Made by a program: the position numbers and the translations under genes. This document shows, piece by piece, positions 1 through 60,000 of a DNA stretch of 60,000 bases (position 1 is the first letter of the stretch; the number at the start of each line of letters is the position of its first letter). Origin of the DNA: Botryllus schlosseri (Eukaryota); the NCBI GenBank assembly GCA_051294905.1, contig CM119371.1, positions 6,574,001 to 6,634,000 on the forward strand. Reading direction: 5' to 3'. The notes beneath the pieces are model-generated. The model worked only from the letters and a program-made list of their open reading frames with translations. It did no database searches and had not been told where the DNA came from.

Positions 1-137
1 CCGCTTCAACGCGCCGTCGCCCCCTATCGCCCCCTTCGTCCGCTTTCGCCCCCCAATCGCCCCCTTCGTTATTTTCGCCCCCCTAGACCGCCAAATCGCC
101 CCCTGGGGGGCGATATCGCCCACGTTGGGAACCACTG
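1..137. mobile_element. Right end of a non-autonomous hAT-type MITE (truncated by the window start)
   Basis: Array of CGCCCC subterminal motifs ending in TIR GTTGGGAACCACTG; the same TIR class bounds the element at 10093-11652. Confidence 0.6.
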
Positions 138-439
138 CACTACACTATCTCCCCCGATCGCAATATCAATAATCCACGGTAACCGTCGGATTCTATTTTC
201 GTTTGATCAAGACGCCCACAATGAACAATGCGATGTAATGAACAGATAGGAGGATATACGACCAGTTGCAGAATCCAGCTTGACCTAGTGCCCGATGTCA
301 CAGTTCTTTTTCTGTGTTAAACTCTATTTCGCGGCTCTGTCCATCCCTTCATCGGGTCTTTTTCTGTGCTTTTTTGGTTCCGTAAGAAAGGCGACGCGGG
401 GGAAGAGGAGACCATATAAACCTCCAACGCGGAATCGAA

Positions 440-1042
440 CCATTAGAATGTACAAAATAAATTGCATATTTTATCAAAGTCAAGATAGAGACCGTATTTT
501 AGCTTTGGGACTAGCCAGAGTAAACATATCTGCGCAATGTAAGTTCATGTATCAGTTCCATTGCGGTCAATGTCTCTCAAAATTTCAACGACTACTTCAC
601 CTCGGAGTCAAAAGCGCAAAAGTACAGCGCACGCGCGTCAACGAAGAACAACTACCAAATGATCAGGACGGAATATAAAAAAACGCATTGCTCTCTCAAG
701 TATGCCGTACCCCAATTGTGGAACAGCATCTCGCCGGCTGTCCGACAGTCGTTGAGCATGTCCGCATTGAAGTCGAATACTAGCCAGCCTTCAGGATTAC
801 CGGACCACGATCTGACATCGACCTTGCCCTCCACCACCTCATTTTGTCGCTTGCGTCTTATATTCTCTGCATTACTTTTCATTCAGTGTGCATGCCTCTG
901 CTTTACTTCGCCTAGGCTAAGGTGGGTGTCTGATGTTAACGGCTCCTCCAAGTTGTTTCGACAGCTTCCTAATTTTTCATTGTATCGCAATCTTGTGATG
1001 TTTTGAAACAATGAAAATATCAATAAACCTGATTGATTGATC
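440..1042 (+). mobile_element. 3' relic of an L2/Crack-type non-LTR retrotransposon
   Basis: Translations CKFMYQFH and IRTEYKK..SLKYAVPQLWNSISPAVRQSLSMSALK resemble the ORF2 C-terminus of CR1/L2-group elements; ends in AATAAA followed by a (TGAT)n tail at ~1023-1041. Confidence 0.65.
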
Positions 1043-1965
1043 TACATATTGACTAGCAAGTATTAGAATGTGCAACATAAATTGCATATTTTATCTAAGT
1101 CGAGATAGAGGCTGTATTTCAGCTTTGGGAATAGCCTGGGTAAATATATCCGCACAATGAAGTGGTTCTTGACCTTTTCATAGCCGTGGCCAAATTTTCA
1201 TTTCAAAAATATGCAATGACCCACCACTCAGAGAGAGAGAGTCTTTATTTTTTCATCCAATCAAAATACATAAAAACACAGACGGCAGTGATGGTGGTAC
1301 AGAAAATATGCATGCACGAGCGATACTAATCTGATCACACCAGCATCAAACAGGTACACTTGATTCTATACAGTCTGGCTGTACAATGTTAGTTGACAAA
1401 GGAAAATTTGAACGACGGTACGGTATAGCCTCAATACCCATATAAGCGGCGGTAATATGGCAAGCTTAGGCCAGACAGAGGTGACGCATTCCATGGACGT
1501 TGTTACATTACAATTCCCTTGTAATCGGTACAGGTTATTGTTTCAACCAGGGTTGTAACCAAGTTACAAGGCTTCGAGTCACAAGTCAATCTCGCTTTTA
1601 TAGTTTCGACTCGAGTCAAGTCGAGTCATTTTCAATTCACCACCGAGTCAACTCGGAGTCCAAGTCAGCGATCAGAGGGTCGAGTCCGAGTCCAAGTCAT
1701 TGATTTTGACGGTCCAGTTTCCAGTTAAAGTCTTGTTAACCCTCTTTTTACATCTCAGTTTGATGATATCGAATGGTTCGCATTCATAATAGGTATGCTA
1801 ATTTTCCTCACCTTAAGCAGTTTCTGGTCGCATTTTCAAGTACCAGTACCAATAGACGAAATCCCAATATTGTGGTAACTTTACTATTCTTTGATATTAC
1901 AATGAAATGTCGGTCTTGGCCGACGGCCGTCTGAGTCATATGACTTGGTTTGAGTCATACACAAT

Positions 1966-4900
1966 TAAGCCGTTTCCATGTGCGGCCACTACTTGGCTTA
2001 GCCCGCATTGGCTGAGCCAAGGAATGGTGGCCGCGTTTCCATGTACGTGTACAGTTCTACAGTACAGTCGTACACTCGTACAGCAGGCCTACATGATCAT
2101 GATCAGCGGCCGATAAACGTCGGTGAACAAAAATTGACAATCGGTACCTGTACTTAGTGGTGAAAAGTTCGTGTTGGAGAATATCGGCGATCAAGTACCA
2201 GCTAAATAGTTTGTGGAATTCTATAGCTTTTAGAGATGTTTCTGTCAAGATACCCGGAGTGGTGAACAAGGCCTATACAGCGAAAATCTTCCAAAAGGAA
2301 CTTTTGCTGTAGGGTGCTACACTGCTACAGTGTATAGCTATGGATAATATAAGGACAGTATTTAAATCAGCAACGTTGATATCCCGCGGAGGATTGTTGT
2401 TAATGCGTCCTACCAAATACCGCCGATGTAGCGAAGGTCGCCGAACCATTTCTGCCTATCCTTTCAATCCTGACTATGATTTTATAGGCTACAAATTCGT
2501 CTCTGTTTGCATGTTTCAAATATTTTGTGTTTTAATAAAGAAACCATCAATTCAACAAAGCATCAGTCATTGATCTATCCAAACATATTCTGATTGGAAA
2601 TAGATGTCAGAATCAGACATGGGGTGATTACTTTGTGAATGTAATCGATTGCGATTACCATTACTTCTGAATGACGCGATTACGATTACGATTACAGCAA
2701 AATCAGGAAGTAGTCGATTACGATTACGATTACATTGGAAAAGTAATCACGATTACTCACGATTACATTTATTTTGCATCTTAGAAGTTATATTGAATGA
2801 CAATATATGGATCGCGCTGAAAAGGCCTAATGAGATAACAACTTTCTTTAAAAAAGATGCGACATTTGCTTGTTACGTCATAAAGTACCCATGACCCATT
2901 TTATATTGAACGATTTATCGCACCCAACGATTTGCATTCTTGCCAGGTCCACAACTGCCACACCCCAAATTTCCTAATGGAGTGGGGAGCGAGCTCGAAA
3001 GGCACTCAAAAGTATTTCGTATAAGGAAACAATTATAGACTATTTTCGAGAGATTTCATGAACTTGAAAATTGTCTACGAGCATCGCGATTTAAATGTCT
3101 CTAGATAGCTTAATTTTGAAATACACAGCCTACGTCTCCTCTTTAAGAAAAAAAGCATGCATAATTTATAGTAGCAGGCGTTTAGGTGCGTCTCACGCAA
3201 GTATTTCTTTTAGTCTGCAACGTTTTGGCCACAACAATATCTTTTGATTATATAAAAGACCGGCGGTCACGAATTAGCGACATACCCTAAAGTAATTATT
3301 AACATACCAGATGTTATAAATATGAATTACGTGATCCAAGCTCTTCAGGTAAATCTGACCATCGGGGGCTGAGATAGGATTAAAAATGAATAGTGATATA
3401 ATGCAATTACCAATATTATTGACGGAATTAAATCTTCAACTGGAAAATTAACTACCCTATGGGGGCCCAAGACCAACGTTTGTAGTGGGGGACGATTTGA
3501 TGTTTTTGTCCTGATTCTAGCTACAAGCCACGATAACATCGTATATGAGCCGATGGCTATGACGGCAGGTCCAAATGTTGGGTAAAGAATTGTGAAATAA
3601 CGATTGGCGCCCGTTTCAAGCAGAATCATATGAGAATGAGAGAAAGTGAACAAAAAATAGCCTTCAACTTAGTACAGATAATGTGATGCAAGCGGCCATT
3701 ACGAGAAACGGCTCGGTCATGATATATATCAGCCGCTGTTGATTTTTAATGCTTCGTCGTGGAAACCGTAATATTTTATTTGACGAGTAGGCCACAAAAT
3801 TTCAAACCTTTGTCCGCTGTACGTTCGTACTACATAGGCCTATTGCTCGCCAAGCAGCATCTGTCAAACTGCGTTTAACTAAGCATAACAAAACATCAAT
3901 ACAAAAGTTACTATATTAGACTAGGCAGAGTGGTGATCCTGCTGCGAGGTAGTGGCGCCTGGAATGTATTGATAATCTTATATACAGCACGGTGAGTGTT
4001 TTTACACTCACACTAATGTACAATGTACATCGAATATCTTTATTCACTATGTGTGGATAGCTGTATACTTCTTACGCAATGACAAGCAAAGCTCATTGGC
4101 CATTTCTGACGTAATAATGAGCAGTGGCATTTGAAAATCTGACGTTTGCGCTATCACTAACTGGTATAATCCCTCTTCCTTGTTCACCAATGTTCAGTTT
4201 CTGTCATAGTCTTGTGCAAATAAAAAGTAATCGTTCTTTCACAAAGAAATCGATTAAATATGGGAAGTAGTCGATTACGATTACTTCGTAATTTTCTCGA
4301 ATGTAATCGATTGCGATTACGATTACCTGAAAATGCTGTAATCGTCGTAATCGATTACGATTACTAATCGCGATTACCCCATGTCTGGTCAGAATATTGG
4401 TGATAGCTAGTCGTGAAAAGGCGGTCCATGGGCTGCGTCATCCACATTGCACACCATGCTGGCAATTTGTTGCAAATATCTTTCCGCACATTCCTTCAAG
4501 AATTCGAGCTGTTCGTCGAGGTCGCCGCTTATCACTTTCAGAGCCTTTATTATTCTTCCAGATTTCAATTTCCTTTTCTTGGCGTTCCTTGAAGTACCGT
4601 ACCTGCATTATAAAAAAGTGAGTACTGGTAAAAAGCTATACAATGTACATCCTACATACCGCGATACCGGTACCACATACACAGAAAATCTGAAGAATGA
4701 CCACGAATCACCCGCCGGGATATCAATAATGGAAGTTGACGTTCCTGGCGCGCCTTCTTATACTTGATAACACAGTACACTTGCACCTAAAAATTGGCAT
4801 CCTGCTGCGGTTGATGCATCACTCCAGGCTGCTTTCAAATCATTCTGTTTTGTTAAGTAACAATAAAGTAATACGTCTATCAATAGCAAAGTACAAATTC

Positions 4901-5126
4901 AATTATTCCCGCAATTAGCTGATCCTCGATACACAAGAAACGTCCCAGTGACTGCGATAGTAAACAGACGACCATAGCGGAGCAAGATACTCTGCCAACC
5001 GTGAATTACTCTGACAACCGCTAACCGATCGGTGCAACCACTTGGCAGAGTAATTTTGCTGAGTCATGAAAGCTATGCCCATATATGGTCACTCTGCCAA
5101 CGAAACCTGCACATGGAAACGGCTTA
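1966..5126. mobile_element. Non-autonomous TIR element with 3-bp TSD, superfamily unassigned
   Basis: TIR TAAGCCGTTTCCATGTGC...GCACATGGAAACGGCTTA; AAT duplicated at 1963-1965 and 5127-5129. Removing it restores the host motif CAATGACTC seen in sister host copies (~11119, ~46386). Confidence 0.75.
2614..4387. mobile_element. hAT-type MITE (GATTAC subterminal repeats)
   Basis: TIRs CAGACATGGGGT...ACCCCATGTCTG; perfect TSD GTCAGAAT at 2606-2613 and 4388-4395; dense CGATTA arrays at both ends. Confidence 0.85.
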
Positions 5127-6982
5127 AATGACTCGAGTCATTTCCGAATTACGAAGTCGAGTCATGACTCTAGTCATTATAACCCTGGTTTCAACTCTAT
5201 AGCGGGTTGCGAGTTGACCATGGGTGTCAATATAATTTACGAGCGGCACAGTGTGAAATTTTACGGTCCTTCATGGGTTATTATCTACGATGTGGACTTC
5301 AAAAAATATAAAACTTCCAGATATTTCAAATTAGATTAGAATTATAGCTACAGTTTTTTTTTCAAATTAGAGTAAAATCATAGTAAAAGCTACACCTCTA
5401 TCCAAAATATATTAGAATCAGAATTACTGAGCTCGCAAAAGCTTTGACATTGAATCAGGTTCACTTCACATTAATACATAGTTCATGAGAATGACAAATG
5501 TCTGTACATCAACCTTGGCTCGCTTCGAACTATACAGTTCCCCTGTAGCATTTACAGGAAAATCTGAAATTAGGTTAGCATTGGAGCATAGAGACATACA
5601 TTCCCCAAATCAAATTAGAATTAGAGCAAATATACATTTCACAAATTAGAGTCGGATTACTAGCATTTCCCTCAAATTATTCTAATTAGACAACTGAAAT
5701 TATCCAGTTGCCCAAGTCTGTCTGGACTGTCTCTACCTTATTCGGTCAATGGTTTGATTTAGGGTCCGACTCGGACTGGTACTTGGGCCTGCAGTGCGCT
5801 TCTCCTGGTCACTAGATGTCGACAAAGTGAAGGGAGCGCTTTTCGTGATGAGTTCTCAATTGACAAATTTGAAATTTTGTTCGATGTCTGATTCCGTCGC
5901 CGTGACAACCTGTGACCCAGGAAGGGGGTCTGGGGATTTTACGAATTCTTCGGTTCAACTGCCGCATTCTTACTCCCCTTGATATGTTGCCTGGGATTGG
6001 GCCAGTTCAGGTTCTCGTCAATCTGCGAAAAATATGTAAAGGGTCTTTCAACACTGGCATTGGAGAATTGGGATTTTAAGGTACTTTTGAAACCATGAGA
6101 TCTCGAGATAGCATCTAAAAAGTAGTGCATACTTTGCTCATGAAGCAACGCTAAAGATCAACCGACTGATTTGAACACTCTACATCATCATGATAATGAT
6201 ACCAACTACGGCACAAGAATGAACTACACCAGTGGTCTTCAATATTTTTCAAAATGGTAGGTTTACCATTTTAAAGTTCCTCTGAGACTAGTCCATCTCT
6301 GTATTACATCAAATCGGTAGCAATCCTAATCGGAATAGGGATCTTACCCTGCTGCAATTCATCGGAAATGCTAATGCTACAAACAAATCAGATTTCGACA
6401 TAATTGGATCACAACTGAACGAGGTGGTTTTCAACCAGGGTTCTACGAAACATTAGGAAACCGCGAACCGATTGATAAATATAATTAGTGACATTGGAAG
6501 CATAGGTAGACCAACACAAACCCAGCTCTTCACACCCTCCAGTCAGATTCCAGGTTTCGAGAATGTATTTATGATTGATTATAAAAATACTTACAAAATC
6601 CATTAATTTTCAAAGACAGCACATTCTACTGCTACCTGAAGTAGGTTAACTATAAGTTGCTTGGAATAACACTACTTCTACTTGTACTGCGATGAACTTT
6701 GCGTTGCTGCTTAATACACGAGTGACTTTTTGAGCGCTTCTGATTATGCACACGAGCTCATGCAATTGCAGATAGTTATTATTATACTCAGTAACTTATT
6801 CGAGACAGCTAAGAGACTTTACTTCCGTCCGAATTTACCGCAGTCTCAGTGCGCAACATTTATTACATGATTTCTTGGACCAGCTCGGAATGAGTAAATG
6901 CTGGATGTAGACGTAGGCAGAGTGTAAATGTTGTTGTGCTCATGTCAAGTGAGATATCATAGTGATATGAATATCTAGGGCA

Positions 6983-9900
6983 TATATATATCGACTTTTC
7001 AATTAGAGTAAAATGAAAAGGGCAAAAGAAAACAGGAAACAAAAAAAAACATCAAGATAATCAGTTTTAGGCTCGTATTAAGCGTCTCCAACGTAGGCGG
7101 TCGTGGGCGTCTTCAAGCGACAGCCCGCGTTGCGCTAGGTCAGTCTCCATTGTCGAGCGCCATGTTTTCCGATTCCAGCCACCTCTGCGCCATGGCTCCG
7201 TCGGAATGTGATTGATGATGGCGGCGGCTGGTTGCTCGTCTTGGTGCCGCACTAGATGCCCGATTAGGCGGAAGCGTTGTTCAGCTGCCAGTAGACGGCA
7301 TGGGACCGTTCCTGTGAGCTCTCGCAATGCATTCGTGGATATATGCTCCGGATGGTGAATGCCGAGTGCATAGCGGAGGAGTGCGTCGTAGTTAGGGTTG
7401 AGCGCCTTAGCCAGCTTCTCTGTCAGCGTGAGTGCCTCTATTCCGTATAGAGGCTCGACAGTGGCACGGAAGATACGGGTCTTGAGCTGGGTTGAGGCAC
7501 TTGAATGGAAGAGGCTATGTAGCCGTCTTGCCGCGCCCCAGGCCTTTGCTCGCCTCGTCTTGAGCGCTTTTCAAGAGTCGGCGACGTCAATACCGAGGTA
7601 CACAAAACTCGTTACATACTTGAGATCGATTTCTCCCAGTTGAATCGGTGTCGCGTTCTTCGGTAGAGCTGGTATGGCCAGGACCTCAGTCTTCTTGGCG
7701 TTGATCTGGAGTCCAACAAGAGCGGCGGCGGCCTCTAGCTGGTTAATGAGGCGCTGTGCCGATGCGGTGTTCGGGGCAAGCAAGGCTAGGTCGTCTGCGT
7801 AGGCAAGAATACCTACGTGTATTGCCTCGCGAGTCGTACGGGTGCACGTTCCTTGCCGTGGCCACCATTCAAAGAAGTTCGTATTATCCGGGAAGGCCGT
7901 TCGTAGGACGAAGTCAAGGATGACCACGAACAGGAATGGTGCCAGGGTGTCACCTTGAAGCACACCAGCCGAAGTGTTGAAATCTCCGCTTGGGCCGTCA
8001 TCTGTTCGGACTCGCGCTCGTGTGTCAGTGTAGAGGGCCATAATGGCGTACGTTTTCACCTCAGGAATTCCGTAGAATCTGAGGATCTCTGCCATGGCTG
8101 GGCGCGAGACCGAGTCGAAGGCTTTCGCGAAATCAACGAAGACGGCCACAACATTCTTTTTGCGCGAGCGACAGGTGTCATTGATTGTGCGCAGTGCCAG
8201 GATGTGCTCTGTAGTACCGCGAGATGGTCGAAATCCATTCTGAGCATTCAGGAGCTTGGTAGAGAGTTGCTCACGTATGCGAAGGAGCAATACTCGGTCG
8301 AACAACTTGGCAGCGGTCTGCATCAGGGAGATGCCTCTGTAGTTCGCTGGGTCACTTGCATCGCCTTTCTTGTAGATAGGGACAATTTCGCTCTCGAGCC
8401 ACTCAGGGGGCACCGGGCCGCCTTCTAGGACGCCATTCATGACGTCGAGGAGCACAGGTGCAACGCCCGAGGTGTAAGCAGCTGTTGGGATGCCGTCCGT
8501 GCCGGTGGCCTTGAATTGTGGTACTCCACGCATGGCTGTCTTGAGATCACCTAGCGTGATCAGGGCTGTATTGATCGCTAGAGGATTTCCTGCTAGTGAA
8601 GGCGGTGCAACGAGCACATCGATGTCCGGTGCAGGTGTAGATAACAGGGTCTCGAAGTGTGCAGCGAGGTCTTCCGTACAGGCCTTCACGCGGTCCCTCT
8701 TGAAGCCAACTAGTTCACCGATGGCTTTCCAGGCTGCTCTTGATCGGCCTGCTTCCAACTTGTTTTCCACGGAAAGGGCAATAGCTTCGACTCGTTCCTT
8801 GCGAGCTGCGTCGTAAACGTTTGCAAGGTACAGAGCTGCCTCGTTAGCATCGCTATGTGCGTCCGGTGTTCCAGAGGTGTACGCAGCACGTCTGAGAGTC
8901 TTAAGGTTACGGCGTGCACTGAGCACTGTTGGGTCGGATTCCCAGGCTAATTTTGGCCGTGGCTTGCTACGGGCCTCACCGAGCGTTTCGCGGGCTGCAT
9001 CCTTGACTGCTGCTACAAGTGGCGCAAAGGCGGTCGGTATAGTATTTTGGATCTCGAGGGCGTGGAGTGTTTGCATGGTAAAGACATTCATCTTATTTGC
9101 GTCCTTCAGATCGAACCAATTTGGTAGCGGCTCCTTCGGTGTGCGCTTCGGGATGAAGCGTGGCCAACACCAAGCGATGGTCACTGCTGATCGTTAGCAT
9201 GCGCACCGTTCGGCAGTTCGTGAAATGGCGCCGTGCGGGAGCATTGCAGCAGATATAATCCAGCCGTGTGTTGCGTTGGCGCATACCGTCAAATGTCGCC
9301 CTACGCTTCGGCTTCATAGAGAAGTTGGCGTTGAGAGGAATGAGGTCGCAGCGGTCGAGTAGATTAGTGGAATGCTCCGAGTTGCTGTTCTCGTTGCCAA
9401 CTGGGAAGCGAACTCGCTGCGAGCGCTCGGCCAACGTGGCATTCATGTCCCCAAGCAGCATGGTTATGTCGAGCTGCGGGTAAGTTGATAGAATGCCTTC
9501 TAGTTGGTCGTAGAAAGCGAGCGTATCAGCTGCGAAGGCAGTGGTGTTCGGAGATGTTGGTCCATACGCACACACGAGGTGCAGTTTGCGGCGACGGAGT
9601 TGAATACTGGCTGTGATAATGCGGCTGTTTATAACGTCAATCTTTGCCTCAGCGTGGAAACGCTGGGATAAGATTAGACCGACGCCTCCAACTCCGCCTT
9701 GGTTGGCAGGTGAGTGGATCATGATGATGCCTGCGCCTAGGTGTTTTTCGCGGAATGGTTCAGTGAAGTGTTGGCGATGTTCTTGGATTGCCAACGCATC
9801 AAGTTTGAGGTCAGTCACAAGTGCGGCAGCTTCTTCCTGACACCATACAGAGTTCAAAGTTCTCGTGTTCAGAGAGCATTTAGGCTAATCCTCAGGGATC

Positions 9901-10084
9901 TTGGTTGAGGCTTCGGGTCCCCGGCGCCGCCCGGCAGATCCCACTTTGCGACTTGGTCTACTCTGTTCTTTACTGCCTATACTGCGCAGCACGTCCAAGC
10001 TGTACGTAATCATGACAAGCAATCAGCTAGCGGAGCGAGAAATACACGTCTGCACTCGGCGATTGACTAAAGCGACTCGCTTTA
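6983..10084 (-). mobile_element. Near full-length RTE-clade LINE (APE + reverse transcriptase), inactivated
   Basis: APE motifs (SLNTRTL, LAIQEH, GGVG, LGDMNA, LDYI, SDH) and RT motifs (NYRGISL, QNGFR, FVDFAKAFDSV, GVLQGDTLAPFLF, YADD, YLG). Single ORF from ATG 10013 to 7067 broken by a TAG (~9885), a frameshift (~9150) and a TGA (7571-7573). (TA)n tail at ~6983; 10-bp TSD ATCTAGGGCA at 6973-6982 and 10085-10094. Confidence 0.93.
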
Positions 10085-10092
10085 ATCTAGGG

Positions 10093-11652
10093 CAGTGGTT
10101 CCCAACCGGGGAGGAATTCCCCCTTTGGGGGGAATTTTGCAATTTTTATGGAGGAATTCCACTTTAGAATTGTAACGGATTTCCCAAAATGTTCATGTCC
10201 GAACTGTCATGTTGGCAACCAGTTATATCAGAGCGTATAGCTGTTTTTTTGCTGAAAGTATGTTCAAATGCTATTTGAAATCTCTTTCTCCCATACAAGT
10301 TCGCGCTTGTTTTTTTTTTGAACTAGTTCAGATGTGCTGCAGTTCGCAAGACAATTTTGTAGGCCAGCGACAGCCTATCAATCAAATATATTCTAAGCAA
10401 GCAAATGTCGTGCCGATTCTATCACAAGGGCTCTAAAGAAAGTATTTATCTCATATTTTCATGTCAACATTTTCATAAAGTGACAAAAATATTCCAACGT
10501 CATTGATTCAAGTCAAAGAGATCGCTAGCCTTGCTTTATTTTTAGTGAACAGCTACTCGATCGAGAAAATGCATGTTAAACTTGGTGCAATGTTGCCGAA
10601 ACCGAATGAGAGTCCTGAATTTCAATGAGCTCAAGCAGGAAATCTGATCACGTGTATGTTATATATCAGAGTATATATCAGGGCTGTAACCAAGTCACGA
10701 GGCTCCGAGTCACAAGTCAATTTCACTTCCATAGTTTTGACTCGAGTCAAGTCGAGTCATTTTCAATTCACCATTGAGTCAAGTCCGACAGTCCAAGTCA
10801 CCGACCATAGGGTCGAGTCCGAGTTATGGTATTATGACTCGAGTCCGAGTCCAATTCCTTGTGTTGACTGCTCAGTTTCCAGTTAAAGTCTTGTTTAACT
10901 CACTTTCTATAACTCTGTTTGGTGATTTTGAATGATTTTGATTTATAATATACTAATTTTCCTCACTTTGAGCAGTTTATTGTCGCATTCTCAAGTACCA
11001 GGACCAATAGACGAAATTCCCATAGGAAGGCCACTTTACTGTTCTTTGAAATTACAATGAAATGTCGGTCTTGGCCGTCTTATAGTCACGAGTCACATGG
11101 CTTGGTTCGAGTCATGTACAATGACTCCAAGCCGAGTCAATACACAGATTGTCTCTAGTCGAGTCGAGTCGTTTCCCTATTTTGAGAAAATGACTCGAGT
11201 CAAGTCGAGTCATCAGAAAATGCTGACTCGAGTCCGACTCGAGTGTGGTTAATCCTGCTATATATGAAAATACCAATATTATTGGCCAAATGCATACGCA
11301 CACTTGGGAAAAAAATCGCGAGACCAGCAAATTAATGCATACTAATATTTAACAGTAGTTATATTAGCGAAAGCCGAAAACACAAATGAAAGTATGGGGG
11401 TCTGTTGAGTCAAGCCTTCCAGAATTTGTTTGATTGGGACCAAGACCATTGTTTTTGGAGGTCTACGAAGTATTGTTACAGCCCTGCTAGAAACAGACAC
11501 TCCGTACCTCCGGTCTTATTCTTCGGTCAACATGTGATTGCGTCGTAAAAAATGACCTGTTTTAATCATCGGGCAGATTTCTCCTATGGGGGTAATTTTG
11601 GCTCTAATTTCGGCCAAGGGAGGGACGAGATGAAAAAGGTTGGGAACCACTG
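10093..11652. mobile_element. hAT-type MITE (CAGTGGTTCCCAAC TIR)
   Basis: TIRs CAGTGGTTCCCAACC...GGTTGGGAACCACTG; degenerate TSD ATCTAGGG/GGCTAGGG; the paralogous site in unit D (~58685) is empty. Confidence 0.8.
10679..11257. mobile_element. GACTC-family hAT MITE nested in the 10093-11652 element
   Basis: CAGGGCTGTAACC start, TAATCCTG end, TSD GTATATAT/CTATATAT; alignable to 1548-1965 and 46000-46577. Confidence 0.8.
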
Positions 11653-13018
11653 GGCTAGGGGATTTCATTCGGAAACCTTCAACATTGCCAGACAGAATGT
11701 TTGCTATATATTTGTAACACTGTTCACTGTTTCCGATTCTGGATATGTTACAATATTTCACAGCAACTTACCTGAAGTCATAACGATTCCTGGAAATCTT
11801 GATCTTGTCTTTTGGCAGGAGACAAGGTCTGGAAGAAAATCTCATAATTACACAGTCGATACAAATATAGTCTTGAATCAGACTAGGACAACTGGAATAT
11901 TTTCAGCATTTCCAAATTAGATTAGAATTAGAATTAGGCCTACAGTTTACAGTTACAAAGTTTTTTTCCAAATCAGAGTAGAATTCGAATTATAGCTACA
12001 GTTATTTCAAATTGAATTAAAATTAGAATTATAGCTACAGCTTTGTCCAAATTAGATTAGAATTACAATTACTGAATTCGCGAAAGCTTAGACATTGAAT
12101 CAGGTTCCGCTTATATCGAACCATGGTCCTTTCTTATGAGCATGAGAATAGCAAATGTCTGTACAGCTGGGCTTGGACATTGACTCAAGTCCTATTCATA
12201 TCGGATCATAGTTGCGAGCACGAAAACGACGACAAATGTCTGTACTGCAAGCTTGGCTAATTTCACACTTACACAGTACTCCTGCAGCATTATCAGGAAA
12301 ACCAGAAATTTAAATGGAAAATAAGATTAGAGCATAGAAACAATTCACAAATTAGCTTAGAATTAGAGCAAAGAAACATTTTAAAAATTAGATAAGAATT
12401 AGAATACCGGTACTAGCATTTAGGAAGATTTATTTGGTCATTAAACTCTGCCCGGTGCCTTACGTCACATCAACGATGTAATCACGGTAACCATCCCAAA
12501 AAAGAGCTCACTCATGATCAGCACAACGAATATAGAAGCGTGCTTGAATGAATGCTTTTAAATGAGATTTCAAGAACACGGGGAGGGTGGCTAGTAGGAA
12601 GACTTGGACAACTCGATAGTTCTAGTTGTCTAATTTCACTAAATTAGAGCGAAATGCCAGTAATCTAATTCTAATCTAATTTGTGAAATGTTCGTATGCT
12701 CTAATTTTGATTCTAATATAATTCATTGTTTTCCTGAAAATGCCTCTTTGCATGAAGCATTTTGCAGCGTGTTAACAGGAATACCCCCATTGCGTAGGGA
12801 AATCCAGTGCCAAGCCGCCATCGCCTTGCATCGACATCTTCCAGTAAGAGTAGTTATCGTGACGAATATTAGCCCGCTAGCGAACAACATTCTAGTTTTT
12901 GAAACCTTACGTTAGTACAACGCCGTTCTGACTAACATGGCCGATGCTCATGGTTACCACAAAAGAAGTAATATTTTATTAAAGTGGTGCGAATACAAGC
13001 AATAGCATGATCATAAAC

Positions 13019-15024
13019 TAGGGTTGCCATACGTCCGGAATTTCCCGGACATGTCCGGAATTTCAGTGTTCAAACTAGCGTCCGGGAGGAATTCCTAAAA
13101 TATGCCAAATGTCCGGAATTTTGACGACTTGGCGTAGACTCATAATTTTTTTCGCAAATCAGCCTAAAAACAATATTTTTGGGAATATTTATGCTGATGC
13201 ATGATATTTTTCTTCGCGCTGCGCGCGATTTACCATCACATTTATTGGATTTAATATGATGACTACCACCCACACAAAAACTGAAATAAAATATAAATAA
13301 AGACAACCTTCATTACTGGAATAAGTCTAATTGTAATTGCAATTATAGGAGAATGATAGATTCCAAGAGATCGTCAAGGCAATTTAAATGCTTTGTTCAA
13401 AGATAGTGCTTCCAAACGGGGGGGGGGGGGGGGTCGTTTGCCTTTATTCTGAGATTTGCGTATATGTTGAACGTTATCACCTTCCAAAATAGACCGTGAG
13501 TAAGTCTGGGCAAAGGTGCTGACTTCTATAGTAATCAGCTCGTCAAATTTTGATCTGGGCAACGGAACATTTTCAAATTGGAGACGGAGTCGCGACCATA
13601 AAAGGTTGGTATCCACTGGATTTGGGGTGTTTATAAATCTCAGTGGTGCGCACCGGCATAAGGTAGGAGATGAACATGACTTAACGATGTGCAATTACGC
13701 TCCCTGTATTTTTGAACTCATCATCCTCCACCAGCAAACTGTGATCATGTGGGCGGAGAGTAGTATCTATATAGTAATATATCGAACAACCAATATTATT
13801 GACTGAATTCATTCAAATAATTTATTGACCAGATGCATATAGAAACCAGATTACTATAACAGCTAGGGATGGTGTGAACGTTAGGTTCACGTTCGCGTTC
13901 TGTGTGTGAACCTTGGTAGGTTCTGCACTGTGAACCTTTTTCATAAATTGCAATTTTCACTTCATTATATATTTCTTTCAAATTTATTGACTTTCAACTG
14001 CGAGCCAGTCTATGCATGGAACTGGCAGCATAAACATTCAACACTAAACGAGCATGCCCTTTACAATCTCAAAAATTTACTTGTATTGTTACAAAAGTTT
14101 GCTCGAAATATCCAGCTTTCCGTTCGTGCATATTTGGTGTCTCTGTGCTGTGAGCTTGAGCCGCAATCACATGACATCAAGAGCGAAATACACTGTATTT
14201 TGTCAGCAAATGATCCTTATTCAACCAATCAACGAGATTGATATCGTCTAGCAGGCGTACGGGGTCAATCTTGACTACATATGTATAATGTATCATAAAA
14301 ACCAAATCTGTGCCACTGGGGTGTTGGCTATACTGCTGTATAACTTGTTAATCGGTAGCAAGTATAGAGACCCATTTTACATTTTGCTCAATATCCATAT
14401 GGCAATATTCAGACGCCGAACACATTGTCCAATCAGGTTGAAATTGTTGGCAAAGCGACGCAAGATACTGATTTTATGGGATTATGATATCATTTGATTG
14501 CCTCAGTTGATAGATTTGGTGACGTTTCAAACGTCAATATGTACTTAAGTATAGAGCTATTATGTGGCCCCGAGTCGTCGCTCGGTATCGTGTACCGTAG
14601 ATTAATATAGGCAATCAGCACCTTATTGAAATATGGGGTTGAAATTAGCAATATGACGTGACGTGACGTCATGAGGTTCACGTTCGTGTTCACACAGAAC
14701 CTTTCAAAAAGGTTCACGTTCACACGAACCTGAACCTTTCAGAGGTTCACACCATCCCTAAAAACAACCTCCGGAAGTTGCATAGATTACACTATAGTGT
14801 GGGCTCAAAATGATTGTTTATTTGGGCGGGAAGGGGCTGAAAGTATGTGCTTTCGGTCCCGGTTACACAGCACACAGCGACATAAGCTACTTCTGAACCG
14901 GATCGTGACCACCTCTAGTCTATGAGCAAAGCTTTGCTAGTGTGATGTCATAACTCATTCTGAAATCCACTAGTGGGCGCTAAAGAGTGTCCGGAATTTG
15001 GGTTGCAGAAATATGGTAACCCTA
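13019..15024. mobile_element. hAT-type MITE (TAGGGTTGCCA TIR, TCCGGA subterminal motifs)
   Basis: TIRs TAGGGTTGCCATA...TATGGTAACCCTA; perfect TSD TCATAAAC at 13011-13018 and 15025-15032; sister copy at 21796-22839. Confidence 0.87.
13864..14760. mobile_element. hAT-type MITE (TAGGGATGGTGTGAAC TIR, GTTCAC motifs)
   Basis: 16-bp TIR TAGGGATGGTGTGAAC...GTTCACACCATCCCTA; degenerate TSD ATAACAGC/AAAACAAC. Confidence 0.8.
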
Positions 15025-16059
15025 TCATAAACGTCATTTTATTTTGAACTATGAGCTGCTCACGATACCCGACAACGCTTTCCAATGTCTAATGAATCAA
15101 TAGCCTATTGGGGCTAGCCAGGCAAGTTACTATCTGAAAGACTATCTCATCATAAAGATTGATATTGTGGGGACGTCCTATGCCGTTTTCTTAGCGTCTC
15201 GGTCTTGGCAGTGCCTGGGCCATTGCATCTGCACGTCAAGCTCATAAGCAATAGGCTTATTGATATCAGCTGACTCACCATCGATGGAATGCTGTTGCCA
15301 TCGCCGAGCCGTTTCAGCTAGTGTGGAATAGTGTTGTTGGTCACAGACTAATAGCTTATTTTGAAACAACAACAATAATTTGGAACGGAAATCAATTTTA
15401 GCATTTCAAAATGCTTTATTTCGCGTTTTTCCAAAATCTCAAATCAGATCGTTAGTTGCGATTGCGGTGACCCCTAGTATAGTAAATTCTAATCTAATTT
15501 GTAAAAAGCTGTGTAGCTCTCTAATTTGGAAAAACTTGTGTAACTCTAATTCTAATTCTAATCTACTTTGGGAAAAGCTGTGTAGCTCTAACTATAATTC
15601 TTATCTAATTTGGAAAAACTTTGGTGGCTGTAATTCTAATTCTAATCTAATTCGGAAAAGCTGAAAATTCTCTAGTTGTCCAAGTCTGCTAGTAGGTATA
15701 CTTCAATTATTCTATTAGCAGCCATTCGCGGTTCAATCAGTTCCTACAAAGCTGGATTATAACTTCAGCGTTGGAGCAAATTGAAAACTAATATCGCTTT
15801 ATTAACTTCACTAATCGATTCTTAAATACTTCTGTAGGTGCAAATAGAATGTTGATGTCCGGCTTAATTGTAACTTGAAAATACACAGGCAGATAAAATT
15901 CACCTTGAATGAAAATTGGTAAACTTGCTAGACTACGATCGGAAGAAATTCCTTGTCCTGTGACGATAAAGAAAGGATACATTGGGCTAGAAACGATTCA
16001 AGTTCGAACTCTATAGTCACCCAATGTGGTGAGACTTGTTGTTACATATGGAAATCAGG

Positions 16060-16436
16060 TAGGGTTACCATATTTTGGAATAGGGAAAGGAAGACACTTC
16101 TACCAAATCATAAAAGCTAACTAACCAAACCTGAAAGTAATATTGCAATTTTCACTGGAAATTATGTTGAGTTCACTACAAAAAAGAAAGATCACCACTT
16201 TTACTATACTACTGGTGTACCCATTTTTTATTAAAGGGTCACCACTTTCATTCAACTCCCGAATGACCCGCTCAAACATGCGTATTGCCAATTTCACGTC
16301 ATTCATGTCGATTTTCAGTTGAATCTGTCCATTATTCTAGCTGTAAAAGCTGTAAAGGAGGACAGATTGCCAAAAAGAAGCACATTTAGGCATCATCGGA
16401 GGACATTTTCTAAAAAGAATACGTATGGTAACCCCA
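16060..16436. mobile_element. Short hAT-type MITE shared with unit D
   Basis: TAGGGTTACCATA...TATGGTAACCCCA; TSD AAATCAGG/AAATGAGG. The orthologous insertion begins at 59938 and is absent at ~30965 and ~43560. Confidence 0.75.
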
Positions 16437-17483
16437 AAATGAGGTCGTTACTGGTGATTGAGTTAAATTTACTGTGAATAATTTTATCATTGCAACACGC
16501 CCCACCATAGGATTAATGGCGAATAAATGAATCCAAAATCATTGATAAATTCAGAATTACTCACTTTCATCTCCCGGGTAGAATTGTCACACATTGATCC
16601 ATGTCAGATTCCAACTGATTGACATCGGTCGAGATTGCGATTTCACATCCGACGACCAGACCATTAAATGATACGTTACCGTATACTCTATGATGACATA
16701 TGATTGCAATCCACTGTAACAAATTGAAGAGTGGTTATGAAAAGTAAAATCAATAAATCGATATACACCACAGGTTGCTCAAGCCTGGCCATCGTACCGG
16801 CAGATGTGATGTATAGTTACCGATAGCCCCTCATATAAACATAATCGAATGGTTAGTTTCGAGTAAAAATCAGGCATCTTGATCATGGATAGCGAAAAAA
16901 TGACACTCTTTTATTTGGCACACACAAATACATCAAAAACAATAAAAATAACAATATAAACAAAAATTTCATCGGATTTTATTTCGTACTTAATCATGGT
17001 TTATACACAATTCTCATAAAATAAACTAGGCATATAAATTTGTAATTTGTCATCTAAGCTAAATTTACAACACATACTATTGTGAGCATACCTTTTGAAG
17101 AGTGAATAACTTGAGTAAAGACTGTATGCGGCTCAAAAAAGGAACAGATCATCCACACTCATTTGATGCGGGTTACTTCATACTGACTTAGGGTAAGTGT
17201 ACAATTCATACCGCCTGGTGCCTACAGTAATCAATAGGTTCCCAACTACTGATACAGGCGATATAACCATTGTGGAATGCATAGTCAAAGTTATCAAAAT
17301 CATCAACCATATCTATATTGAATAAGGAACTAAATACATGATGGGCAGTATCAACTAGAATTTCTGGCAGGATTATGCACTGTACTTCAAGTAATGTAGT
17401 ATATTTCCACAAAATTACTGGACACTATATACCCAGAGTCACCAACACGCGGCGCCGTACAAGTCTGCTCAGGTGAGTGCAAT

Positions 17484-19112
17484 CTATCTCTTCACACATA
17501 TGGATCCGTAGATTCGAAAACGTTGATCCACTTTTGGTGTCACTATCGTCCATTTGTTTTGCGATATATCATACTTTTCCATTGAACTAGAAGTTTCTCC
17601 ATCTGTTACTGCAAAAATCCACTTGTCAATGTGATATGCAGAAACTCGACCATGACGAGCATTCATATAAGATAATGAAGTCCACTGAGCTGAAGTAACA
17701 TCGTAACAATCTACGTTGTCGACATACATTCTTCCATACATCCCACCCATCACAAAAATCTTTTGCTCAACTGCAACAACACCACTCGAACGTACAGTAT
17801 ATCTCATTGGTTCGAGATCAACCCACTCTGATGACGATGGAATGAATCTGCAGAATGATGGAACTTCGACACCATCTTGTCCTCGACCTCCGATACAATA
17901 GATGGAATCATTCAATGATACGAGAGTTGTTGAAGATATCGCTGTAGGTTTGTCTTCTAGTTGAATCCATTGATTCACGAGGGAAGTAAACATTTCCACA
18001 TCACTTGTTGCTTTATTATAACTTCCTCCAACAACAAATATAGATCCCGACAAAGAAACTGAGCGAGGAATGGCTCCATGGTCACAAATCATGTCATTCA
18101 TTTTTTCCCATTCTGAATTTTTTCTCTGGAAATTGAGTCGATGAACTGATCTATCCCGGCATAAGACATAGATATAAGATTCCAGAGAAATCGCTGAGAA
18201 ATGTTTGAAATTCGTAAACTTCTCATCATGAAACTTCTCTACTTTTTCAGTTACTGGATTGAAGGATCGGATACAATTTGCGCTATTATCAAAAAGAATG
18301 ATCAATTCATCTATGTCAATTTCTTCGTTTGTTTTCTGAGTTGCTTTAGAAGCTTTCAAAAGATGTCCATTGATCAACTTGTACAGTCCTAAGTCGTTAC
18401 TGATGATTTGGTTTGATTCCAAAAGACGTTGTAAAAATGCAGGAGAGACTTCATCAAACTTGATTGCTTCGAGACATTCGTGCAAATGTTCTTGATTTCT
18501 GCAATTTTTCTCGACCCAATTGAACAATAAATTTAGTTTTTCTTCTTCACATAACTTTGATTTTTCCGACATCACGAATTTGAGGATGTTAGTTTTTTCA
18601 ATGTTTCCAAATTCAGGTTGGTTTGATATTTTTATAATATTGTCATGAAAAAATGCTCTACATCGCGTGAAGACGGCATCCAGTCCATACATATCTGCGA
18701 CATTTCTTGTGGAAAAGTAATTCTCAACATTAATTGATTCCTCCAGAACGTCAGACACTGCCTGTTTCACGTCATCCAAATGCATCATGATGGCGACATG
18801 AAGAAGATCATTCATCTTTTCATCAGGAATCTCAAATTTGCCCGAATATATGAAATCGATGCAGTTTTTCACACACTCAGAATCGACCTCTTTTAGAACA
18901 ACTTTTCCTTCCCGACTCTCTTTGGATTCGTGCTTTAACATCGCTTTGAAATAAGCACAACCAGCCGACAATACATTTCTGTGAGTGTAATAGATATCAT
19001 CTCCCACTTGAATTGTGAAATCACAATGATCGTTCTCTTGCTTCATTCGATGTAATTCTTCCATCATCTTCACTGAATGTATCTCAACATTTGGACACAC
19101 AATCTGCACCAT
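17484..19112 (-). CDS. Kelch-like BTB-BACK-Kelch protein, copy 1 (542 aa, single coding exon)
   Basis: BTB (CDFTIQVG, HRNVLSAGCAYFKAML, IDFIYSG), BACK (EEEKLNLLFNWV) and Kelch repeats (IFVVGG..VEMF..QW, IYCIGG..F.P..EW, IFVMGG..VDCYD..QW); uninterrupted ORF. Confidence 0.93.
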   Translation of the reverse strand: MVQIVCPNVEIHSVKMMEELHRMKQENDHCDFTIQVGDDIYYTHRNVLSAGCAYFKAMLKHESKESREGKVVLKEVDSECVKNCIDFIYSGKFEIPDEKMNDLLHVAIMMHLDDVKQAVSDVLEESINVENYFSTRNVADMYGLDAVFTRCRAFFHDNIIKISNQPEFGNIEKTNILKFVMSEKSKLCEEEKLNLLFNWVEKNCRNQEHLHECLEAIKFDEVSPAFLQRLLESNQIISNDLGLYKLINGHLLKASKATQKTNEEIDIDELIILFDNSANCIRSFNPVTEKVEKFHDEKFTNFKHFSAISLESYIYVLCRDRSVHRLNFQRKNSEWEKMNDMICDHGAIPRSVSLSGSIFVVGGSYNKATSDVEMFTSLVNQWIQLEDKPTAISSTTLVSLNDSIYCIGGRGQDGVEVPSFCRFIPSSSEWVDLEPMRYTVRSSGVVAVEQKIFVMGGMYGRMYVDNVDCYDVTSAQWTSLSYMNARHGRVSAYHIDKWIFAVTDGETSSSMEKYDISQNKWTIVTPKVDQRFRIYGSICVKR

Positions 19113-20374
19113 GATTGTCGATCAACTACAGTATATAATTATCCTAGATTATTATAATATAGTCAAGCACTGTTATTGAAGTAAAGATTAGTTAACTCAA
19201 GTAATGCCTGTTGATTGTTGAAAGAATCATAATACGTATATCAAGGTCACGAGTATGAATTAAAGGAAATTCAACTACACACAAGGTGATCACTGAACAG
19301 TCCAAAATCAGAGGCATCCCTGTTAAAATGCAGTTATGAAAACTTCTTTCATCGATTTACTTTAATTTTTATTCGCTGTATTGACACGAAACCAAAGAAT
19401 TATTGCGGTCGATTACCACCGCCTCGCGAATGATCGAGTTGATTATCCGTAGTGTAAATTATATTTTGGAACACCGTAAAATCATTTTATACCATGATAT
19501 TTTCCAGTGGCGGCCGCATCTGTTTCATGCTCCAACCGAATATCACAAAGATTGGTTGTAGAATAGCAGCAACACGAAAGATCACACTGATTTCACTCCG
19601 TGTTTGGAAACGAAATCAGCGAAGCATGTAGCTAGTCAGTGTCATCTAACGCAGTGCTTTTCAACCTTTTTGAGCTTCATTCGCACTTTTTTTGTAAAAT
19701 AAATTTCATTCGCACAAACTAACCGAATATTGATATACAAAAATAAGACAAAAATACATTTATTTGCTCAGATGTGCAACAAATTGGCTACTATGTATCT
19801 TAAGCTATCAAGTGTCTCATGAAAAATGCTACTATTTTCGCTCGTTTTGATTTCAGCTATTTCACTGAAACCCTTCTACTAGTTAACTAGTGCATGGATG
19901 GTCAGGTCTTAAAGCAGGGGTCACCAACACGCGGCCCGCGGGTCGCATGAGGCCCGCGATGTCATATTTTGCGGCCCGGGATCTGTTTTCATAAGAACGC
20001 CCAGTACTGAAATTCATTTCTGTTTGAAAATATTGTCGACGTTGTTCAAAATGTGCTATTCTCCCTTTAGAATCGCGAAACCCCTTCTTAAACGTGAAAC
20101 CCCATCCTTTTCAAATGGCCCTTCAGACCCTAATACTCGGTTGCAATTCAATAAGTCGTGTTATCAGTGTTGCGCGCGGCCAAATAACGACAGGCGTGAT
20201 ACCAATTAGCGAGATTCGTCATAGCGCATTGCACTGCAAATGTAACGTGACACGAGTGACACGATCTCCCGCTGAAATAATTGCAAAATCAGGTCATTGA
20301 TTGCCGCGCGCTCGGCAATCGTTGCTAGCCTGATTTATCGCGTCTCCAACAAGCCTAGTTCCACTGGCTTGAAT

Positions 20375-20522
20375 AATCGCATCTGCAATTGACCGTGTGT
20401 GCACGATATCATCGCTGGTCTACACAATCGTATCTGCATTGGCTTGGTGCGCACGATATCATCGCTGGCCTGCACAATCGCATCTGCAATAGGCCTAGTA
20501 TACGAAAGATATCGCTAGCCTA
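20375..20522. repeat. Degenerate ~50-bp minisatellite (about 3 units)
   Basis: Recurrent AATCGCATCTGCAAT...GCACGATATCATCGCTGG(T/C)CT units. Confidence 0.7.
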
Positions 20523-20776
20523 ACTACCGTTTCTTGGGCCTACCATACCTTGGCCGGGGCTACGTAAGACGCATTGGTCAGCGCGCGTATTTTATATTTC
20601 GATGCCTTGATAAGCGCGGGTATTCAATTGTTCACGACAGATCAGGAAGTCGCAAATTACCAGCTCTATCGGACTCGTCGACAAGCTGATAATACGCGTA
20701 TTATCGTCAACACGAGGATGTTGTATAATCGTTATTTACGCATGTGCTTAACCCTAATGAATTGATGCTATATTAC

Positions 20777-21467
20777 CAGGGCCGTAACTTCCGCACCTCA
20801 AACCCAATATATGTAATATTTTCAAAAATATTTCGCGCTAGGCGCAATTTCAAGTCGCCAAATATCTTGATTATTGGGTGCTCTTCCCCCAAGAAAAAAT
20901 ACGCAAGATTCATATAAATGGGCATATCGGAATTGGCCATTACCGCGGCACGAAGCACAAAGACATATAACTACGTTTTAGGCCATGAAACATGCGACTC
21001 CAAGAAGTGTGCCAGAACGATCGCAGCTAGACAAACACACAAGACGAATACAATCCTGCAGGAAAAAATTATATGCCAGTGAAGAAATACCAATCCGAAA
21101 CCGTGTGATCTTTCAGTCTAGTACGTTTGAGCGATTCTATATTTTTGATATAGCAGACAGGAGGTCACGAAATAACATCATGTAACGAAGTCATACCAAC
21201 GGGTCCGCCCGCCCGAAGATGTTCAATCATTATTTACGGACTGTACAGTTTCTAAGACACCTCACTCAGGTCTACCGGTAAATCTCATTACGTGAGCAGA
21301 GAGGACAAGACATTGATAGCAATATATATGCAATTCCCGATCTTATTGACCGATTTTATCATGAATTTTCGCGCTTAGTGCTGGCTCACTGAAGTTCGGT
21401 TTATTATACCATATAGGGGCACAGGACCAACGTTTTGGGGGGCTGACGAAGTGCTGTTACGGCCCTG
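20777..21467. mobile_element. hAT-type MITE (CAGGGCCGTAAC TIR)
   Basis: TIRs CAGGGCCGTAAC...GTTACGGCCCTG; perfect TSD TATATTAC at 20769-20776 and 21468-21475. Confidence 0.85.
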
Positions 21468-21795
21468 TATATTACCAAATTCGGTAAAAATCGAACCCAC
21501 CCTTTTATTTCAACCCCCCCTTTTTTCGGCTGGCTACGCCGAGCAGACAGATAGTCCTGGCACCGTGTCGACCCAAAATTATACCCTTTGCGGTCTATAC
21601 TTTAATAACTCCTGAAAGGCTAAAATTTGCGTTACTGTAACTTGCAAATGGCAGTCTGTAATGATAGTATTTACTACTGTCCTCGTGCCTAGCACTAATC
21701 GAACAGGTATTACGGAAGTATTGATGATTGTTCAGCGAAAGTGAGCAGAAAGTGAATGTAACGTCATTTTCCCAGCCTCTGACGGGTTGCTATAT

Positions 21796-22839
21796 TAGGG
21801 TTGCCATACGTCCGGAATTTCCCGGACATGTCCGGAATTTCACTGAAAAATCTGCGTCCGGGAGGAATTTCTAAAATATGCCTAAATGTCCGGAATTTTG
21901 AAGGCTTGAAGCAGGCTCAAAAGTTTTTCGTAAATCAACATAAACAATATTATATTTTCATGCAGATTTATGGTATTCAAAATTGTTCTTCGCGCCGCGC
22001 GCGAGTTAATGCAACGTATAATGATATTAGTATGGCAGCAGACACCACCCTCTCCAAAATGCAATCAAAAGTAATATAAATAACCATCATTTACCAAAAT
22101 AAGTCTGATTGTAATCGCAATTATAAGCTGATGGTATATTCCTGGAGCTGGTTAAGGTCGATTGGATGCTTCAATCACAAACAGTGGTTCCAAATCTTGG
22201 TGTCGTTCGCATTTATCTGGGGATCGCGATGATGTTAAGCTTTGCCACGGAACATTTTCAAGTGGAAAATGAGGTCGCGACCATAGAAGGTTGGAAATCG
22301 CCGGATGTGCAACATGGTGGTGCATTTTATAGTAGCCTAATATATGGAAGAATCAATATTATTGGCACAATTCATGCATAAAATTTAACAGCCAAATGTA
22401 TATAGTAAGTGCCCAACAAGTTACATCGACTATCCTATGGTGGGCCCAAGATCAGTGCTTTTTTGGGCGGAAGAGGGGGAGGAGAAAAATGTTGTTTCGG
22501 ATATGATTAAAACACATATACAGATAGCCCACCGACCTAACAGTATGCAGGACTTCCAAACACAATCCTGACAGGCCAGACACGGCCCTCCAGATGATTT
22601 CATCCGGCGCGTGGAGGAATCTACTGCAGACCCTAGCAAGTAGCAATCACCAGGGCTCACATTACAGATGGCCCAATCCATGACCTATGTTCCACTCCAT
22701 CCCTGTATAGTGTATACAAAACAGTCGATGGACAATGCTTTTCTAGTGTGACGTCATATTGACGGTCAATGAGTTACAACTCATTTTAAAATCCGCCAGT
22801 GGGCGCTGAAGAGTGCTTCACCAAAATATGGTAACCCTA
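21796..22839. mobile_element. hAT-type MITE, sister of 13019-15024
   Basis: TAGGGTTGCCATACGTCCGGAATTTCCCGG start, TATGGTAACCCTA end; perfect TSD TGCTATAT. Confidence 0.87.
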
Positions 22840-23550
22840 TGCTATATGTCTGTCACTTCACCAGCTTCCAAACCAGGGTTTTGGTTACGTAATAATTATA
22901 GTGCGAAAATATCAATTCACTACGGCTTGTGAGAGCTACGACTAGTGGTGTGTCGTAAGTTAAACAAGTTTTTACAATTGCGTCGCAACAACTAAAGTTA
23001 CACTGCCCTTGAATTTCGTATTATTTTTATTTGAAAAGCAATTATTATTCACGATTTTCATTCGCACTCATCCGGGATTTTCATTCGCACCGTTCGCACC
23101 ACCTTCGTCATTCGCACTCATCCAGGATTTTCATTCGCACCGTTCGCACCATGTTCGTCATTCGCACTGCAATTTTTTTCATTCGCACAAGTGCGAACCG
23201 TCACACAGGTTGAAAAGCACTGATCTAACGCATAATTAGTTTTTGCATTTGCAGTGTAGCCGTTACCACCAATGATATATATCTTGATCATTGCGGTTAC
23301 TGACGCGGCAAACCTTGTGCTATCAGCAACAGTTATTCAGTTTATGAATATTTTTATCATTGCAAAACACCACAAGACTGCGACTAGACGATGTAGAGAG
23401 GGATATTTAGAGCTAGTTCTAGATATCCGTGGATGTAGGGAAGAGGAAGGCACTGTCACACTCTATGTAGAGTAGACTGACTTTGGGTTGTTCTAAATCA
23501 GGGGCGCGCAACATACGGCCCGCAGCCAGCTTCCGGTCGCATACGATAAT

Positions 23551-24290
23551 TAGGGCTGGGCAAAATCGAGTACCTGAGTGATTCGATTCTGAATCACGCA
23601 ATATGCTTCGAGTCGAGTCGAGTAATCGAGTATCAATCATTATGACGTCATAACAGAGTGCAATACGTTAATGTTCAAATATGTACCGTTTATGCCACCA
23701 CAAAGAATTTAATGCCTGTTATCCATCTCATAAAAGATACTTTGGTATTTTTTCGACCATACCGATTTCATTCCACTTGGTGACAATGTTGAGGGATCAT
23801 CATGACTTCGGAAATGTGCCACGTCCAGTACCCTACGTAGCTTTGTACGATGTGTTTCGTATGCTGCGATACCGCCAAGCAAGGTTTCAAGGCTTCAACG
23901 GTGAAAATTTGTATCGAAACTATAATTCTCGTTGATAAATTAACTTTCGGGGGTGAGAAACGTATAATTTCAGTGTGAGAAGTATATTTAAAAGATGCAA
24001 AAACAGAAAATGGCACAACTGCAACGGAACAACGACCTCTCTCTCCACGGGTCACACGAGCTCTGAGGCACAATATTCACGACTATCAAACAACACGATT
24101 CGAACTAATAATTAACGAGCAATCAATCAGACGCACGCGCTATAATCAGCGTCCGAGGTAACAGTCAGTACACGAAATCTACAAAGGCACATTCAGTACT
24201 CGAAAAAATCGTATTTTTCTACTCGACTCGAATCATTGAAATTAATACTCGATTCAGATTCGAGTACTCGAATCATTGTGCCCAGCCCTA
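23551..24290. mobile_element. hAT-type MITE (TAGGGCTGGGCA TIR, TCGA-rich ends)
   Basis: TAGGGCTGGGCA...TGCCCAGCCCTA; TSD ACGATAAT/ACAATAAT; related copies at ~29977-30362 and ~44334-44785. Confidence 0.82.
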
Positions 24291-24950
24291 ACAATAATGT
24301 GGCCCGCGTCTACATTCACTCGCGAACCAACGTTTTCGACCATCAACATTATCCTAACAATTAAGACCAAGCCTCGTTCCAATGACCCTATATCAGGGGT
24401 GGGCAACATACGGCCCGCGGGCCGGATCTGGCCCGCGAAGGGATTTTGTCCGGCCCGCGGACAGTTTTCTGTCTTAAATGATAATGTGGCCCGCGGCCCT
24501 AGTATTCAGAGATTCCCTACTACTTGCGTGAACGTAAATTTTAGTGACTGTATGTTATTATACACATGTATGCGCACTGCGCAGTGAGCGAGGGTGGTGC
24601 TTACTCGTACGTTAGTCGAAGCGAGAAGACTTGCATTATCGGCATTTACGATGTAGTTAACCCGAATGTCATTTGTGGTAATCATGGTGTTTGTCGACTA
24701 CAATGGTCATTTACACAGGCCGATATTTCATATTTTTGATTCCGTAACCGTCGACTTGTAGCACGGCACACTTCTAGGCTTTTGTAAGACATCATGCCAG
24801 GGGTCGCCAACTCGAAACGGGTCACCAACTCGAAACGGGTCGTGGGCCACTTTGAAACTTCGTAGAGGTCGCGGGCCGCATGAATTCAATATCGAGATAA
24901 AATAGGCCACACAGTTGAACAACCGCGCTATATCTCATCACCTACTACAC

Positions 24951-25229
24951 CAGGGTGGCCAACCTGCAGCCGTAGAAGGGAGATTTGTGCGGCCGTGGAT
25001 AAGTAATTCAATTAGTACCGTATGTGTTGGCGGCCGTCGACATGCAATTTGAATTTACAAATTGAGTCCCGATTTTTTGAGAGATCCTAATTAATCTGCA
25101 AAATTTCTTCGCGCTGGGCGCGATTTTGGCGTCCAGATAGTTCATTATGACTATATGCCTGGAATGCGGCCGTAGGCTACATGAGTAGTCGAAATGCGGC
25201 CGTGAATGGCAAAAAGGTTGGCAACCCTA
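24951..25229. mobile_element. Short hAT-type MITE (GCGGCCG motifs)
   Basis: CAGGGTGGCCAACCT...AGGTTGGCAACCCTA; TSD TACTACAC/TACTAAAC. Confidence 0.75.
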
Positions 25230-25289
25230 TACTAAACTCAAATGAAGAGATATCTTGGTGAATTTGTGGTACCGGACTTATCGAACGCC

Positions 25290-26570
25290 TTCAAATCTTA
25301 ATTAGGGATTGAATCGTGTTGATCGATCAGAGAGAAGAAAACATGGTGGTGCCTGTATGACAATGCTGTTCTCAAATCCACATTGTTTTCGTCACTTTTT
25401 AAATACATTCATTAAATACGATTTATTCCCTGTGTATGTGGATAAATGGGCGAATAATGTTTCGATTCAGCAATCCGGCCCGCCAAGTATTTAATTTTCC
25501 TATATCCGGCCCGTCGACTGAAGAAGTTGCCCGCCCCTGCCCTATATGTTTATGTGCAGTCTTTACTGGGGGTTTGTAAGTCCAACATGCAGCCAGAGAG
25601 TTCAAAGAACTTGTATCGACCACGGATTGACTTTAACAGCTATTGAAGTACGTTACTAAATTCATTGACTACTGTTTTTGGTCTCTATGCTTCACGCTCA
25701 AAGTTTGTATTAAATACGATTTGTACCTTGTATAGGTGGATAAAGACGCGATTGATGTATCGATTCAGCAATCCGGCCCGCCAAGTACTTTATTTTTCCA
25801 TTTCCGGACCGCCGAACGGAGAAGTTGCCCTCCCGGGTTCGGAATGTTCACCGCATATTAATCAGGTCGATAACTTGCTAGATTCCCAATCTCGTGCTTT
25901 CAATACAGTTTATTTTTACAAACAGTAGACAAGTAACAAACCCAGTTATGTCCGATTCATTACGCTGAAGATGACGAGAATTTACTCTTACGCAGTTGTA
26001 AGCAACAGATAGGACAAAGGCTGAGAGACATTGAATTCCTGGACTCTCTTCTGAGTAAATACTACTCAAAGCTTGTACACTGTCCATTCTCAGTTATTGA
26101 TCCTCAACCTACTTGTTCCTTTTTGCACATAAGATACATTCCGTATTAGCTTACCTGGTTCATTATCTCATTTAAATAACCATTTACCCTGGTTGCGGCT
26201 GACACGAATATCGTCGTGATCATATCCGCGGTACCAGTCAATACCGATAAATCACTGTTTGTGTTTGTTAAATATTGCACCAGTCGTGCCTAAAATTTAG
26301 TGATGATATACTTATAGAAACCTGCTCTTCCAAAGCATCAGGTCCAGCAAACAACAGCTCAATACCATCCAAACCACTGAGGCAATGTGAAGATGTCAAA
26401 CTAGCTGTAGTAACTAGAGCGAAAGAATCCAAACTTCTGTACAATCATCTGTAGCCTACATAGTAAGTATTAGAATGTGCGATCTAAATTGCTCTCATCC
26501 CTAAGTCAAGAGAGGCCATATTTGGCTTTGCGAATAGTCAGGGTTAACATGTCTGCGAAAAGCAGTGGTA
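25290..26570 (+). mobile_element. Highly decayed CR1/L2-group LINE relic co-duplicated with the units
   Basis: RVDRSERRKHGGAC resembles the APE R.DR..R.GGGV motif and KFSDD the RT catalytic motif; 26470-26560 aligns to 442-538, 1062-1160 and 38250-38345. Confidence 0.5.
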
Positions 26571-26899
26571 CTTGTCCTTTTCATAGCCGTGGCCCAATTT
26601 CCATTATGCAAATATGCAATGACCCACCACTCGTCCTCAGTCTTCTTTTAGGCGGCAGCAATACGGCAGGTTTAGGCTTAGCAGTTCATATCAAATCATA
26701 GCAAGTTTTCATGAGCACGAGAATGGCAAATGTATGTATCGCAAGCTTGGCTCGTTTCAAACTATACAGTTTTTCTGTAGCCTTTACAGGAAATCCAGAA
26801 ATTAAAGTGGAACATTTCCCAAATTAGTTTAGAGTCAGATTACTGGCATTTTCCTCGAATTAGTCGAATAAGTCAACTAAAACTATCCCGTTGTCTAAG

Positions 26900-29800
26900 T
26901 CTGTCTGTTACTTGGGGCCTGCAGTGCGCTTCGCCTGGTCACTAGATGTCGACAAAGTGAAGGAGGCGCTTTTCGTAATGAGTTCTCCCTCGTCAAATTT
27001 GAAATTTTGTTGGTGCCAGATTCCGTCGTCGTGACAACCTGCAACCCAGGGATGGAGTCTGGGGTTTGAATTTTACGAATTTTTCGTTTGACTGAGCCAC
27101 CAAATATTTACTCGCTTTGGAACGTCGAACAGGACTGGGCCGGTTCACGTCCTCCTCGATCTGCAAAATACAGTAGGGGGTCAGTCAATATTAGTATTGG
27201 AATCACGGGGTTTCAAGGTATATTTCTGATCCCGATCCCGCGATTAACTCTATTGAAATCCCTGAATATCGAGAAAGCATCTATCAGAGCTCAAGTAGCG
27301 CTTATTCTATTCTTAAAACAGCGTTACAATATAAGCTGACTGCAACTATGACACAACAATGAACTACGCCAGTGGTCTTCAATCTTTTTCGTAATGGTAC
27401 ACCATTAGGTCACTCAAAACTTGTCCACCACATTTAACATAATACATTGAATCCATAAAATCATAATCAGAAGAGGGATGGGTTTCGGCTGCAACCTATC
27501 GGAAATTCTAATGCAAGAAACTAATTAGAGCTCTGGATTACCAGATCACAATATAACAGTGGTGAATATAATTTGTGATATTGGAAACTAGGGTAGATTA
27601 TCTGAAGCAGTTTTGCTTCATAACTTATGAAACTTTGTAGGTTACATCAGCCGGACGGGCGTTAGAGACATGATATCAAACTCTGCCAGCTCATTTTAAT
27701 TGACTGCAAGCCATGTAGTCAATGGGTCGACCTATTGATACAAACTTTTTGCTGTAACGGGCTGTTTCGTTGAGGTTTGCGGATCAACTGCAAATTTTTG
27801 AATAGAAAGGCCAAAAAGACTGATCATAATCAGAAACCGCTCAAACGATGACATGATTTTGCGTCGGTGAATTACTGTATCTTTGCTAATCTCGGGGTTA
27901 AGGAGTAAAAATCCCAATAATGAGATTTAAATTTTAATCCCAACATCACCTCTAAAAATTCGCCATCTTCCGTGGGTCCTGCACTTATTTTGGCATCCCA
28001 TCTAGGAAGATACTTTTCAAATCTCCTTAAGTAGGTTTGCTCTACTTCTACAACTACCTCCAGTGGCTCGTTTTTCCACTCTTACACTTCTACTGAACAG
28101 ATTTGTAGGAAAAACTAGTTGCTCGTTACACTTTGGATCTCGTGGGAAAAACTTTTGTGATACTTGCAATTCTTACTCGAGTGGTAACAATTTCAAACTA
28201 CTTCCATTAAAGTTTTTTTTGCAAACTAGGCCTAGAATAATTAACTTTTTCACTAATTTTGAAATTCCTACTTCTACTTGTAGCCTACTTGAGTAGAAAT
28301 TTACAACACTGCTTAGCCTCTTATTTGAGTGGCAGCGATGAATACCTTGATATCTGCTCACGAAACAGCAATCTCGATTCAACCCCAACCTTCACCCACA
28401 TTCGTCACTCACCTGCTTACATCGGGATCGACCGACTTTTCCCTGTGGGCACCAACACCAACGGTCGGACCTGGAGCACTTTCTAGTTGATAACCGCACG
28501 TTGCTGGGTCGATCCTGACCAGTTCGGTGGTGGGCCAGGAATCCTTCCCGAATGAGGGGGACTCTGGAATAAAAGGGATTCTGTTTCTAGGGAAACATGA
28601 AACAATCTGGAGGCTATTACATGATACGTTCGAATCATTACGCAGTTAAAATAGATATCTCCTGGTTTCGAGAGTGTATTTATGACTGGTTTTCAAATCT
28701 AGTTATATAATTCAGTAGTTTGAAACACCACAAATTCTACTGCTACCTGAAGTAGGCATCTTATTGGTTGCTTGGAAAATCAATACTATTACTATTACTT
28801 GAGTGAAATATGCACCTCCTTGACTACTTTGACAACTTCTGATCATGCATGCAGACTGGGGTTGTTTAGAAATAGCCTAAACTTTTTTTTCGAATTCCGA
28901 GGATTCACTGATTATATTGCTAGGTTGCCTTAAAATCGCTCCACAAAAATTTGGCTCGATTCCAGCTAGTGAAAGCCGACGTAGAGCCATTGAAATTATG
29001 GAAATGATTGTATTTTTATTCATATTTTACTGTAAACGCCATACAATTGTTAAGTTGCTTAAAAGAACAATGCATAACAATTTTTCTCAATTCAAGCTGG
29101 TAGAAGCAAAGTTACCGCAGTTGAAAGTTTTAGATTTGCAAAAATAGCATTGATGGTGAGTAATCACGGAATTATTAATGAAAAACTCAATTAACTTCTC
29201 TTTTACGGGTTGGAATTGCTTCAAATCTGTTTTGCAACTTTCAGTAGACAACTCAATATTTAATGAGGTTCACGGCAAAAAAATAAAATTCCAATAAATA
29301 CCTTGATGAATTTCAATCGACTTTGCCTCGACTTCTACTGGCAGGAATTGAGCCAAATTTGGTGCGCAGCATTTTTTTAGGCAACCTAACATTCTAATCA
29401 GTTGTTTTTTTGCGACTATTTCGCGACCACTAAAAGGCTTTACCCCCGTCCAAAATTACTGGAAATCAGTGAGCCATATTTGATATCCATGATTTCTTTG
29501 TCAGTTCGCAACGAGTAAATGCTGGATGTAGGATTATGTAGGTTGTAAATTCATGGTGCGCTGATGTTAGGGAAGATAACATGTTGGTATGAAAATTCAC
29601 GGGATTCCACTTGATTCATTTAAAACTGATATTGTCTACATGCGGACAGAATGTTTGGTATATATTTCTATATTGTCACCAATTCTGGTTGTGGCACAAA
29701 ATTGCACAAAAACTCACCCGAAGTCATCACGATTCCTGGAAATCTCAATGTTGAGATCTTGTCTTTCGGCGGGTGACCAAAGCCTGAAATAAAATCTCAA

Positions 29801-31284
29801 AATTACACAGCCGATAAAATAGACTTCAACACTAAAATTGAACAGTGGTTCGATCAGCCACCTTGAACTGTATAGAGCACAAAAATGTCAGAAATTACTT
29901 ACTTTTGGTGTAGAAAATATGTTGGTGCCCACAGGGAAGTGGTTCACTTTGGTTTATTCGTTCCATCTTTACAACGAGGGCTAGACAAAATCGAGAACCT
30001 GAGTGATTCGATTCTGAATTACGTATTATGCTTCGAGTCGAGTATTCGAGTTTTACTCATTATGATGTCATAACAGAACGTAATATGTCAAAGTTCAAAT
30101 ATGTACCCTTTATGTCTACTGATTTCATTGCACTTTGTGACAATGTTATGGGATGATCATGACTACGGAATTATGTGTTTTTTCCAGTAACGTTTGTAGC
30201 TCTGTACTATGTCTCGTATGCTGCGACACAGCCAATCAACGTTTCATGGCTTCCATAATGGAAATCAGTATCGAAACTATAATTCTCGTTGATAGATTAA
30301 CTTTCAGTTGCGAGGAGCGTATCATCTCAGTATTCGAAAAGATCGTATTTTGCTACTCTATTTACGACATTACAGAGACGTCACAGTGCCAGTTTATACA
30401 ATTTAGGAAGATTTGGTTGTTCATTAAACTCTGGCCTGTGCCCAATGTCACATCAACGATTTAATCAAGTACAGGTATCTCATAAAAGAGTTTAACCACG
30501 ATCACGATCAGCACTAATGAATATAGATACATGCATGAATGTATGCTTTTCAACGGGGTTTCAAGAACATGCAGCACGGGCAAGGATAGCTATTAGCCAA
30601 CATCAATTGTTCTATTAGCAGTCACTTGCGGTTCAATCGGTTTCTATAAAACGGGATAGTAACTTAAGTGTAGGAGTCAATTGAAAACTGACAACCTCCG
30701 GATATCGTCATTATTATTGTAATGTTATAGTAATATTATGTCCATGTTCATCCTAATTGTGGCTTGAAAATATGCTGCCAAATAAAACTCACCTTGAATG
30801 ATATTTGGTGAACTTGCTGGAAAGTTGCAACTTGCTTGACTCTGATCCAAAGAAAATCCATGCCTGTGATGATAACGAAAAAATACCTAGGGTTAGAAAC
30901 GATTCAAATTCAAACTTTACCGTCTGCAGTCCCAATGTGTTGATACTTGTTATTACAGATAAAAAAATAAGATCGTTATTAATGATTACGTTTGTTGTGA
31001 ATAATTTTTATCATTTCAAAACACCCCAACACTAATGATGTCGGATTTGATCGTTTGCCTTCAATTTAACAAAATCATTTGTACAATGATAACTTTAGAA
31101 TTACTCACTTTCATCTCCCGGGTAAAATTATCTCACGTTGATGCATGTCAGATTCCAACTGATTGACATCTGTTGAGATTGTCATGCCAACTTCTTTCAT
31201 CATCAAAGCCATTTCACATCCGACGACCAGACTAATAATGAAACGTTATCCTATATGATGATATGATGATATGAGTGCATTGCA
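26900..31284 (-). pseudogene. Unit B relic multi-exon transcript
   Basis: Exon-like blocks 31109-31284, 30793-30863, 29903-~30687 (MITE-interrupted) and 29718-29783, plus an acceptor at 27160, with AG/GT boundaries matching the other units. Confidence 0.5.
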
Positions 31285-32511
31285 CTGTAACAAAATGAAT
31301 AATGGTTATGAAAAGTAAAATTAATGAATCTATATACAATACAGGTTGCTCAAACCTGGCTTACGTAAACCTGGCTATCGTAGCAGCAGATGCGGTGTAT
31401 AGCGAGTTGCCAACAGTCGCCTCATACAAATATACTCGAAATGGTTCATGGTTGATTATGCACACAAATTTAGTATCTTGATCATGGATAGCAAAAACTG
31501 CTGACAGTTTTCGAATCAGCGCCCCCAAACTCATCAAAAACAATAAAATAACAAAATGGAGAAAAATTTCATCTGCTCTTATTAGGCCTACATTATGTGA
31601 TCACTATTAATCCACGATCCTCATAAAGTAAGATAAGCAATTATGCATATAAACTAGTAACCCAAGATCAATTTGGAAGCACATACTGTTGTGAGTATAC
31701 CTTTTGAAGGGTGAACAACTTGAGCAATTATCGTATGCGGCTCAACAAACAAACAAACACTCATATGAGATTTTCAAAGTAGCAAGTGGCAACACCTTTA
31801 TTCGCAAACAATAAAATTGTTGTATACAGTTCATAACCGTTAAACAGTGGCAGCAATGACGATATAAGTTGGCATATTCTATGCTCCCTTTGATTCAGTC
31901 GAAGTCTGGCGTTATCCCTGCATATGCGTTGGAGTTACATACATACATACAAGACATTTAATTGAAAATGCGGACGTTGGAATTTGGTTTATTATTATTA
32001 CATCGGGAATCCTGTTATTGTCATGTCTGGGGACCTATTGGGTCGAAAGTGACACCACAGTGCGTCCATAGATATGTCAAATATATATTCGTGCAACTAA
32101 TATATTTTCCCTTTCCATGACTACTTTTCGGTCCATATTTCTATAAAACTCTGAACTGAACTTCTTGAAATTGGATGTCAATTTCACCGACTTATTGTTA
32201 CTAGTGATAACTAGAGTAAAGCTACAGCATTGCAGTCGGGTGGTTATAATGGGGTCGATCAACATGGAAGTATTTCCTGAAAAAAATCTGAACATTTGTT
32301 ACATAGGCTATGTGCCGGAATTTTGATTCGTGGACGGATGAAATCATCTGGCCGGCCGTAGTTTTGACACCCCCGGCCTACAGTAATCAGTACGTTCCAA
32401 ACTCCAGAAATTTCAGGACTCAGCTGCATACTTGTACAAACTACCAATCTCGATGGTTGACGGTAAAGAGTAGCTCTAGTGCCAGATTTTGGAAAAGCAA
32501 GTAATTCTAGT

Positions 32512-33149
32512 CAGACTTGGACAACTAGTATCTACGGTGAGCAGGGATATGGGTTGGGACCATGAAACTTTTATGTAATGCATATTTCATTGTGGAATAA
32601 GTTTTAAATTTAAAATCAAGCTTTTTATCAACCGCACTCCTTAAAAGCACATTTCACAAGAATTTTTTTTTGTGTGGGCCGTATCCTACAGACATTTTCA
32701 AGCCCGTCCCCCCCATTTTTTTTTCATCCGTAACTTTTTTTTCATTGAGTTTAGGGCGAAACAGTGGGTTTTATTGAATTCCTTGGCCCCAGAATTGGTT
32801 AATTGGACATTTTAATTGGTTCTCTACCATCATTTAAGCGAAAAATATCGATTTCAAAGATTTTTGAAAGTAGCGCCACCTAGTGACGAGAGGATTTTAA
32901 ATCGCAATATCTTTTGAACCGCTGAACATTTTTCAATTTTTTTTTTTTAATAAACTTGGAATTCATAAAAGAACAACATTTGTAAATATTGGACAATTCT
33001 GAGAGTATGCATTACAAATCTCAAAAAATTTGCTAAATCATAATGGAATTAGCCTAATTCTAATTCTAATTTAATTTGGAAAAATTGTGAAGTTCTAATT
33101 CTAATTCTAATCTAGTTCGAAAAAGCTGAAAATTCCAAGTCCAAGTCTG
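32512..33149. mobile_element. TTAGAA-family hAT MITE just downstream of KLHL copy 2
   Basis: CAGACTTGGACAACTAG...CCAAGTCTG; TSD ATTCTAGT/ATTCTGGT. Confidence 0.75.
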
Positions 33150-33342
33150 ATTCTGGTGTTGTCGTTTGGTGTGAATCGTGATACTGATGCTCCAAAAACC
33201 GTCCATTTAACATTCTCAAACCCGTTTTTTTAAAGGCATATTCTATTACCAACTCAGTAATTTGCATTTCAAGTACTGCAGTCTTTATGGAACTGAAAAT
33301 CCATTTTTGTACCAGTCTGCTCAGCCGAGTTATGAGTGCAAT

Positions 33343-34971
33343 CTAACTCTTCACAAATATGGATGTGTAAATTCGACAACATTCATCTACATTTGGTTTC
33401 ACTTTGGTCCATTTGTCTTGAGATATATTATACTTTTCAATTTCATCAGAGGTTTCGTAATCTGTTACTGCAAAAATCCACTTGTCAATGTGATAAGCAG
33501 AAACTCGATAATGACAAGCATTCATAGAAGATAATGAAGTCCACTGAGCTGAAGTAACATCGTAACATTCTACGTTGTTGACTGGGTATTCTCCACTCTC
33601 TCCACCGATAACAAATATCTTCTGATCAACTGCAACAACACCACTCTCATAAACAGGATATCTAATTGGTTCGAGATCAACCCACTCTGATGAGGATGGA
33701 GTGAATCTGCAGAATGAAGAAAGTTCGATACCATCTTGTCCTTCACCTCCGATACAATAGATGGAGTCATTCAATGATACGAGACTTGCATCACATATCG
33801 CTGCAGGTTTATCTGCTAATTGAATCCATTGATTCACGAGGGAAGTAAATATTTCCACATAACTTGTTGCTTCATTATAACTTCCTCCAACAACAAATAT
33901 TGATCCCAACAATGAAACTGAGCGAGGATACCACCCATGATCACAAACCATATCTTTTATCCTTTCCCATTTTGGATTTTTGCACCGAAAATTGAGTCGA
34001 TGAACTGATTTATTCCAACATAAGACGTAGATATACGAGTCTAACGAAATCGCCGAGAAATCTTTCAAATTCCTAAACTTCTCTTCATGAAGATTCTCTA
34101 CCTTTTCAGCTAATGGATTGAAGGATCGGATACAATCTGTGTCATCATCAAAAAGAATAATCAATTCATCCTTGCCAATTTTTTCATTCTTTTTGTGTGA
34201 TGCTTTTGGAGCTTCTAAAAGATGTCTGGTGATCAACTTGTACAGTCCTAAGTCGTTATTGATAATTTGGTTTGATTTCAAAAGACGTTCTAAAAATGCC
34301 GGAGAGACTTTATCAAACTTGATTGCTTCGAGACATTCGTGCAAATATTCCTTATTTTTCCGATTTTTCTCGACCCAATTAAACAACAGCGTAAGTTTTT
34401 CTTCTTGGCATAACTTTGACTTTTCCGACATCACAAATTTGAGGATTTTAGATTTTTCAATATTTCCAAATTCAGGTTGGTTTGAAATTTCCATGATATT
34501 TTCATGAAAAAATGCTTGACATCGTGCAGAGACGGCATCCAGTCCATACATATCGGCGACATTTCTTGTGGGAAAGTAATTCTCTACATTAATTGATTCC
34601 TCCAAAACATCAGATACCGCCTGTTTCACGTCTTCCAGTTGCATCATGATCGCGACATGGAGAAGATCGTTCATCTTTTCATCAGGAATCTCAAATTTGC
34701 CCGAATATATGAAATCGATGCAGTTTTTCACACACTTAGAATCGACCTCTTTCAAAACAACTTTTCCTTCACGACTCTCTTTAGTGTCGTGTTTCAACAT
34801 AGCTTTGAAATAAGCACTACCGGCCGACAATACATTCTTGTGAGTGTGATAGACATCATCTCCCACTTGAATTATGAAATCACAATGATCGTTATCTTGC
34901 TTCATTCGATGTAATTCTTCCATCATCTCCACTGAATGTTTCTCTACATTTGTACACACAATCTGCACCAT
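33343..34971 (-). CDS. Kelch-like BTB-BACK-Kelch protein, copy 2 (542 aa, single coding exon)
   Basis: Ungapped paralog of 17484-19112. The first ATG is at 34971; the ORF-track start at 34980 is a TTG. Confidence 0.93.
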   Translation of the reverse strand: MVQIVCTNVEKHSVEMMEELHRMKQDNDHCDFIIQVGDDVYHTHKNVLSAGSAYFKAMLKHDTKESREGKVVLKEVDSKCVKNCIDFIYSGKFEIPDEKMNDLLHVAIMMQLEDVKQAVSDVLEESINVENYFPTRNVADMYGLDAVSARCQAFFHENIMEISNQPEFGNIEKSKILKFVMSEKSKLCQEEKLTLLFNWVEKNRKNKEYLHECLEAIKFDKVSPAFLERLLKSNQIINNDLGLYKLITRHLLEAPKASHKKNEKIGKDELIILFDDDTDCIRSFNPLAEKVENLHEEKFRNLKDFSAISLDSYIYVLCWNKSVHRLNFRCKNPKWERIKDMVCDHGWYPRSVSLLGSIFVVGGSYNEATSYVEIFTSLVNQWIQLADKPAAICDASLVSLNDSIYCIGGEGQDGIELSSFCRFTPSSSEWVDLEPIRYPVYESGVVAVDQKIFVIGGESGEYPVNNVECYDVTSAQWTSLSSMNACHYRVSAYHIDKWIFAVTDYETSDEIEKYNISQDKWTKVKPNVDECCRIYTSIFVKS

Positions 34972-35153
34972 GATTGTCAATCAACCACGATATATAGGCT
35001 AATTATCCTAGGATTATTATTGTACAGTAGCACTGTTATTGAAGTAAAGATAATTCTCAAGCAATGCCTGTTAAGCTGTTGGAAGAATCATACTACTAAT
35101 CAACGCCACGAGTATGAATCGAAGGAAAGTCAACTGCAAACAAGGCACTAAAC

Positions 35154-35641
35154 CAGGGATTCTCAAAGGATGGGCCATGGCTCACCGGTGGACCACAGGA
35201 GTAATTTTAGGTGAGCCACAGAGCTATTTGGAAAATTGTACAATTAGTGAAAGTTTAGTTTTATTTGTTATATTCATATATTCAAAATATAGTCATGTTA
35301 TCGGATTATACGCATGCTACATAATGCTTTTTATCCGTCTCTGATCAGTCACAATGTACAGTCGACATAGCAGGGGAAATTGTGGCTTTTCTTCCTCCGG
35401 CTATGACAACCTACGGCCAACAGCAACGAAAATAATTGCAATTAGATAATAACTGGACGTTAATTCTGAAATAACCAAGTATTCCGGCCGGGTCATACAC
35501 CGTATGCCCTTGAAATGTGCATGCATTGAACTAAGACTGAAGCGCATTACCACACATTCAACATGACCGTCTATAATAGGTTGGCCTTAGGACATTTTAG
35601 AAGCGGAAAATGTGCCACAGTCAAAAATGGCCAAGAACCTG
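35154..35641. mobile_element. hAT-type MITE upstream of KLHL copy 2
   Basis: CAGGGATTCTC...AAGAACCTG flanked by perfect TSD CACTAAAC at 35146-35153 and 35642-35649. Confidence 0.7.
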
Positions 35642-35945
35642 CACTAAACAGTTAACCAGTATTGCGACTTGCACAGATGATTGCATCCTCTAACCAAAAA
35701 TGGGTGAAAGCATCGTCCTAGATTGATACCAGTACCTTTTTCTTACATAATTCAATCGAGCCCTTGACTGTATAACTTATTATATGGTAAAAGTGTGGAT
35801 TTTTATATGACATGGAAAAGTAATATGGCTAAATTCGTGAAAATTTACATATTTTGGGCATATGTCGTAGAGCAAAAAGTTCACGTGATCAAAAAAACAG
35901 TGGCACTTTTGGAATCAGCAAGCGAAATTTTGCCTATATCAAGTG

Positions 35946-36281
35946 CAAGGAAGGAAAGGACGTAGTTTATTTTTGTCCTTGATGTTTTTGCGGCATATAC
36001 ACCGACTCATGATATACATACACACGATCTGCGCATATGCATACCATGAGTGCATGATGTGCATATGCCGCTGGACAAGGAAGTGCAGATATAGCCTTTA
36101 CGACTTTCTAAGTCATGCACCACCCCTCCATGCTATCCCAGTAATGCATGAGCGCCAAGCAGGGAAGCCATGGATACCAGTGTTACTAATCAGGTCTTTG
36201 GTCTGACCCGGCCGGGAATCGAACCCACGACCTACCGATCAAGAAGCCGGACGCTTAACCATTACGCTATCTTGATCGGCT
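35946..36281 (-). mobile_element. tRNA-derived SINE (central region resembling the MetaSINE domain)
   Basis: Minus strand: A box TAGCGTAATGG, B box GGTTCGATTCC, then GGTCAGACCAAAGAC...GCTTCCCTGCTTGGCGCTCA, and a CCTT-type tail near 35946-35960. The family assignment is from memory of the consensus. Confidence 0.7.
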
Positions 36282-36979
36282 AGTCAACAAATTTTTCGTT
36301 CAAAATTATTGCCCAGTGTAATAACTGACTGTATCCTGAAGCTGTACAGTTACTCACGTATTTCATTAGCAGTTCTACGTGTACGTGAGGGATACAACGT
36401 CTTTTTGCATGTATATTTAACTGGATATTTGTTATTTGATTCAAGATACATGATCAATTAATGTCTTTCACACAGCTAGCAAAATGAAATGACTTTGAAT
36501 CATCACTTACACTTTGAAAATTATATTTGACTTGAATTGTGACTTCACTTGACTCGAGTGACCTCCAAAAAATGAGCGACTTGACTTGAATCGAGTCAGC
36601 TTTGAAAATCGATTGACTTGACTCGAGTCAAAATCTGCAATGACTTGAGATGACTCGAAGGTAGTGACTTCAGGCTTGATCCCAACACTGTTACTTTACT
36701 TGAAATTAACAAGTCATATTTTGAGCCAAGTCACGTAGTACGAAAAACTTGAGTCGTCCTAACACTGCCCTGCACTAAATCTAGTATAAAGACACAAGAA
36801 GTGTCACCTCTGAATCTGACTAATCTCAACTTTCAACTGTTGCTAAGGCTACTGCTTATGTTTACATCTCTCGTGGACAGTAGGTGTCGCTGTAAACAAA
36901 AACATCGATTATATTCAGATGGAACGCTCCGTCGCTCCGGTCTCCATGCCAGGGCCAGTGAGGAGCGACGCTGTATGTT

Positions 36980-37757
36980 GACCATAGTGTCCTATATGGT
37001 GTCGACACAGGCAAATCTCACGCCTCAGTGAAATTAATTCACGTCACAATTTCCATTTGGCTACAGGCAATTTGACGGTCATTTTTGACCGACTTGCCGA
37101 GCATTAAATTTGGTAAAAGGATATCAATCGAAAGCTGACTGTTTATATAGCTCAGAGGTGTCGACAGCTCGACACCTTATAGGACACTATGGTTTGACCT
37201 ACATGGTGCGGACACAGCGAGAGTGAATGGCTCGCTGCATTTGGGTTACGTCATACTTTCCATTTGACCAAATGCAACTTTACGGTCATTTTTGACCGGC
37301 TTTCCGTGCGTCAAATTCAATAAAACGGGTATCAATGGAAAGCTGCTTCTCTACTGATTACGAAAATATAAATATGATTCTGTTCAGCGTCCTGGAACCC
37401 CCGAAATGTGACTAGAAATTTTCATTGCTATCGAGTTTTTTCATTGTGACGCAACAGGACTATCTGGCTCTTCACTCTCGTTTTGCGAGACAGGATTGTT
37501 GCGTCACAATGCCAAAACTCGATCAGAATGCAAATTACTTGGCTGATTTTGAGGAGTTCCAGGACCATGAACAGAATAACATTTATATTTTCGTAATCAG
37601 TACAGCAGCTTTCCATTGATGCCCGTTTTATCGAATTTAGCGCTCGGCAAGCCGGTCGTAAATGGCCGTAAAGTTGCCTTTGGTCAAATGGAAAGCAAAT
37701 CCAAATGCAGAGAGCCGTTCACTCTCGCTGTGTCCACACCATATAGGACACCATGGT
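36980..37757. mobile_element. Foldback-type element(s) with long inverted arms
   Basis: ACCATAGTGTCCTATATGGTG is inverted at ~37175-37194 and ~37737-37757; the arms ~37198-37370 and ~37585-37748 are reverse complements. Confidence 0.7.
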
Positions 37758-40026
37758 TTGACTGCTTCGGTCGCTGAAATGCCTTCACGATTCTATGTAA
37801 GATGTCTTCCCGTCAACTGACAGCGCCGCAAAGTCCTATAAATTCCCCGATGTAAATATACGCGATCTTGAAGTACGGTACGAACAGTATATTGCTCGAA
37901 GTTCCAATAGATCGAATTTCCTTATATCCATATTATAATACGACATAGCACTAGCACGAATAAGCCCAATTACGTCTGATTGATTTCGTAGAAAACGATG
38001 AGAATTTACTCTTACGCAGTTGTAACCAACAGATAGGACAGAGGCAGAGAGACATTGAATTTCAAGCCTAACCTGAACACAGTCACGTCTTAAATTTAGT
38101 GTTGATATATTTACACAAACCTGCTCTTCCAAAGCCTCAGGTCCAGCAAACAACAACCCAATATTATTCAAAACACTGAGGCAAAGTAAAGATGTCAAAC
38201 TAGTCGTAGTAAGTAGAAAGCGAAAGGGTCAAAACTTCTGTACATGGTAAATATTAGAATGGGAATTGTGCAACCTAAGTCAAGAAAGAGAGCGAATTTC
38301 GGCTTTGGCAATAGTCAAGGTTAACAATGTGAACATATCTGCAAAAAGCAGTGGTTGTTGTCCTTTTCATAGCCGTGGCCCAATCTCCATTTTGCAAATA
38401 TGCCATGACCCATTACTTGGCCTCAGTCTTTTCTTAAGCGGCGGCAATACGGCAGGTTTAGGCCCAGCAGTTCATGTCAAATCATAGTTCGTTCTCAAGA
38501 GGACGAGAATGGCAAATGTATGTATCGCAAGTTTGGCTCGTTTTCAACTATACAGTTCTTCTGTAACGAAGTCTGTCCAGTTGACCAAGCCTGTCTGGAC
38601 GGTATCTGCCATTTTAAGTCAATTGTGTGATTTGGGGGTCCGACTTGGATTGTTACATAGGGCCTACAGTATGCTTCACCCGCTCACTAGGTGTCGAAAA
38701 AGTGATGAGTGCTCCCTCGACAAATTAAAAATTTTGTCGGTGTCTGATTTCGTCGTCGTGACAACCTGTGACCAAGGGACGGGGTCTTGCGTTTGAATTT
38801 TACAAATTCTTCGTTTGATTGAGCCGCCGCATCCTTACTCGCTTTGGAACGTCCCGCAGGACTGGGCCGGTACAAGTCCTCCTCGATCTGCAAAAATAGA
38901 ATGGGGTCAGTCAGTATTAGCATTCGGATCCCGGGATTTTAAAGTATATTTCTGATAGCGATTCCGGCATCAATTCTATTGAAATCCCGGGATTTAAAAA
39001 AGCATCTACAAGACCTGACACTACTTCCACTTACAGTTTTTACCGGCAATACTAGGCCTATAATACCTTACTTTCTACTTATTTGGAAATTTCTACTTGT
39101 ACTTGAGTAGAAATTCACGACGCTAGTTATCCTTCCATTTGAGAACCAACAATGAATACTTTATTCTTCTCCTGAAACAGCGATGTCGAATGACCTCCAA
39201 CCCCGACCTTCACCCACATTTGTCACCCACCTTTTTACATCGGGATCGACCGACTTTTCCTGCAGGCATCCGAACCAATGGTGGGTCTTGGGGAAACTTT
39301 CTGGCAGATCACTCCCAGCTAGCGGGCCGACCTTTTATCAATTGGGCGCCGTGCCGGAAATCCTTCCCGAGCAAGGGTGACTCTGGAATCAAAGAGTGTC
39401 AGTTTTTTGGGCAACGCAAAGCAAATTGCGACACTGACTCGATCACACTCATAATTGTAAATACACAGCGCCTTCTAAATAACATTACAAGTAAAAGTTT
39501 AAAAAAATTAGCCTGTTTCATGGCTCAGTTCACGTGATACAGTTCGTCTCGATCCATTTCAGGAAAGCCAGAACATAGATGTGTTATAAAATTAGAGCAT
39601 GGAAATATTTCACAAATCATAAGAATTACACAACTAAAAATATCTAGTTGTCCAAGTCTGCACAATGGTGGTCACTACCAAAGTACTTCTACTTTTTCCA
39701 AGTAATCGAGTAGTTCCCCACTACTGGTAGCACCAACCAGAGTCAGTAAAATTTCTGCTACTTTTACTTGTAATCTGTCATATTTCGTAACTTGACTACT
39801 TTTCACTATTATTTCCAGTTTGTCAAGCCGGAATGTTATGTTCTTCTGATAAGACAGATAGAGCGACCAAGACAGAGAAATTCAGGGGCTGCTGTTGCAG
39901 AGAGCCCAGACTTTTTGTTGTGCTCTGCGCGAGTATGTAGGTGACCAGTATCTTGGGGTGGCCAACAGTTTCGGCCAGAGGGCCACATGCGATCTATAAG
40001 CCTTTGCTGGGGCCACTTGAATGTTG

Positions 40027-40318
40027 TTTTCCGACTCCAGCCACCTCTGCTTCATGGCCCGTGGGAATGTGATTGATGATGGCGGCGGCTGGTTGCTCGT
40101 CTTGATGCCACACTAGATGGCCGATTAGGCGGAAGCGTCGCTCAGCTGCCAATGGAGACTGATCTAGCATAACGCGGGCTGTCACATGAAGACGTCCACG
40201 GCGCCTACGTTGGAGACGCTTACCACGAGCCTAAAGCTGATTATCTCGATGTTCTTTTGTTTCCTGTTTTCTTTTGCCCATTTTATTTTATCCAATTGAA
40301 AAGTCGATATATATATAT
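40027..40318 (+). mobile_element. 5'-truncated, 5'-inverted copy of the RTE LINE
   Basis: 40027-40152 matches 7165-7290 directly; 40151-40318 matches the reverse complement of 6983-7151 including the (TA)n tail; TSD ACTTGAATGTTG/ACATGAATGTTG. Confidence 0.85.
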
Positions 40319-43300
40319 ACATGAATGTTGATGACCTTTTTAGTCGTCTGATAGGAGTGAACCGGACTAGGTAACGGGGAAGACAAGACTTATCTTACTA
40401 TGCATCAATATCGATAACTATTATTTCTCATGAAAGCTCCTAGCCGCGCGAGGGGAGAAAAATTTATTGAATGAATTCGGTCAATTATACTGTACCTTGC
40501 ATACATTGCGGGAAATCGAGTGAAAATCAATCGCGCGCAGTGGTGGGAAGAATTTACAGTTAAATAAATCTGCCTTGATATATTCTACTTAATGGTCATA
40601 TACGAAGATCTACGAAAATTGTGACTGGCGCATGGCTTATATGCCTACGCGTCGTAACTGATATCTTAGTCATCAACATCCCAAATTTTGTGCTCATGCT
40701 TAAAATTTTTGGTTTCCTTTGCAAGTTCATAATAAATTACCTGGGTAATTTATTTTTTTTGACATTCATTACCAATTTCGAGAATTACCGGGCCATGGGT
40801 TGGCTGCCCCCAGGGTTGATGACTCAACTTGACTCGAGTCATTTTCTCGAACTACGGAAATGACTCGACTCGAGTCAATCTGTGTGTGACTTGACTCGAG
40901 TCAATTGCGCATGACTCGAACCAAGTCATATGAATCGACACGCACACTGTTGGGATTACGTATATTGGTGCTGGTACTTGAAGTTGCGACCAGAAACTAC
41001 TAAAGTGAGAAAAATTAGTATATTATAAATGCTGACCATTCGGTACCACCAAACAGAGTTATGAAAAATGTGTTCAGCAAGAATTTAACCGGAAACTGAG
41101 CAGTCAACACAATGACTTGGACTCGGACTCGAGTCATAATACTGTGACTGGGACTCGATCCTCTGCTCGATGACTTGGACTTGACTCGGTGGTTGCAGCT
41201 TCTGCATCTTATTTTAGGCCCAAAACCAGCTTCTACTGTAAGCGGTTATCAATATGTAGCGAAATTAGCCAATTTTGGCTCGTTCGGTGAAATTGCACGA
41301 CCACTAGAGGGTGAACGAGCCCAAAATTATAATAGAAATCATTTTTTTGATCTTTGGCACCACATAGCAAGTATCCGTTTTGAAATTCAAAATTTTCCAT
41401 TTTCACTCCATCCTAATATAGGAGTTTCATGACAGTAAACAGGCCTAAAATTCAGCAAAACGTTTGGAATCATACAACCTGCCATACGGTCTTTTATTTT
41501 CTTTCCTAATAGCGCAAAACATCAAGGTAGTGTCCGGGCAGAACTTATCCACATTGGTCATTGTCTTTTTAACTACAGGCAGTGTAATACGACTTAGGGC
41601 CCCATAAAATCACATTTTCTGAAAGGCGGCACTGGGGTGAAAAAGAGGTCAAGAGCCACTGTTCTTATGCAATGGAGTCATTTGTCGGCTATCACATGAT
41701 ACATTTGAATCCTGATGCTGTTAAAATTAATATATCTCTCCTGGGATGTAGCAACACAAACCCAGCTCTCTGCATAGCTACTTCTACTTGAGTAGCCTTC
41801 TTGACTACTTTGACAGCTTCTGATCCTGCATGCAGAATAGGCTTGTTCAGAAATAACTCTCGAATTCCGGAGATTCACTGGTTAAATTGTAAGGTTGCCT
41901 AAAAAAAGGCTGCACACCAAATTCGGCTCAATTCCAACAAGCCAAAGCCGCTGTAGAGCGAATAAAAGTTTTTGAATTTATTTTTTTTAAATTGATTTTT
42001 TAAAAATTCTACTGTCAACCCAAGGAAATTGAGTTGCCTAAAAGAATGATGCATAACAATTTTTGCTCACTTCCAACCCGTAGACGCGAATTTATTGCAG
42101 TTGAGATTTTTGGATTTGCTAAAATAGCATTGATGGTGGGTAAACCCAAAATTATTAATGAAAAACTAAAATAACTTCGCTTCTACGGGTTGGAATTGCA
42201 TCAAATTTCTTTTGCATCGTTTTTGTAGACAGCTTAACAACTTCATGGGGCTGACAGTAAAAGTTGAAAAAAAAAGATTTAAATTTTTCTAATAAATGAT
42301 AAATTTCAATTGACTATGCCTCGACTTCTACTGGTAGGAATTGAGACAAATTTGGTGTGCTGCGTTTTTTTACGCAAACTAACATTTTAATCAGCGAATC
42401 CTCGGGATACGGAAAAGTTATTGTGAACAACCCTAATGCACCCAATCGCAGATAGTTATTTTTTAGTGACTATTTCGCAACAACTTACAGACTTTACCCC
42501 CCTCCGAATTTACTGGAAATCAGTAAGCCATATTTACTGCCTGATTTCTTTGTCAGTTCGTAATGAGTAGATGCTGGATGTAGGAGTCTGTAGGGTGCAA
42601 ATGTATGGTGCGTTGACATGAAGGAAGATAACATGTTGATATGAAAATCCATAGGATTCCACTTGATTCATTAACACTGAAATTGTCTACATTGTGGACA
42701 GAATGTTTGGTATATACTTCCACATTGTCACCAATTCTAGATATGTCACAAAATTACACAGAAACTCACCTGTCGCCATCATTCATGGAAATCTTAATGT
42801 CGGAATCTTGTCTTTTAGCCGATAACAAAGCCTGAAAGAAAATCTCATAATTACACAGCCGAAAAAATAGACTTGAACAGTAGAATTAAACAGTGGTTCC
42901 ATAAGCCACCTCGAACTGTATAAAGCACAAAAATATCGGAAAATACTTTCATTTAGTGTAGCAAACATGTTGGTGTCCACAGGGAAGTGGTTCACTTTGG
43001 TTTATCCATTCCATCTTTACGACATTACAGAAACGTCACATTGCATGTTTATACAATTTAGGAAGATTTGGTTGTTCATTAAACTCTGACCTGTGCCCAA
43101 TGTCACATCAACGATGTAATCAAGTACCGGTATCTCATAAAAGACTTTAACCAAGATCGCCACTAATGAATATAGAGGCATGAGTGGATGCTTGCTTCTC
43201 AACGGGATTTCAAGAACATGCAGCTCAGTTATTAGCCATACCTCAATTGTTCTACTAGCAGTCAGGCGTGGTTCAATCACTTCCTATTAGCTTCAGCGTG

Positions 43301-45999
43301 GGAGAAAATGGAAAACTGATAACCTCCGGATATGAGCTGGTAGTTGCGATGTGAATAGAATGTCGATGTACTTACTAAATGTGGCTTGAAAATATAGCCA
43401 GATAAAACTCACCTGGAATAACAATTGGTACACTTGCTTGACTCTGACCCATAGAAAGTCCTTGCCTGTGACGATAAAGAAAGGATACATTGTGTTAGAA
43501 ACGATTCAAATTGGAGCTTCACAGTCATCCAATGTGTTGAGGCTTTTGTTACAGATAGAAATATGATCGTTACTAGGGGTTGAGTTGAATTTATTGGTAA
43601 TAATTTGATCGTTTCAAAATTCTATAGCAGGGGTGGGCAATTATTTTCCTCCGCAGGCCAAATGAGAAGTAGAAAACACGTTGGCGGGCCAAGTGCGAAA
43701 TTTTAGCTATATTCTCCAGCGTGTTTCAATTATATTTCTAGATTGCATTGTTAGAAAATGCTGCTCAGTGAATGTGCTGGTAATGAGAAATTGACGGTTA
43801 TTTAAAAAACATCTATTTGCCGTCATAATTGGCAACAATGTTAAACATGATACATAATCAACTCTCATTAAACCCCTATCCACGTTCTGCTATTAAGACT
43901 CTGCTTTTTTAGGCACGCCTTCCTTTATGATAGCGAAAAATTTGTCGCCCGCCTTATCATGATATTACAAAATAACAAAAAGTGTAACCAGAATGGCAGC
44001 AATCCCAATGGATAGTTTGATGGCATGGAAGGTTCTGTAAATGCGTACTATCCGATATCCCCAAAACTAGTTATAAAAAAGAGGGTTTAAGACTTTAACT
44101 GAAAGCTAGGCAGTCAACACAATAACTCGTACTAGAGTCATAAAACCGTGACTCACACTCGACCCTTTGTTCGCTGACTTGGACTTGACTCGGTGGTGAA
44201 TTGAAAATGACTCGACTTGACTCGAGTCACAACTATTAAAGTGAGTTGGACTTGTGACTTGGTTACAAGACTGCTTATACTTTGACTTGACAGTGTTTTC
44301 AGTAAAACTATGCATAGAATACTTCCTTTTTACTAGGGTTGGGCAAAATCGCTTGCCTGAGTGAATCGATTCTGAACCATTATTAGGCTTCGAGTTGAGT
44401 ATTCAAGTATCACTCACTGTGACGGTGTAAGTGTACAAAAGGCGTAAAAGTTCAAATATTCATCTTTTACGCTGCGAGTAAAAATATAATGGCGATTTTA
44501 CGTCACGTTAAAGATAAATTGGTTGAGAACGGCTTGACATGGATAGTCCATAGCTTCGTACTGCTTGTTTCGTATGCTGCGACACGACCAATCGAGGTTT
44601 CTGGGATGGTAAATGGTATCGAAATTGTAATTCTCGTTGATAAATAACCTGTTAGTGGTGAGGAGCGTATGTATGCAAGCCTATTTCAGTACCCGAAAAA
44701 TCATCTTCCACCACTCGACTCGGATAATTAGGATTAACACTCGATTCAGATTCGAGTACTCAAATCATGTGCAATATGTGCCCTGCTATCCATTTTACTT
44801 ATTCGAAAATAGATACTTGTATTTGTACCTAAGTAGAAATTTACGACGTTACTTATCCTTTTGTGTAACATCTGCTCCTGAAACAGCGATGTCACAAAAC
44901 AGCGATGTCGAATCACCCCCAAACCCAACCTTCACCCTCATTCGTCACCCACCTTTTTACATCGGGATCACCCGGCTTTTCCTGCAGGCACTCGAACCAA
45001 CGGTGGGACCTTAGGCACTTTCTGGCGGCTCACACCCGCTACTGGGCCGATCCTTGACTAGTTTGGTGTCGGGTCAGAAGTCCATCCTGAACGCGGGGGA
45101 CACTGGAATAAAAGGGGGGCAGTTTTCTTCGGCAACACAAAGCAAATTGTATCATAATTGCAACTACACAGTTTTTTTTCTGAATTTTGATTAGAATTGC
45201 TTCTTGGAGGTACAGAACTTCAGTATACAATTGAATAGCATATTCATACTGAAAGGAGCCTGAGTATTTTGACTTCATTTCAATATGAATAAACTATACA
45301 ATTAGATTGGAATAAGACCTACACATTTTTTGAAATGAGATTAGAATTACAATTACAGCTACAATTTTCCTACAAATTAGATTGGAATTGGAATTATTGA
45401 ATTTGTGAAAAGTAGGCCATGGAATGAAGTTTGGTTCATCAGAGTTCGTTCTCATAACCATGAAAATGGCAAAGGTCTGTCCTGTAAGCTTGGCAATACA
45501 GTTCTCCTGCCGCCTTTATAGGAATTTAGGAATTAGATTGGAATTAAAATTATAGCAAAGAAACATTTCACAAATCAAACTAGAATTAGATCACCGACAT
45601 TTTGCTTTATTTATTCTAGAGGTGATCACTAACGCGGTCCCGCAAAACGTTTGTAATTCTACGATCTGCCATATTTTCAGTTTCCTTCCTAATCATGCAA
45701 AACATCAATGTAGTTCCCGGGCACAACCTATCCGCGTAGCACATCCTGTTATTCACTACAGGCATTGTAACATGAGATAGGGCTTCATAGCGCCACATTT
45801 TCTTAAGGGAGCAGTTGTGTGGAAAATAGGTCAAGAACCTCTGTTCTATAGCAATGGTGTCCTTTGTAGGCTACCACATGATACCATAGGCGCTGAACTC
45901 TATTTTTCTGACGGTATGCGGGATTAATGACGTCATATGTCAGAATTGACAAATGAGCTCACTCTCAATAGCTCAATATCCCCTGTCGCTTGTCTATGG

Positions 46000-46577
46000 C
46001 AGGGTTGTAATCAAGTCACAAGGCTCTGTGTCACAAGTCAATCCCACTTTTATAGTTCTGACTCGAGTCAAGTCGACTCACTTTCAATTTATCACCGAGT
46101 CCAAGTCAGCAAGGAGCAGCTCGAGTCCGAGTCATGGGTTTATGACTCAAGTCCGAGTCCAAGTCATTGTGTTGACTGCTCAGTTTCAAGCTAAAATCTT
46201 GTTAATTCCCCTTTTTATAACTCTGTTTGGTGATATCTAATGGCTCGCATTCACTTTTAGCAGTTTCTGGTCGCATTTTCAAGTACCAGTACCAATACAC
46301 GAAATATGAATGTTGGAGTTATTTTGAAATTCTTCGAAATCAATATGAAATGTCGGTCATATCCGTCTGAGTCCCGAGTCATGCGCAATGACTCGAGTCC
46401 AAGTCAAGTCAATACACAGATTGACTCGAGTCAAGCCGACTCATCTCCATATTTCAAGAAAATGACTCGAGTCAAGTCGAGTCATCAGAAGATCGTGACT
46501 CGAGTCGAGTCATGACTCGAGTCACGATCTTCTGTAATGACTCGAGTCCAGTCATGACTCGAGTCATTACAACCCTG
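46000..46577. mobile_element. GACTC-family hAT MITE (uninterrupted copy)
   Basis: CAGGGTTGTAA...TTACAACCCTG; TSD GTCTATGG/GTATATGG. Reverse-orientation relatives at ~40810-41195, ~44040-44270 and ~47803-48225. Confidence 0.85.
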
Positions 46578-48811
46578 GTATATGGTGAAAAAATTATGAT
46601 GCATGAATTTATTAGCGTTAAGTAGACTACATACACCATACCACATCGATCGAATTTCTTGCAGGTATGATATATATATAGTTATACACTCCCCATCTCA
46701 CACTACCACAAGATTGCTAGCGAGTCCGACTGTGCAGACAATTAGCAGGATCGCGATTTCCCGTCAATATACAACATATTCGTCAACACGCGCATCGATC
46801 ACTCCGCCTCAAGAACAAGCGAATACGCATCTTCAACGACGGCTAATAAACTTAAGTTACAGGAATGATTTTCTCAAATGGCAATTCTGTTCTGGACTCT
46901 GTTCAGTAAGTAACAATAATTGCAGAGGAGTCAGAACTTTTGACATCCAGAGCCTGCAACCAATTTCTGATCGTTGTGTTTTAGTATTAGTGCAAATCAA
47001 AATAAATAATGCCGCTTGATTCTGTTCACAGCCAGTATGTTTTTTGATCCATTGCGTTCACGTTCGATGTCTTGAGCAAGTTGTTGTCACAATCACAGCA
47101 GACGCGACAGCTCTGGTCAGCGCGCCAGATATCACATTTAGACACAGCAGAAGATGACAATCACTGCATTTCGCGCCTATAGAAATTGACATCTTTGGCA
47201 TTGAGGCCTCGGTCTTGTTGCCTTGTGTCGCAATTTTGTAAAAAGATAAATTCAGAATTACTCACTGTTATCTCTCAGGTAGAATTTTCACAAATTGATG
47301 CATGTCAGATTCTAACTGATTGATAACGGTTGAGATTGTCATGCAAACTTCTTTCATCACCAAAGCCATTTCCCACCGAACGACCAGACCATTAAATGAT
47401 ATGTTATAAATATTATGATTTTCTGATTGCAATTAACTGTAATAAAATGAAGAATGGTTATGGAAAATAAACTCAATGAATGAATAATTGTATTGTATAT
47501 GCACCATAGGCTGTTTAAGCCTGGCTACTGTACCAGCAAAAGTGGTAGCCTATACAACAAGTTGCCAATAGTCGCCTCATATAAACAGAATCGAAATGGT
47601 TTATTTTGAGAATACATACAAATTTGGTATCCTGATCATGGATAACGGAAAGCGAACAACTTTTTTCAATCGAGGTGACCCCAAATTCGTCAAAAACAAT
47701 CAAAAGAACATGATAAACAAAACGTTCATCCGATTTTATCAAGTAGTAAAATATTGTTTATGCAAGTTCTCATTAAATATGATGGCCATATGAATTTGTA
47801 ACCCAGGGTTGTTTTGACTCGAGTCATGACTCGACTGGAGTCCGGGTTGAGTCACCATATTTTGGTGACTCGACTTGACCAGAGTCATTTTTTCAAATGC
47901 GCAAAATGACTCGACTCGAGTCAATTTTTGTATTGACTCGACTTGTAGGCCTACTCGATTCATTGTGTATGACTCGAACCAAGACATATGACTTGAAACT
48001 AGACGGCTAAGACAGACATTTCATTGTAACTTCGAATAATAGTAAAAGTCTCCACATGATTGGTATTTCGACTATTAGTTCTGATACTTGCGAAATGGGC
48101 TACAAACTGATTGTACCGAGGAAAATTACAATATTATCATTATGAATGCGAACCATTCTATTTCACTCGAGCAGAGTTGAAAAAAGTGGGTTGGACTCAA
48201 AAAACTGAACAGTAAACACAATGACTTTGAAGAGTGAATAGCTCGAAGCATATATCGCATGCGGCTCAACTAGTATTGAGATAATTCTCGCTCATTTGAA
48301 ATTTCCATGCATTGAGTCATTGTATGCTGTGGGTTATTTCATACTGAATTAGCGGAAGTGTGAAACTTGAACCGCCAGCAGTAAGCAGTAGGTACGAACT
48401 CCTGATATTGGCCATATAACCATTGTGGCAACAGTTGTAGGCTACAAGTCGTCATAATCCTTGACCATGTCTATATTGAATAGGCCTAAGGAACTAAATA
48501 TATGATTGGATGCATCGACTAAATCTACCGGCAAGATCATGCACTGTGGCACAATTAATGGAAGTATATTACCACAAAATTACTGGTTACTATTGCTATT
48601 ACATTCATCAAATGATACGAATTTACCAAAAAGCAGTTTACACTTATCAAATTACTGCCGCATTGAAATAAAAATGCACAATTTTCAATGCAATTATGAT
48701 GGATATGGCTTGATGAATTGAAAATATCAAATGTGAGAAACTTTATATTCATTCATGTCAAAGCTGCAGACTTGTACTAACTACTAATTGAGTTACTTCG
48801 ACGGTCAAGAC

Positions 48812-48896
48812 TAGATAACCATGCTATCTCTCTCTACAGACCCTAGTCATCCTTTGATATGCTTAGTAAATGTAGGTAGACATACATGTTTGTTTA
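48812..48896 (+). repeat. 5' LTR (internally deleted)
   Basis: Matches both ends of the 3' LTR, joined at a TCATCCTT repeat. Confidence 0.85.
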
Positions 48897-51800
48897 TGAC
48901 TAGCGCTCTAATACAGCTGTATCAATAAAATGCCTCAACTGGACTGCCCCATTGAGGACTGCCCATGGAAGTCACAGGATTTGGCTGAGGCGTTAGCTCC
49001 TGCCCTCATCAAAGCCCTCGAAATCCACGACAGGACTGTTCATGGCGCTGCTACAACTGAGTCTGGGCCCCCGCTCAAATTGGAAAAGCCGACTATCGCA
49101 TCGGGATGCGATCCCGAGAGATGGTCAGCCTTCACGAGAGAGTGGCGTATGTACAAAACTGGCTGTCGCATCTCCGACAACATGGCCTCTACTGCTCTCT
49201 TCCACTGTTGTGACTCCGAGCTACGTGCCGATATACTGAGGGATATCCGACGCGACATTGATGCCATGACAGTTGAAGATCTGCTCGCTGCGGTCAAGCG
49301 CTTGGCTGTGAAAGACGAAAGTATACTAGTGCATCGACTCAGGCTCAGCAAGATGGTTCAGACCCCCGGCTCTAGCATCCGCACCTTTCTTGCTAGCCTG
49401 CGTGGTCAAGCTGCCTTGTGTCAGTACACATCGACCTGTCGGGAGGAGGGCTGCAACCACGTCTTCGATTACAGTTCTGAGATCATAAAGGACAACCTTA
49501 TTCGGGGCATCGCCGACCCCGATATCCTCTCTGATATCCTCGGTGATGCTGCCACAGACCGCTCCCTGGAAGACACTGTCTCCTTCATCGCCAGAAAGGA
49601 ACAGGGACGCCTGACGCACTCCGAGGTCGGTAATTTCCCTGCGACACCACAGTCTGCAGCTGCCGTTCAACCTTCCAGGATGTGCTGGGCCTGCGGCGGA
49701 CGGCCCATGCCCCCCGCAACGACCGTGACGCACGGAAAAGCAAGTGTGAAGCCTGGCATTCACTGTGTACGAAATGCTCGTCCAAAGGCCATTACACAAA
49801 TTGCTGCAGACAATACCTAGATTGTGGAAAATGGGGCCACAAGGATAAATCGTACCGGCTTTGCGCGAAGCATAAGTCCAAGCAGTTGGAGGCCCGGAGT
49901 GAATCCTCCTCCAGCCCTGCCGAAAGAACTGCTAGCTGCATCGACTCTCAGCTCTCGAATGACGCCCTGTGCTGCCCCTCGGAATCTCTCGAGGCAAAAC
50001 GGATAGCATCACTTTCAGCTATGGTGAATAGACTCGATCATCACGTGTTCGATGATGGCTGGAAAGTACGGCCATCCAAACCTCACCCTGTCGTACTGGT
50101 CTCGATGAACTTGCTTCCCGATGCACATTCTCTGCTGGGTCACCCCATTCGCACCTCCGCTCGGCTTTCCTCCATCCGGACTTACATGGTAGCTGACACG
50201 GGTTGCCAGAGCTCCATCATTCCCTTGTTCATCACTGTGCGACTGGGCATCGACCGCCGTGATCTGCTCCCTGTTAAGCTAATCATGGAGGGCCCATCTC
50301 ATGCAGATTTGGGCATAGTTGGTGGAATCGCTGTGGATATCAGTTTCGCGGGACCCGGTGGGACTGCGAGGACAGCCCGCATCATGTGCTATGTGTCGTC
50401 GACGCTTGACAGATCCTACCTCTGCAGGGACGTTATCGATACAAGGTTGCACCGCAAGGCTTCCTGGCAAGTGGTGACGCATATAATCAACGTTTCGACG
50501 CAATCGTCTCCGACTTCCCAGACAAAGTGAAGTGTGTCGATGACACTTGCATGTGGGCGGAGGACATTGAAACTGCTTTTCTTCAGACGTGCCGATGGCT
50601 TGATTTATGTGCCCGCAATGGCATCACTCTGAATCCAAAGAAATTTCAGTTTGCGCAAGAAGAAGTGGACTTTGCTGGATTGACGATCTCTATGACCAAC
50701 ATCCGCCCACGCACCAAGTTCCTCAACGCAATAAGGGACTTCCCTACACCTGCTGACATTACCGGGGTGCGAGCATGGTTCGGACTGGTGAATCAAGCAG
50801 CGTACACCTTTGCCATGGCACAGCAGATGACGCCATTCAGAGACCTGCTGAAACCGGCCGAGAAATTTGCTTGGTCTGAAGAATTGGAACACGCCTTCCA
50901 GCTGTCAAAAAAAGCAATCATTTCTGAAATTGAGAATGGTGTGAGACTCTTTGACCCTAGCCGACCAACATGCCTCGCGACTGATTGGTCTGTGTCCGGG
51001 ATTGGCTTTTTCATGACACAGAAGTACTGCAAGTGCGATCCTGTGACGCCGACCTGTTGTCCGGATGGATGGAAACTATGCCTGGTCGGAAGCCGTTTTA
51101 CTCACCCAGCGGAGAGCAGATACGCCCCCATTGAGGGCGAAGCACTGGCTGTCGCATATGCGCTCCACCAAACGAGATATTATGTCCTTGGGTGCACCCA
51201 GCTGATCGTCGCCACTGATCATAAGCCTCTTGTGCGGGTCTTCAATGACAGGTCCCTGTCGGACATCACCAACAGACGGCTCCTCAACCTCAAGGAAAAG
51301 ACCCTTGGATACCGCTTTCAGATTGTCCACGTGCCCGGCAAGAGCAATCACGTTGCAGACGCTGCATCCAGGAACCCGCATGGCCCTCCCGTCAGCCGTC
51401 AGGCTTGTGCTGCCCGGAGAGGCACCCGAAACTGATCTCACACCGCGCCGCCCTACCGCCGTGTCCAAGATTCCGAGACTGATCGACGATGAGCCAGACT
51501 TTGCTGACGATGCTTCAACCGTGGCTGCCGTTACTGCCAGTCTTCGGGCCTCGACGACGGTTGTCACATGGGACATGGTACGTGAAGCTACCTCTTCTGA
51601 TAGCGACCTTCAGCAGCTGAACCTGTATATCAGTGAAGGATTTCCGACCGACCTCCGCATCATGCCTGCTAGCTTGCGTCCTTACCACAGGTTCTCGTCG
51701 ATGCTGAGCACTGTGGACGGCGTTATTCTTATGGGACAACGGATCGTGATACCCTCGAGTCTGCGTCATGAGATCCTGACCGCGTTGCATGCCGGGCATC

Positions 51801-52197
51801 AGGGCACTTCTGCCATGAATGCTAGGGCGAGGGACTCCGTTTTTTGGCCACTAATCACAGTCGACATCTCTCGCATTAGAGACCAGTGTGGTCACTGCCA
51901 CAGGATCGCGAAATCCAACCCCATGCAGCCTCCAGCCGTCCTGACACGCCCAGAGTACCCTTTCCAGATGATCTGCAGTGATTACTTTTCTCACAATGGC
52001 AAGGACTATGTTGTCATTGTTGATCGGTACTCTAACTGGCCGATTGCGTGTCACTCGAACTCTGGTGCCGATGGACTCATCTCGCAGCTACGGCAAACCT
52101 TCGTGACTTTTGGCATTCCAGAAGAGCTGACTTCTGATGGCGGGCCACAGTTTACTGCTTTGAAGACCCAGGCATTCTTGAAATCGTGGGGCGTAAC

Positions 52198-53501
52198 CAG
52201 AGGTGGTCAGTAACGAAGTACTTCTACTTTTTCGAAGTACTCAAGTAGTTTTCCCCTACTTCTGGTACTTACTCAAGTAGATCTGATTTTCGCTACTTCT
52301 ACTTCCACTTCTTAATATTTTGTGATCTACTTACTTACTTCTCGCTATTTTCAGTTTGTCAAGTAGAAGTAGTTCAATCTTTCAATCAGGAAGATAGCCT
52401 GAGGAATTTCGGAACTGTTTTCACGGAGTATTAACATTTAATTTTCATAAAAGTTTAGTAAAGCACAGAATTTTCGTCGCGCTTCGCGCGCAGTGGATAC
52501 GGAGTGACCAGTCTGATTTCACGACAGTATCAGTGAATATAATTTAGGTGGCGGTTTGGCGTGGTTCCGTTCACACCACATTATCGCCCTTCACCCATAT
52601 GAAATAATTCATCACAGTTTATATGGCTCATCATAACGTTTGAAACTGATGCTTCGCAATCTAGCATTTTCTTGTCATATCGTAATCTAGCATATCTATG
52701 TCCTGTCCATGGCGTGTCCTAATCTGGAAGAGTGGACTTTGACTTTTTTTTTAGTTTTAGAGCTGTTTTAGCATACCACCTTTGAAACTTTCTGGACTAA
52801 AAACATGAAATACATATTCTGCTAGCAGAAGTAGTATTTATATTTCACTTTCAATTCCCAGTATCATATACTTTGAGTTATAATTATTATCAGTTCTTTT
52901 GTCCGAATAACATACATGTTGAAGTATAAAAGCAAGTGCAGTAGCCTAATGCCTTTAATTTCTGAAAATAAAGCTACACAATATGGCATTTTTACGGTCC
53001 ACCAGGTTTTTTATTAACGTTTACTAATCGCGCAAAGTGTTTGCACCGTATCCTATACAACTTCTCCATATTGCTCTTCGACTAAACTACGGGCCGTATA
53101 GGGAGATGGCGCCATACCATGATATTTTCCATGACGCGTTGTTCGAGAAAACAGAGGATTAGTATCGCATCTCTTTATCAATACTATCATTTTCACCCCA
53201 TGATGTGAACGAATGCTTATGCTATCAAAAATTGGATACCTGCTGGTATGCATCAATATGAATCAAGCTCGTCACCTATCACATAGCTCAATTTGCACCT
53301 TTTTATAATCCATCCAATCAGGATCGTTTTCACAACTACTTACTTACTTGAGTACTTTTAAAGTCAGTCAATTCTACTTCTACTTCAAGTAGTTTCAGGT
53401 TGCTCATGAAAGAAGTACTTCTACTTGTACTTGAGTAGATTTTTTCGTCGCTACTTCTACTTCTACTTGAGTAGCCTTCTTGACTACTTTGACCACCTCT
53501 G
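52198..53501. mobile_element. hAT-type MITE (TACTT subterminal family) inserted in the Gypsy integrase
   Basis: CAGAGGTGGTCA...TGACCACCTCTG; perfect TSD GGCGTAAC. Removal rejoins the integrase frame WGVT|HRVSSVANPHANCRAELAVK. Confidence 0.9.
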
Positions 53502-54369
53502 GGCGTAACCCACAGAGTATCTTCGGTCGCCAACCCACACGCGAACTGTCGAGCCGAACTTGCAGTCAAGACGGTGAAACGGATGCTCATGGACAACACA
53601 TCCAGCGGCGGCTCATTGGATGTCGACAAATTCCAACGAGCTATGTTGCTGTACCGCAATTCCATTGACCCGGTGACTAAGGTCTCCCCTGCGATGATCA
53701 TATTTGGACGCCCTATTCGCGATGCTATCCCGATCCCATATGCGCGCTACGTACCCCATGAATCATGGCGAGAAATTGTAGCCCACCGGGAACTTGCCAT
53801 GGCACGGCGACACTGTCGCGAATACGAAAAATGGAGCGAACACACCAAGACGCTGCCTGCTTTGAAAGTCGGTGACCATGTCTACCTGCAGAATCTAGTT
53901 GGGAACCATCCGAAACGCTGGGAGAGAACTGGCGTTGTCGTCGAGGTGCGCCAGCATCACCAGTACGTCATTCGCGTTGACGGGTCTGGCCGCGTAACCA
54001 TACGAAACCGACAACACTTGCGCCGCTTTACGCCATTCTCAGTGCCCGGACACCCGACATTTACAACGACACCGCTTCAGGATCCTGGACCTGCGACCGG
54101 CCACCCCGAGGTCCATACCACACCGTCTGCTGCCTCAGAACCAGCCGCTCAGCCGGAAAACTTGCCTGATGATGTCGACGAGCCTCCTGCAACGACGACC
54201 CCACGGCCACCGCTGGCCCTGGCTCGCTTACAGCCATACAACAAGCCAGGACTGTCAGAATCTCATCCATTGCCCAGGTCACGACACGCTGTCGTCGATC
54301 CTTGAGAGAGACTGTCTTTTGTGCTAGTATCGCCTTGGCACTCCAAGACTCGTCTGTGGGGAGGGGAGA

Positions 54370-54593
54370 TAGATAACCATGCTATCTCTCTCTACAGATC
54401 CTAGTCATCCTTTTCCTCACCCTTACTTGAGACTGAAATGCTAGGGGGGGGGGGAAGGATAGCAATTTACCATTTCGTTGCAATACGTTTCTTTCTGCGT
54501 TGTGATATTTATTTCCATTCTGTAAGGCTGTCGGAAAAGTATTTCATCCTTAGATATGCTTAGTAAATATAGGTAGACATACATGTTTGTTTA
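54370..54593 (+). repeat. 3' LTR (224 bp)
   Basis: Follows the polypurine tract GGGGAGGGGAGA; starts TAGATAACC, ends TTTGTTTA, followed by the AAGAC TSD. Confidence 0.88.
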
Positions 54594-54982
54594 AAGACTA
54601 GTTCTAATTACCGATTTTGAAAGCGAATAGTTGTAGTGTTGATATTAGTGTAAATACCAACAGCGGTACACTGGCACAGTAATTGGGTGGGTTGAAAACG
54701 GTACATTTCAAACTATTATTAAAATTCTTTTTAAACGCCGATTCTATCCCTGATATTTTCACTTATCAGGCTCATTTACAATTCAGTAATTCACATTATC
54801 AGTATTGCAGTTGCTTCAGAATTGAAACTACTAAGTTGTTTTTATTTGCCAGTTACGGATTTTTAAAGCATGTGAATTGTAATTCTAGTAGCCAGTTTTG
54901 AAAAGTGAGTGGTTCTAGTTCTCGGTTGAGTTGCATTTTGAAAATCCAGTAATTTGTACAAGTCTGCTCGGGTGAGTGCAAT

Positions 54983-56611
54983 CTATCTCTTCACAAATAT
55001 GGATGTGTAAATTTCAACACATTGATCCACTTTTGGTGTCACTATTGTCCATTTATCTTGCGATATATCGTACTTTTCAATTGAATCAGAGGTTTCTCCA
55101 TCTGTTACAGCAAAAATCCACTTGTCAATGTGATACACAGAAACCCAATCGCGACAAGCATTCATAGAAGATAAAGAAGTCCACTGAGCTGAAGTAGCAT
55201 TGTAACATTCTACGTTGTTGACTTTCATTCCTGGTGTCCACCCTCCGATCACAAATATCTTTTGATCAACTGCAACAACACCATTTCCACTTACAGGATA
55301 TCTCATTGGTTCGAGATCAACCCACTCTGATGAGGATGGAGTGAATCGGCAGAATGATGAAACTTCGACACCATCTTGTCCTTTACCTCCGATACAATAG
55401 ATGGACTCATTCAATGATACGAGACTTGCATTACTTATTGCTGTAGGTTTATCTTTTAGTTGAATCCATTGATTCACGGCTGAGGTAAATATTTCCACGT
55501 CACTTGTTGCTTTAGGAGAACTTCCTCCAACAACGAATAGCAATCCTGACAACGAAACTGAACGAGGATCGTTTCCATGGTCACAAATCATATCTTTCAT
55601 CCTTTCCCATTTTGAATTTTTGCTCTGAAAATTGAGTCGATGAACTGATTTATTCTCACACAAAACGTAGATGTGCGAGTCTAGAGAAATCGCCGAGAAA
55701 TGCTTTAAATTCCAGAACTTCTCATCATGAAACTTCTCCACGTCCTCAGTTACTGGATTGAAGGATCGGATACAATCTGCGTCATTATCAAAAAGAATTA
55801 TCAAATCATCTTTGCTGATTTCTTCGTTTGTTTTCTGTGATGCTTTTGAAGCTTTTAAGAGACGTCCAGTGATCAACTTGTACAGTCCTAAGTCGTTACT
55901 GATGATTTGGTTTGATTCCAAAAGACGTTCTAAAAATGCAGGAGAGACTTCATCAAACTTGATTGCTTCGAGACATTCGTGCAAATGTTCCTGATGTCTG
56001 CAATTTTTCTCGACCCAATTGAACAATAAATTTAGTTTTTCTTCTTCACATAACTTTGATTTTTCCGACATCACGAATTTGAGTATGTTAGGTTTTTCAA
56101 TGTTTCCAAATTCAGGTTGGTTTGATATTTCCATGATATTGTCATGAAAAAATGCTCTACATCGCGTAGAGACGGCATCCAGTCCATACATATCGGCGAC
56201 ATTTCTTGTGGAAAAGTAATTCTCTACATTAACTGATTCCTCCAAAAAGTCGGATACTGCGTGTTTCACGTCTTCCAACTGCATCATGATTGCGACATGA
56301 AGAAGATCATTCATCTTTTCATCAGGAATCTCAAATTTGCCTGAATATATGAAATCGATGCAGCTTTTCACACACTGAGAATCGACCTCTTTCAACACGA
56401 CTTTTCCTTCACGACTCTCTTTGGTGTCGTGCTTTAACATAGCTTTGAAATAAGCACAACCAGCAGACAATACATTCTTGTGAGTGTAATAGACATCATC
56501 TCCTACTTGAATTATGAAATCACAATGATCGTTTTCTTGCTTCATTCGATGTAATTCTTCCATCATCTTCACTGAATGTGTCTCTACATTTGCACACACA
56601 ATCTGCACCAT
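54983..56611 (-). CDS. Kelch-like BTB-BACK-Kelch protein, copy 3 (542 aa, single coding exon)
   Basis: Ungapped paralog of the other two copies. The first ATG is at 56611; the ORF-track start is a TTG. Confidence 0.93.
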   Translation of the reverse strand: MVQIVCANVETHSVKMMEELHRMKQENDHCDFIIQVGDDVYYTHKNVLSAGCAYFKAMLKHDTKESREGKVVLKEVDSQCVKSCIDFIYSGKFEIPDEKMNDLLHVAIMMQLEDVKHAVSDFLEESVNVENYFSTRNVADMYGLDAVSTRCRAFFHDNIMEISNQPEFGNIEKPNILKFVMSEKSKLCEEEKLNLLFNWVEKNCRHQEHLHECLEAIKFDEVSPAFLERLLESNQIISNDLGLYKLITGRLLKASKASQKTNEEISKDDLIILFDNDADCIRSFNPVTEDVEKFHDEKFWNLKHFSAISLDSHIYVLCENKSVHRLNFQSKNSKWERMKDMICDHGNDPRSVSLSGLLFVVGGSSPKATSDVEIFTSAVNQWIQLKDKPTAISNASLVSLNESIYCIGGKGQDGVEVSSFCRFTPSSSEWVDLEPMRYPVSGNGVVAVDQKIFVIGGWTPGMKVNNVECYNATSAQWTSLSSMNACRDWVSVYHIDKWIFAVTDGETSDSIEKYDISQDKWTIVTPKVDQCVEIYTSIFVKR

Positions 56612-57183
56612 GATTGTCAATCATCCACAATAGGCTATATAGAATGATCCTACGAATATTATGATATAGTCAAGCACTGTTATTGAAGTCAAAATGATTA
56701 GTAGGGCGATTATTTGGACATGTCAAAAAAGTCAAAAGTGAAGCGTAGGGTCAAAAATTGTCAAAATTGTTCACAACATCAAAATTTTTTTGAAGTCCGC
56801 ATTTCGTTTTTGCTGTAGATTTTGCACTGTCGGTGAACTTATCATTTGATATTTTACAGCTTGTAGCCTGGTTTATAGGCCTACCGTTGTCGATGGCACA
56901 TTATGAATCATAAACAGTTACAGGCAAACACACTGGCACTACTAATAAACATTGGTCAGAAACGAAATATATGAAGTAGTCAAATAACATATGTCCAGTC
57001 TACATGCACTTAGTCAAGTATTCAAGGACTAGGACTTGCAGTCTTTCTTAATCGTTTGTTCGACCCAAGCAGCTGAGTTCATTATTAGAAAATCCTACTC
57101 CAGTCAGTATTTTTACCACGACTCTGACTCCAACCACTATAGTTTTCATGACTCCGACTCCAAGGAATGCTAAAACATTTCAA

Positions 57184-60000
57184 GGGCAAATGACTGATCT
57201 GCAAGCTTAGCTCGTTTTGAGCTTTACACTTCGTCTGCAGCATTTATCGGAAAACCGGAAATATGATCAGAGTTAAAATTAGAGCATGGAAACATTACCA
57301 AAATAAAATTAGAATTAGAGCATAAGAAACATTTCACAAGTTAGATTAGATTCAGCTTACGGCATTTCGCTCAAATTAGTGAAGCTAGACAACTAGAATT
57401 ATCTTAGTTATCCAAATCTGTCCGGACAGTGTCCATCAATTTGGGTCAGTTGTTTGATTTGAGGTCCGACTTGGATTGGTACTTTGGCCTGCACTGCGCT
57501 TCTCCTGGTCACTAGATGTCGACAAAGTGAAGGAGGCCCTTTTCGTAATGAGTTCTCCCTTCAAAAATATGAAATCTTCTCGATGCTTGATTCCGTCGTC
57601 GTGACAACCTGCGACCCAGGGAGGGGGTCTGCGGATGGAATTTTACGAATTCTTCGGTTCACCTGCCGTCTTCTTACTCCCCTTGAAACGTTGCCCAATC
57701 AGGGCCAGTTCAGGTTCTCCTCAATCTGTGAAAAATATGTAAGGCGTTAGTCAACACTGGCATTGGAGACGTGGGATTTAAAGGTCTTTTTGAAATCACG
57801 AGATTTCGAGATAGCATCTAAGAGAGCTAAACTAGTGCTTGGTTTGCTCTTGAAGCAGCTATACAAGATCAGCCGACTGATTTGAACACCCTACATTAGC
57901 ATGATTATAATACCAACAACTGTGGCACAAGAATAAACGACATCAGTGGTCTTCAATCCTTTTCAAAATGGTGGGTTCACCATTTTAAAGTTCCCTAGAG
58001 ACTTGTCCATCTTGGTAATACATCAAACCGGTAGCAACCCTAATCGGAATAGAGATCTTACCCTGCTGCAATCCATCGGAAATACTTATGCTACAGACGA
58101 ATCAGATTTCGACATAATTGGATCACAACCGAACACAGTGGTTTTCAACCAGAGTCTACGAAACAATATTAGGGAACCGCGATCTGATTGATAAATATAA
58201 TTTGTGATATTGGAAGCTAGGGTAGACTAACACAAACCCAGCTTTCTGCACCGTCCAGCCAGATTCCAGGTTTCAAGTATGTGTTTATGACTCATTCTCA
58301 AAACTACTTACAAAGACAGCACATTCTTCCTCCACCTGTAGTAGGCTACTTCTGGGTTGCTTGGAATAACATTACTTCTACTTCACTACTTGTACTGGAG
58401 TGCACTTTGCGTTGCTACTTCTACTTGAGTTACTTATTTGACCGCTTCTGATTATGCATACGGGCTCATGCAATCGCGGATAGTTATTCTTATACTCAGT
58501 AACTTTTTCGAGACAGCTAAGAGATTTTACCTCCGTCCGATTTACCGCGGTCTCAATGTGCAATATTTATTGCATGATTTATTTATTAGCTCGTAATAAG
58601 AAAATGCTGGATGTAGACGTAGGTAGAGTGTAAATATTGGTCTGCTCATGTCAAGGGAGGTAGGATAGTGATATGATTATTCATGGGATTTCATTCAGAA
58701 ACTTTCAACATTGCGGACAAAACGTTTGCTATATATTTGAAACACTGTTGCCAATTCTGGATATGTCACAATACTTCGCAGAAACTCACCTGAAGTCATC
58801 ATGATTCCAGAAAATCTTGATGTCGTGATCTTGCCTTTTGGCAGGAGATAAACCCTGCACTTGAACCGTACTAGGGCAGCTGGAAAATTTTAAGCATGTC
58901 CAAATTAGATTAGAATTAGAATTGCAATTACAGCTACAAAGTTTTTTCCAAATAAGAGTAGGATGAAAAACATAGCTACCTACAGTTATATCCAAATTAT
59001 AATAAAATTAGAATTATAGCTACAGCTTTGTCCAAATTAGATTAGAATTACAATTACTGAATTCGCGAAAACTTGAACATTGAACCAAGTTCCTTCAATA
59101 TCAAATCATGGTTCATTCTTATGAACACGAGAATAGCCAATGGTACATACAATACAATGTCCTACAATGTACTACCTAAAAATAGTACATTGAATGTTCT
59201 CTCTTGCATGCTGGTGACGTCATATTTTGTGATACGATTGTTGATATACAATGTTCTTTCCAATTCTCTACTAGTTGCTGACGATTACCCCTGACGAGTG
59301 TCAGCCGAAAATATTTGCGCTCATTTCAATATGAATATACTAACCAATTGGAAATGATATCCTGAACTAGGAATGCCTTATATAGTGAGGTTTTGTTATA
59401 CTCCAAACCGCAACAGCTGCATAATTTCATGTTATGTTACTTTAACTAGGTAAAATAGGGAAGTCCCCTATTCTCAGCCTATATTCTTCCAGCTCAACAT
59501 GCACACAGATAAAAAGTAGCCAGAATCTGTTTTTACGGCATAAGGCATGGGAATCAGACTGAAATCCTGGACTTTTTGAAAGTCGGTGCACGGTTTAATC
59601 AGTTTCTACTAACTGGGATAATTACTTCAATGTAGGAGCAAATTGAAAACTGATGTCATTACGTTGACTTCAGTAATCAATTCTTAAATACCTAGGTTGG
59701 TGCGAATAGAATGTGTTGTCCATCCTAATTGTGGCTTGAAAATATGCAGCCGGATAAAACTCACCTTGAATGACAATTGGTCTACTCGCTTGAAAGTTGC
59801 AACTTGCTTGACTCTGATCAATAGAATATCCTTGCCTGTGATGATAAAGAAACGATACATTGGGTTAGAAACGATTCAAATTCGAACTTTATAGTCAACC
59901 AAAGTGTTCAGACGTGTTGCTACAGATGGACATAAGGTAGGGTTACCATATTTTGAAATCGGAAAGGAGGACACTCCTACCAAATCATTTCAAGTTAGTT
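57184..60000. repeat. Unit D of the tandem segmental duplication (partial)
   Basis: 57184-58690 aligns to ~5490-6980, 58690-59140 to ~11660-12160 and 59590-60000 to ~15730-16110. Includes exon-like blocks 59765-59835 and 58790-58854 and an acceptor at 57725. Confidence 0.85.

Follow-up and report, generated by a model that had tools for sequence, protein, structure and literature searches.

Recognition modules that can be diversified are already familiar from MATH, F-box-associated and B30.2 domains. TRIM5 and the fish finTRIM proteins carry E3-linked recognition modules of the B30.2 type with hypervariable surface loops, poxviruses encode proteins of BTB-Kelch architecture that hijack Cul3 for the virus, and work by Thomas in 2006 reportedly found the MATH-BTB and F-box adaptor families of nematodes to be under adaptive evolution. 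Excerpts of the published literature further cover F-box diversity in C. elegans (PMC8120010), the expansion of MATH-BTB genes in grasses (PMC4091423) and vaccinia A55, an example of a poxvirus BTB-Kelch protein (10.1101/461806). In termites, the BTB-BACK-Kelch architecture itself has expanded: Zootermopsis carries 37 such genes (KLHL10-type) versus 10 in Macrotermes, and the portion of that study consulted ties the expansion to spermatogenesis and makes no mention of selection on pocket loops (PMC4348803).

The family described here, from the genome of Botryllus schlosseri, resembles the MATH-BTB and F-box families of nematodes and plants in its lineage-specific tandem expansion, conserved ligase-docking domain and many pseudogenes. 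In those families positive selection is restricted to the domain that binds substrates, which has its parallel here. What has diversified in the tunicate, a chordate relative, is however a Kelch propeller, 11 of whose 12 upper loops contain selected residues. With the vertebrate Cul3 substrate adaptors (KEAP1, KLHL12, KLHL2/3, KLHL20, KLHL22 and KBTBD2) the family shares a three-domain build and a propeller of six blades with C-terminal strand closure, but identity to them is only ~18-25% and none is favoured as the vertebrate orthologue; moreover, the Botryllus genes are intronless, shorter (542 aa) and present at more than 100 loci, and the pocket, which is conserved in the vertebrate proteins, is hypervariable. 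TRIM5 and finTRIM differ from the family in both fold and ligase type, and the poxvirus BTB-Kelch proteins are single genes acting against the host. A literature search found no published report of a BTB-Kelch expansion in tunicates, and nowhere did we find the principle of diversifiable recognition in print for BTB-Kelch adaptors. In our judgement, the family is a further variety of the expanded E3 adaptors that evolve adaptively, a kind already described.

Architecture and extent of the array

The window analysed is a stretch of 60,000 nt (assembly GCA_051294905.1, contig CM119371.1, positions 6,574,001-6,634,000, forward strand) containing three intronless BTB-BACK-Kelch genes of 542 aa, all on the minus strand: copy 1 at 17484..19112 (stop codon at 17484-17486), copy 2 at 33343..34971 and copy 3 at 54983..56611. 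As an initial annotation of this DNA had claimed, the three are intact and align without gaps: each open reading frame runs from ATG to stop, the copies span 542 alignment columns with zero gaps (identity to copy 1 is 79% for copy 2 and 84% for copy 3), and all nine loop strings that the annotation cited are present in the three-copy alignment.

Its assignment of the genes to the KLHL type (BTB-BACK-Kelch) also held, with Pfam, an AlphaFold model and Foldseek in agreement. Pfam places BTB (PF00651) at aa 22-126 (E = 5.8e-22, 1.1e-22 and 1.2e-21 in the three copies) and BACK (PF07707) at aa 134-231 (E = 1.8e-13 to 2.7e-14), and finds Kelch_1 in each copy at E = 1e-24 to 1e-29. The BTB-BACK segment of copy 1, delimited by Pfam, pairwise dN/dS and HMMER comparison with KEAP1, lies at 18420..19049 on the minus strand, with identical offsets in copies 2 and 3, and judging from its sequence this half of the protein is presumed to serve dimerisation and Cul3 docking. 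The model of copy 1 (mean pLDDT 91.8) is helical over aa 132-259, and its propeller has, according to DSSP, 24 strands in 6 blades, of which blade 1 is completed by the C-terminal strand 533-541; closure by a C-terminal beta-A strand is the rule given in the part of PMC3597819 consulted. This propeller (aa 269-542), defined by the DSSP strands, Foldseek and the site classes, occupies 17487..18308 in copy 1 and, in the same register by gap-free alignment, 33346..34167 in copy 2 and 54986..55807 in copy 3, each on the minus strand. Foldseek matched the whole protein to KBTBD2, KLHL22 and KBTBD4, all solved in CUL3 complexes, and the propeller to the Kelch domains of KLHL12 and KEAP1 with TM-scores (normalised to the target) of 0.83-0.86. 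By sequence, the top solved match was KEAP1 (E = 5.7e-40), followed by KLHL12, KLHL2, KLHL20 and KLHL22 (E = 1e-21 to 1e-26), and atlas neighbours of the family carry the labels KLHL24, KLHL2 and KLHL3 alike.

The contig carries ~58 BTB-BACK-Kelch loci within ~1 Mb (45 intact, ~11 broken), and the window holds only 3 of these. Genome-wide, the family comprises at least 115 loci with its motif: the motif pattern returned 115 matches versus 0 for a control, and 55 of the 115 lie in C1:6.54-7.59 Mb. All 80 matches that were scored, from 535 first-look candidates, reached E <= 1e-204, and the closest outside proteins, among 1.84 billion representatives, were 53%, 48% and 43% identical. These counts describe a lineage-specific tandem expansion with birth and death (~58 loci, 45 intact, outside relatives at most 53% identical). 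Homology between array units reaches into their diverged flanks, as in tandem duplication. Retroelements lie around the array genes, and BTB-BACK genes that lack the Kelch part form a separate cluster.

Intronless genes surrounded by retroelements could also be unexpressed ballast, that is, retrocopies or the cargo of mobile or virus-derived elements, amplified without any function for the host, and the atlas feature matches do include giant-virus BTB-Kelch clusters. The RNA data fit such a reading. Each of four runs was sampled to 1.0-1.9 thousand million letters, and none gave reads that could clearly be assigned to copy 1, whose coding region was covered at 0-2x. Of the reads aligned to copy 1 in the three bulk runs, 99-100% continue into unlike sequence, so that their source is probably paralogs or repeats. 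We nevertheless consider ballast highly improbable, because 45 of the ~58 loci keep their full frame at dS ~0.28, with an omega of 0.16 on two thirds of codons, which is not expected of dead copies, and because the flanking homology has the form of tandem duplication and the paralogs share a conserved stretch of ~80 nt in front of the ATG. This upstream segment, recognised from paralog identity and from self-BLAST blocks, which stop at it, lies at 19113..19192 for copy 1 (counterparts at 34972-35051 for copy 2 and 56612-56691 for copy 3, all minus strand) and has a mean pairwise identity of 0.83-0.87 across 29 paralog loci, compared with 0.80 at 4-fold sites and 0.50-0.60 farther upstream; it is presumably a 5'UTR or core promoter.

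Diversifying selection on the pocket loops

Selection was analysed in a main set of 44 paralogs (567 codons) with codon-model code of our own, which reproduces the IQ-TREE M0 lnL of -24565.26 and takes branch lengths from M0, fixed up to one scale factor, rather than performing a full PAML fit. M2a (lnL -23103.98) was favoured over M1a (-23451.36; LRT 694.8), with an omega of 4.32 on 5.6% of codons, and M8 (-23078.59) over M7 (-23443.44; LRT 729.7), the site test that the initial annotation had proposed, with an omega of 3.53 on 7.1% of codons. The scaffold is under purifying selection: omega is 0.16 for 68% of codons, which bears out the earlier claim of a conserved BTB and propeller frame, and dN/dS is 0.27 over aa 1-268 (0.20-0.21 over aa 1-270 in pairwise comparisons among the three copies). 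The presumed docking half is thus conserved and positive selection is concentrated in the substrate-binding domain, which holds 22 of the 26 sites selected under M2a and, when the halves are analysed separately, yields an LRT of 456 on its own tree versus 74 for the N half. At the 26 codons, 55% of the pairwise comparisons among the three copies differ at two or more bases versus 3% elsewhere, in line with the multi-nucleotide changes first noticed in these genes.

Trees of the two halves disagree, in that 6 of the 14 N-half splits with support >=95 conflict with Kelch-half splits of support >=95; recombination or gene conversion among paralogs is therefore likely, and tree-based LRTs can be inflated as a result. 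It is conceivable, then, that there is no adaptive diversification, and that gene conversion and errors of alignment or tree simulate omega > 1 in loops that are merely unconstrained (omega ~1). Consistent with this, dN/dS for whole loop classes is not above 1 (BC loops 1.20, interval 0.85-1.70; DA loops 0.61), and 7 of the 26 sites are lost once the synonymous rate is allowed to vary: sites 204, 378, 393, 489, 505 and 533 fall below a P(beta>alpha) of 0.9 with alpha >= 3.4, and site 319 stands at 0.86. However, the other 19 sites retain P(beta>alpha) > 0.9, with beta of 2.4-12, the alignment is nearly without gaps at the selected sites, and an independent set of 21 paralogs from other clusters (LRT 124.8) yielded 8 sites, 7 of which are among the 26 (p = 2e-9). 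Tree-free estimates argue in the same direction: when sites were chosen in one random half, NG86 dN/dS in the other half was 1.67 (bootstrap 1.17-2.46) and 1.86 (1.36-2.74), intervals that exclude 1, with 0.33-0.36 at the remaining codons, and the 21 columns in which the three window copies all differ have a dN/dS of 1.60 in the other 41 paralogs versus 0.35. Since dS is similar across structural classes (0.25-0.34), the loops, taken together, are no hotspots of mutation. At the selected codons, site models and split-half estimates alike thus give dN/dS above 1, the point on which the initial annotation had staked its reading, and the absence of adaptation is already disfavoured, with a very small probability in our estimation.

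The part of PMC3597819 consulted describes the DA and BC loops as shaping the substrate pocket on the upper face of the propeller. These loops make up 111 of the 274 propeller residues in the family and contain 19 of the 22 propeller sites selected under M2a (hypergeometric p = 5.6e-6) and 21 of the 24 under M8 (p = 9.7e-7), where placement on the upper face means loop class in the model plus sequence alignment to KEAP1. Selected sites number one to four residues in each of the 11 BC/DA loops that hold any. The predicted clustering on the top face is thus apparent, and each of the nine short loops in which changes had been seen to pile up has at least one site with a posterior > 0.95. In the HMMER alignment, sites 393, 410 and 441/442 pair with the KEAP1 ligand-contact positions S363, R380 and N414/R415; according to the consulted part of PMC4629420, Nrf2 is contacted by S363, R380 and R415, and an inhibitor by N414. 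The 44 paralogs display 43 distinct pocket signatures of 21 residues, which differ at a median of 17 of the 21 positions and are enriched 4-fold in Arg and 2-fold in Trp. Diversifying selection has thus acted repeatedly on the BC and DA pocket loops, and nearly all paralogs carry a pocket of their own. From the original view of a diversifying receptor family, the BTB-BACK-Kelch build, the conserved scaffold and the selected BC/DA loop codons stand; the scale of the family and recombination among its paralogs had escaped notice.

Candidate functions of the family

We place a probability of about 0.6 on the array being a birth-and-death tandem family that encodes dimeric Cul3 substrate receptors with diversified pockets, likely engaged in genetic conflict. 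Most likely, each gene would encode a receptor that dimerises and brings substrates to a Cullin-3 ubiquitin ligase, in which receptor the BTB-BACK half, held by purifying selection, would dock on Cul3 and the six-bladed propeller would hold a target protein in its upper-face pocket. Inside the cell, the paralogs may bind ligands that differ from one another or change quickly, and may target these for ubiquitination; segment exchange between paralogs probably adds variety. The likeliest setting would be conflict with viruses, other intracellular parasites, transposon proteins or selfish elements, as has been proposed for the F-box and MATH-BTB adaptors of nematodes.

Cul3 binding by these proteins is what we infer from homology and from the likeness of the modelled fold, and cullin loci, which are multi-exon, are present in the genome. 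The proteins might instead be binding modules that act without Cul3-dependent degradation, either as cytoskeletal or scaffold Kelch proteins or as decoys that sequester ligands, with the BTB domain serving oligomerisation only. A hydrophobic residue in the BTB alpha3-beta4 loop is what we take to be a feature of known Cul3 adaptors, and in the HMMER alignment, judged by eye, the family appears to have Ser/Thr at this position; moreover, the cluster of Kelch-less BTB-BACK genes implies that BTB-BACK may have roles of its own. However, the entire BTB-BACK-Kelch build, BACK included, has been kept under purifying selection, and over its whole length the fold matches that of adaptors whose structures were solved with CUL3, making this alternative unlikely.

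Diversified receptors could also serve reproductive or germline conflict, with the array acting in gametogenesis, sperm competition, self-sterility or hybrid incompatibility and its pockets tracking fast-evolving germline proteins. The KLHL10 expansion of termites offers a precedent, as does a young F-box gene in Caenorhabditis that, according to the excerpt consulted, degrades an essential enzyme in hybrids (PMC11573670), and the near-absence of RNA reads in the four runs would fit expression in an unsampled tissue or stage. Yet among solved structures the nearest relatives are KEAP1, KLHL12, KLHL2 and KLHL20, at similarly low identity, and no link to KLHL10 emerged from sequence; more than 40 distinct pockets also seem many for one reproductive task. 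We regard a germline role as rather improbable.

Returning to Cul3 receptors shaped by conflict, pathogen or non-self targets and an immune-like role are speculative. A broader version of this idea, possible if doubtful, is that the tunicate germline holds a library of more than 100 Kelch-propeller pockets on a shared Cul3-docking handle. Working inside the cell as a repertoire for innate recognition, it would tag viral, transposon or other non-self proteins so that they are destroyed. Selection and paralog exchange would diversify this library, heterodimers formed through BTB would widen it, and the Kelch-less BTB-BACK proteins might tune it.

The family presents one pocket in more than 40 naturally occurring versions, all on a fixed frame, and so offers a ready series for working out the specificity code of Kelch domains, and Kelch pocket specificity bears on KEAP1/KLHL drug design and on the engineering of degraders. 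For tunicate immunology and research on genome conflict, it provides a concrete, testable set of genes; if the proposed reading is true, a close invertebrate relative of vertebrates would be using a KEAP1-type propeller as a diversifiable recognition module.

The tandem array and its wider family

Three intact BTB-BACK-Kelch genes lie on the reverse strand of the window (G000:C1:6574001-6634000, within a 495.5-Mb assembly), each an ATG-to-stop reading frame of exactly 542 amino acids: copy 1 at 17484-19112, copy 2 at 33343-34971 and copy 3 at 54983-56611. In a 542-column alignment with zero gaps, copy 1 shares 79% identity with copy 2 and 84% with copy 3, which bears out the gap-free alignment of three intact paralogs described in the initial annotation, and all nine of the loop strings quoted there are present in it. 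Pfam recognizes BTB (aa 22-126), BACK (aa 134-231) and several Kelch models in all three proteins, with scores well over the curated cut-offs. Self-BLAST yields 86-89% identity across the reading frame and its immediate flanks (approximately 30 nt on the downstream and 80-170 nt on the upstream side); farther out, matches are patchy (70-75%) but retain their order, as expected of an old tandem duplication.

No partner gene was found inside the repeat unit, either among the other reading frames of the window or by Pfam scan (12 of the 18 scanned frames of at least 110 aa have no Pfam match), and the remaining recognizable coding sequence is exclusively retroelement-derived. On the reverse strand, a LINE-type element spans approximately 7067-9884, where GC content rises to 0.55; one of its frames is endonuclease-like (Exo_endo_phos) and another encodes a reverse transcriptase. 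Because a degraded LTR-type retroelement (forward strand, 48912-54305; RT-RNase H and integrase split over several overlapping frames) sits between copies 2 and 3, their spacing is 21.6 kb as opposed to 15.9 kb. A 1.5-kb non-coding repeat (5495-6974 and 57187-58680, 81% identical; weaker copies at 26.3-27.5 and 38.1-39.0 kb) probably represents an interspersed element of the array.

A six-frame genome search with copy 1 returned 535 first-look candidates, and all 80 that were scored matched at E ≤ 1e-204 with 60-100% identity. Similarly, the conserved motif CIDFIYSG, searched as a 24-place pattern that passes over at least two known members, matched the genome 115 times, compared to zero matches for the reversed pattern used as control; C1:6.54-7.59 Mb, on the contig that holds the window, accounts for 55 of the 115. 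Reading the array locus by locus, we recovered 45 intact frames (536-551 aa; amino-acid identity 73-100%, median 79%), one 533-aa edge member on the opposite strand, one member whose N-terminus has been replaced and 11 copies disrupted by truncation, frameshift or stop codons, for a total of about 58 loci, nearly all on the same strand. At locus L047 (C1:6914240-6916351; open frame 581 aa), the first 35 residues are swapped for an unrelated N-terminal extension. Further clusters occur at C1:13.9, C1:14.7-16.0 and C1:35.9-36.2 Mb and on contigs C3, C14 and C16.

The coding sequences of L044 and L045 (C1:6707039 and C1:6851876) are identical, with 0 nucleotide differences, as are the proteins of L076 and L077 (C1:35999604 and C1:35879435); members of each pair lie 120-145 kb apart and could stem either from segmental duplication in the very recent past or from redundancy in the assembly. 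Only 23-37% of 31-letter words sampled from copy 1 (window 17400-19300) are present in other DNA-type runs bearing the same species label, a hint that alleles have diverged strongly or that there is presence/absence variation.

One tight cluster of about 12 loci (L064-L075; G000:C3:19.33-19.48 Mb, spaced 4-5 kb apart) is related solely to the N-terminal half of the family, with which it shares 38-52% identity over aa 1-263. In several of these loci the frame (261-277 aa) ends directly after the BACK region, and the 2.5 kb retrieved per locus revealed no Kelch part; these genes may encode Kelch-less BTB-BACK partners or regulators. Among 1.84 billion representative proteins, the closest outside relatives are 53%, 48% and 43% identical over their full length, below which full-length, single-stretch matches drop to 24-32%; a word-index protein search returned four matches only, with no named protein among them.

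Selection among the paralogs

Selection was assessed in 44 paralogs (the 45 intact array members minus one of the nucleotide-identical L044/L045 pair) with our own codon-likelihood code (GY94, F3x4, fixed topology, M0 branch lengths multiplied by one free scale factor), which matches the IQ-TREE M0 likelihood of -24565.26. Models allowing positive selection fit far better, both for M2a over M1a (lnL -23103.98 vs -23451.36; LRT 694.8; omega 4.32 on 5.6% of codons) and for M8 over M7 (lnL -23078.59 vs -23443.44; LRT 729.7; omega 3.53 on 7.1% of codons), the latter being the comparison that the initial annotation had proposed as a check on its diversification claim. Under M2a, 68% of codons have an omega of 0.16. 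Posteriors exceed 0.95 at 26 sites under M2a and at 29 under M8, and with separate trees the LRT is 456 for the Kelch half and 74 for the N-terminal half. The multi-nucleotide changes said to pile up in loops are likewise evident: at least two bases differ in 47-55% of pairwise comparisons at selected codons, as against 3-4% at other codons.

Six of the 14 N-half splits with UFBoot support of at least 95 are contradicted by equally supported Kelch-half splits; the paralogs have therefore exchanged segments, which may inflate tree-based likelihood ratios. We thus added tree-free tests based on pooled Nei-Gojobori dN/dS. At the 21 columns where copies 1-3 all differ, dN/dS in the other 41 paralogs is 1.60, compared to 0.35 elsewhere. 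A random 22 + 22 split called 15 and 23 sites per half, 14 of them common, and dN/dS at sites called in the opposite half was 1.67 (bootstrap 1.17-2.46) and 1.86 (1.36-2.74), with 0.33-0.36 at the remaining codons. When the synonymous rate was left free, 19 of the 26 M2a sites retained P(beta>alpha) >0.9; because this grid (beta ≥0.01, unregularised) over-calls low-alpha sites (67 sites), it was applied only to re-examining those 26. Sites 204, 378, 393, 489, 505 and 533 (copy 1 numbering) have high alpha and fail this control, and site 319 reaches 0.86.

Selection also recurs in 21 paralogs from the other clusters (53-93% mutual identity; one identical duplicate and the reference left out), where M2a is favored over M1a (LRT 124.8) and seven of the eight selected sites (319, 347, 393, 410, 442, 458, 488 and 489) fall among the 26 M2a sites (p = 2e-9).

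Selected sites on the propeller

AlphaFold, run on an 83-row alignment, predicts with a mean pLDDT of 91.8 a helical BTB-BACK region joined by a short disordered stretch (aa 259-266) to a propeller of six blades and 24 strands, with blade 1 closed by the C-terminal strand 533-541. In Foldseek searches, the whole chain matches KBTBD2, KLHL22 and KBTBD4 from CUL3-complex structures, and the propeller matches those of KLHL12 and KEAP1 with target-normalised TM-scores of 0.83-0.86. In such propellers, the DA and BC loops give the upper-face pocket its shape (Canning et al., PMC3597819), and it is in these loops, as classed by DSSP strands of the model, that most of the selected sites lie, in line with the placement foreseen in the initial annotation: 19 of 22 M2a and 21 of 24 M8 propeller sites fall in the 111 of 274 propeller residues that form them (enrichment p = 5.6e-6 and 9.7e-7), and 11 of the 12 loops contain at least one. 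The exceptions are site 378 (in a CD loop, and among those failing the synonymous-rate control) and sites 533 and 536 (closing strand).

By class, dN/dS is 0.27 in the N-terminal half, 0.30 in strands, 0.34 in lower loops, 1.20 (0.85-1.70) in BC loops and 0.61 in DA loops, with dS of 0.25-0.34 in every structure-defined class. Taken whole, the loops therefore do not rise above 1, and a few residues per loop carry the signal. Outside the propeller, aa 7, 79 and 211 of copy 1 (N-terminal tail, BTB and BACK helix; window approximately 19092-19094, 18876-18878 and 18480-18482) pass both site tests and could touch dimer or Cul3 interfaces.

In a HMMER alignment to KEAP1 (6wcq_C, numbered UniProt + 7 as verified on Y334, S363, R380 and R415), sites 393, 410, 441 and 442 pair with S363, R380, N414 and R415, a pairing that, since the blades repeat, denotes equivalence of position within a blade and not of blade number. 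Nrf2 contacts on the KEAP1 top face include S363, R380, N382, R415, R483 and S508, and N414 is an inhibitor contact (PMC4629420). At 21 selected propeller positions, the 44 paralogs display 43 distinct signatures, which differ at a median of 17 of the 21. A site takes about 9.7 residue types; Arg is over-represented 4-fold and Trp 2-fold. Pocket diversification is strongly supported as real.

Gene upkeep and putative function

No reads clearly derived from copy 1 were found in four RNA runs mapped to window 14501-24500, where coding-region depth was 0-2x and, in bulk runs, 99-100% of mapped reads extend into unlike sequence. When sequencing runs were searched for words of copy 1, no RNA run was listed as containing them, a blank that does not count as evidence. 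The idea that the array genes are dead copies is at odds with the persistence of 45 open frames at a dS of about 0.28 with an omega of 0.16 on most codons, and with conservation of the 80 nt before the ATG that is slightly higher (0.83-0.87) than at 4-fold sites (0.80). Flanks beyond these 80 nt are more diverged than 4-fold sites, which, together with the conflicting half-trees, hints at conversion confined to the gene.

Related expansions have been described as F-box diversity in C. elegans (PMC8120010), as MATH-BTB expansion in grasses (PMC4091423) and as a termite BTB-BACK-Kelch expansion linked to spermatogenesis (PMC4348803). The termite case favors the main rival to a role in defence, namely that the array serves reproductive or germline conflict, which we consider unlikely. 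Our literature search found no paper describing BTB-Kelch genes expanded in a tunicate, or selection acting on Kelch pockets within an animal family that has expanded.

The genome contains at least five cullin loci, which are multi-exon. The array consists of BTB-BACK-Kelch genes whose frame is under purifying selection and whose pocket loops are under diversifying selection, and whose copies are born and die. Judging from family membership, their products are putative dimeric Cul3 substrate receptors, each of which would have its own target, a logic that matches that of nematode and plant MATH-BTB and F-box adaptors, reportedly recognized by Thomas in 2006 as being under adaptive evolution.
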